A DNA stretch of 33,047 nucleotides, from positions 1-33,047 of the forward strand of contig NW_003314488.1 of assembly GCF_000143415.4 (NCBI RefSeq). Reading direction: 5' to 3'. Below, in pieces: positions 1 to 33,047 of this stretch (positions within the stretch are counted from its first letter, which is position 1; the number at the start of each line of letters is the position of its first letter). The stretch is from Selaginella moellendorffii (Eukaryota > Plantae > Lycopodiophyta). A program made the translations under genes and the position numbers. The notes beneath the pieces are model-generated. The model saw nothing but the letters and a program-made list of their open reading frames with translations. It was not told where the DNA came from and did not search any database.

Positions 1-3000
1 GGTTTCTTTGCCGTGGTCATCGCGATTCGCACAAGGTAGCCGGCTCTCCACTTGAAAGCCTGGCCTCCGAGTCCCTTCTTGCTCGAGACTGTAAAACCAG
101 GCTTCCAAGTTGGGAGGAGTTCAAGCAAAGGATTCGGGAGCATTTTATCATCACGTCCGTGGGAGAGCTTCCCTTCAACAAACTCTGCGGAATGGTGTAC
201 AGATTTAAGTCCCAGACGCCCAGGAATTCAACGAGACGTGGAACATCCCGGAGGATGCTTTGATGCAACGTTACCTAGCATCGCAATGGCAACCGAAATA
301 GCTCAGCTATCTCCTCGCTCGGTCCCGATGGCATTAGCATTAAACACGGATCTCAAGTTCCACGAGTGGGAAGCTCGTCTTTCCGGCCGATGGAGGCAAG
401 GGCCACCAAAGGAGACAACGAGGGCCGGAGCCACCCAGAGTGGTATGCCAACTCCCGATCAGCGGAAGCAATGCAAGTAAAGGGAAGCGATGACCTCAAG
501 CTTGGGAAATGTTCATTGGGAAGTTTGCAAGGCGCGTAGAGGACAACCGACGTCGAAAACAAAGTTCGTGGTGATGCAATTCCACGTCTCGGACAAGGGG
601 GACCTCATTCCGTGCACTTGGGAGAATGCAAAAGATGACAAGGATATGTTAGTCCTGTAGACGGATGTACCACATTGGCCTCAGGAGCAGCGAGAAGAGG
701 AGGACGCGGGGCTTGAGGGAGAACTTTCTGTGGCGAAGGCATGCATCTCCTATCCGACCTTTATGGGAAAAGCTGCGGGTACTTGTTTCGGAGACAAAGG
801 AACGATTAGCAGGAAGCATTCGCATTAATTGACTCGGGAGTGACACCATCAACCAACATTCTCTATCTAAGCTGCAGCTCGCAGCGCGTCCACAGAAGAC
901 TCCTCTAGAGGTGGAGATAGCGGACGAGGGAGTCATCGAGGCGTCTGCCCGGGTCTCATGCTCGATGCTCATTGGTGGTCACCAAGTGAAAGGAGACTTC
1001 TTCATCCTGGAGATGGGAGCGATGGACATAGTACTCGGCATCGAAACGCTTCGCCTCTTTGGGAACGTTCTCGTCAACTTTGATGAGCATCGTCTCTCCT
1101 TCAATCGGCTGCAAGGTCCAACCAGGAGGATCAGTGCATTTGGTTAACTGAATGCTTGTACCAAGTTCCGACATCTCCAGAACCAGTCACAGGGGAGGGG
1201 GAGCCAGAGAGAACCAGGTCGTTGGAGGAAGCAGTACACCACGGAAGCCATTCGTGAGGTGGCAAGGAAGCATTCAAGGGTCTTCCTCAATCGAGTATGT
1301 GCTCATGAAGCAATCACGCACAAGATCCAACTCGAGAAAGGGATCGTCACGACTGTTCATTCAGCTGAGGCATGTGGAGCGAGCGGAGGTGGATAAGATG
1401 ATCAAGGAGCTCATGGACAATCTCTTAAAGAGGACAGTTTCAGTCCTTACACGGCACCAATAATCTTGGTGCTAAAACGTGACTGCTCGTGGAGACTGTG
1501 CGCTGATTACAGACAGCTCAACAACGTCACTCCCCATCCCACGGATTGAGGACTTAATTGATGAACTCGGTGAAGCAGCGTATTTCTCCGAGCTAGATTT
1601 GCGATCTGCATATTATCAAATATCCATGGCAGAGAAGGACAGGATCACGACAGCATTTCAGACTCACAGAGGGTTTAACCAGTTTAAGGCGAGGGCTCAC
1701 CATCCTGGCCACCTTTCAGTCTCTCATGAACAAGATCGGTCATTGTATTTTTCGACGACATCCTCGTCTACAGTCGATCCTGGGAAGAACACCTTACACA
1801 CATCGACGAGGTTTTGCAAGTGCTAGAGGATCATGCGCTGATCGTCAAACTCTCAAAATGGTGCTTTGCCAAGCAAGAAGCGAAGTACTTAGGCTTCCGG
1901 ATACGAGCGGGCCAAATGTGAGCCTATCCAACAAAAATGGAGGCGATGAGAGGTCTCTCACCACCATGAAGTAGCTCCATGCTTTTCTCAGGCTCTGCAA
2001 CTACCTCTGGAAGTCTGTGGAGCACTATGCTTCCGTTGCGTCGCCTCTGACGGACATCATTCGTGCAGGCAGGTTTTCGTGGGACGAGAACGCACAGTCA
2101 ACGTTCGAACTTTTCGGCTCGGATTCTTCAACTTCCAGATGAGAAGCAGTTCATCGTGGAGACGATGCCTCGGATGCAGGAGTGGGAGCGATCTTGAAGT
2201 TCGAGAGCAAAAGATTCTTGGAAGTGGAGTCTCGCCAGCCGGCGTATGATTGACAAAGTGGAGGCACTGCGAGGTCGCACGGATCACTTCAGTATGAAAT
2301 TTCTACTCGAGCAGCCTCGCCTTAACAAAAAGCAGAGGCAGCTTCAATCACTCGATTTCACGATTGAGTATAAGCCAGGGAAAACAAACGTCGTCCCGGA
2401 TGCGCTCTCAAGGATGTTTGAAAAGCCGGAGGTCAGTTGTCACACCAGATATCATAGAGGGCTAATCCAACGATGACCACTCGAAGGAGACAACAACTTC
2501 AGCGACGCGAAGATTTCCTTCCATGATGGCTTGCTCTAGAAGAAAGGAAGGATTCTACTCGAGTTCCGCAAGATCATCTTCACCAAGGCATTTTCGCGGG
2601 GCATCCGGGGGTCGTGTGGAAAGGAATGGAGTGTGAGATACGCACTTGGATCAGGGAGTGTCCAGAGATTGGTCTTCTCAAGCATTTACCTTCTCCATCA
2701 GCGCCAGCTCTCGTCCTCAGCTTCAAAGATGGTGGCAGAGATGTTCTGGAGGGAGGTGGTGAGGTTCCATGGCGTTCCAAGCGAAATCGTCTCCAACCGA
2801 GACACCAGGTTTCTCAGCCAGTTTTGGTCAGACGGGACGGACGATTGGAGACATTCTTGAGGGGATACGTGGCGGACCAGCTGGGCTCATGGACAAAGTG
2901 GATCACATTCGCGGAGTTTGCCTACAACACTGCTCGGCACTCAACCATCGGTATGTCTCCATACCAGGCGCTTTATGGACGTGCGGTAGCTTCCCCGATC

Positions 3001-3380
3001 TTGATGACAACTCCCACTTCATCAAACGACGTCAGTGACCAAGTGGAAGCCATCAGGAAGATGCAGCAGCTGATTGGGCAACGGTTGGAATCTCCTCGTG
3101 TAGTCACAGCTCCATCCCAGATTCTTCGGCCCACTCAGGATACTCGAAAAGATCAAGGAGCTCGCCTATAAGTTGGCATTACCACCGGGGTCGCACCTAC
3201 ATAACGTTTTCGACGTGTCGGATCTCAAGCTTTTGCGGACCAGCTCCCGGAGTTTTTTCCTGCGCCGGAGTTTGTCTCCTCCGACAGGCAGCCTATGCTG
3301 CAACCGAAAGCACACTGGGAGATACAAGGTCAGGTGGCACGGAACGGATGACGAACAGGAACGGACCAGAGCTCCTTGAA
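1..3380 (+). mobile_element. Degenerate Ty3/Gypsy (chromovirus-like) gag-pol remnant
   Basis: Motifs run in PR-RT-RH-IN-chromo order across many frameshifts. Protease LIDSG at ~825; [32 protein letters not shown] and VIVFFDDILVYS at ~1530-1770; RNase H TDHFSMKFLLEQ...FTIEYKPGKTNVVPDALSR; integrase [21 protein letters not shown] and FAEFAYNT; AYKLALPPGSHLHNVFDVSDLK; chromo-like YKVRWHG. No LTR pair could be delimited. Confidence 0.92.
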
Positions 3381-3699
3381 ACAGACCTGTTAGGACGTTA
3401 CGGAGGATTTATTACCATCTTCCTCATATCTCTTCTCTCACATCTTACCTTCTCTCCCCAGTTTAAGTAATTTAAGCACTGTCGGGATGATGGATGTCGA
3501 GTTTTGGCCTGGCACCTGGGTTAAAAATTCACTCGCTCTCGCGATCACCTTGATGATAGACTATGGAGTTACGAGGCATCAGAAGAACTTTATCAACACT
3601 CGAGATACACTAAAAAGCCTTGCCATATACAACATTGCAGATCAACTTCAAGCAAGTGATGAGGTTGATCACTTACAAGTTTTCCGTCAGTTTACTTTG

Positions 3700-4330
3700 G
3701 ATATTCCCCTACTCTAAATCTCCAGCGCCATGGATGCTTGCATCGCGACTGGGAATCCCGCGGTATTCAGCAAATCCTCACGTCCCGCTCTACTCTCGGT
3801 GAGCTGGCATTCTTGTGATTGAGCAATATTTCTCCACAGAGGCTGTGAATTTCTGGATGGCGAATTCAACTGTGTGGGACGACGATGCCGTGCCAGCTGC
3901 TCACGATATCGCCAGGTTTTGGTGTGCGGGATCCTCGTCTTTGATTTCACTCAGAAGATTTTCCTTGCTTCCAAGCCGGAGCATTGTTTCTACAAGAATC
4001 TATTCAATGACAGCAGCTGAAAGACACTGTCCGGTGAGTGTTTCCACGTTCTCTTGACATCGATTTTGCTTCAATCATTGTGGAAGTAAGTTCCATCGAA
4101 TTGGCAGATGCATGGTTTACCCCTGGTAAAGGGATTCTTGTGCTTAAATTCCTTTCTTTTTGCATAGGATCTATTAGGGCTTGAAAGGTTGGGTATGGGT
4201 AAGAGCGTTCCATTGTGGTGGTTCTTCTTACCTGTTTCAATAATTATGGCTTGGGCCATTACTTTCTATGTTTTCACCATTTACATCACTTTTTATCCTC
4301 CAAAGTGGCACTGTTCTCTATTGTCAAAGA
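3700..4330 (+). pseudogene. Possible fragments of an unidentified multi-exon host gene with a hydrophobic segment
   Basis: Short coding-like blocks end in GTGAG donors (~3799, ~4034), and there is a hydrophobic stretch VPLWWFFLPVSIIMAWAITFYVFTIYI. Family not recognised. Confidence 0.25.
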
Positions 4331-4559
4331 GACTGCAATGCACTAAACCTTGGCTACCATTGGGGTTTTACGTCAGATTACTTGGCTTATGTAACAATTG
4401 GGCCAAAGTACTCTGCGATTTGATATTGGCAGCTTGTTTGCTTCACTCACCACATATATACTTTTTTGGTTGATGCAAAAGTTTGTAAAGGATTTGCAGT
4501 ACTGTCGGAGTGCGAGGGGGCCATGGGGAAAATCCTCGCCACTTCTTCGAGTGAGCCTG

Positions 4560-5830
4560 ATATTATTGTAGTTTAAAACACAAATAAGGTGGCCAAATGC
4601 CACTGCGTTGGCGAGCCCTGTCTGAGTCTTCCAGGAATCCATTCTGGGCGTAGCACAGCAGTAGATTCGTCCATGATACGAGATCCTTGGCCGGCATTCT
4701 CCCTGGTGCGCGAGCTCCGTGATCATCGAGTTCCGTGTCACTCTGAGACGCGATCGAACATAGCCTGGCAGTCGCGGATCGGGGAGGCTGCCACATATAC
4801 GAGACAAGATCGCGGAACGCCATCCCATCAAACGTGTTCTTGGCAAGCGCAAGATGCCCGGACTGAGCATACAGTGTAATGAGCGAGTTCCAAGAGACCA
4901 CGGTGATCCGGCATGGAAACGAAGATCTTCTTCGCTTGGCCGAGATTGGAGCTCCGGATGTAGAATTGCACGACCTCGTTGCACGACACGAGATGTCGCG
5001 ATGGGGCATTCGATCGAAGAGCCGGGATGATCTAAGACCTCGGCGGCATTGGAGGGATTTCGGCGATCCATCTCTTGTATTCCACCAATCCGCCGATGAG
5101 AGAGGGCAGGCAGGCACGAAGACATCGTCTCGAGCAAACTCTCGGCCTTCCAATCTCGCGAGAGTAGTGATCCCATTGGAACGATGCCATAGTCAGCGAT
5201 CATAGGCGACCATAGACACGAACTGATCGCGGGCGATTAGGATCTTGCAAGCCGAGAGGACGGTGATGAACGAGACGAGGTCGATCCTCACTCCGCCATC
5301 GAGCGTGGTCGTGGATGGCTTCCCTGTAATGCCCTTTTTGGGCATATGTTTCCATCATCAAGTTCCAGGCAGCAAGATCTCTCGTGCGCATTGAGGCAAG
5401 AACAACTCGAGCCTCGATCACACGGCCATTGCGAGCGTAAGCGTGCATCAAACTCGTCCTGCACTGGCAATTCACTATCTCGCCCGGGATGCTGTCAAAC
5501 GACATTCCGAGAGGATCGCGTTCCAGGTGAAAACATTCCATCTCGGCATTTTGTGCTGGATCATGAGCGCGTCCTCCATTCTCCCAGCCTGGCCGAGCAT
5601 CGAGACGAGCATATCAAGTCCCTTGCGGGCATTTGCTGGTGGATCCCCCTGGACATAGGCGGCGGCAACGATGTTTCTGTGGCACGCTCTGTCAGCCCAT
5701 TCCAGGACACGAGAGTCCGGAATCCGGAAAAACATCCTCTTGACCTCTTCTACAAGGCATAGCCAAGTTCCTCGTCGCCATCGTCTCAAACCTCCACCAA
5801 ATTCCCGATTTGCACGAAAGCTCCGACAGC
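4560..5830 (-). pseudogene. PLS-class pentatricopeptide repeat (PPR) pseudogene, copy 1
   Basis: Frameshifted PPR motifs include LFDRMPHRDI, VVSWNSLITLYAQSGHLALAKNTFDGM, DLVSWTNLLLCYAQNGFLED, TSLMHAYARNGRVIEARVVL, DLAAWNLMMETYAQKGH and LVSMLGQAGRMEDA. Confidence 0.9.
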
Positions 5831-6210
5831 ACGAGATCTTTCTCGGGCTCAGTGTCGTAAAAAGCCTTAGTTATACCCATTTGCCTCATCTTGGCAAATG
5901 CTGGGATTACAGCTAGGCATTAGAAATTTACAAAGGCTTCAATGAAAAGAATACAATAAATTCCTTTTAGCATATGCCCTGCTTGGCATATCCTCTGGTC
6001 CAATACTCATCCTCAGTGCAATGTCTAAGGAATCAATGAGCGAGATTATGGATACAACATATGTTACTAACACTTGGTTTTTAACCAAAGCTGCTGAATT
6101 AAAAAATTACTAGAGCATCAGAACATTTTTATATATCAAATATGGAATTATATACTCTTCCATTATTAACTATAACCATTCCCACCGGATCAAGGGTAAA
6201 AAGTAAATAT

Positions 6211-6264
6211 TATGGCGTGCAATTCGTAAAAGGGTGAGTGTTACTATAGTAGATTTCACTCACA
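6211..6264 (+). repeat. Left terminal inverted repeat
   Basis: 26 bp perfect and 54 bp imperfect (7 mismatches) inverted match to 26860-26913. Confidence 0.95.
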
Positions 6265-6663
6265 ATACAGTGTTCATGTGGCAGTTTCTATTGGTTCGGC
6301 ATTAAATGTCATTTGGATTTGGCCGATGGGTCAATGATGTCCCTATAATATGAACAATGTGTTACACATAGATGCCACATATCATCAAGTTTGACCCCAT
6401 GACATGGGGATTCATCAGGTCATAGGGTTTAGGAGACGCTGCGGGGTGCTTTAGTGCTTTGTTATTCGGCATGTTTCTTGGTAGCAAATGTAGAAGGTAA
6501 TTTGGTTTGTTAGTGAGTGGTTTGAAATGTTTTTGTGGGCAGCGTTGGAAGTGGCTTTGATTTACTACTCGATTGTTCTCTATGGACTTTCAAGTTCCTA
6601 CCATGAGTATAGTTCCCTCCCTAGTTTACTTCAAATTTGTGTCATTGAAACTTTTTCTTCCAG

Positions 6664-8293
6664 GTTTACTAGAAGACGTGGAGGAAGATGAGGTGGATGG
6701 CCTTCCATCCAATTTTAGTGATTCGGACTGTGGTTCCAGTATAGATAGTGACAATGATGCTCTCCCAGAGGTTTGCTTAATTTCCAGCCTTCTAGATTCA
6801 TGATTTGCACGTTTCTAGGCCTTCTATAATTTTTTGCAATTGAGGGGATTCGGTAGTCCAGCTGCATTTGGCACTTGGATGCACCTGAAGATCCTCGAGA
6901 CTAAGACTACTGCTTACCTTGCATGCTATCTTAGAATTTCCAAGCCAACACTGTACAAATACATGTTGCTTGTCGATCCAAATTGGAGAGGTGTACATTA
7001 TAGAGTACCACCCGAAGAGGTACTTCATCACGTTCGAACTAATAATGCCATGAATCGAGGTGGCACAAACTGGGGGATTATCAATTTCTGATCCAGCTGT
7101 CGAACTGGAGGATACCGATTTAGCCGACGCCAAATTCATGAGGCCTTAGCCACTCACGATCCAAGTAGGCTGGAACAGAGGCACATGACAAGGATTCGAC
7201 GACGGATTTACAGGAATGAGGAGGCTTATGCACTTTGCCATATGGATTGTGAGTATTCTTTCATTTCTGCTTTTTTTTCAGCATATGTGGTAACATGTTT
7301 ATTGTAGCATATTGCAAGCTTGTAAGCTATGGTTTCTATGTACATGCCATTATTTGCAGGGCAACTCATTATATTATAGCTTGCGAGCTAGCTACCTCCA
7401 AAGAATCCCATACAATATTTAACACATATGCGTAGGCTGTTCGTCGATTTGGAAGGCCCAAGCGCATCCGGAGTGACAATGCTCCAGAGCACAATGAGGT
7501 TGAGAGGGACATGATCTGTTGTTGGGGTCCTGCAGCTAGAAGCTTCATACGTGGGACATCAACACGTAACCAGGTACTCACAGTGTTAGAGTTTTTCCAA
7601 ATAAGGACTCATAGGACTAAATCAAATTTGTTTTATAGCGCATAGAGCATTTGTGGAGAGAGCTCTTTGAGCGTGTGGTGTGGTTTTATAAGCACCTTTT
7701 TGAGTCCATGGAAGATAGGAATTCTCGATGTATCTAATCCATGGCACAACCAGAGTCTACGTTGTGTCTTTGCTCCGTACCTCAAGAAGGATATTTCACA
7801 CTGGGTTGCAACCTGGAACCTCCATGAGGTCCATCTGTATCAATGTGGTGATTACTTCAGACCATCTCATGTTCCTACAAACTTATTTCAACCGATGGAA
7901 CAAGAGCTTGGGTAACAATTTTGGTAATGTTACAGAATTCCTAATAAAATGTGCTTTTGGAGGATTATGCCGGCTGTTGGTGGAAAAGATATTGAAGACC
8001 TTCCCGGACCATTTCTCTCTAATGTCGAAGGTGCAACTTTGTCAGAGGTAATCTTTAGAGCAAGAATACAACAATTTCTTTAAATCTATTTTTTTGTGCT
8101 TGGCTACCTTATAGGCTCTTGGCACTGTTCGAAACCAGGCATTTTTGATGCATCGGGGGGACTCAACTTAGATAAGCAATATCTACTTCATTTGGATCTA
8201 ACAATGGAGTGTGTAATGGCTGATGTTGCGGGTGTAGATCTTCCACTTTACATCGAGAGTGCCTTGCTTACAGCAACACTAGTGAAGCGATGA
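6664..8293 (+). pseudogene. Spliced DDE transposase/integrase of the eukaryotic IS3/IS481-like (IS3EU-type) family, disabled
   Basis: The spliced reading gives an HTH-like YLACYLRISKPTLYKYM, then FSRRQIHEALATHDP...IRRRIYRNEEAYALCHMD|SYCKLVSYGFYVHAII...AVRRFGRPKRIRSDNAPEH...SFIRGTSTRNQ|RIEHLWRELF...WNLH. The D-D-E triad is at 7245, 7475 and 7645. Introns are 7249-7307 and 7574-7638. There are in-frame stops at 7089 and 7433 and a frameshift near 7720. The true start is uncertain and may be ~6470. Confidence 0.9.
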
Positions 8294-8519
8294 GCTTTGG
8301 AAAAATTATACTTGGCCATACTTGGAGAAAATTGAGTGTTCTTTAGTGTACATTTCAAATTTAAATTCAATTTTTGATTTGTTCAATTTTAGGGTTCCCA
8401 CGTTTGGGATTAGGGTTTTCACCAAGTCCCACCCATATTAATTGTGCCTTGGATACGGGGTGATTTCATTTTATGACATGATTTTGTCGATGGTTCGTTC
8501 GTTCTTCCAATCGATTCGT

Positions 8520-10086
8520 GTCATCTAACTGGAGGCAAGGCTTCTAGTGCACACTCCCCCGATTGCAAGACCATCGCCCAAGTGAGAGTGCCACAGCTGT
8601 GATGGTGGGTAGCTTCTCCTCGATCAAGTTTGCATAACCAATCCTTTGTGGTTTCTAGGCTCGAAGCAAGAACGCCGCACGCCTCAACAGCAGTAGACAC
8701 TATGCAGGAAACACCTCGCGAGCACGCAGCCAAGCACTCGATGTTCCGCAATCGGTACAGCCAACAGTCCCGCGAGACACATGCCAGCCACTTGATTTTC
8801 CAAGCTCCGTAGCAGGGACATCAACTCCAACAACATCCCATCCACAGCTCCCAACTGCATTTGAGCAAGCAGAGCGCTGCCTAACATTGCATACATTGCA
8901 ACATATGCGGAACCTCTAGCATGTTTCATTCTCCTCGCCTTCCTTGGAAAGTAGCAGCCCGAGCATTCGAAATGAGCAAGTCCGGACACCTCATGCCCAC
9001 GGTGTTGTCCAATCTGGAACACTGCCACCAACACCAACTAGAGGACGTGCTCACGGAATCCCATATAGTGCCATTGCTACTAGCCCCGCAACTCCACCAA
9101 CCACTACAACTCTCGCAACTCCATCTACCGGTACAAGTGCCAGTACCTGGCCATCTACCTCCCGAAGCAACAAGCGGTCTAGCTTGGTAAGTTTTTCATT
9201 TGTGCCCATTTGTTTTTTCCATGTGTTTTTCTGCGTAGGGTGAGTTCACAATGCCTCCACACCAGCGAGCTTATAGTTCCCCATCAGCATTCCACAACTA
9301 CTCCCAAAGATCGACATCATCATCTAGTGGAGCTTCGACATCCAGATATGTTCAAGCTGACCCTCAAGGCGGGCTGCCATGTGAGCCACAGGTATAACAT
9401 GACCCCATGCACTCTTCATTTTTTTCTTCTTTAGATTTGTTTAACTCATTTTTGTTTCACTGTGCTAGACTCTCTCACCGCTTGTGGCTACAGTGCACAC
9501 CTATGCCGATAACAATCGGCAGTCCTTATGTTGTCGTCGTGGACGTCGTGGCAGTCGATCCAAAGTCATTGGTGGGATGTCGTCTACGACACCCTTGGTC
9601 CCCCGGCTGTTCACCACAGTTCTTGTCACCAAGTGGATTGCAATCCCAAAGACTTGGCATGTACACTTATATGGGCGAAAAAGAGAGCCATCTGTGAAGG
9701 TGACGGAACTTGACGAGCTGGCAGTGGACCTCCCAGAGTGTCTCATATGGGGTGGCTTATACTCTAGTATTCCTTTCCAGCCCGGCACAGCCCAACATGC
9801 GATTCTACTATCACTCCAAGCCTCAGGAATCCAACCTTCATCCATGACCAACCCAGGAGCATTTGTCCGGCGTGCAAGGCAGTCCAATGGTGGTGAGGCC
9901 CATGCCGAGTCTGCAAAATTTGGCCTCAGCTCTATCCGGCCTTGCTACTGGCCTCCTCAAACATCATGGGGAGCAATAGCAAACAAGGCCAATGGCAATC
10001 GGGCAACAGTTATATATTTATACAATGTTATGGAGTATTTTACTGACAAACATTGGCTAAGTTATCAAAAGCAGGCCCGAGCACTC
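8520..10086 (+). pseudogene. 5' part of the transposon's HECT-domain gene (S/T/P-rich N-terminus plus ORF 9484 onward)
   Basis: Coding-like blocks are separated by short GT-AG introns (~8605-8658, 9187-9238). The frame ...QARAL joins EEKDVRE at 17434 when the Gypsy and one CACTC are removed. The start is uncertain and frameshifts are present. Confidence 0.6.
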
Positions 10087-11741
10087 TGTAAGCGACTAAA
10101 TTTTCCATTCTACTTTAGTCACTTAACCACACCTCCAACCACTTGGAGGAGTCTCATTTGCAACCTCCATATGTCCAATTCAAGACTTGGGGCTTGCTAG
10201 CCCCGAGAATGGCATCCATGCCACTCAACCTTTGCACTTGGTCCAAGTGCTTCACGTGTCCAATCCCATGACCGACACCCCAAGGCACCACCGATATACG
10301 AGCCCGTTACGCTAGGCCACGCTCATTCACCTTGGTCACATCGGTGGTCTAACACCACCTGCATTGCAATCCCATCTCTCCAAGACTGGGCCATCCGTCC
10401 ATGAGTGATCATCCCAGATCCACTCCTTAGCATCCTTAGGATGCCCACTGACAAGGGGAATAGCCTTCCCCAATATCCCTCTGTCAGTCCCCACTAAGTC
10501 CCTTTTGCCCTGGCCGTGTTGCCAACACTGCCACTGGATCGGGCCATGGCCGACATAGTCCCACGGTCCTCTGGGACTTCCTCACCACACGACTGTGTCC
10601 TTGGTCACTACCCCAGAGGATTGCTTCTCTTCCTTTCCACAGTTTGGGCCTTTGGGACAACATTTTGGAACACCGTGGCCTTACGCGAGCCACCTGGGTA
10701 CTCTCCCTGCCTTCCGCCCTTGGGTGCTCTAGCCATAGGCTTAGAGCAAGGTTCCGTTGAGCCACGCCTGGTATCCAAGTAGGTAGTGCCACCCACACTT
10801 GGATTGGGAGCATCGGCCAGTCGATCTCCCGGGGGAACTAGAGCCGGCTCTTGAACACTTCACCAAGCTACCCCGCTTGTCGGTCCATATTCACTCTAGT
10901 CTTGGACTTCCCAGTGGTCAGTTCATCACCCAACACTGGGTCTGGCCTTCCTGGGCCAAACTGGCCTTTCCTGGCCAAACTAGCTCCACTGCAGTCCTCC
11001 CCCTTACTATACTTTTGGAGCTCACCAAACCCCCCAGCGTCTGGGAGATGAATGCTTTGGGCTTTCACCCTCTTAGACTCGAACTCAGACTCGGACTTGG
11101 ACTCGGACTCGGACTCGGACTCGGGCTCGGTCTCGGCCTCCGCCTTAGTGTCGGTCTCAGTCCCGGTCTCGGTCTCGACCTCGGACTCCACCTCAAGTCC
11201 ATCTCGGACTCCATCTCGGACTCCGTCTCGGTCCATCTCGGACTCCATGTCGGACTCCACTTCGGACTCATCTCGGACTCCATCTCGGACTCCACCTCGG
11301 ACTCCGTCTCGGTCCATCTCGGACTCCACCTCGGACTCCACCTCGGACTCCATCTCGGACTCCGTCTCGGTCCATCTCGAACTCCACCTCGGACTCCACC
11401 TCGGACTCCATCTCGGACTCCGTCTCGGTCCATCTCGGACTCCATCTCGGACTCCATCTCGGACTCCATCTCGGACTCCGTCTCGGTCCATCTCGGACTC
11501 CATCTCGGACTCTTCCATGTGTCATGTGTTGGTCCTTTTGGGTCCCTTTTTGGAGCCTTGCTTATTGCTCGCTTCGTGCTTGTTCCTCAAGCACTTTGTT
11601 GGGAGTTCCACTCCCGCTCTCGACCTTTCAAGTCGGAGCTTTTAGTCCAAACGTGTTACGCTCATTTGGCTTTCGCTTCGGCCACTACCACGTGGCACCC
11701 TTCTGGCTCCACTTTGGGGCCTAGGGATTTTGTGTCTCACA
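10087..11741 (-). repeat. 3' LTR of Gypsy element (1655 bp)
   Basis: Direct repeat of 15816-17428, adjacent to the PPT. Confidence 0.95.
11073..11512. repeat. Tandem array of CTCGGA / CTCCATCTCGGA / CTCCGTCTCGGTCCAT units in the 3' LTR
   Basis: Hexamer-based low-complexity array, directly visible. Confidence 0.97.
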
Positions 11742-14700
11742 ACTCCACCACCCATAGATGAAGTTCGATGTCCTCATCGAACGGTAAACCCTTTTATAAA
11801 GTAATACCCACATGTATTATCATTTCCATCCTTGGCCCCCGGCCAATATTTGTCTATGGTTTGACACCGAAGGCTCACCATGCCTTGTCCATCCTCTAAG
11901 GAGCATAGTCTCTCCAACATAGAAACTCACTTGACCCCCTAGGGTGGTTTACTCCCTTTTATTGGTTCAGTTCTCGCTAAACCCGTTAGAAACACCCTCT
12001 CTAACTCAATTCCACTACTCATTCTCGAGTAATCTTAGATTCCATTGACATAACCTTTGCATTTTGGAACTTTTAATTTTGATTTCTCCGAGTCAATTTT
12101 CTAGGTGTCTCCGACACCTTACGTTGCACATGGTGCAACTCCACTTCCCTATCCTAGGAAGTTCTTTACTTGAGGGTACTATCATCCTCTCTTCGATATC
12201 GTGCCACCTTTGGGCACTAAGTTCCAGTTATCATAATTGGTGCTAGGGCTGCCCACGGCCCTATTATTTGGCTACCTTACCGCTCCCCCCTTTGGAGCAT
12301 TCACTTTCGCCAAATCGGAGCGGTTAGGAATCCATCCTTGGGGAAACATTGCCTTTCCCACAATCCGTTAGCACCCAACACATTAGTGTTCTCGGCTTAA
12401 CTTTGCCATTTGGATTCTTTTCCATGATTCCCATGGCTCTTTTCTTAGCCACTAGTCTTTTGCTCCTATCCTTGATTGTTGCACCCAGCAACATAGGATC
12501 GCTCCCTCCATTTTCGAGGTTTCCTTTCAATTCCATAGCAAACACTTTGCTTTTGTCAAGTCTAGAGGGTGTTCACCCCTAGTATGTCTCTTTAACATTT
12601 CCGGCTGTGGGCTCTATCCACGGCTTAACTTTTGAGACCCTCCCTTGGATCTCTTATAGAGACTACTTTCTTCGGATTTACTATGCCATAGCAGTGACAT
12701 AGCTCATTTCCCATAGGTGCTCTTTCCACTTGGTCACCTTGACCAAGCCACACCATTATCAATAGTTCAAATCAACACTTTGAATTAGGAATCATATCCC
12801 TTAACCCAAACAAAGACCTTGTCCTTGTTTAGCCACAAGATCACCTAGTGATCTCATCTTGACCCCTTAATAGGTCTACCAATAGGAACTAGGTCTTCCA
12901 GACCCTTCTAAGTTGTTGACTATGACCCCGAGGGCATCCCCCACACTTGGCGGTGCACCCAAGCCAGCCCTTCCGGCCAAGGATCCATAGCAACTGAGAC
13001 TGGGTGTCCCCATCTCATTCACCACGTCCTTGGTGCCTTTTGCACCAAAGTGTTCAAGTTAGATATGCCGAACTTTCACTCTAAGCAATCTAACCGTGCA
13101 TCACGACTCCGGGGCATCCCCCGCTTGGCAGTGTGCCCAAGCCAATCTCCTCATTGAGAGTCCATGACCACCAAAATATGAATGTCCTCATATTCCAAAC
13201 CATCACCACGCCTTAGTGATTTGAGACTTGAACCCAAGCACTAGAGGGTCGGGACTCGAACCCAACCTCCATATATGCATCTACGGACGGCATCACCCTA
13301 GATGCCTGGCGTGACTCCCCACGCCGGTGCACCAACTTATACTTAAAGCGCGCTATAGATCGCAGCTTAGGAACCTAGTTCCTCCACACTGCCAAGTCCT
13401 CTCACTTGACAAGTCTGTGATCATGCATGGACTCCTCCATGCTTGGCCCCATAGCCCACCCTTTTTGAAGTTATCACCTTCAACTAGGGTATTTGTTCCC
13501 CATGACTTGCCAATCTCGCTTGGCAAGTCCTCCGACCACTGTAACATGGTCCCTGCATAAGCATGAAAGTCCTTGACCATCGACTTTCGTTCAAAGCCCT
13601 CTCTTTGAACACTCGGGAACTACTTCCCTAACCTTGATAGCCTTGCCTCATGGCAAGCTTCAAGACCACGCTTCTGCTGTGCCATTCTGATTTCGCGCCT
13701 TTCATGAACCATTTACACTTGGCCTTTTTAGGTACTAAGCTACCTAGAATCATCTTTGGGAACTTTGAAGGAACTCTGTCCCTTAGCTTGCTAAAGCTTC
13801 CTTTTTCGCAAGCTTTATAGTTGCCATATAGTCTAACATGGACAATTCCATATTTTAGACTCTCCATGGCATCACAGTTGCTAGCAACAACATCCTCGAG
13901 CACCCTTTTAATTCTTCACTCCCAACTTGCATAACCCCCATTGGATATGCCCTTCGATTTCTATGGTTCAGTTCCATCCCAATACTACTTGCCTTTTGGC
14001 CCCATATGTTTCCTTTGGTTATTCTCCTCCAGATTAGGAGGATAGCTTTGCACATTTTACTATGCCTTAGCAAGTATTCTTAGGGATGAACCTACCTGAT
14101 AGCCTAGGGAGTGGTTCCTCAATCTTGGGCATGCTCACCTTATAATCCCACACACCGGGATTAACGTTGCTACTTATGGGCCTTTACATGCCCATCACTA
14201 GCCTTGCCAAACTTCCATTTTTGGCTTTGTCCAATTCGGGTAGACAGTCTTCTCCTATCTCCATAACCTCGGACATTTGGATAGCACCTTTTATCCATCA
14301 TTCGCTAGGGACTTAGTCCCTTGAGCCTTACCTATTGCCCTTGCGACACGAAACACCACCTTTTGGTGTTCTAGAATGTTTGGGTGTCCCAATGATGGCC
14401 TCCTGACCATGAGCATTCCCGTTTACGACATTGACTTACTATATCGTAACATAAGCAATTTATCCTCCGTAAGGGTATATCTAACTTCCTTATGCCATTA
14501 AAAAGTCTTCGGTAGCTACCCTCTACCCGTTTAACCAATTATCTTGCACCTCTTGCTTAGTTGCCTCATAGTTGTCAAGTCCTACAACTCATTACTGATG
14601 CTTCCACACCTCTATCATTGTTTTGGTCACCACACTCTACCACATGCCTTCTACCTTAGGCTATGCCATTCCCATTTCCGTTGGGATTCCTTTAGCAAGG

Positions 14701-15800
14701 GGTTCTTATGAACCCACCAACATAACCTCAAGGTATCATACCTTGGCACATTTGGTGTCTCCACACCATTGGCCCCACGAGCCTATCCTTATGACACTAC
14801 TTATTAGTGTCTAGGTCTTTGCCAAGACCAATATAGTTGTGCCTCATGCTAACTATCCATTAGCACCGCACCATAGTGTTTGTCCCCAACTCTGGGCCAA
14901 AGTTTCTTTCTTTTGGGAACATCTTTCCCACAACTTTAGTATGGCACATTCTGCCATCAATGAGATATTTCCTGTTCTCATACTTGGATCTTATGATCCT
15001 CCCCATACCTCATGGGGCACCATACACTTCAGTCTAAATGCTTCAATCAATCCCTTAGGACCATTCCCTGACCCCACTTGAGTCATCTAGCATTTTTGGA
15101 CTTCGCTAAACTAACGACCCATAAGGTCCTATTTTCGAGGTGCCAGCTCACTCAAATACAACTTCATGTATTCATGTCCTACTCATAAGGACCATCTTGC
15201 AAATGTTACTCCAACACTTCATTATTTCCCGTTCTCTGTGGGCTGCCTTTGCCCCTTAGGAGTATCCGTCCCTATGATGAGAATGCCGACTCATCCTTTG
15301 AGCACACCCCTAACTCCTTGGGTTCATTCCAGCATTTACAAAAGGTAGCCCCAGCTACCATTTCGAGGGCTCTTGCCCTCATCCGTACTTGACCTCTCAT
15401 GGTCATCAATTCAGGTCTCAAATTCATGAGCACCAGCCTCAAGTACGTGCGGATTATCTTGTGACTCCTTTATTGTTTTGGAGTCTGGATCTTTCCCGTG
15501 ATCCCAATTATAGTTGTTTACCACAACTACCTTAGTTAGTTTGCTGAGTCAAACGCTCATCCGGACCACATCCTCAACTCTTTGAGGGAAACCTTATACC
15601 GTTCCCAAGATCCCGAAGTCGTTCCCTTACTGGCCCTTTTCCATCCACCACATCGCACACAAGTTCACACATGAACTTGAGTGGAGAGCCATGTCCTCTC
15701 GACATGCTACTCCTCGAGGATAGGTCCATATCTAGGACCTTCCAATTTCAATACCAGTGGTGATATACTTGGCCACCAATAAGAGTCGGACTAAGGAACA

Positions 15801-15812
15801 GCTCCGATACCA
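15801..15812 (-). promoter_or_regulatory. Primer binding site (initiator Met tRNA) of the Gypsy element
   Basis: TGGTATCGGAGC on the minus strand, 3 nt from the 5' LTR, one mismatch to TGGTATCAGAGC. Confidence 0.88.
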
Positions 15813-15815
15813 AGT

Positions 15816-17428
15816 TGTAAGCGACTAAATTTTCCATTCTACTTTAGTCACTTAACCACATCTCCAACCACTTGGAGGAGTCTCATTTGCAACCTCCATA
15901 CGTCCAATTCAGGACTTGGGGCTTGCTAGCCCCGAGAATGACATCCATGCCACTCAACCTTTGCACTTGGTCTAAGTGTTTCACGTGTCCAATCCCATGA
16001 CCGACACCCCAAGGCACCACTGATATATGAGCCTGTTACGCTAAGCCACGCTCATTCACCTTGGTCACATCGGTGGTCTAACACCACCTGCATTGCAATC
16101 CCGTCTTTCCAAGACTGGGCCATCCGTCCATGAGTGATCATCCCAGATCCACTCCTTAGCATCCTTAGGATGCCCACCGACAAGGGGAATAGCCTTCCCC
16201 AATATCCCTCTGTCAGTCCCCACTAAGTCCCTTTTTGCCCCTGGCCGTGTTTGCCAACACTGCCACTGGATCGAGGCCCATAGGCCCGACCACTAAGTCC
16301 CACGATCCTCTGGGACTTCCTCACCACACGACTGTGTCCTTGGTCACTACCCTAGAGGACTGCTCCTCTTCCTTTCCATAGTCTGGGCCTTTGGGACAAC
16401 ATTTCAGAACACCGTGGCCTTACGCGAGCCACCTGGGTACTCTCCCCGCCTTCCGCCCTTGGGTGCTCTAGCCATGGGCTTAGAGCAAGGTTCCGTTGAG
16501 CCACGCCTGGTATCCAAGTAGGTAGTGCCACCCACACTTGGACTGGGAGCATCAGCCAGTCGATCTCCCGGGGGAACTAGAGCCAACTCTTGAACACTTC
16601 ACCAAGCTACCCTGTTTGTCGGTCCGTATTCACTCTAGTCTTGGACTTCCCAGTGGTCAGTTCATCACCCAACACTGGGTCTGGCCTTCCTGGGCCAAAC
16701 TGGCCTTTCCTGGCCAAATTGGCTCCACTGCAGTCCTCCCCCTTCCTATACTTTTGGAGCTCACCAAACCCCTCAGGGTTTGGGAGACGAATGCTTTGGG
16801 CTTTCACCCTCTCAGACTCGAACTCAGACTCGGACTCAGACTCGGACTCGGACTCGGACTCGGACTCGGGCTCGGTCTTGGCCTCCGCCTCGGTGTCGGT
16901 CTCGGTCCCGGTCTCGGTCTCGACCTCGGACTCCATCTCGGGTCCATCTCGGACTCCATCTCGGACTCCGTCTCGGTCCATCTCAGACTCCATCTCGGAC
17001 TCCGTCTCGGTCCATCTCGGACTCCATCTCGGACTCCGTCTCGGTCCATCTCGGACTCCATGTCGGACTCCATCTCGGACTCCACTTCGGACTCATCACG
17101 GACTCCATCTCGGACTCCATCTCGGACTCCACCTCGGACTCCACCTCGGACTCCATCTCGGACTCCGTCTCAGTCCATCTCGGACTCCATCTCGGACTCT
17201 TCCACGTGTCATGTGTTAGTCCTTTTGGGTCCCTTTTTGGAGCCTCGCTTATTGCTCGCTTCGTGGTTGTTCCTCGAGCACTTTGTTGGGAGTTCCACTC
17301 CCGCTCTCGAGCTTTCAAGTCGGAGCTTTTAGTCTAAACGTGTTACGCTCGTTTGGCTTTCGTTTCAGCCACTACCACGTGGCACCCTTCCTGCTCCACT
17401 TTGGGACCTAGGGATTTTGTGTTTCACA
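15816..17428 (-). repeat. 5' LTR of Gypsy element (1613 bp)
   Basis: Direct repeat of 10087-11741, adjacent to the PBS. Confidence 0.95.
16811..17199. repeat. Tandem CTCGGA-based array in the 5' LTR
   Basis: Same units as 11073-11512, with a different number and order. Confidence 0.97.
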
Positions 17429-18039
17429 CACTCGAGGAGAAGGATGTTCGTGAACGTAAGTCATTTTTTTTTTAAGTTCCCTCCTCACAAATATATGTTG
17501 TGGTCTTTGCAGTTGTAGCTGCTACAAATACCTTGACTGCAAATGATGATCCAAGGCCAGCCACGCAGGAACCAAACCCTTGCAAGAATAATGAAGAAGA
17601 AGACTCTGCGGATGAAGAGGACATTCTTCCATTACCGGAAGAAACTCTCCCCACACAAGACAACATGGACATTAGCAGAGTCGAAGAACAAGGTGATGGT
17701 GGGGATGAACCGCACCAAGGATCTCCAGAGACATCCTTGTCACCAGAGATAGTGGCTCCAGGCCATGCAGCTGGTAAAAAGCACTAACATAAATGAATAT
17801 TTTCTTCATTTTCTAATTTCTGAGTGCAGATAGGCCAATGGTAGTGTATGACAGTGATGGTAGAGGCCTTGAAGACCATGGTGTGCCTCCACCCCCCTTT
17901 CTAGAGGGAAGTAGCTCCACTCCGTTTACGCTTATAGAGTTGCTTGACAACTTTTCTACAGTAGAGTAAGATAATTGAAAATTTTGCTATTCAAAATTGA
18001 ACTAATGTTTGCATGTAGATTGTTAGAACAGCAACAAAG
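17429..18039 (+). pseudogene. Middle exons of the HECT-domain gene (acidic, disordered linker)
   Basis: Exons LEEKDVRE / VAATNTLTAND...PGHAA / RPMVVYDSD...LDNFSTVE / LLEQQ are joined by phase-consistent short GT-AG introns. The frame continues as QKWIDATNAF after the Copia is removed. Confidence 0.75.
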
Positions 18040-18189
18040 TCTAACGAAAGGTGAAACCGTGTGATGGTGCTCAAGATCCGTCATAGCATATATGGAATGG
18101 AAAATGTACATATGTGTGACATGGTGAACCGGTGAAGACTCGTGTCTCTCCACGTGGACTAGCCATGTGGCACAGGGCCACTCTCAACA
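18040..18189 (-). repeat. Copia 3' LTR (150 bp)
   Basis: Identical to 22430-22579 by eye. Confidence 0.97.
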
Positions 18190-21100
18190 CTCCCACTGGC
18201 ACTGTGGCCATCAGGAGTGATGCTCATCAGTGGAGAAAGTCCCAGCCCTTCGCGATGGACTTGAAATCGATCTCGGGGTAGTGCTTTTGTGAAGATATCT
18301 GCAACCTGAGTGGTCGTGTCGCAGTAGATCAGCTCAATTGTGCCATCTTCCACTTTCTCACGAACGAAATGATGATGAATCCCAAAGTGTTTGGTGCGTG
18401 AATGAAAGCGAGGATTGACCGCTAACGCAATGCAGCTTTGATTGTCACAGAAGAGGCGAGTGGGAGTCTTCACACTCACACCAAGGTTAGAAAGTAGTGA
18501 GCGTAACCACATACCTTCTTTGGTAGCTTGTGAGGCTGCCAAATATTCTGCTTCCGTACTAGAGGTTGCCACTGTACTTTGCTTCCTGCTGCACCACGAG
18601 ACTGTCGCACTGCCCAGGGAAAACGAATAGCCAGAGGTGGACTTGCGTGTGTCACAGTCTCCCCCAAAATCAGCATCACAGTACCCCGTGAGGGTAAGCG
18701 CTTTTCCCTGGTAGCACAATCCAAGGTAAGTAGTACCTCGAAGGTACCTGAAGATGCGTTTCACCGCTGCCCAATGTTGAGATCCAGGATTAGCCAGGAA
18801 TTGGCTAACTTTGCTCACGGCAAAAGAAATATCTGGGCGCGTACAAACAGCTGGATACATGAGACTGCCAACAGCTTGTCTGTAAGGGATGGAGTCCATG
18901 GCTCTCTTGTCGTCCTCTGTCTCAGGAGACATGGCTTGTGAAAGCTGGCAGCCTAGTTCCATTGGTGTCGCCACTGGATTAGAGCTCGTCATAGAAAACC
19001 TGGCCAGCATATCTTCTATATACTTGGCTTGGTGAAGATAGATAGTGCATTGAGAGCGATCACGCACAAGTTCCATGCCAAGAAAGTAGGAAGCCGAGCC
19101 AAGAGTTTTCATCTCAAATTGGCTGCAAAGATCTCACTTAACCTGGAGAAACATTAAGCGATGATTATGGATGACAAGAGTATCATCAACATAAAGAGCG
19201 ATGATCACAAATGATTCACCCTCCACCCGAATATAAAGATTCGGGTCTGCCTCGCTACAGGAAAAGCCCACACTTAGTATAAAATCGTCAAAGCGTTTGT
19301 ACCAAGATCTGGGTGCTTGTTTCAAGCCGTAGACAGCTTTCTTGAGAAGCCAGAGATGATCCTCTTTTCCAGCGGCTAGAAATCCTTCTGGCTGTGCCAT
19401 ATAGATTTCTTCTTCAAGCGCGCCATAAAGAAACGCCGTGGTCACATCCATCTGTTCCAGATCAAAGTCTCCCACCGCAGCAAAATTAATCAAGGAACGA
19501 AGAGTAGAATGCTTAACCACTGGAGCGAAGGTGTCGTTGTAGTCAAGTCCAGGAACATGCGAGCATCCTTTCGCCACCAATCGCGCCTTGTAGCGAACCG
19601 AGCCATCAGGATTAAGCTTCAGAGCATACACCCACATGCTCTTGATAATCTGGCGATCGGAAGGCACAGTTGGAACAAGAACATGTGTCTCGTTCTTTTG
19701 CTGTGAAGCAATCTCGGCTTCCATTGCTACACGCCAGTAAGACGCTTCCTGCGAGGCCATGGCTTCTCCATAGGTCCTCGGAACAGTAGGAGTAGCTGCA
19801 CGAGAGGAGACCATTGTCTCGATGAGACGCTCAGTAGGCCGCCTTGTGCGGATCGATCTGCGTAGAGGATCTGGAGGAGGTGGCGGGGTTGGTGGTGTTG
19901 GAGTAGAAGCGGGCATGGGTTGTTGCGTAGGGACTGTTTGAAGCGGCACAGTGATCGTGCCAACAGTCAACTGATCTTGTTCCGCTTCAACGTCATTTTC
20001 TTCGGTCAAGGTAGGTCTAGAACCTTGACTAGAAGGAAGAAAAGAATTCTCGTTGAAAACCACATCTCTGCTCAGGATCTCCTGCTTCGTGATTGGATTC
20101 CAGAGACGATAGGCTTTGTGATCGAAGCCCACAAACACAGCCTTCTGGCTCTTGGGGTCCAATTTCTTGCGCATTCCATCAGGGATGTGTGCCCACGCTT
20201 CACACCCGAATATTCTCAGATGCGTAACTGTAGGTTTCTTGCCACTCCATGCTTCTTCAGGAGTGATGCCAGCAAGGGCAGAGGTGGGGAGCCGGTTCTG
20301 GAGATAGTTCGCCGTCAAGACAGCGTGAAACCAGAAGCTGCGAGGCAAACCACTGGAAAGTAGCATTGCCCGAGCACTCTCCACTAGTGTGCGATTCTTG
20401 CGCTCAGCTACGCCATTCTGTTGTGGAGTCTCTCGCGTTGTAAGTTCTCGCACAATCCCTCCTTGCTCACACAGCTGGTTGAAAGCATTAGAAGTGAATT
20501 CGCCTCCACCATCACTTCTCAATCGCTTGAGCATTTTCCCAGTTTGTGTTTCTCCCATATCCTTGAAAGTCTGGAAGTAGTGTAACGATTGGGATTTGCG
20601 AGCCATAGGGTAGATCATAGTGCGACGACTGTAGTCATCAATGAAACTGATAAAGTATTGGATACCTCCCACTGCTGTGGTGGCCATCGGGCCACACACA
20701 TCAGTGTGTACAAGTTCCATGAGCTCTGTAGCTCGAGATGCTCCAGTCTTGGGGAAAGGTTGGCGAGTAGATTTTCCTAGCTGACAGCCCTGGCAAAATG
20801 GAAGAACGGCTCTTGGGTCCAGGTCTAGACCTTCAACCATCTGCTCGCGTGCGAGCTGCTTGATTCTATCAGCACTAGGATGCCCCAGGCGTGCGTGCCA
20901 AAGCTCCAGTGAGTGACTGGTCGTTGTCTTTTGTGCGTGTAGGCCCAGACTCCGTCCAGCAAGATCTGGCAGCATGGTAAGGCGGTAGAGGTCACGCCGT
21001 CCAGGCCGGGACGCTGTGAGGATGGCTCCTGTGGTCGAGATCAGCTGGAATTGGCGAGGTGTAATGGCGAACTGATACCCATCCTCAGCAAATTGTCCCA

Positions 21101-22259
21101 CAGAGAACAAATTAGCACATAAACCAGGAATATAAAGAACCTCGTGGATCTTTACGACTATTCCTTGTGGTAAAGTGAACTTGATGGTTCCAATTCCTTT
21201 CACAGCAAGCTGCTGGGCATTGCCAACGATGACATACTCCTCTGTGGCTGTAGGATCATAGGCTTCAAAGTACTTATCACTGTTGAACATATGGTCTGTA
21301 GCAGCAGAATCCAGGTAGATGCACTCTGTAGACAGTGCTGCCACTGCCATAGCTCGTGACAAGATGAAGGCGTGTACCACCTTTTTCTTTGCATTGTTCC
21401 TTACAGGCTTGAGAGATGGATTTTTCACCCAGCATTGAGCTTCGTCATGGCCTTTCTTGTTGCAATGAGAACACTTGGGCTTCTTGGATGAAGAGGCTCC
21501 TTGTTTCCCTTTGTTCACTGTTTCTTTCCTGAGAGAAGAGTAGAATGCAACGGCCTCTGATCCTGTTGTTGCTCTTCGTCTCAGATCATCGTCCTGGAGG
21601 CTACTGATCACGCCATTCAGGGTTAGAGGAGTTCCAGTGGTAGTGAGGCTACGTATGAGAGGATCAAAGGATGGAGGAAGTGTGACGAGCACCAGCTCTG
21701 CTTCTTCTTCATCCTCTATCTTCGCTCCCACATCCTTAAGATCATCTAAGATTGTTCTCGCTGCAGCAAGATGATCCTTGAGGTCGTCCCCTTCAGCCAT
21801 CACCAGTGCATGAAGCTGCTTCCGTAAAAAGATGCGATGGGATGTTGAAGGGATCTGGTAAGTCTGCTTCATGGCCTCCCACGCTTCCTTTGCACTCTTG
21901 CACCGTCCAATGCAATGGAATTCTCGCCCCTCCAGCGCTGCATGGAATTTGCCCAAAGCTCTCCGGTCCTTCTTGCGATACTTCGCAGTTTCATCCACTG
22001 TAGCTGTATCTGGAAGTGTCTCAGTTCCTGTGGTGATGTCCCAGAGGCCTCGTTCATCCATATAGGATTCGAATTTTGTCTTCCAGAAGCGCCAGTTCCT
22101 CCCATCAAATTTTGGTGGATTTGCGTCCACTGAAACGATATCCGCTGTAGGCACAGTCGAATTTGTGATGGGAGGGGAAATAGGTGGTGGATTTGGAGGC
22201 AGATTTGTAGGAACAGTGGCTGCCATGGGTGCTGACACCCAATCCCACCACTCGTTCAA
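18159..22259 (-). CDS. Copia Gag-Pol polyprotein, broken by a single in-frame TGA at 19134-19136
   Basis: Motifs: gag PKFDGRNWRFWK, zinc knuckle CSHCNKKGHDEAQC, protease YLDSAATDH, GAG-pre-integrase LWHARLGH, integrase HTDVCGP/RSDGGGEF/AERKNR, RT YKARLVAKG and YVDD, RNase H YCDADF/EAEY/CDNQS/ADIFTKAL. ORFs 19134-22259 and 18159-19112 are in the same frame (QVK*DLCSQFEMK). Confidence 0.96.
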
Positions 22260-22417
22260 GTCTAGGTCCAGGTTCTTAGTCGTCCAGTGCCTCTTGCAAG
22301 GCCTGGAGCGCTTGGATTAGGGCATGCCTCTGTCTACGTAGACGGAGGCTCCAATTCACCCTAGCAAGTGTCGTCCTGATCCTATGGTTTCGTATTCTTC
22401 TCGCTCTCCCAGGCATT

Positions 22418-22429
22418 GCTCTGATACCA
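22418..22429 (-). promoter_or_regulatory. Copia primer binding site (initiator Met tRNA)
   Basis: TGGTATCAGAGC directly after the 5' LTR. Confidence 0.95.
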
Positions 22430-22579
22430 TCTAACGAAAGGTGAAACCGTGTGATGGTGCTCAAGATCCGTCATAGCATATATGGAATGGAAAATGTACA
22501 TATGTGTGACATGGTGAACCGGTGAAGACTCGTGTCTCTCCACGTGGACTAGCCATGTGGCACAGGGCCACTCTCAACA
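22430..22579 (-). repeat. Copia 5' LTR (150 bp)
   Basis: Identical to 18040-18189. Confidence 0.97.
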
Positions 22580-24955
22580 CAAAAATGGATTGATGCCACC
22601 AATGCATTTAATGAAGCTGTTCAGTTAACCACTCAGGATAGTGCCAATTTCATCATGCTGCAGATTGAGGAGGTTTCTGCCTTACAGGATGCCACCACAA
22701 CCCTTGAGGTGAGGGCACAGGGGGATGCTGAAGTTCTCTCACAGGTGCAGTGGCTGAAACACAAGCTTCTTGGTTGCTTTGGCGTGGAGAGCACAAGTGA
22801 CGAGGAAATGCTAGATGCTATTGTTAGACACCCTGAATTCCATTGGGCTGGCGGTGAAATATTTCTGCGGCGCGTGCTTTTCAACCAAGCCATGCCTCAT
22901 TGGCAAGATTGGGAGAGTCTTCTTCTTAAGCTTGGCCTTTCAGAAGCACAATACGAGGATGTGTTTTATGACAACACAATCCAACAACTCCTTGCTGAAG
23001 TAAGTATTAATGTGCCTCCTTCAATTCTTGAGTCCACAATAGCATGGTTCATTGAGAAGAGGTACGTGTATCTATTTCTTAGCACTTAGTACCATCTTAT
23101 GGTTTTGTGCAGGGACCTACGTAAGAATTGGGTGGCTGCACAACAATTGAGAAAACTATTTGACACTACTGAAACACTGTATTGTAAGTTCTCTTGTTTT
23201 TGCATCGAGAAGGCCATGCTTCGGCCATACAGACTTGCTCGTACACGTTTGAGGCCGTCTCGCATTCTGGTAAGCAATGGATTGCCTATGAATTGGAGTT
23301 ACTTCACTTGTCCTTCTAGATTGCACCAAACAATGAATTCAATTGTTTCCAATTCACCTTCAATCACCGAATTACAAAGTGGTCTATGCGTCTGAGATTG
23401 GGGGAGCTTTGGTGTGGGAGGAATCCACAATAGATGTGGGTGGGCCATATGCAAACTATGCGGAGATGAATATGTCCTCAGTGTAATCTCCGTACACGTT
23501 TGGCTGGTACAGGCTCGTACACGTTTGAGGCCGTCTCGCATTCTGGTAAGCAATGGATTGCCTATGAATTGGAGTTACTTCACTTGTCCTTCTAGATTGC
23601 ACCAAACAATGAATTCAGTTGTTTCCAATTCACCTCCGCAGGTGAATTGGTCCTCAGTGGACGCGGAGATGCGGAGATGCGGAGATGAATATGTCCTCAG
23701 TGTAATCTCCGCACACCGAATTACAAAGTGGTCTATGCGTCTGAGATTGGGGGAGCTTTGGTGTGGGAGGAATCCACAATAGATGTGGGTGGGCCATATG
23801 CAAAAGCCATTAGGGAGGCTGTTCGCCAGATTCTAGGATCGGTAAGTCTAATTTTCACTTGGCTCACTAAAGTAATTTTGTGTTACAGACGCGTGGACTG
23901 TTTGTGTTTAGGGAAGGAACCACATATTGGCATCCCAGGATGCTAGTGCATTCTAGGACGTTGCGACAAGAAGAGCGGGATGTGGTAAGTTAAGTTTAAA
24001 GCATAAGTTTTATATACTCCTCACTTTTATATGCACAGGCTACCTTTGTGGGATGGTTGCTATTCCAAGCGTTCGAATGTAATACACATGTTTCTCGCGG
24101 GTGTACAATTGCAACATTGGCAATTGCAGTTGGAGAGGTTCCAAACGAAGATGACCGACGACTTGCCCGAGGAGGACTATATGAGATGGACCTCAAGGCA
24201 TGCGCACCGCATATCTGGAATGCACTCAACCAATTGCGAGGTGCATCAAGCTTAAAGGAGGAGGGTGATCAGTGCAAGTCTATGGATTCCATCCTAGAGA
24301 ACCCTGCAATTACTGACTACAATGCAGTGCTTGAGTCTAGACTCACCGAACTTGGTGAAGGTTATGAGAATGCTGTGGAGGCATGTGTGGCTGCGGTGGT
24401 TTGGCATTACCTATTCATCGAGCCAAACGTAGTGGGAGACTTACTCTGAGATGGCTTCCAACACTCAATGTGCATGGAAGCTCGTCAGAGGCCTTACAAG
24501 AGTCCAGCATTGCTAGGTGGGCTTTCACTCATTGGGACATATGCTTTGTTACAAGTCTTCCGGGTAAGGACGATCATTCCTCCCGCGGAGTTCATCAACT
24601 GCCTGATCTTTGATCAGGACTTTGGAGAAAACTTCCACATCTGGATTGTAGACATCATTCGAGGTAACTATTTACTTTCACAAACAACTAAAACTCTTGT
24701 ATGTTTGAACATTTTATAAATATGAGCCCGAAAGAGTTATCCAAGTTCCATCACTTTGCGGTTGATTCTCCAGAGTTCCGACCGGGAGAGCTTATTTGGA
24801 TCCAAGTTGAGAGACAGCGTACATCATCTACTCAATTTCCCAGGTTCTCCACATGCACACGAGAAGTTTTCTTCCCTTTAACATACCCGTCAAAGGAGTG
24901 GACCAAAATCCAAAGAGCTTGTATGGATTGGGCTGATGTTGTGGAAGTAATGTAG
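22580..24955 (+). pseudogene. 3' part of the transposon-borne gene with a divergent C-terminal HECT E3 ubiquitin ligase domain
   Basis: HECT-like motifs in the right order: EESTIDVGGPYAKAIRE (GExxxDxGG box, ~23770), FVGWLLFQA, DLKACAPHIWNALNQL, L*DGF, MSPKELSKFHHFAVDS and FPRFSTCTREVFFPLTYPSKE (LPxAxTCxxxLxLPxYxS; Cys codon 24854-24856). Lesions are a frameshift near 23765, a stop at 24447 and a probable AG>AA acceptor at 24719. Confidence 0.82.
23237..23803 (+). repeat. Rearranged local tandem duplication inside the HECT gene
   Basis: 23237-~23495 repeats blocks of 23513-23803 almost identically but in shuffled order. Confidence 0.93.
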
Positions 24956-25076
24956 ACACTTTCATAATAAAAATAGATAATTGTCTTGAAATATGTTTCA
25001 CACTTTGAAAGAGACTCTTTCCAGTTCATTGGCGAAGTTAAAGGTAAGAATATTCAAAATATTCCACAAATGCCCA

Positions 25077-25667
25077 TTATAGGCATTTGCGGCCCTTAGT
25101 ACCCTTTTGGCTTATGCTTGTCTCACCAAGGGTAATCACTATAGCTTCCAAAGCAACTCCCAATTTAGGTTCTGGGTCAAAACTATCGAGCTTGGGTGCT
25201 ACATGATGCCCATCCTCGCTTGAGGAACTCTCAACCTGTTTGGTAGAACCCAAATCACCCTCTGGGTCTGTGAACTCATCCTCACTTGCATCTCGAGCAG
25301 TAACATATCCCTCGCTGTCGCTTTCTTCAGCAGGACCTTTCCCCTCGGTGATTGGCACAAGATTAGAAGTAGTCTTGGGTTGCCTTGTCGGAGGGATTGT
25401 CGAGCCTTGAGAGGAGGAGGCATCATATAGAATCCTCGGTCCTGTCCCCTGTTGGATCCATTGTTGTGCCTCAAAGAAGTCATAAAATCCTCTCCAGTTT
25501 GCCATGCCAGGAGGAAACCCAGAAACCTCAAACATTGCAAAAGGGTTAGACCATATAGGAAACTATTACAAATCTACTCTTACCAAAGTGAGCACGAGCT
25601 TCCAACCCCTGAAAACTCCAGTTCTTCGGCCGCAGCGCACGGCATACATTGGATAGTTTTGCCCCAT
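25077..25667 (-). CDS. Two-exon protein: N-terminal RNase H1 hybrid-binding (Cauli_VI/viroplasmin) domain plus acidic tail, ~177 aa
   Basis: Exon 1 (25667-25584) is MGQNYPMYAVRCGRRTGVFRGWKLVLTL. A 57 nt GT-AG intron follows (25583-25527). Exon 2 (25526-25077) begins VSGFPPGMANWRGFYDFFEAQQWI. This matches the YAVRxGRxxGIYxxWxxxxxxVxGFP...KxFxxxxEAxxF pattern. The frame is intact. Confidence 0.8.
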
Positions 25668-25695
25668 GCTTGGAAACCCTTTTTACAAATTTCAA

Positions 25696-25968
25696 AATTT
25701 GAAACGGTTATGATTGGAAAATATTGTAAGTGTCCATTGTCATTGCTCTTTTCACCTAAATGTTATTACATGCAATTGCAACTCCCATATTCTCAAATCT
25801 CCTTCAGCATGTTCCTCTTGAGAGAACTCCAGGTCCAATTTGAAACAATTATAATTGGAAAATGTTGAAAGTGTCTATTGTTATCCTGAATGTTACTACA
25901 TGCAATTGCAACTTCCACATTCTCAAATCTCCTTTAGCATGCTCCTCTTGAGAGAACTCTAGGTCCAA
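25696..25968. repeat. Two diverged tandem units of ~135-140 bp
   Basis: 25696-25836 and 25837-25968 share AATTTGAAAC...ACATGCAATTGCAACT...CCTCTTGAGAGAACT. Confidence 0.9.
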
Positions 25969-26859
25969 ACATCAACACTATGCACTTTTGCATAGTACAC
26001 AATTGAAATATGAGCCCCACCAATTCATCGAATTGGTTAGACTTCAACCTACTTTTGAGTCATATGCAAATTTTCTAAGCATCATAGTACAAAACTCAAG
26101 TGTTGAGAGAGCTACACTAGAAATCAATTGTAACGAAAGATAAACTCAATGGGATCTATTAAAGACATGACTCCAGATAGTATATATCCATGGCTTTGCA
26201 ATGGAGCTAGATGGAGTTCACTTACGTTTGCTATGAACACTATGTTAAAAGAGGTGTGCCCAGGTGTAACTCAATTTCCAACATTTTCCAGCTATGAGAG
26301 CCTAGGAGTTCTTCGCGTCCATGGTGAATGCACCTCAAGAATCACAGTGCAAGACAGAGGAAGCAAGAGGATTCAATGATTGCCTAGACACGGCAGCGGG
26401 TAACAATGGAAGCATCGATGATTGCGAGTAGCACAGCGGCGGTCGGCAATGTGGGGAGGACATGGCGATGGCTGTCGATGACGATCAAGGCTGCCACACT
26501 CCCAAATTCTAGATGGAGTTCACTTACACTTGCTATGACACTGTTAAAAAAAGTGTGCCAAAAAAGGATAATTTAATTCTTTTGCCATGAGCGCCAAGAG
26601 CAAGATGTGAGAACATAGTGCTCTAGATAAGGTAGTATGGTATGCAATTTAGTTGATTGTCATTTGGTTTGCAACATTAACAACTTGCTCGAATGCATGG
26701 GATGAATGGGTCTATGGGCCATGAATGGCTCCATTCCATATATAGCATGGGTCATTGCTATGGGCATGATGCCCCATCCGGGGCATAAGGATTGGATATT
26801 TGTAAAATATTCTATGCCTGTGTTTTTTTCACTCGGACCAATAACAGGCACACACGTGG

Positions 26860-26913
26860 TGTGAGTGAAATCCACCGTTGTAAAATCCACCCTTTTACGA
26901 ATTGCACGCCATA
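26860..26913 (-). repeat. Right terminal inverted repeat
   Basis: Reverse complement of 6211-6264. Confidence 0.95.
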
Positions 26914-27109
26914 AATATACCTGATATGAAACAATTCGTCTTCAGTGCATTCCTGTATCCCTATCCACCACCTCATAATTTGATGATGTCCCTGCATAAG
27001 CATGTGCTACTTGGAAAGCAATGAATGTAAAACATATGTGAGCTCCTCCAATAGCAAAGCTAACTAGCATAGACAACTGAAACAAATTGTTAAGCAATTA
27101 TCCATAAAT

Positions 27110-27480
27110 AAATCTAGCTTACCTCCAGCCACATAGCCCAGTGATAGCAAAGTATATAGATACGGAGTGAAGCAAGGAAGTTGTGCAGAATAATTTAGCC
27201 CAAACTTCCCAGTTCGAATGTAGCATGCATAGAAACCCCAGTGGAGAAACATCCTCTTTAAAGGGCTATAATTTAAATACACTTTTCTTTCATCTTAGAA
27301 CAAATAGCTTTTCAGAAAAGATCTCGGAGACAGTGAAGGCTGTTTTCGTTCTCGAATCCATATAGCTAGAAACGCAATAGCGACCACAAATCTTTTAGTG
27401 ATATTTAAAGATAAAACCAAGCACGAACTTTTTGTAATGGTCGGCAAGCAGCTCGCGCGCAGACTGGACACATCGCCTCT
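27110..27480 (-). pseudogene. Probable MtN21/EamA (WAT1-related, UMAMIT) transporter relic
   Basis: RFVVAIAFLAIWIRERKQPSLSPRSFLK and GLNYSA resemble the FVVYRHAIA...ERKxRPxL..F.K and GLxYTSA motifs of this family, with deletions. Confidence 0.6.
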
Positions 27481-27692
27481 CAAATGATGTATATATCCTT
27501 TTTCCAATCTAGCTTTATTTGTGGAGATCTTGGCCGTTTTCGATCTAGTAGCTACGTCTTGGAGCAGCTCAAGAGCCGGGAGCTTGAGCTGCACAGGAAG
27601 TGTTCCTGCTTCCATTCCTTTGAGTTTTGTTATACCAGAAGGAAGGGAGCTGAAGCTCTAAAGGTGAGGCTTTCGCTTCTCCTTTTTTCTGA

Positions 27693-30060
27693 TCATTGTT
27701 TCTGCATGTGATGGAATCGGTTAGCATCTCTCACGGTTATAGATACCACCATCTTGGATACAGACTTGATAGCCGAGTGGCAATCCCCACACACATGAAA
27801 GATCTCCTTCGTGTCGGGAACGTAGCCAGCGTGCCACATTTCTCTCGCCAGCCTCTGGAGATCCGCGACGATATCTTCGCTGTGACGATGCGAAAGATCC
27901 CCCACCACGAAACTGTGAACTTCGCTGCCAAACTTGATCCCCGGAACTTTTCTCACTCGCCTCGACTTCATCAGGTTCCGGATCATCGACACCTTGTCCC
28001 TCCTCCAGATCGACGAGTACATGTTCCAGAGAACCACGTATGCAGTCGTGTAGCGTCGAAGATCTTCGCCGCGACTTGCTCAGCTCAATCGGCATCGCGG
28101 TGGATCAGGCGACAAGCTCCCAGCAGCGACATCCAGATCACGATGTCTGGAAGGAATGGCATCGAGTTGATGACGGTGCTCAGAGTTCTTCATGCAGAAA
28201 TAGCGCTCTCTCCTCGGCACCATCCCCAAGCAGACGAAGTGGTCCCAGCCCTCGGCCACGAGACCGAGATTCATAAGATGGAAGACTTCCCCGTTTCGAG
28301 CATAAGCCCACACCAAGGTCATCTCGGAAACGAAGCTGCGCATCTTCATGCTCTCAATCATGCTCCTGGCGGCGCCGAGATCGCTCAAAAACTTGCAGCA
28401 GACGATGGTCTTGCCTGGAAGAACCTCACGGCCCCGCCAAAGTGCCCACTCTCGGCATACGCGAGGAGCATCACGCTCCACCAGACTGGATTCTTTTCCG
28501 GGATTTGAACGAAGATTTTCTTCGCGAGGGCGACAAAGCCTTGGTAAGCTAAGCTTGCACAATTGCCGTCCACGCCACCACGTCCTTATCCGGCATGGAA
28601 TCAAAGATCTCTCTCGCGTTGGCAAAATCCCTTCTTTGGGCATTCTCGTAGTTCTCCGGAGCCGATGGAACACCCTGTCCAATTCTTCCAGGAATCATTC
28701 TGCGGATAGCACAGCAGTAGATTCGTCCACGACATGGCCGGCATTCTATCAAAACTCGATTTTGCTGCCTCGATTTTCCCCTGCGCGAGTGCTGTGATCA
28801 TAGCTCTGGAACACGATCGATCACCGCCGGGCAGTCCCGGATCTGGATGCCGCCACATATCCAGCGATCATCGGGTTCCACGAGACAAGATCACGAAACT
28901 CCATCCCGTCAAAAGTGTCTTGGCAAGCTCAAGTTGCCCGAACTGGGGATACAGTGTAATGAGCAAGTTCTAAGATGCCACGTCATGATCCGCCATGGAA
29001 TCGAAGATATTCTTCTCCTGGTCGAGATTGGAGCTCCGGATATAGGACCTCACGATCACTTTGCAGAACAAGAGATCCCAGTGGGGCATTCGATCAAAGA
29101 GGCTCTTGGATCGCGCAATATTCCCCTCCCTGGCACATTCGATCGAAGAGCCGGGATGCGATCGAAGAGCTCGGCGGCATTGAAGGTGTTCCCAGGAGTA
29201 TTTCGGTGATCAAGAGAGATCGCGCATCCGCAGCGCTGCCGCAGCGCCCATACAACTGGATGAGGAGATTGGCGAAGAAAATATCCTTGCCACGGCCAGC
29301 AGCCCTCACGAGATCCGCCAGGAAATGCCGCTCCTCTAGCCCTGCGATCGCAGCAGTCATTCGCCCCCGACATTGCTCTCGTTTTGGTTCTCGTGATCAT
29401 AGGCGACCATTGATCGCGGGCGATTTGGATCTTCCCCAAATGGCTGCAAGCCGAGAGGATGGTGATGAACGACACAAGATCGATCCTCACTCCACCGTCG
29501 GGCGTGGCCTCGTGGAAGAGTTGGATGGCTTGCTCAGTTTGGGCATATGCTTCCATCATCAAGTTCCAGGCCGCAAGATGCGATCGTTTGACAGCATCCC
29601 GGAAGAGATCGTGAATTGCTGCTGGACGAGTTTGATTCACGCTTACGCTCACGATGGCCGCGTGATCGAGGCTAGAACTGTGCTCGCCGCAATGCCCACG
29701 AGAGTAGAGGATCGCGTAACGTTCCATCTCGGCATTTGGTGCTGGATCTTGAGGGCGTCCTCCATTCTCCCGGCCTGGCCGAGCATTGCGACAAGCATAT
29801 CAAGTCCCTTGTGGGCATTTGGTGGTGGATCGCCATCGACATGCCCGTGCTGGGCATAGGCGGCAGCGATTGCTGTAGGCAACTGTGGCATTCGATCAAA
29901 CAGCAGCTTCGGTCTGTCCAGGATGCCGTTTTCCATCAGCCCATTCCAAGACACGAGATTCTGCTGGGCCATCCGGGAAAACATCCTCTCGGCCTCTTCT
30001 ACAAGGCATAGCCCGACACTATTGTTGTCCACGAAACCAAGTCCCTCGTCACCATTGTCT
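27693..30060 (-). pseudogene. PLS-class PPR pseudogene with E/E+/partial DYW domain, copy 2
   Basis: PPR motifs: AERMFSRMAQQNLVSWN, DIFFANLLIQLYGRCGSAADAR and AREIFDSMPDKDVVAWTAIVQA. C-terminus: VRKVPG...VHSFVVGDLSH...AGYVPDT...VCGDCHSAIK...VRDANRFHH. Multiple frameshifts. Confidence 0.93.
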
Positions 30061-30339
30061 CAAACACACCTCGAGCCTAATTCCCGATGTGCATGAAAGC
30101 TCTCACCAATGAAGTTGATAGTATTGAGGTTAGTGAGATCCAGGTGGCCTTGCCAGGTTACTGGAGGATTTTTGAGTCATGATTCTTGGTTTATCAAATA
30201 TAAATCCATTGTTTCTTTTCATGGTATCATATCTTGGGACGATGGCTCTCATTAGTGAGGCGGAGGATGAGCCACCTTAATCAGAAGTGGATGGCACTTG
30301 TTGGCTGACAAGAAGGTGAGCCACAAGATCATGGTTGCT

Positions 30340-30590
30340 GCACTAGAGCCCAGATCAGGGCAGAGGCACTGGGTGCTGACTGAGACAGACAAGTGTTGCT
30401 AGAGGAGGTGATGCCAGGGAGCAAGCTGTGTGCTGTGTGTGGTGTGGAGTACAAGTTGTGCTCTAGATGCTGCCAGTAGAGGTGTTGGACAGTGCTGGAC
30501 GTGCTGTCTAGAGGCGCTGGGAAGAGCCGCTGCTGAGGCGACACATGATGGGTGCTTTGAAAGGCACTGGATGGAGGATCCAGAGGAGGA
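30340..30590 (+). pseudogene. Possible zinc-finger (MYND-like) fragment
   Basis: KLCAVCGVEYKLCSRCC followed out of frame by FERHW. Stops are present. Confidence 0.25.
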
Positions 30591-30866
30591 GCAGTTTCAG
30601 TAAAAATTCAACGTAAACCATCAATATGTTCACCTGAGAGCAATAGTGTTGTTGGTCAATCCCATACATGTATTGAAGTAGGGATGATGAGAGAAGAGCA
30701 GGCTCATTTTAGGGCAAACGTGGCCTAGATGAAATGCAATTTGTATGGATCATAGTGGCACGATCCAGGGCCTCAATACAACGCAGGTCACCTTGAGAGA
30801 GCAGTTGAGGATGAGAGGGAGACCTAGATACTCAAAAGGAATATAAGAGGGAGACTTCCAATGGAC

Positions 30867-33047
30867 ACCTGGTGTCTCGGTTGGAGACGATTTCGCTTGG
30901 AACGCCATGGAACCTCACCACCTCCCTCCAGAAGATCTCTACCACCTTCTTTGAAGCTGAGGACGAGAGCTGGCGCTGATGGAGAAGGTAAATGCTTGAG
31001 AAGACCAGGTGTTGCGACTATCTCTGGACACTCCCTGATCCAAGTGCGTATCTCACACTCCATTCCTTTCCACACGACCCCCGGATGCCCCGCGAGAATG
31101 CCTTGGTGAAGATGATCTTGCGGAACTCGAGTAGAATCCTTCCTTTCTTCTAGAGCAAGCCGTCATGGAAGGAAATCTTCGCGTCGTTGAAGTTGTTGTC
31201 TCCTTCGAGTGGTCATCGTTGGATTAGCCCTCTATGATTTCTGGTGTGACAACTGACCTCCGGCTTTTCAAACATCCTTGAGAGCGCATCAGGGACGACG
31301 TTTGTTTTCCCTGGCTTATACTCAATCGTGAAATCGATTGATTGAAGCTGCCTCTGCTTTTTGTTAAGGCGAGGCTGCTCGAGAAGAAATTTCATACTGA
31401 AGTGATCCGTGCGACCTCGCAGTGCCTCCACTTTGTCAATCATACGCCGGCTGGCGAGACTCCACTTCCAAGAATCTTTTGCTCTCGAACTTCAAGATCG
31501 CTCCCACTCCTGCATCCGAGGCATCGTCTCCACGATGAACTGCTTCTCAAAGTCTGGAAGTTGAAGAATCGGAGCCGAAAAGTTCGAACGTTGACTGTGC
31601 GTTCTCGTCCCACGAAAACCTGCCTACACGAATGATGTCCGTCAGAGGCGACGCAACGGAAGCATAGTGCTCCACAGACTTCCAGAGGTAGTTACAGAGC
31701 CTGAGAAAAGCATGGAGCTACTTCATGCTGGTGAGAGACCTCTCGTCGCCTCCATTTTTGTTGGATCGGCTCACATTTGGCCCGCTCGTATCTGGAAGCC
31801 TAAGTACTTTGCTTCTTGCTTGGCAAAGCAGCATGTTGAGAGTTTGACGATCAGCGCATGATCCTCTAGCACTTGCAAAACCTCGTCGATGTGTATAAGG
31901 TGTTCTTCCCAGGATCGACTGTAGACGAGGATGTCGTCGAAAAATACAATGACCGATCTTGTTCATGAGAGACTGAAAGGTGGCCAGGATGGTGAGCCCT
32001 CACCTTAAACTGGTAAAACCCCTCTCTGAGTCTGAAATGCTGTCTTCATCCTGTCCTTCTCTGCCATGGATATTTGATAATATGCAGATCGCAAATCTAG
32101 CTCGGAGAAATAGCTGCTTCACCGAGTCCATCAATTAAGTTGGGATGGAGAGTGACGTTGTTGAGCTGTCTGTAATCAACGCCCAGTCTCCACGAGCCGT
32201 CACGTTTTAGCACCAAGATTATTGGTGCCGTGTAAGGACTGAAACTGTCCTCTTTAAGAGGTTGTCCATGAGCTCCTTGATCATCTTATCCACCTCGCTC
32301 TACATGGCTCAGCTGAATGAAAGTCGTGACGATCCCTTTCTCGAGTTGGATCTTGTGCGTGATTGCTTCATGAGCACAAACTCGGTTGAGGAAGACCCAC
32401 TTCCTTGCCACCTCACGAATGGCTTCCGTGGTGTACTGCTTCTTCCAACGACCTGGTTCTCTCTGGTTCCCGTGACTGGAGAAGTCGGAACTTGGTACAT
32501 GGTTGGACCTTGCAGCTAGGCCTGAGAAAGCTGAAGATGTCGTTTCGAAAGGATCTCTTCTGGTTCCCATCCATTGGAAGAAGAATCCCTGTTTCTGAAT
32601 CATACGCCATGGGACATCCTCCTCTCGCGATCAACCCCCGGCATTGTCCAGCGGTTGCCCGTGTCTTCTTTCCAATGTCCACTCCCCCCTCCAGACGATC
32701 TTCCTCCCCTGGTGATTGAAGGAGAGACGATGGTCATCAAAGTTGACGAGAATGTCCCCAAAGAGGCGAAGTGTTTCGATGCCCAGGATGAAGAACTCTC
32801 CTTTCACTTGGTGACCACCAATGAGCATCGAGAATGAGACCCGGGCAGACGCCTCGATGACTCCCTTGTCCGCTATCGACACCTCTAGAGGAGTCTTCTG
32901 TGGACGCGCTGCGAGCTGCAGCTTAGATAGAGAATGTTGGTTGACGGTGTCACTCCCGAGTCAATTAATGCGAATGCTTCCTGCTAATCGTTCCTTTGAC
33001 TCGGAAACAAGTACCCGCAGCTTTTCCCATAAAGGCCGGATAGGAGA
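30867..33047 (-). mobile_element. Degenerate Gypsy pol remnant, inverted copy of 746-2810, continuing past the window end
   Basis: Near-identical reverse-complement sequence with the same junk ORFs (MIDKVEALRGRTDHFSMKF..., MNKIGHCIFRR..., [12 protein letters not shown]...). Confidence 0.95.

What the first reader, a model, noticed from the sequence alone, without database searches (positions are those of the whole stretch)
6211..26913. Three-gene IS3EU-like DNA transposon in a plant genome: DDE transposase + HECT E3 ligase + RNA:DNA-hybrid-binding protein
Seen: matching TIRs 20.7 kb apart with a target duplication enclose three spliced genes that the ORF track does not show. Removing the two nested LTR elements and one copy of each TSD leaves an ~8.8 kb element. 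Knowledge: the transposase motifs belong to the eukaryotic IS3/IS481-like integrase family. From memory, the IS3EU superfamily has TAY...RTA termini and was described mainly from animals and fungi. Inference: this is a plant representative whose cargo forms a functional module, for example ubiquitin-mediated removal of silencing or host factors plus R-loop recognition. I know of no description of this combination in plants.
Basis: partly seen in the sequence, partly recalled or inferred. Interest (0 to 1): 0.93.

Follow-up and report, generated by a model that had tools for sequence, protein, structure and literature searches.

The report
Dead GingerRoot transposon with HECT gene
This is a dead copy, split by two retrotransposons, of a known kind of jumping gene (IS3EU/GingerRoot) in the spikemoss Selaginella moellendorffii; its unreported feature is that it carries a ubiquitin-ligase (HECT) gene, which I also found inside related transposons of other organisms, plus a small RNA:DNA-hybrid-binding gene.

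Summary
Window 6211-26913 is one TIR-bounded DNA transposon with TATGG..CCATA ends and a 26-nt perfect TIR. It is interrupted by a non-coding LTR element (10087-17428) and a young Copia (18040-22579). Six uninterrupted or near-complete copies elsewhere in the S. moellendorffii assembly are 89-97% identical. They align straight through both excision joints.

- **Superfamily:** the transposase is IS3EU-type (Pfam rva_4). This superfamily is already described in Selaginella as GingerRoot (2019), so "new to plants" fails.
- **State of this copy:** the transposase and HECT genes carry stops and frameshifts. Only the hybrid-binding-domain (HBD) gene is intact.
- **Target duplication:** this family makes 5-bp duplications, not the usual 6.

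What seems undescribed is the gene set.
- **HECT gene:** the long second gene ends in a very divergent HECT domain.
- **HBD gene:** a two-exon gene on the opposite strand encodes a stand-alone RNase H1-type HBD.
- **HECT outside Selaginella:** I found HECT genes inside the TIRs of six other IS3EU families in environmental eukaryotic contigs. HECT therefore looks like a recurrent companion gene, not a one-off capture. The HBD was seen in Selaginella only.

This scan has reported the same family at least five times on other DNA of this genome. No searchable paper links IS3EU to HECT.

The parts
6206..6210 (.). Left copy of the 5-bp target-site duplication (AATAT)
   Evidence: Five other copies also have 5-bp duplications.
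6211..6264 (+). Left terminal inverted repeat, starting TATGGCGTGCAATTCG
   Evidence: I11. The same terminus occurs in L001-L005 and L008.
6573..8293 (+). Transposase gene with several exons (HTH plus DDE core of the rva_4/IS3EU type). It is broken by a stop at 7433-7435 and a frameshift near 7697-7716.
   Evidence: Pfam rva_4 on pieces 7436-7642 and 7646-7912 (E 2e-6 and 8e-6), and an HTH at 6819-7088. Defects were found by comparison with other copies and gene models. This is annotated gene model P0020, SELMODRAFT_432255.
8659..10086 (+). HECT-protein gene, first part: a low-complexity N-terminal region. It may be spliced in frame to the transposase (donor at 8281/8282, acceptor at 8658/8659).
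   Evidence: tblastn of gene models P0013/P0003; splice sites read.
10087..17428 (.). Nested non-autonomous LTR element. LTRs are 10087-~11728 and 15816-17428, 95-96% identical, and contain 12-bp tandem arrays. TSD is CACTC.
   Evidence: No ORF of 100 aa or more in the internal part.
17434..18039 (+). HECT-protein gene, second part (acidic region)
   Evidence: The reading frames continue across both excision joints; tblastn.
18040..22579 (-). Nested young Ty1/Copia LTR retrotransposon with identical 151-bp LTRs; TSD CAAAG/CAAAA
   Evidence: Pfam RVT_2, Retrotran_gag_2, rve and others on 19137-22259(-).
22585..24955 (+). HECT-protein gene, third part. The HECT domain is at about 23714-24955 and the catalytic Cys lies in the motif FSTC. 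It is broken by a stop at 24447-24449 and a frameshift near 24904.
   Evidence: Pfam HECT on the last exon is weak (E 0.14). On the 91%-identical paralog P0001 it gives E 2.2e-4, 21.4 bits. The ESM Atlas places P0001 385-747 with HECT clusters by features (0.95) and by structure (TM 0.54-0.61).
23456..23702 (+). Tandem duplication private to this copy; it repeats a HECT exon
   Evidence: D7, D10. Absent in L001, L002, L004 and L005. Joint 23364->23703 seen in DNA contigs of run X1.
25077..25667 (-). Intact two-exon gene (25667-25584 and 25526-25077, with a 57-nt GT..AG intron) for a 177-aa protein: an N-terminal RNase H1-type hybrid-binding domain and an acidic tail
   Evidence: Splicing read. 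Pfam PF01693 Cauli_VI, E 1.3e-8, 35.4 bits (cutoff 21), covering the whole profile. Human RNase H1 HBD 3bsu, E 0.0025.
26860..26913 (-). Right terminal inverted repeat, ending ...CGAATTGCACGCCATA
   Evidence: I11. Loose ends at 26913 in runs X16 and X20.
26914..26918 (.). Right copy of the 5-bp target-site duplication (AATAT)

Best explanation
Window 6211-26913 is a dead copy of an autonomous-type IS3EU/GingerRoot cut-and-paste transposon family of about 8.5 kb in Selaginella moellendorffii. After it inserted between two PPR pseudogenes, making a 5-bp duplication, it was hit first by a non-coding LTR element and later by a Copia element. It also gained a small internal tandem duplication, stop codons and frameshifts.

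The family's founder encoded three things:
1. A DDE transposase of the rva_4 type, with catalytic motifs CHMD / RSDNAPEHN / NQRIEHLWRE in the majority of copies. It presumably binds the TATGG..CCATA inverted ends and performs excision and integration.
2. A long protein, on the same strand, that ends in a very divergent HECT ubiquitin-ligase domain with its catalytic cysteine.
3. A small protein, on the opposite strand, made of an RNase H1-type hybrid-binding domain plus an acidic tail.

HECT genes also lie inside the TIRs of six other, distantly related IS3EU families from environmental eukaryotes. I therefore read the HECT protein as a long-standing accessory gene of this transposon lineage, not a passenger. 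It most likely ubiquitinates a host or element protein to aid transposition, post-excision repair or escape from silencing. The hybrid-binding protein is a lineage-specific addition. It may bind RNA:DNA hybrids or dsRNA, to dampen RNA-directed silencing or to find R-loop-rich targets.

Shown: the structure, the family membership, the copy number, the domain identities, and the HECT-transposase linkage in other families. Inferred: every functional role of HECT and HBD.
For: - Structure and copies: (six other copies, 89-97% identical; 5-bp TSDs AATAT, GAATG, GCTCA, TTTTT, ACTAA/ACTAT, CAAGC/CAAAC).
- Organism: the window equals a whole 33,047-bp scaffold carrying SELMODRAFT_432255, and all close protein hits are S. 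moellendorffii.
- Multi-copy: 1370 DNA contigs at 90-100% identity lay on the right half of the element in run X1. Differences are dominated by transitions.
- Transposase: Pfam rva_4.
- HECT: Pfam just under threshold on two paralogs. Atlas features 0.95, with 92 of 100 hits HECT, and structural TM 0.54-0.61 to 10 of 10 HECT clusters. The catalytic STC motif aligns with Pfam-positive HECT C-lobes.
- HBD: (above threshold).
- Open exons for all three genes in the majority sequence of six copies.
- Not a recent host capture: a 149-aa HECT piece searched against 1.84 billion representatives found only copies of this element, all at least 67% identical.
- HECT in other families:
  - L006 element 5712-11898, TATGGAA..TTCCATA ends, 6-bp TSD; HECT 30.7 bits and rva_4 279 bits, both inside the TIRs.
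  - L012 and L043 have the same layout with perfect 6-bp TSDs.
  - 30 of 79 environmental transposase loci have a HECT about 0.4-2.2 kb away, in 8 data sets.
  - Pfam HECT is above threshold in L009, L017 and L037.
  - Six transposase families (44-55% identical) each have a HECT C-lobe (34-51% identical).
- Literature: GingerRoot/IS3EU features (PMC6839031, PMC10045372, PMC12730594).
Against: - The Selaginella HECT shows no BLAST similarity to the environmental transposon HECTs. The profile-profile match is weak (E 0.043). Common descent of the two HECT groups is therefore not shown, and independent captures remain possible.
- Pfam HECT stays below its curated cutoff for every Selaginella sequence.
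- My own AlphaFold model failed (pLDDT 37).
- All copies examined are dead, and dN/dS against the majority sequence is noisy (0.2-1.9). There is no direct sign of selection on HECT or HBD within the family.
- No RNA evidence for any of the genes.
- The 5-bp TSD departs from the 6 bp typical of the superfamily.
- The source organisms of the environmental contigs are unknown.
Confidence: 0.85

Rival explanations
1. The transposase and HECT are one gene. Splicing joins the last transposase exon to the HECT open reading frame, giving a transposase-HECT fusion protein of about 1,300-1,500 aa. The element would then have two genes, like the Ginger1 transposases that carry C-terminal OTU or Ulp1 protease domains.
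For: - Both genes are on the same strand.
- The HECT ORF starts directly at a strong acceptor (TTTCTAG|G, window 8658/8659) with no start codon. A GTGAAG donor at 8281/8282 is in phase with it.
- Two annotated gene models from different copies (P0013, P0003) use this join.
- Precedent: Ginger1 transposase-OTU/Ulp1 fusions (PMC2836005).
Against: - The transposase frame runs on to its own stop in the majority sequence.
- The gene models are automatic predictions on decayed copies, and other models split the genes (P0017 with P0001; P0016 with P0014).
- In five environmental families HECT is on the opposite strand, so it is a separate gene there.
- No RNA data.
Confidence: 0.3
2. HECT and HBD are passengers. 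The founder of this Selaginella family captured host genes, as GingerRoot elements often do. They spread only because the family amplified and have no role in transposition. The HECT genes in the environmental elements would then be separate, unrelated captures.
For: - 22 of 77 GingerRoot elements (28.6%) in S. lepidophylla carry host gene fragments (PMC6839031, section 17).
- The Selaginella HECT is not detectably related to the environmental transposon HECTs beyond the shared fold.
- HBD was not found in the environmental elements.
- No selection signal among copies.
Against: - The captures described for GingerRoot are fragments of 84-1,654 bp and usually come with loss of the transposase. 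Here whole multi-exon genes sit beside a transposase in every copy.
- Their exons are open in the majority sequence.
- No host parent appears among 1.84 billion representative proteins.
- HECT is retained across six transposase families that are only 44-55% identical, which is hard to get by chance capture.
Confidence: 0.15

Closest known systems
GingerRoot elements of Selaginella lepidophylla (Cerbin et al. 2019, PMC6839031), now merged with Repbase IS3EU as IS3EU/GingerRoot (PMC10045372)
   Same: - Same plant genus.
- Integrase-related DDE transposase without the HHCC or GPY motifs.
- TA..TA termini and TIRs.
- Same size class (about 8.5-8.9 kb), tens to hundreds of copies, mostly inactive.
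   Different: - TSD is 5 bp in six of six copies here, against 6 bp (rarely 7-8) there.
- TIRs are shorter: 26 nt perfect and about 55-85 nt imperfect, against 100-150 nt.
- The paper describes only the DDE region and captured gene fragments, and never mentions HECT, ubiquitin or a hybrid-binding gene.
Fungal IS3EU families that carry TET/JBP dioxygenase and alpha-kinase genes (PMC12730594)
   Same: - TAYGG..CCRTA ends and TIRs longer than 30 bp.
- Multi-gene IS3EU elements with accessory enzymes in a fixed order beside the transposase.
- The accessory genes are proposed to counter silencing.
   Different: - The accessory genes are TET/JBP and alpha-kinase, not HECT and HBD.
- 6-bp TSD.
- Fungal hosts.
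Ubiquitin/SUMO-pathway domains in other DNA transposons: Ginger1 transposase with OTU or Ulp1, Mutator-like elements with Ulp1, Helitrons with OTU (PMC2836005)
   Same: A transposon-encoded enzyme of the ubiquitin system. That paper already proposed that the ubiquitin pathway takes part in transposition or repair.
   Different: Those are deconjugating cysteine proteases, often fused to the transposase. Here the enzyme is a conjugating E3 ligase (HECT), in a different superfamily.
RNase H1 hybrid-binding domain / caulimovirus P6 N-terminal domain (Pfam PF01693 Cauli_VI; human HBD structure 3bsu)
   Same: Full-length match to the 44-residue domain. The conserved Tyr and Trp are in place.
   Different: - Stand-alone domain with no RNase H catalytic domain.
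- The Lys-Lys pair of the human domain reads Arg-Gly here.
- Encoded by a DNA transposon.
Environmental IS3EU elements found here (L006, L012, L043 and relatives)
   Same: rva_4 transposase plus a HECT gene inside TATGG..CCATA inverted ends.
   Different: - 6-bp TSD.
- Intron-less transposase.
- HECT is mostly convergent with the transposase.
- No HBD gene.
- Their HECT passes Pfam's threshold, while the Selaginella one does not.

Membership tests
IS3EU/GingerRoot superfamily of DNA transposons | DDE transposase of the IS3/IS481-like integrase-core type (Pfam rva_4) | tested here: met
   rva_4 on two window pieces (E 2e-6 and 8e-6) and on paralog models (41-51 bits). D, D and E motifs are present in the majority of copies. 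The nearest non-Selaginella relative, P0027, is a 279-bit rva_4 protein in a canonical IS3EU element.
IS3EU/GingerRoot superfamily of DNA transposons | TA..TA termini (TAYGG..CCRTA) with terminal inverted repeats | tested here: met
   TATGGCG..CGCCATA in the window and six other copies. The motif is as given in PMC12730594 and PMC10045372.
IS3EU/GingerRoot superfamily of DNA transposons | 6-bp target-site duplication (described as 'usually' or 'mostly' 6 bp) | tested here: not met
   5 bp in all six copies with both ends: four perfect and two with one mismatch. The environmental relatives L006, L012 and L043 have 6 bp. The literature words this as typical, not absolute, so I treat the family as a variant within the superfamily.
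IS3EU/GingerRoot superfamily of DNA transposons | Transposase groups with IS3EU/GingerRoot in a phylogeny | not tested
   No reference IS3EU or GingerRoot protein set could be fetched. Only Pfam assignment and nearest-neighbour evidence are available.
HECT E3 ubiquitin ligases | Bilobed HECT domain recognised by the family profile | tested here: inconclusive
   Pfam HECT gives 21.4 and 20.7 bits (cutoff 23.9), on the C-lobe only, for paralogs P0001 and P0013, and 12.2 bits for the window exon. The ESM Atlas places P0001 385-747 with HECT clusters: features 0.95, and TM 0.54-0.61 over about 300 residues in 10 of 10 rows. My own fold failed. Sequence searches of solved PDB chains and a profile of alignment A1 found no HECT chain.
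HECT E3 ubiquitin ligases | Catalytic cysteine about 35 residues from the C-terminus | tested here: met
   Cys in ...FPRFSTCTREVFF..., 33-34 residues from the end. It aligns with the invariant STC of Pfam-positive transposon HECTs.
HECT E3 ubiquitin ligases | Ubiquitin thioester formation and transfer | not testable with these tools
   Needs biochemistry.
RNase H1-type hybrid-binding domain (PF01693) | Match to the domain profile above the curated threshold | tested here: met
   35.4 bits against a cutoff of 21, profile positions 2-44 of 44.
RNase H1-type hybrid-binding domain (PF01693) | Residues that contact the hybrid in the human domain (Tyr, Trp, Phe-Lys-Lys; from my knowledge of the 3BSU structure) | tested here: inconclusive
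   In the alignment to 3bsu, Tyr and Trp are kept. The Lys-Lys position reads Arg-Gly.

The most novel reading that the evidence does not exclude
A HECT ubiquitin ligase is an old accessory gene of a large branch of IS3EU/GingerRoot transposons, needed for their function. It would be the conjugating counterpart of the OTU and Ulp1 proteases carried by Ginger1, Mutator-like and Helitron elements. In Selaginella it may be spliced onto the transposase itself, and it is joined by a stand-alone RNA:DNA-hybrid-binding protein that counters RNA-directed silencing or steers insertion to R-loops.
Probability: 0.3. Interest if true: 0.75.

Novelty: new variant of a known kind. Interest (0 to 1): 0.55.

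Why it matters
The superfamily and its presence in Selaginella are known. What its elements encode beyond the DDE core is not described in any paper I could search.

An E3 ligase kept inside the inverted repeats of at least seven IS3EU families suggests that these transposons manipulate host ubiquitination. That would extend the old idea, drawn from OTU and Ulp1 domains in other transposons, from deconjugation to conjugation. It would also give a concrete gene to test for roles in transposition, repair or anti-silencing.

The stand-alone hybrid-binding gene and the 5-bp target duplication are further departures from the described type. This particular copy is dead and has no biological role of its own.

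Tried and rejected
- **PDB sequence searches.** Searches with HECT pieces and with a profile of the Selaginella HECTs found nothing.
- **Atlas on a window piece.** The feature search with the 149-aa window piece gave only noise. The N-terminal 400 aa of the HECT protein gave no usable hit.
- **AlphaFold2.** The model of P0001:370-747 with a 10-row alignment failed (mean pLDDT 37), so no fold search was run on it.
- **Relatives of the Selaginella HECT outside Selaginella.** None were found:
  - 1.84 billion representatives;
  - two word-based searches;
- **Transposase alignment.** Aligning two gene models to rebuild it mis-paired different exons and was dropped.
- **dN/dS.** Values for each copy against the majority sequence are too noisy and are biased by the excess of transitions, so they show neither selection nor its absence.
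- **Identity correlation.** The correlation of transposase and HECT identities (r 0.98) is driven by within-family pairs. I do not use it as evidence of co-evolution.
- **RNA.** No run on record as RNA holds the stretch. The two possible RNA runs only touch 26296-26509 and the right TIR, and they run on into other sequence.
- **Empty site.** I could not look for one in the other haplotype, because no tool searches this genome and my single read-laying run covered only the right junction.
- **Other superfamilies.** hAT, Mutator, CACTA and PIF were rejected on termini, TSD and the transposase family.
- **Consensus sequence.** A majority sequence of the six transposon copies was computed in scratch only, to read exon structure.

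Full report
**1. What is in the window**

The first 26 bases from 6211 (TATGGCGTGCAATTCGTAAAAGGGTG) are the exact reverse complement of the last 26 bases up to 26913. Similarity continues to about 55 nt at 87% (pair I11) and faintly to about 85 nt. The five bases before and after the element are both AATAT.

Two nested LTR elements lie inside:
- **10087-17428.** LTRs of 1.64 kb, 95-96% identical, flanked by CACTC, with no ORF of 100 aa or more inside.
- **18040-22579, minus strand.** Identical 151-bp LTRs, flanked by CAAAG/CAAAA. It has a nearly intact Ty1/Copia polyprotein with gag, integrase and RVT_2 domains.

**2. The organism, and proof that the reconstruction is right**

A 149-aa HECT piece was searched against 1.84 billion representative proteins. 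It found only 12 proteins, all at least 67% identical. The word-indexed database names the ones it holds as Selaginella moellendorffii hypothetical proteins. One of them, SELMODRAFT_432255 (P0020), lies on a contig of exactly 33,047 bp. The window is therefore a whole small scaffold of that assembly.

I fetched the loci of several of these proteins. The reconstruction aligns end to end with four of them:
- L001:7665-16156 (8492 bp)
- L002:4237-12694 (8458 bp)
- L004:6579-15119 (8541 bp)
- L005:5247-14008 (8762 bp)

It also aligns with the truncated or rearranged copies in L003, L007 and L008, at 88-97% identity. Single alignments run straight across both excision joints, so the two nested insertions are delimited exactly.

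About 247 bp (window 23456-23702) is a tandem duplication private to this copy. Some DNA contigs of run X1 skip it.

In that run, 1370 contigs at 90-100% identity lay on the right half of the element. Their differences are mostly transitions, as expected for many decaying, methylated copies. Contigs from two other runs match up to 26913 and then diverge, which fixes the right end independently.

**3. Target duplication**

| Copy | Left / right flank |
|---|---|
| window | AATAT / AATAT |
| L001 | GAATG / GAATG |
| L002 | GCTCA / GCTCA |
| L004 | TTTTT / TTTTT |
| L005 | ACTAA / ACTAT |
| L008 | CAAGC / CAAAC |

All are 5 bp. No shift of the element boundary gives a 6-bp duplication.

**4. Superfamily**

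Two window pieces hit Pfam rva_4, and an HTH lies upstream. Paralog gene models hit rva_4 at 41-51 bits. The majority state of six aligned copies has open exons with the motifs CHMD, RSDNAPEHN and NQRIEHLWRE.

The ends match the TAYGG..CCRTA ends reported for fungal IS3EU (PMC12730594) and the TA..TA ends of IS3EU and GingerRoot (PMC10045372).

GingerRoot was described in 2019 in S. lepidophylla. It has a 6-bp TSD, 100-150-bp TIRs and 3.9-12.9-kb elements, and it is restricted among plants to bryophytes and lycophytes (PMC6839031). It forms one lineage with IS3EU at 99% bootstrap (PMC10045372). So the superfamily call is right, but the claim of novelty in plants is not.

**5. State of this copy**

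- **Transposase.** It has a stop at 7433-7435, where other copies read Gln, and a frameshift near 7697-7716 in the exon that holds the catalytic Glu.
- **HECT gene.** It is cut into three pieces by the two retrotransposons. It also carries the tandem duplication, a stop at 24447-24449 (Arg in other copies) and a frameshift near 24904 that replaces the last 20 or so residues.
- **Other copies.** All six copies compared have at least one stop in the transposase.
- **HBD gene.** It is intact here, and also in L003 and L004.

**6. The HECT gene**

By sequence alone the evidence is thin:
- The window's last exon gives Pfam HECT E 0.14.
- Paralogs P0001 and P0013 give 21.4 and 20.7 bits, just under the 23.9 cutoff, on the C-lobe only.
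- PDB sequence searches and my own AlphaFold model gave nothing.

The ESM Atlas holds P0001 itself. For residues 385-747:
- 92 of the 100 nearest clusters by language-model features are HECT, with a top score of 0.95 and 200 shared features.
- The Atlas model superposes on ten of ten HECT clusters, with TM 0.54-0.61 over about 300 residues.

The motif order also reads like a HECT domain when compared by eye with Pfam-positive HECTs:
- N-lobe start: VVYASEIGGALVWEESTIDxGGP
- a later LF motif
- C-lobe: FSTC, with the Cys 33-34 residues from the end
- terminal: ...LYGLG

I accept it as a real but very divergent HECT domain. About 900 residues of low-complexity and unassigned sequence precede it.

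**7. The hybrid-binding gene**

On the minus strand, exon 1 (25667-25584) and exon 2 (25526-25077) are joined by a 57-nt GT..AG intron in phase. The spliced N-terminus matches Pfam PF01693 (RNase H1 N-terminal domain / Cauli_VI) over the whole profile, at 35.4 bits against a cutoff of 21. It also matches the human RNase H1 hybrid-binding domain 3bsu. The rest of the 177-aa protein is acidic and Ser-rich, and there is no RNase H catalytic domain.

**8. Is HECT a one-off capture?**

The only non-Selaginella hit of the transposase search was P0027, from an ENA metagenome assembly, 35% identical. Its contig (L006) holds a 6187-bp element with these features:
- ends TATGGAACGCC..GGCGTTCCATA;
- TIRs of about 190 bp;
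- a perfect 6-bp TSD (TGGCTG);
- inside it, a HECT gene (C-lobe 30.7 bits, above threshold) followed by the transposase (rva_4, 279 bits).

A metagenome scan with P0027 gave 79 loci. Thirty of them, from eight data-set prefixes, have L006-like HECT sequence about 0.4-2.2 kb from the transposase. In most it lies within about 1.4 kb and is convergent. Many of the other loci are too short to show it.

- Pfam confirms HECT above threshold in L009, L017 and L037.
- L012 (7444-14887, TSD GATAGA) and L043 (6607-15458, TSD GACATC) show both genes inside the inverted ends.
- The loci fall into six transposase families, 44-55% identical to each other. Their HECT C-lobes are 34-51% identical.

So a HECT gene has been kept beside this kind of transposase through deep divergence.

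Two caveats apply. The Selaginella HECT is not detectably similar to these HECTs beyond the fold, and the source organisms are unknown. The HBD was not found in the environmental loci.

**9. One gene or two?**

The HECT reading frame begins directly at a strong splice acceptor (window 8658/8659) and has no start codon of its own. A GTGAAG donor at 8281/8282, just before the transposase stop, is in phase with it. Two gene models from different copies use this join. A transposase-HECT fusion, like the Ginger1 transposase-OTU/Ulp1 fusions (PMC2836005), is therefore possible. Only RNA data can settle it, and none was found.

**10. How it most likely works**

- **Transposase (established for the family).** The DDE transposase binds the inverted ends, excises the element and integrates it with a 5-bp staggered cut.
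- **HECT (inferred).** It ubiquitinates a host or element protein. The known parallel is the recurrent presence of ubiquitin/SUMO proteases in Ginger1, Mutator-like and Helitron elements. Their authors took this to mean that the ubiquitin pathway takes part in transposition or repair (PMC2836005). Fungal IS3EU elements carry TET/JBP and alpha-kinase genes thought to counter silencing (PMC12730594).
- **HBD (inferred).** It binds RNA:DNA hybrids or dsRNA. From my own knowledge, the same domain in caulimovirus P6 belongs to a protein that suppresses RNA silencing, which makes an anti-silencing role a reasonable guess.

None of these roles was tested.

**11. Novelty**

No paper in the searchable library holds both 'IS3EU' and 'HECT'. 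The GingerRoot paper contains neither 'HECT' nor 'ubiquitin'. A survey of plant HECT genes lists nine for S. moellendorffii, all in the six cellular subfamilies. S. lepidophylla GingerRoot elements without captured fragments average 8.88 kb (PMC6839031, section 17). That is the same size class, so they may well hold the same genes.

The same family has been reported by this scan at least five times on other scaffolds. My verdict is a dead member of a known superfamily whose gene content and TSD length are an undescribed variant.

Noticed in passing
window 746-2813 and 30864-33047: Both ends of this 33-kb scaffold are a 2-kb inverted repeat, 97-99% identical, made of retrotransposon RT/integrase-like sequence (weak RVT_1 hit at 1479-1823). 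It could be two inverted copies of one element or an assembly artefact of a small scaffold.
   Followed up: partly
window 4373-5789 and 27693-30032 (minus strand): The transposon sits between two decayed paralogous PPR genes, which are direct repeats 80-90% identical. The right one keeps E, E+ and DYW-deaminase motifs (Pfam, 27696-28037).
   Followed up: partly
window 11065-11560 and 16810-17245: The LTRs of the nested non-coding LTR element contain long arrays of a 12-bp unit (spacings 10/12/22). These translate as Gly/Leu/Arg or Ser/Asp repeats in spurious ORFs.
   Followed up: no
window 18040-22579: The nested Copia has identical LTRs and a polyprotein interrupted only once (1041 aa plus 317 aa). 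It is a very recent insertion, much younger than its host element.
   Followed up: partly
window 25755-25838 and 25885-25968: A subterminal direct repeat (84 nt, 92% identical, 130 nt apart) lies between the HBD gene and the right TIR. A joint in X1 contigs (25725->25879) shows that some copies have only one unit.
   Followed up: no
L007:9704 and L008:8967; L008:5950-6004: Two scaffolds carry a copy with nearly the same left flank (gct[a/g]cttaaacaagc), perhaps the two haplotypes of one locus. L008 also has a solo right TIR with the same flank as the full element's right end, which suggests a local duplication or rearrangement.
   Followed up: no
L006:5712-6126 and 11591-11898; L012, L021, L043 TIRs: The long TIRs of the environmental IS3EU+HECT elements are built from about 21-bp subrepeats (for example CGCGATCCTCGATCCCCACAC), possibly arrays of transposase-binding sites. 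The Selaginella family lacks such arrays.
   Followed up: no
L006:6711-7136 and 11 other environmental loci: An N-terminal ORF of the environmental HECT proteins (no Pfam hit) is conserved at 36-42% identity across families. It is an unassigned domain that travels with the HECT domain.
   Followed up: no
run X5 (organism B), window 22722-27548: A run labelled as a different organism holds contigs 90-99% identical to the HECT, HBD and flank regions. It is either a close relative or the same species under another label.
   Followed up: no

What the first reader, a model, noticed from the sequence alone, without database searches (positions are those of the whole stretch)
8520..24955. Hidden HECT E3 ligase gene split into three pieces by two retrotransposon insertions
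Seen: the reading frame is restored across both insertions (QARAL|EEKDVRE and LLEQQ|QKWIDATNAF). The C-terminus has a DVGG box and FPRFSTC...P..YPSKE with the catalytic-position Cys retained. Knowledge: plant HECT (UPL) genes are a small conserved family, and this sequence is far from their consensus. Inference: a transposon-specific HECT lineage, possibly an anti-silencing or transposase-regulating factor. The N-terminal globular block at 9484-10086 is unrecognised and could be the substrate-binding part.
Basis: partly seen in the sequence, partly recalled or inferred. Interest (0 to 1): 0.8.

Follow-up and report, generated by a model that had tools for sequence, protein, structure and literature searches.

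The report
Dead transposon-borne HECT ligase gene
This is a dead copy of a ubiquitin-ligase-like (HECT) gene carried by a many-copy GingerRoot/IS3EU jumping gene of the spikemoss Selaginella moellendorffii; two retrotransposons and four smaller defects break it here, and no paper I could search reports such a ligase gene in a DNA transposon.

Summary
Two LTR retrotransposons (10087-17428 and 18040-22579), each with a 5-bp target duplication, split one multi-exon gene. The reading frame continues across both sites, and eight sister copies elsewhere in the genome are uninterrupted there.

The gene is not otherwise intact. This copy also has:
- a rearranged exon 6;
- an in-frame TGA at 24447;
- a lost splice acceptor (AG to AA at 24718-24719);
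- a 25-nt frameshifting deletion 15 codons after the catalytic-position Cys.

The gene lies inside a TIR- and TSD-bounded GingerRoot/IS3EU DNA transposon (6211-26913), between the integrase-type transposase and a small opposite-strand gene. All nine copies examined have this layout, and all nine are broken. No defect is shared by all, so the founder carried an open frame of about 940 codons.

HECT identity is moderately supported:
- Pfam E about 2e-4 on two sister gene models, below the curated cut-off;
- protein-language features and the ESM Atlas model match HECT only;
- Cys 35 residues from the end.

No relative outside this family was found, so a recent capture of a host UPL gene is unlikely. 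The function is inferred only. The scan has already noted this family on other DNA of the same genome.

The parts
6205..6210 (.). Left target-site duplication AAATAT of the DNA transposon
   Evidence: Same hexamer at 26912-26917 if the terminal A is counted with the duplication. Read as a 5-bp AATAT duplication, the element ends in CCATA.
6211..6264 (+). Left terminal inverted repeat, starting TATGGCGTGCAATTCGTAAAAGGGTG
   Evidence: 62-bp inverted match, 85% identical, to 26920-26860. The TATGG..CCATA termini fit the TAYGG..CCRTA ends reported for fungal IS3EU (PMC12730594).
6664..8293 (+). Intron-containing integrase-type (IS3EU/GingerRoot) transposase, decayed
   Evidence: Pfam rva_4 E 7.8e-6 on 7667-7915 and a faint rve hit, E 0.007 (17 bits, far below the cut-off), on 7295-7435. 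Sister gene models P0008 and P0019 carry rve/rva_4.
8659..9186 (+). Ser/Thr/Pro-rich exon of the HECT-like gene (176 codons, one TAG here). It starts at a splice acceptor.
   Evidence: Polypyrimidine tract plus AG before 8659, GTAAGT at 9187. The same frame is open, or has one stop, in L002, L003 and L004. Gene models P0008 and P0019 join it in frame to the transposase's last exon.
9469..10086 (+). Exon 1, first part: the unrecognised 200-residue block, ending ...QARAL
   Evidence: Open here and in L002. No family by Pfam or the Atlas, and AlphaFold2 pLDDT 30.
10087..17428 (-). LTR retrotransposon insertion 1, with no recognisable genes
   Evidence: LTRs at 10087-11741 and 15816-17428, about 5% mismatches. 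Target duplication CACTC at 10082-10086 and 17429-17433. Primer-binding-site-like TGGTATCGGAGC on the minus strand. Only short ORFs inside. Absent from 8 sister copies.
17434..17455 (+). Exon 1, last 22 nt (EEKDVRE), followed by donor GTAAGT
17513..17773 (+). Exon 2, acidic linker
   Evidence: Mapped from gene model P0002 on L003. Open, AG/GT kept.
17830..17965 (+). Exon 3
18019..18039 (+). Exon 4, first 21 nt (LLEQQQ)
18040..22579 (-). Ty1/copia retrotransposon insertion 2, young
   Evidence: 150-bp LTRs 100% identical. Primer-binding site TGGTATCAGAGC. Pfam Retrotran_gag_2, rve and RVT_2. Target duplication CAAAG / CAAAA. Absent from 8 sister copies.
22585..23061 (+). Exon 4, remainder (WIDATNAF...AWFIEK)
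   Evidence: Open; 81% identical to P0001 and P0002.
23113..23269 (+). Exon 5
23320..23841 (+). Exon 6 (start of the HECT domain, IDVGG). It is rearranged: a partial tandem duplication plus filler DNA at 23456-23702, and neither copy of the exon is whole.
   Evidence: Repeats D7 and D8. L003 9141-9546, 9315-9437 and 9445-9800 map to three window blocks. The rearrangement is absent from 8 sister copies.
23889..23984 (+). Exon 7 (TRGLF...)
24039..24663 (+). Exon 8 (HECT N-lobe) with in-frame TGA at 24447-24449
   Evidence: Arg (CGA) in L003 and L004, Gln (CAA) in L002.
24664..24719 (+). Last intron (56 nt). The acceptor here is AA instead of AG.
   Evidence: A contig of run X9 skips exactly this stretch, and its 5 variants all match sister copy L002.
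24720..24955 (+). Exon 9 (HECT C-lobe). Cys codon at 24854-24856. A 25-nt deletion at 24902/24903 shifts the frame of the last codons.
   Evidence: Pfam HECT E 0.17 on this ORF, and 2.2e-4 and 3.7e-4 on P0002 and P0019. The deletion is flanked by CCAAA microhomology and is absent from the four sister copies inspected base by base, L001-L004; it is not listed for L005-L008 in the lesion census.
25077..25667 (-). Small opposite-strand third gene of the element
Evidence: A 151-aa gene is called at the same place in L002 and L008. Pfam found nothing at E 0.01 or better on the 152-aa ORF here.
26860..26913 (-). Right terminal inverted repeat

Best explanation
Shown: 8520-24955 is the middle gene of an old GingerRoot/IS3EU cut-and-paste transposon (6211-26913) of Selaginella moellendorffii. 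The element carries three genes. An integrase-type transposase comes first. Next, on the same strand, is a gene of about 1,100 codons and at least 10 exons that ends in a very divergent HECT domain. Last is a small gene on the opposite strand.

Shown: in this copy the HECT-like gene is a pseudogene. It was hit first by a gene-less LTR retrotransposon (in exon 1) and much later by a copia element (in exon 4). It also has a rearranged exon 6, a stop in exon 8, a lost splice acceptor and a 25-nt deletion in exon 9.

Inferred: the founder of the family carried an intact gene, because every defect is missing from at least five of the nine copies. That gene encoded a working HECT-type E3, with the Cys 35 residues from the end and an aromatic residue at -4.

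Inferred by analogy only: the ligase served the transposon. One possibility is that it ubiquitinated a protein at the transposition site, such as the transposase or a repair or chromatin factor. It may even have been a C-terminal extension of the transposase. The other possibility is that it removed a host silencing factor.
For: Anatomy and insertions:
- Target duplications and restored frames.
- Eight colinear sister copies lack both insertions and the exon 6 rearrangement.

Element:
- Inverted repeats, TATGG..CCATA termini and an AAATAT duplication.
- These match the published IS3EU/GingerRoot features: 6-bp duplication, TA..TA ends, TAYGG..CCRTA.
- rve/rva_4 transposase.

Gene model:
- Exons of public model P0002 on L003 all have GT..AG and 47-57-nt introns.
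- The window keeps 7 of 8 acceptors and all donors.
- A contig of run X9 skips exactly the last intron, in frame.

HECT identity:
- Pfam HECT E 2.2e-4 and 3.7e-4 on P0002 and P0019.
- Atlas feature score 0.95, with 83 of 100 nearest clusters HECT. The Atlas's own model aligns about 300 residues to HECT proteins at TM 0.54-0.60 in every listed row.
- UniProt names D8R6H2 'HECT domain-containing protein'.

Ancestral intactness:
- No lesion is shared by more than 4 of 9 copies.

Not a recent capture:
- Only this family was hit among 1.84 billion representative proteins.
Against: - The Pfam score (21.4 bits) is below the curated cut-off (23.9), and only the C-lobe matches.
- Sequence searches of solved structures found no HECT.
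- My AlphaFold2 model was too poor to test the fold (pLDDT 45).
- All nine copies are dead.
- Differences between copies fit neutral decay. dN/dS is 0.45-0.63 against a neutral expectation of 0.64-0.71 for a spectrum that is about 90% transitions. So there is no direct sign of selection.
- Three RNA-seq runs gave no reads here, though nothing shows the organism is well covered in the part read.
- X9 is only guessed to be RNA.
- No enzymatic activity or substrate is known.
Confidence: 0.75

Rival explanations
1. Captured host gene (a 'Pack-GingerRoot'). The element picked up a host HECT gene or fragment by chance and copied it passively, and the gene never worked for the transposon.
For: The GingerRoot paper reports that many elements in S. 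lepidophylla carry host gene fragments (abstract). Differences between copies look neutral. All copies are dead.
Against: It is not a fragment. It is a complete gene of 10 or more exons, with the HECT domain at the very C-terminus and an ancestral frame of about 940 codons. It is present in all 9 copies, from two subfamilies 87-96% alike. No parental host gene or any UPL was hit. Host HECT genes of this species all fall in subfamilies I-VI.
Confidence: 0.15
2. Not a HECT at all. The DVGG and Cys motifs are chance look-alikes in an unrelated transposon protein.
For: The window's own C-terminal ORF scores only E 0.17. The other exons get no HECT hit; one 168-aa exon has only faint, sub-threshold hits to unrelated families. 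There are no HECT hits among solved structures by sequence. The AlphaFold2 model is uninformative.
Against: Two fuller sister models reach E about 2e-4 to 4e-4 over profile positions 213-301 of 306. Language-model features and the Atlas structure both point to HECT alone, over the whole 368-residue region. The Cys sits 35 residues from the C-terminus and the tail has an aromatic at -4. Both are typical of HECT ligases (my own knowledge of the family, not tested here).
Confidence: 0.1

Closest known systems
IS3EU/GingerRoot DNA transposons (Cerbin et al. 2019, PMC6839031; Kojima 2023, PMC10045372)
   Same: Integrase-like DDE transposase with introns, terminal inverted repeats ending TA..TA, a 6-bp target duplication, many old copies in a Selaginella genome.
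   Different: Neither paper mentions HECT or ubiquitin. They describe the transposase and captured gene fragments only.
TET/JBP-carrying IS3EU families of rust fungi and truffles (Kojima 2025, PMC12730594)
   Same: Same termini (TAYGG..CCRTA) and 6-bp duplication. Same three-gene layout: transposase, an accessory enzyme gene in the middle, and a third gene in the opposite orientation. The accessory enzyme there is proposed to counter silencing.
   Different: The middle gene there is a DNA dioxygenase and the third gene an alpha-kinase.
Ginger1 transposases fused to OTU or Ulp1 proteases; Mutator elements with Ulp1; Helitrons with OTU (Bao, Kapitonov and Jurka 2010, PMC2836005)
   Same: A ubiquitin- or SUMO-pathway enzyme coupled to an integrase-like transposase. 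There it forms the C-terminal part of the same protein. Here two public gene models (P0008, P0019) also fuse transposase and HECT in frame. The authors proposed that the ubiquitin pathway takes part in transposition or repair.
   Different: Those enzymes remove ubiquitin or SUMO. A HECT domain attaches ubiquitin. The fusion here is only predicted and has no RNA support.
Plant host HECT ligases UPL1-UPL8, subfamilies I-VI (Marin 2013, PMC3712016)
   Same: A C-terminal HECT domain with a catalytic-position Cys.
   Different: No detectable sequence similarity in database searches. Multi-copy and inside a transposon. None of the UPL N-terminal domains. Not counted among the 9 HECT genes of this species.

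Membership tests
HECT E3 ubiquitin ligases (Pfam PF00632) | Significant match to the HECT profile | tested here: inconclusive
   P0002 21.4 bits, E 2.2e-4. P0019 20.7 bits, E 3.7e-4. Both are below the curated 23.9 bits and cover the C-lobe only. The window's own ORF has E 0.17.
HECT E3 ubiquitin ligases (Pfam PF00632) | Two-lobed HECT fold of about 350 residues at the C-terminus | tested here: inconclusive
   The Atlas's own model of P0002 (pTM 0.48) aligns 294-312 residues to HECT proteins at TM 0.54-0.60, and all listed rows are HECT. Feature score 0.95, with 83 of 100 nearest clusters HECT. My AlphaFold2 model failed (pLDDT 45).
HECT E3 ubiquitin ligases (Pfam PF00632) | Catalytic Cys about 32-36 residues from the C-terminus | tested here: met
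   In P0002 and P0019 the Cys of FSTCT is followed by 34 residues, with Tyr at -4. In the window the Cys codon (24854-24856) is kept, but the tail is frameshifted by the 25-nt deletion.
HECT E3 ubiquitin ligases (Pfam PF00632) | Forms a ubiquitin thioester and transfers ubiquitin | not testable with these tools
   Needs biochemistry on an intact homologue.
IS3EU/GingerRoot DNA transposons | Integrase-like DDE transposase | tested here: met
   rva_4 E 7.8e-6 in the window. P0019 has rva_4 at 1.8e-13, and P0008 has rve and rva_4.
IS3EU/GingerRoot DNA transposons | Terminal inverted repeats ending TA..TA (TAYGG..CCRTA) and a 6-bp target duplication | tested here: met
   TATGGCG...CGCCATA. AAATAT on both sides, with a one-base ambiguity at the right end. 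Literature features.
IS3EU/GingerRoot DNA transposons | Dispersed multi-copy family with the same ends | tested here: met
   Eight further copies on eight scaffolds, 87-96% identical; seven are colinear end to end and L005 lacks the left 1.2 kb. 19 public gene models carry pieces of it; the 13 whose contig size was reported lie on 13 different scaffolds.
Ty1/copia LTR retrotransposon (insertion 2) | LTRs, 5-bp target duplication, primer-binding site, gag-integrase-RT order | tested here: met

The most novel reading that the evidence does not exclude
GingerRoot/IS3EU transposons of this lineage brought their own ubiquitin-writing enzyme. This HECT E3 would be made with, or even fused to, the integrase-type transposase. 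It would be the counterpart of the OTU/Ulp1 'erasers' fused to Ginger1 transposases. I could not test that claim here.
Probability: 0.3. Interest if true: 0.8.

Novelty: new variant of a known kind. Interest (0 to 1): 0.55.

Why it matters
Transposons are known to carry enzymes that remove ubiquitin or SUMO, and enzymes that undo DNA methylation. I found no report of a DNA transposon with its own HECT ubiquitin ligase. If the founder gene was active, it is a new way for a transposon to use the host's protein-tagging system, either for transposition and repair or against silencing. It would also offer a natural transposase-ligase pairing to test at the bench. This particular copy is only a well-dated fossil: the DNA transposon came first, then an old LTR element, then a very young copia element. 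It is useful mainly for defining the gene's exons.

Tried and rejected
- AlphaFold2 on the HECT region of sister model P0002, with an 11-row family alignment, gave pLDDT 44.7. The Foldseek search of that model returned only meaningless rows.
- AlphaFold2 on the 200-residue N-terminal block gave pLDDT 30.3.
- The Atlas search of that block gave nothing above 0.76.
- phmmer and hmmsearch against solved structures found no HECT. Queries were the window's C-lobe ORF, P0002:380-747 and alignment A1.
- Exhaustive phmmer with P0001, and word searches with P0002:380-747 and with the transposase part of P0008, found only S. moellendorffii proteins.
- Two metagenome scans, one with the transposase and one with the HECT region, found no relative.
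- Pairwise dN/dS and codon-position counts among five copies showed no clear selection.
- RNA: three raw-read RNA runs gave zero reads on 22581-25700. This is not a test of silence.
- I considered treating the window's C-terminal tail (IQRACMDWADVVEVM) as the true HECT end. I rejected this because the four sister copies inspected base by base (L001-L004), including the older-subfamily copy L001, carry 25 more bases there and read ...HKIHRALQNPESLYGLG.
- A tree against UPL1-7 and G2E3-like proteins was not built, because no such sequences were available from the tools.
- The joined (spliced) protein of this window was never sent to any search or fold tool. Window exons were searched one by one by reference, and full-length tests used the public gene models of sister copies. 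In scripts the window pieces were aligned as separate fragments.

Full report
**What is in the window.** The genome is Selaginella moellendorffii. The only database relatives of the coding pieces are SELMODRAFT proteins of that species.

The stretch 8520-24955 holds one plus-strand gene with short introns, cut by two nested LTR retrotransposons.

Insertion 1 spans 10087-17428:
- Its LTRs lie at 10087-11741 and 15816-17428 and differ by about 5% mismatches plus indels in an internal tandem repeat.
- It has no recognisable genes.
- A perfect CACTC duplication flanks it (10082-10086 and 17429-17433).

Insertion 2 spans 18040-22579:
- It is a Ty1/copia element on the minus strand.
- Its 150-bp LTRs are identical, and it has a tRNA-iMet-type primer-binding site and gag, integrase and RVT_2 domains.
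- It is flanked by CAAAG and CAAAA.

The first junction reads QARAL|EEKDVRE, followed by GTAAGT. The second reads LLEQQQ(R/K)WIDATNAF.

**Independent proof of the insertions.** I fetched eight other copies of the surrounding sequence from eight scaffolds (L001-L008). All are contiguous across both sites, and none has the extra DNA at 23456-23702.

**The gene sits inside a DNA transposon.**
- Inverted repeats at 6211-6264 and 26860-26913 end in TATGG..CCATA, and AAATAT flanks both sides.
- These are the published hallmarks of IS3EU/GingerRoot: 6-bp duplication, TA..TA ends (PMC6839031, PMC10045372) and TAYGG..CCRTA (PMC12730594).
- Upstream on the same strand lies the decayed, intron-containing integrase-type transposase. 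Pfam gives rva_4 at E 7.8e-6, plus a faint rve hit (E 0.007) far below its cut-off.
- Downstream on the opposite strand lies a small gene (25077-25667). It is also called as a 151-residue gene in L002 and L008.
- Without the two retrotransposons the element is about 8.8 kb.
- All nine copies have the same three-gene order.

**Gene model.** The public model P0002 maps onto L003 with GT..AG at every intron and introns of 47-57 nt. One 36-nt gap is probably an artefact of the prediction.

Projected onto the window, the exons are:

| Exon | Window coordinates | Note |
|---|---|---|
| Ser/Thr/Pro-rich | 8659-9186 | starts at a splice acceptor |
| 1 | 9469-10086 + 17434-17455 | split by insertion 1 |
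| 2 | 17513-17773 | |
| 3 | 17830-17965 | |
| 4 | 18019-18039 + 22585-23061 | split by insertion 2 |
| 5 | 23113-23269 | |
| 6 | 23320-23841 | rearranged |
| 7 | 23889-23984 | |
| 8 | 24039-24663 | in-frame stop |
| 9 | 24720-24933 | lost acceptor, frameshift |

The sum is about 1,120 codons.

The first exon starts at a good acceptor. Two public models (P0008, P0019) join it in frame to the last transposase exon. The two may therefore be one transcription unit, but there is no RNA evidence for that.

A 151-nt contig of run X9 skips exactly 24664-24719 and joins exons 8 and 9 in frame. Its five differences from the window all match copy L002. So at least the last intron is real and some copy is transcribed, if X9 is RNA as guessed. 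Three raw-read RNA runs gave no reads.

**This copy is dead beyond the two insertions.**
- Exon 6 is rearranged. L003 9141-9546, 9315-9437 and 9445-9800 map to three window blocks separated by 57 and 67 nt of filler, and neither version of the exon is whole.
- CGA has become TGA at 24447-24449.
- The last acceptor is AA.
- A 25-nt deletion between CCAAA repeats at 24902/24903 shifts the frame 15 codons after the Cys.
- The Ser/Thr/Pro-rich exon has one TAG.

**State of the family.** All nine copies are broken:
- L003 has 1 lesion in the 939 codons scored.
- L002 has 3.
- The window has 4, plus the insertions.
- L008 has 9 and L004 has 10.
- The older-subfamily copies (L001, L005, L006, L007) have 21-24.

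No lesion is shared by more than four copies. The shared ones sit in codons one transition away from a stop (CGA, CAA/CAG, TGG), so recurrent mutation is a plausible cause; shared ancestry is the alternative. The founder therefore had an open, correctly spliced frame of about 940 codons, far beyond chance.

Differences between copies are about 90% transitions. Their dN/dS (0.45-0.63) is close to what position-shuffled mutations of the same kind give (0.64-0.71). The copies have decayed neutrally, and this test says nothing about the founder.

**Is it HECT?**

For:
- Pfam HECT hits on the two models that keep the C-terminus: E 2.2e-4 and 3.7e-4, profile positions 213-301 of 306.
- Atlas language-model features score 0.95 with 200 shared features, and 83 of 100 nearest clusters are HECT.
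- The Atlas's own model of P0002 aligns about 300 residues to HECT proteins at TM 0.54-0.60 in every listed row.
- UniProt names D8R6H2 a HECT domain protein.
- The layout fits the family: IDxGG...GLF at the domain start, Cys followed by 34 residues, Tyr at -4. This comparison rests on my knowledge of HECT ligases, not on a test here.

Against:
- The scores are under Pfam's cut-off.
- There are no hits among solved structures by sequence.
- My own fold model failed.

I put HECT homology at about 0.8.

**Origin.** An exhaustive phmmer search of 1.84 billion representative proteins, a word search and two metagenome scans found nothing outside this S. moellendorffii family. The query of the exhaustive search (P0001) lacks the C-lobe, and the word search can miss distant relatives. 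Marin's survey places all 9 host HECT genes of the species in subfamilies I-VI with no 'others'. A recent capture of a host UPL is therefore very unlikely. An ancient capture cannot be excluded.

**Function (inferred).** Two published parallels frame it:
- Ginger1 transposases carry C-terminal OTU or Ulp1 proteases, and the authors proposed that ubiquitin and SUMO signalling takes part in transposition or the repair that follows (PMC2836005).
- Fungal IS3EU elements carry a TET/JBP dioxygenase between the transposase and an opposite-strand third gene, thought to counter silencing (PMC12730594).

Position and orientation here match the second case, and the possible fusion matches the first. My rough odds:

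| Reading | Odds |
|---|---|
| Transposition-linked role (transposase turnover, chromatin or repair at the site) | about 40% |
| Counter-silencing by degrading a host factor | about 30% |
| Other role, or none | about 30% |

**The N-terminal block.** It is a genuine conserved exon, but no tool recognised it.

**Novelty.** The GingerRoot and IS3EU papers I could read do not mention HECT or ubiquitin. The scan has already noted this family several times on other DNA of this genome. One of those notes disagreed about HECT. I treated those notes as leads and re-tested what I could. The claim that the pairing occurs in unrelated organisms was not testable with the calls left.

Noticed in passing
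window 4373-5789 and 27693-30032, minus strand: Decayed pentatricopeptide-repeat (PPR) gene fragments, including a DYW-type end (GDCHSAIKSVSKMVV...RFHH). They flank the transposon on both sides and may be pseudogenes or a duplicated PPR gene.
   Followed up: no
window 1152-3171, plus strand: ORFs that look like reverse transcriptase and integrase of another retroelement (for example LDLRSAYYQI). The window is a nest of transposons.
   Followed up: no
window 11050-11560 and 16800-17250: Each LTR of insertion 1 holds a long array of 10-12-nt tandem repeats (30 copies in family D1). The array translates as SDSISD / GLHLGL in all frames and differs in length between the two LTRs.
   Followed up: partly
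window 23456-23512 and 23636-23702: The filler DNA at the exon 6 rearrangement contains the same roughly 40-nt motif twice (GCGGAGATGAATATGTCCTCAGTGTAATCTCCG). The motif has short inverted ends (GGAGAT..ATCTCC) and might be a footprint or a tiny inserted element.
   Followed up: partly
L001 5295-13408 and 16292-18125: Two copies of the element lie 3 kb apart with nearly the same left flank (AGCTGCTTAAACAA). This looks like a local segmental duplication rather than two insertions.
   Followed up: no
window 8282/8659; L002 5786/6164; L004 6322/6700: Two public gene models splice the transposase's last exon in frame to the first HECT-gene exon over a 377-nt intron. The transposase frame otherwise stops three codons after that donor.
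   Followed up: partly
window 25755-25968: An 84-nt direct repeat, 92% identical and 130 nt apart, lies between the small third gene and the right end of the element.
   Followed up: no

What the first reader, a model, noticed from the sequence alone, without database searches (positions are those of the whole stretch)
25077..25667. Stand-alone RNase H1 hybrid-binding domain gene, the only intact gene of the transposon
Seen: a 57 nt intron splits the motif YAVRCGRRTGVFRGW...VSGFP...RGF..FFEAQQWI, followed by an acidic low-complexity tail and no RNase H catalytic domain. It is convergent with the HECT gene (stops ~120 bp apart), and its frame is intact. Knowledge: this domain binds RNA:DNA hybrids and dsRNA in RNase H1 and caulimovirus P6, the latter a silencing suppressor. 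Inference: it could target R-loops or sequester dsRNA for the element.
Basis: partly seen in the sequence, partly recalled or inferred. Interest (0 to 1): 0.78.

Follow-up and report, generated by a model that had tools for sequence, protein, structure and literature searches.

The report
Transposon-borne RNA:DNA hybrid-binding domain gene
A small two-exon gene in a dead spikemoss jumping gene (GingerRoot/IS3EU type) encodes only the RNA:DNA-hybrid-binding module of RNase H1 plus an acidic tail; the domain is real and every copy examined carries the gene, but here it is silent in the RNA runs sampled, and its frame may well be intact by chance.

Summary
On the minus strand, exon 1 (25667-25584), a 57-nt GT..AG intron (25583-25527) and exon 2 (25526-25077) give a 177-aa protein. 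Its first ~52 residues match Pfam Cauli_VI / RNase H1 N-terminal domain (35.8 bits, cutoff 21). The model superposes on the human RNase H1 hybrid-binding domain (3BSU, rmsd 1.1 A). There is no RNase H catalytic domain, and the tail is acidic and Ser/Thr/Pro-rich.

The genome is Selaginella moellendorffii. The gene lies inside an ~8.6-kb multi-copy IS3EU/GingerRoot DNA transposon (6211-26913, TATGG..CCATA ends, 5-bp target duplication). The element also carries a DDE transposase and a divergent HECT-like gene.

In this copy the transposase has a 2-nt frameshift and two LTR retrotransposons split the HECT-like gene.

That is not evidence of function:
- Only 2 of 5 copies are open.
- Substitutions fall equally on all codon positions and are mostly transitions.
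- Three RNA-seq runs gave zero reads over the gene.

R-loop or dsRNA binding for the element is plausible but untested. I found no published transposon with this cargo. The scan has already noted this family, including the small gene, on other pieces of this genome.

The parts
6211..26913 (+). Whole IS3EU/GingerRoot-type DNA transposon copy. It is about 8.8 kb of element DNA plus two nested LTR retrotransposons.
   Evidence: 85-94% identical over 6201-10086, 17429-18039 and 22579-26913 to four other loci of S. moellendorffii. The ends read TATGGCGTGC... on both strands.
6206..6210 (.). Left copy of the 5-bp target-site duplication, AATAT.
   Evidence: Copy L001 has AAAAA on both sides.
26914..26918 (.). 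Right copy of the 5-bp target-site duplication, AATAT.
   Evidence: RNA reads from other copies diverge exactly after 26913 (table 7).
6211..6298 (+). Left terminal inverted repeat. It is perfect for 26 nt, 83% over 60 nt, and fades by about 90 nt.
26826..26913 (-). Right terminal inverted repeat.
6573..8293 (+). Multi-exon DDE transposase gene (HTH plus rve/rva_4 core), broken by a 2-nt deletion near 7716.
   Evidence: Exon pieces hit HTH_17, rve and rva_4 PF24764. Public models of the paralogues carry PF24764. The frameshift is shown.
8520..24955 (+). HECT-like gene of the element, split by two LTR retrotransposons and convergent with the hybrid-binding gene.
   Evidence: The last exon, 24692-24952, gives a weak HECT C-lobe match (12.2 bits, E 0.14, profile 219-288 of 306). 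The uninterrupted paralogues are called as 733-787 aa genes.
10087..17428 (.). Nested LTR retrotransposon with about 1.6-kb LTRs 95% alike, TG..CA ends and target duplication CACTC.
18040..22580 (-). Nested Ty1/copia element with identical 151-bp LTRs.
   Evidence: Pfam finds gag, integrase and RVT_2 in ORF 19134-22259.
25584..25667 (-). Exon 1 of the hybrid-binding gene: start codon, strands beta1-beta2 and most of helix 1.
25527..25583 (-). 57-nt intron, GTAAGA..TTTGAG. The GT and the TTTGAG acceptor are kept in all five copies.
25077..25526 (-). Exon 2: strand beta3 and helix 2 of the domain, then a 121-residue acidic tail and the stop codon (25079-25077).
25696..25968 (.). Two tandem units of about 130 bp just upstream of the gene. 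They are present in all copies and may be promoter repeats.
   Evidence: (family D11).

Best explanation
This is a cargo (accessory) gene of an IS3EU/GingerRoot cut-and-paste DNA transposon family of Selaginella moellendorffii. It encodes a 177-aa protein: an N-terminal RNase H1-type hybrid-binding domain (residues ~7-52, beta-beta-alpha-beta-alpha) followed by an acidic, probably disordered tail, with no nuclease. Shown: the domain, its fold, its place inside the inverted repeats of every copy examined, and that the common ancestor of the copies had the open frame. Also shown: this copy sits in a dead element (transposase frameshifted, HECT-like gene split), no RNA reads were found in the three runs sampled, and the copies are decaying neutrally, so its open frame can be explained by chance. 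Inferred: in the active ancestor the protein bound RNA:DNA hybrids or dsRNA without cutting them. It could have shielded the element's own R-loops or double-stranded transcripts from RNase H or Dicer-type processing. The convergent genes, with stops 121 bp apart, would readily give overlapping transcripts. Alternatively it could have guided the element's other proteins to such structures.
For: - Pfam Cauli_VI 35.8 bits against a cutoff of 21, covering the full profile only when the 57-nt intron is removed.
- PDB sequence search: the best hits are the human (3BSU, E 0.002) and yeast (1QHK) RNase H1 hybrid-binding domains.
- AlphaFold model: pLDDT 84.5, strand and helix order E-E-H-E-H. Foldseek top hits are 3BSU (TM 0.87 by target, rmsd 1.1 A) and 1QHK.
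- All family-invariant positions are kept: Y8, A9, V10, G13, G17, G31, F42, A48.
- Of the three human residues mutated in the non-binding W43A/K59A/K60A protein (PMC6868509), W is kept (W22), K59 is R40 and K60 is G41. Many relatives also read Y-K/R-G-F there.
- The gene is present at the same place in all five copies, 88-96% identical, and inside the TATGG..CCATA inverted repeats.
- The inactivating lesions differ between copies, and the majority sequence of the domain part is open, so the ancestor was open.
- In the exhaustive search the nearest single-domain match outside the family was only 45% identical (42.6 bits), and no hit exceeded 53%, so a recent capture from an annotated host gene is unlikely.
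- IS3EU elements with extra genes are documented in fungi (PMC12730594).
Against: - No purifying selection is detectable. Variable sites per codon position are 37/31/40, and 14/13/14 inside the domain, with transitions far outnumbering transversions.
- The flanking non-coding DNA differs less between the window and L001 (5 of 277) than the coding part does (25 of 534).
- Only 2 of 5 copies are open.
- There were zero RNA-seq reads over 23700-26200 in three runs, about 9.2 million records read for each run listed. The splice is therefore unverified, and public models of two paralogues use another acceptor.
- No orthologous gene was found outside this family, so conservation across transposon lineages could not be shown.
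- GingerRoot elements are known to pick up host gene fragments with their introns (PMC6839031).
Confidence: 0.55

Rival explanations
1. It is a transduplicated host fragment. An ancestor of this family picked up the 5' part of a cellular RNase H1 gene (hybrid-binding domain, an intron, the linker) at the DNA level, as Pack-type GingerRoot elements do. The piece was simply copied along and never served the element.
For: - 22 of 77 intact GingerRoot elements of S. lepidophylla carry host gene fragments that keep introns (PMC6839031).
- The nearest relative that shares the rare 2-residue insertion in the loop (GFPxGMxNxRxF) is a complete RNase H1 with a catalytic domain (P0026).
- An N-terminal domain followed by a long Ser/Pro/acidic stretch resembles domain plus linker of RNase H1.
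- The substitution pattern is neutral and no RNA was seen.
Against: - Nothing from Selaginella outside this family was recognised among the 70 hits of the exhaustive search, although only 20 of them were traced to a source. The best outside identity is 53% or less, whereas reported captures are 79-98% identical to the parent.
- The frame has its own ATG just after a stop and runs 177 codons to a stop. It was open in the ancestor of all copies.
- In S. lepidophylla, fragment capture usually goes with loss of the transposase. Here the full three-gene set is kept in the copies examined.
Confidence: 0.3
2. It is an ordinary host gene, or a domesticated one, that merely lies next to transposon debris.
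For: Its frame is open while the two neighbouring transposon genes are broken.
Against: - It lies 1.25 kb inside the right inverted repeat and travels with the element to at least four other loci with different flanks and target duplications.
- Three of those copies are pseudogenes.
- No expression was seen.
Confidence: 0.03
3. It is a remnant of an endogenous caulimovirid P6 (inclusion body / transactivator) gene.
For: The Pfam family is named after caulimovirus gene VI, and two metagenomic hits are labelled 'Caulimovirus viroplasmin' by their source.
Against: - No other caulimovirid domain is in the gene or its element. The only reverse transcriptase nearby belongs to the nested copia element.
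- The hits that could be traced to a source were RNase H proteins of oomycetes, a marine protist transcriptome, a yeast-like fungus and a bacterium, and metagenome proteins.
- The domain sits at the N-terminus, as in RNase H1.
Confidence: 0.02

Closest known systems
Hybrid-binding domain of eukaryotic RNase H1 (human 3BSU, yeast 1QHK; Pfam PF01693 Cauli_VI)
   Same: Same fold (beta-beta-alpha-beta-alpha), N-terminal position and all family-invariant residues. The Trp equivalent to human W43 and a basic residue at K59 are kept.
   Different: No catalytic RNase H domain follows. There is a 2-residue insertion in the loop before beta3, and K60 is Gly. The gene is carried by a transposon rather than being a housekeeping gene.
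GingerRoot / IS3EU DNA transposons (Cerbin et al. 2019, PMC6839031; Kojima, PMC10045372 and PMC12730594)
   Same: TA..TA ends of the TAYGG..CCRTA type, inverted repeats of several tens of bp, an rve-like DDE transposase without an HHCC motif, a size of about 8.6 kb, a lycophyte host and a dearth of expression.
   Different: The target duplication is 5 bp in the two copies with both ends, against the 6 bp reported. The papers I could read describe no hybrid-binding or HECT-like gene in these elements, and S. moellendorffii is not named in the main text of PMC6839031.
Fungal IS3EU elements with accessory genes (TET/JBP dioxygenase, alpha-kinase; PMC12730594)
   Same: Same superfamily. They are multi-gene elements in which extra genes lie between or beside the transposase, some in the opposite orientation, and are proposed to counter host silencing.
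   Different: The cargo is different (a nucleic-acid-binding domain and a HECT-like protein) and the host is a plant.
Caulimovirus P6 (transactivator/viroplasmin)
   Same: It contains the same ~44-residue domain. From my own knowledge, P6 is a suppressor of RNA silencing.
   Different: P6 is a large multi-domain viral protein. Here the domain stands alone with a disordered tail and is closer to cellular RNase H1.
Stand-alone Cauli_VI proteins of microbes
   Same: Short proteins with one or two hybrid-binding domains and no nuclease (P0051, P0049, P0014, P0029). One of them, P0022, sits on a bacterial mobile element beside ArdC, RadC, YqaJ and resolvase genes.
   Different: Identity is 53% or less, the hosts are unrelated, and none is linked to an IS3EU-type transposase.

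Membership tests
RNase H1 N-terminal hybrid-binding domain (Pfam PF01693 Cauli_VI) | Profile score above the curated gathering cutoff over the whole domain | tested here: met
   35.8 bits against 21, E 9.6e-9, profile positions 2-44 of 44.
RNase H1 N-terminal hybrid-binding domain (Pfam PF01693 Cauli_VI) | Three-stranded sheet with two helices (beta-beta-alpha-beta-alpha) that superposes on solved domains | tested here: met
   The model has pLDDT 84.5 with E7-12, E17-20, H22-29, E38-42, H45-55. 3BSU matches at TM 0.87 by target and rmsd 1.1 A, and 1QHK is second. The model was built from an alignment of family members, so this is not fully independent.
RNase H1 N-terminal hybrid-binding domain (Pfam PF01693 Cauli_VI) | Conserved contact residues (human W43, K59, K60; aromatic at F58) | tested here: inconclusive
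   W22 matches W43, W39 matches F58 and R40 matches K59, but G41 stands at K60. Gly at that position is common among relatives.
RNase H1 N-terminal hybrid-binding domain (Pfam PF01693 Cauli_VI) | Binds RNA:DNA hybrid (and dsRNA) in vitro | not testable with these tools
   Needs purified protein and gel-shift assays.
RNase H1 (the enzyme) | RNase H catalytic domain with DEDD residues after the linker | tested here: not met
   Exon 2 (149 aa) has no Pfam hit at E up to 1. BLASTP against the complete RNase H1 P0026 aligns only the domain half.
IS3EU/GingerRoot DNA transposon (the element that carries the gene) | Termini TA..TA of the TAYGG..CCRTA type, with terminal inverted repeats | tested here: met
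   TATGGCGTGC... at 6211 (+) and 26913 (-), 26 nt perfect and 83% over 60 nt. The definition comes from PMC12730594 and PMC6839031.
IS3EU/GingerRoot DNA transposon (the element that carries the gene) | 6-bp target-site duplication | tested here: not met
   5 bp in both copies with two ends: AATAT in the window and AAAAA in L001. No 6-bp reading fits.
IS3EU/GingerRoot DNA transposon (the element that carries the gene) | rve-related DDE transposase of the IS3/IS481-like type | tested here: met
   An exon piece hits rva_4 PF24764 at 26.2 bits, and another hits rve weakly. The paralogues' public models carry PF24764. The motifs HMD, RSDNAPEH and RIEHLW are visible.
IS3EU/GingerRoot DNA transposon (the element that carries the gene) | Multiple dispersed copies with different flanks | tested here: met
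   Five loci on four scaffolds, with different flanks and duplications for the window and L001. L002 and L003 share a flank, so they are a segmental duplicate.
Caulimovirus P6 | The domain embedded in a large viral protein within a caulimovirid genome | tested here: not met
   The protein is 177 aa, there are no viral neighbours, and the traced matches are cellular RNase H proteins and metagenome proteins.

The most novel reading that the evidence does not exclude
The GingerRoot family carried a two-part counter-silencing module. The stand-alone hybrid-binding protein recognised R-loops or double-stranded RNA made at the element, for example from the convergent, overlapping transcripts or from RNA-directed DNA methylation scaffolds. 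Through its acidic tail it brought the element's own HECT-like ubiquitin ligase to the host proteins assembled there. This would be a transposon-encoded analogue of viral silencing suppressors.
Probability: 0.1. Interest if true: 0.8.

Novelty: new variant of a known kind. Interest (0 to 1): 0.45.

Why it matters
Cut-and-paste transposons are usually thought to need only a transposase. A family that kept a nuclease-free RNA:DNA-hybrid/dsRNA-binding protein (and a HECT-like protein) through its spread would point to transposon-encoded handling of R-loops or silencing RNAs in an early-diverging vascular plant. It would also add a natural stand-alone hybrid-binding domain to the few known. For annotation, the public models of this gene family are mis-spliced and hide the domain. 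On present evidence, however, the copies are dead and function is only inferred.

Tried and rejected
- RNA support for the splice: three raw RNA-seq runs gave zero depth over the gene. The junction could therefore be neither supported nor refuted.
- Selection tests: codon-position counts, branch-wise N/S counts and Nei-Gojobori dN/dS on five copies. The omega values of 0.26-0.86 are inflated towards 'constraint' by the strong transition bias, and the flanks are less diverged than the coding part. I read this as neutral decay with low power.
- A brute-force rebuild of the public transposase model from its coordinates gave more than 50 equally valid exon chains and was abandoned. Stop-to-stop segments and a direct DNA alignment settled the frameshift instead.
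- The ESM Atlas search with exon 2 gave no usable hit.
- The context of the metagenomic relative P0049 was uninformative.
- The Pfam scan of the HECT-like gene pieces gave only a weak C-lobe hit. I keep the label 'HECT-like' and do not rely on it.
- A possible relic of the RNase H first strand in the tail (IVITLGETSISQKG) was considered and dropped, because nothing aligns.
- The host RNase H1 of Selaginella could not be fetched with the tools at hand, so the capture hypothesis was tested only indirectly.
- No complex prediction was run. The HECT-like protein has no single reference, and binding is only a speculation.
Exon 2 was used by reference.

Full report
**What is in the sequence**

On the minus strand an ATG at 25667 follows an in-frame TAA 15 nt upstream.
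- Exon 1 (25667-25584) encodes 28 residues.
- It is followed by GTAAGA...TTTGAG, a 57-nt intron (25583-25527) that contains an in-frame stop.
- Exon 2 (25526-25077) continues in frame for 149 codons to a stop.

Joined, the first 63 residues hit Pfam PF01693 (Cauli_VI, RNase H1 N-terminal domain) at 35.8 bits against a cutoff of 21. The match covers profile positions 2-44 of 44. Exon 2 alone hits nothing, so there is no RNase H catalytic domain.

The match needs both exons in exactly this register, so chance can be set aside and the 57-nt intron is the ancestral splice. The tail is acidic and rich in Ser, Thr, Pro and Gly, with net charge -9. The convergent ORF ends at 24955, 121 bp from this gene's stop.

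**Is the domain sound?**

- A sequence search of the PDB puts the human RNase H1 hybrid-binding domain first (3BSU, E 0.002), with full-length human RNase H1 and the yeast N-terminal domain (1QHK) also among the top four hits.
- An exhaustive HMMER search of 1.84 billion representatives found 70 proteins at E up to 0.001.
- Aligned with 35 of these, the window protein keeps every invariant or nearly invariant position: Y8, A9, V10, G13, G17, G31, F42 and A48.
- An AlphaFold model from that alignment has pLDDT 84.5 and the order strand-strand-helix-strand-helix.
- Foldseek returns 3BSU at TM 0.87 (normalised by target) and rmsd 1.1 A, then 1QHK, and nothing else of note.

Three human residues are mutated in the standard non-binding protein, W43A/K59A/K60A (PMC6868509). 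Here the Trp is kept (W22), K59 is Arg (R40) and K60 is Gly (G41). Several relatives share the Y/F-K/R-G-F pattern. A 2-residue insertion before strand 3 is shared only with P0026, a complete RNase H1 from a marine-protist transcriptome.

**Where the gene lives**

A word search with exon 2 found only four proteins, all hypothetical proteins of Selaginella moellendorffii, 70-95% identical. I fetched their loci.

Window 6201-10086, 17429-18039 and 22579-26913 are 85-94% identical to them. This is an ~8.6-kb repeat unit, interrupted here by two LTR retrotransposons.

- **Ends.** The unit starts and ends with TATGGCGTGCAATTCGTAAAAGGGTG in inverted orientation, at 6211 and 26913. The repeat is perfect for 26 nt and 83% identical over 60 nt.
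- **Target duplication.** AATAT flanks the window copy on both sides, and AAAAA flanks L001.
- **Transposase.** Exon pieces of the first gene hit HTH, rve and rva_4 (PF24764). The public models of the paralogues carry PF24764.
- **Literature.** The papers describe exactly this kind of element. IS3EU has TA..TA ends, TAYGG..CCRTA (PMC10045372; PMC12730594). GingerRoot was discovered in Selaginella lepidophylla, measures 3.9-12.9 kb and averages about 8.6-8.9 kb (PMC6839031).
- **Mismatch.** The one mismatch is the 5-bp rather than 6-bp duplication.

RNA reads from other copies break off exactly after 26913, which independently marks the end of the element.

The hybrid-binding gene lies 1.25 kb inside the right repeat in all five copies. 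It is therefore cargo of the element, not a host gene.

**State of this copy**

- The transposase has a 2-nt deletion relative to L001 and L002, between ...FESMED and IGILDVSNPW in its core exon.
- The large convergent gene is cut by two insertions. One is an LTR element at 10087-17428 (TG..CA ends, duplication CACTC). The other is a copia element at 18040-22580.
- The last exon of that large gene gives only a weak HECT C-lobe match.

**Does the open frame mean function?**

I find no sign that it does.
- **Lesions.** In the five-copy alignment the window and L001 are open. L002 has TGG>TGA in exon 1. L003 has a 1-nt insertion and a CAA>TAA. L004 has another CAA>TAA plus 2- and 18-nt deletions.
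- **Ancestor.** The lesions differ between copies, so the ancestor was open.
- **Codon positions.** Variable sites are spread evenly: 37, 31 and 40 overall, and 14, 13 and 14 within the domain.
- **Mutation type.** Transitions outnumber transversions 95 to 13 in the exons, which I take (from general knowledge) to be the deamination signature of methylated repeats.
- **dN/dS.** Nei-Gojobori omega values are 0.26-0.86. They are biased downward by this transition excess.
- **Flanks.** The window and L001 differ less in non-coding flanks (5 of 277) than in coding sites (25 of 534).
- **Expectation.** By my rough estimate, two open copies of five is about what neutral decay of a 534-nt frame at this divergence would leave.

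**Expression**

Three raw RNA-seq runs of the same species label gave zero depth from 23700 to 26200 at 95% likeness. About 9.2 million records were read for each run listed. This agrees with the dearth of GingerRoot expression reported for S. lepidophylla (section title in PMC6839031).

The splice junction is thus unverified by RNA. Public models of P0001 and P0004 use a CAG acceptor, at 25449 in window coordinates, which removes strand 3 and helix 2. The L002 model (P0002) reads exon 1 in another frame, because that copy has a stop.

**Origin**

Outside the family, no hit is more than 53% identical, and the strongest single-domain match (P0026, 42.6 bits) is 45% identical. Twenty of the 70 hits were traced to a source. 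They are oomycete multi-domain RNase H proteins, a protist RNase H1, a yeast-like fungus, a bacterium and metagenome proteins.

Reported GingerRoot captures are 79-98% identical to their parents. A recent capture from an annotated host gene therefore looks unlikely. An old capture of the 5' part of an RNase H1 gene cannot be excluded, and I could not retrieve the host RNase H1 to compare intron positions.

**How it most likely worked**

Shown: a nuclease-free hybrid-binding domain with an acidic tail, carried by the element together with a transposase and a HECT-like protein.

Inferred from what the domain does in RNase H1: it binds RNA:DNA hybrids, and less well dsRNA. Without a nuclease it would occupy or shield such duplexes.

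The two cargo genes converge with 121 bp between their stops, so their transcripts probably overlap. The element itself would then make double-stranded RNA and R-loops. My preferred reading is that the protein masks these from host processing or marks them for the element's other proteins. Its confidence rests on analogy only.

The main rival is passive, functionless cargo.

**Novelty and prior notes**

I found no paper that describes a hybrid-binding domain gene in any transposon. Fungal IS3EU elements with other accessory genes are known.

I identified the family as IS3EU/GingerRoot from the sequence and the papers. Only afterwards did I read the scan's notes, which say the same for other copies in this genome and mention the small gene. 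This report adds:
- the gene-level anatomy;
- the fold;
- the copy-by-copy lesions;
- the neutral substitution pattern;
- the lack of RNA;
- the transposase frameshift.

Noticed in passing
window 26203-26508: A ~306-bp segment is present in the window and L001 copies but missing from L002, L003 and L004. RNA-seq reads lie on 26207-26533 at 95-99% and run on into unrelated sequence, with a 'goes back 301' joint. It looks like a piece of an expressed, tandemly repeated sequence from elsewhere (a captured fragment or a small nested element), 540-840 bp upstream of the hybrid-binding gene.
   Followed up: partly
window 746-2813 and 30864-33047: Inverted repeats of more than 2 kb, 97-99% complementary, bracket the whole region. 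PPR-like paralogues lie at 4838-5656 and 28918-29842 as direct repeats, 80-90% alike. This is probably a segmental rearrangement around the transposon, not its own ends.
   Followed up: no
window 10087-17428; L003 13619-20587: The same LTR retrotransposon family (1.6-kb LTRs full of 12-nt tandem repeats) sits in the HECT-like gene of two different copies. The two insertions are 255 bp apart and in opposite orientation, so they are independent hits in the same small target.
   Followed up: partly
window 18040-22580: A copia element has 100% identical 151-bp LTRs, yet its polyprotein is split into two ORFs (19134-22259 and 18159-19112) within the reverse transcriptase. The insertion is very young but already broken.
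   Followed up: no
L002 816 and L003 6017 (both on GL377568.1): Two copies share the same left flank (…AAACAAGC|TA.GGC) in inverted orientation. They arose by segmental duplication rather than transposition, so copy counts overstate transposition events.
   Followed up: partly
window 25696-25968: Two tandem ~130-bp units (92% alike) lie directly upstream of the hybrid-binding gene and are conserved in all copies. They may be promoter or enhancer repeats. The public model P0002 starts its first exon inside them.
   Followed up: no
L006 4990-5307 (also L007, L008, L009): A 105-aa stand-alone Cauli_VI protein (P0022) recurs on about 29 contigs of bacterial mobile DNA. Its neighbours include MazE, a resolvase, ISL3 transposase pieces, a UvrD-type helicase, ArdC, YqaJ and RadC genes. 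Nuclease-free hybrid-binding proteins thus also ride on prokaryotic mobile elements.
   Followed up: no
run X4 (organism B), pieces on window 24489-26793: A run filed under another organism label holds contigs 96-100% identical to parts of this element (table 8). The family, or the same species, is present under a second label.
   Followed up: no
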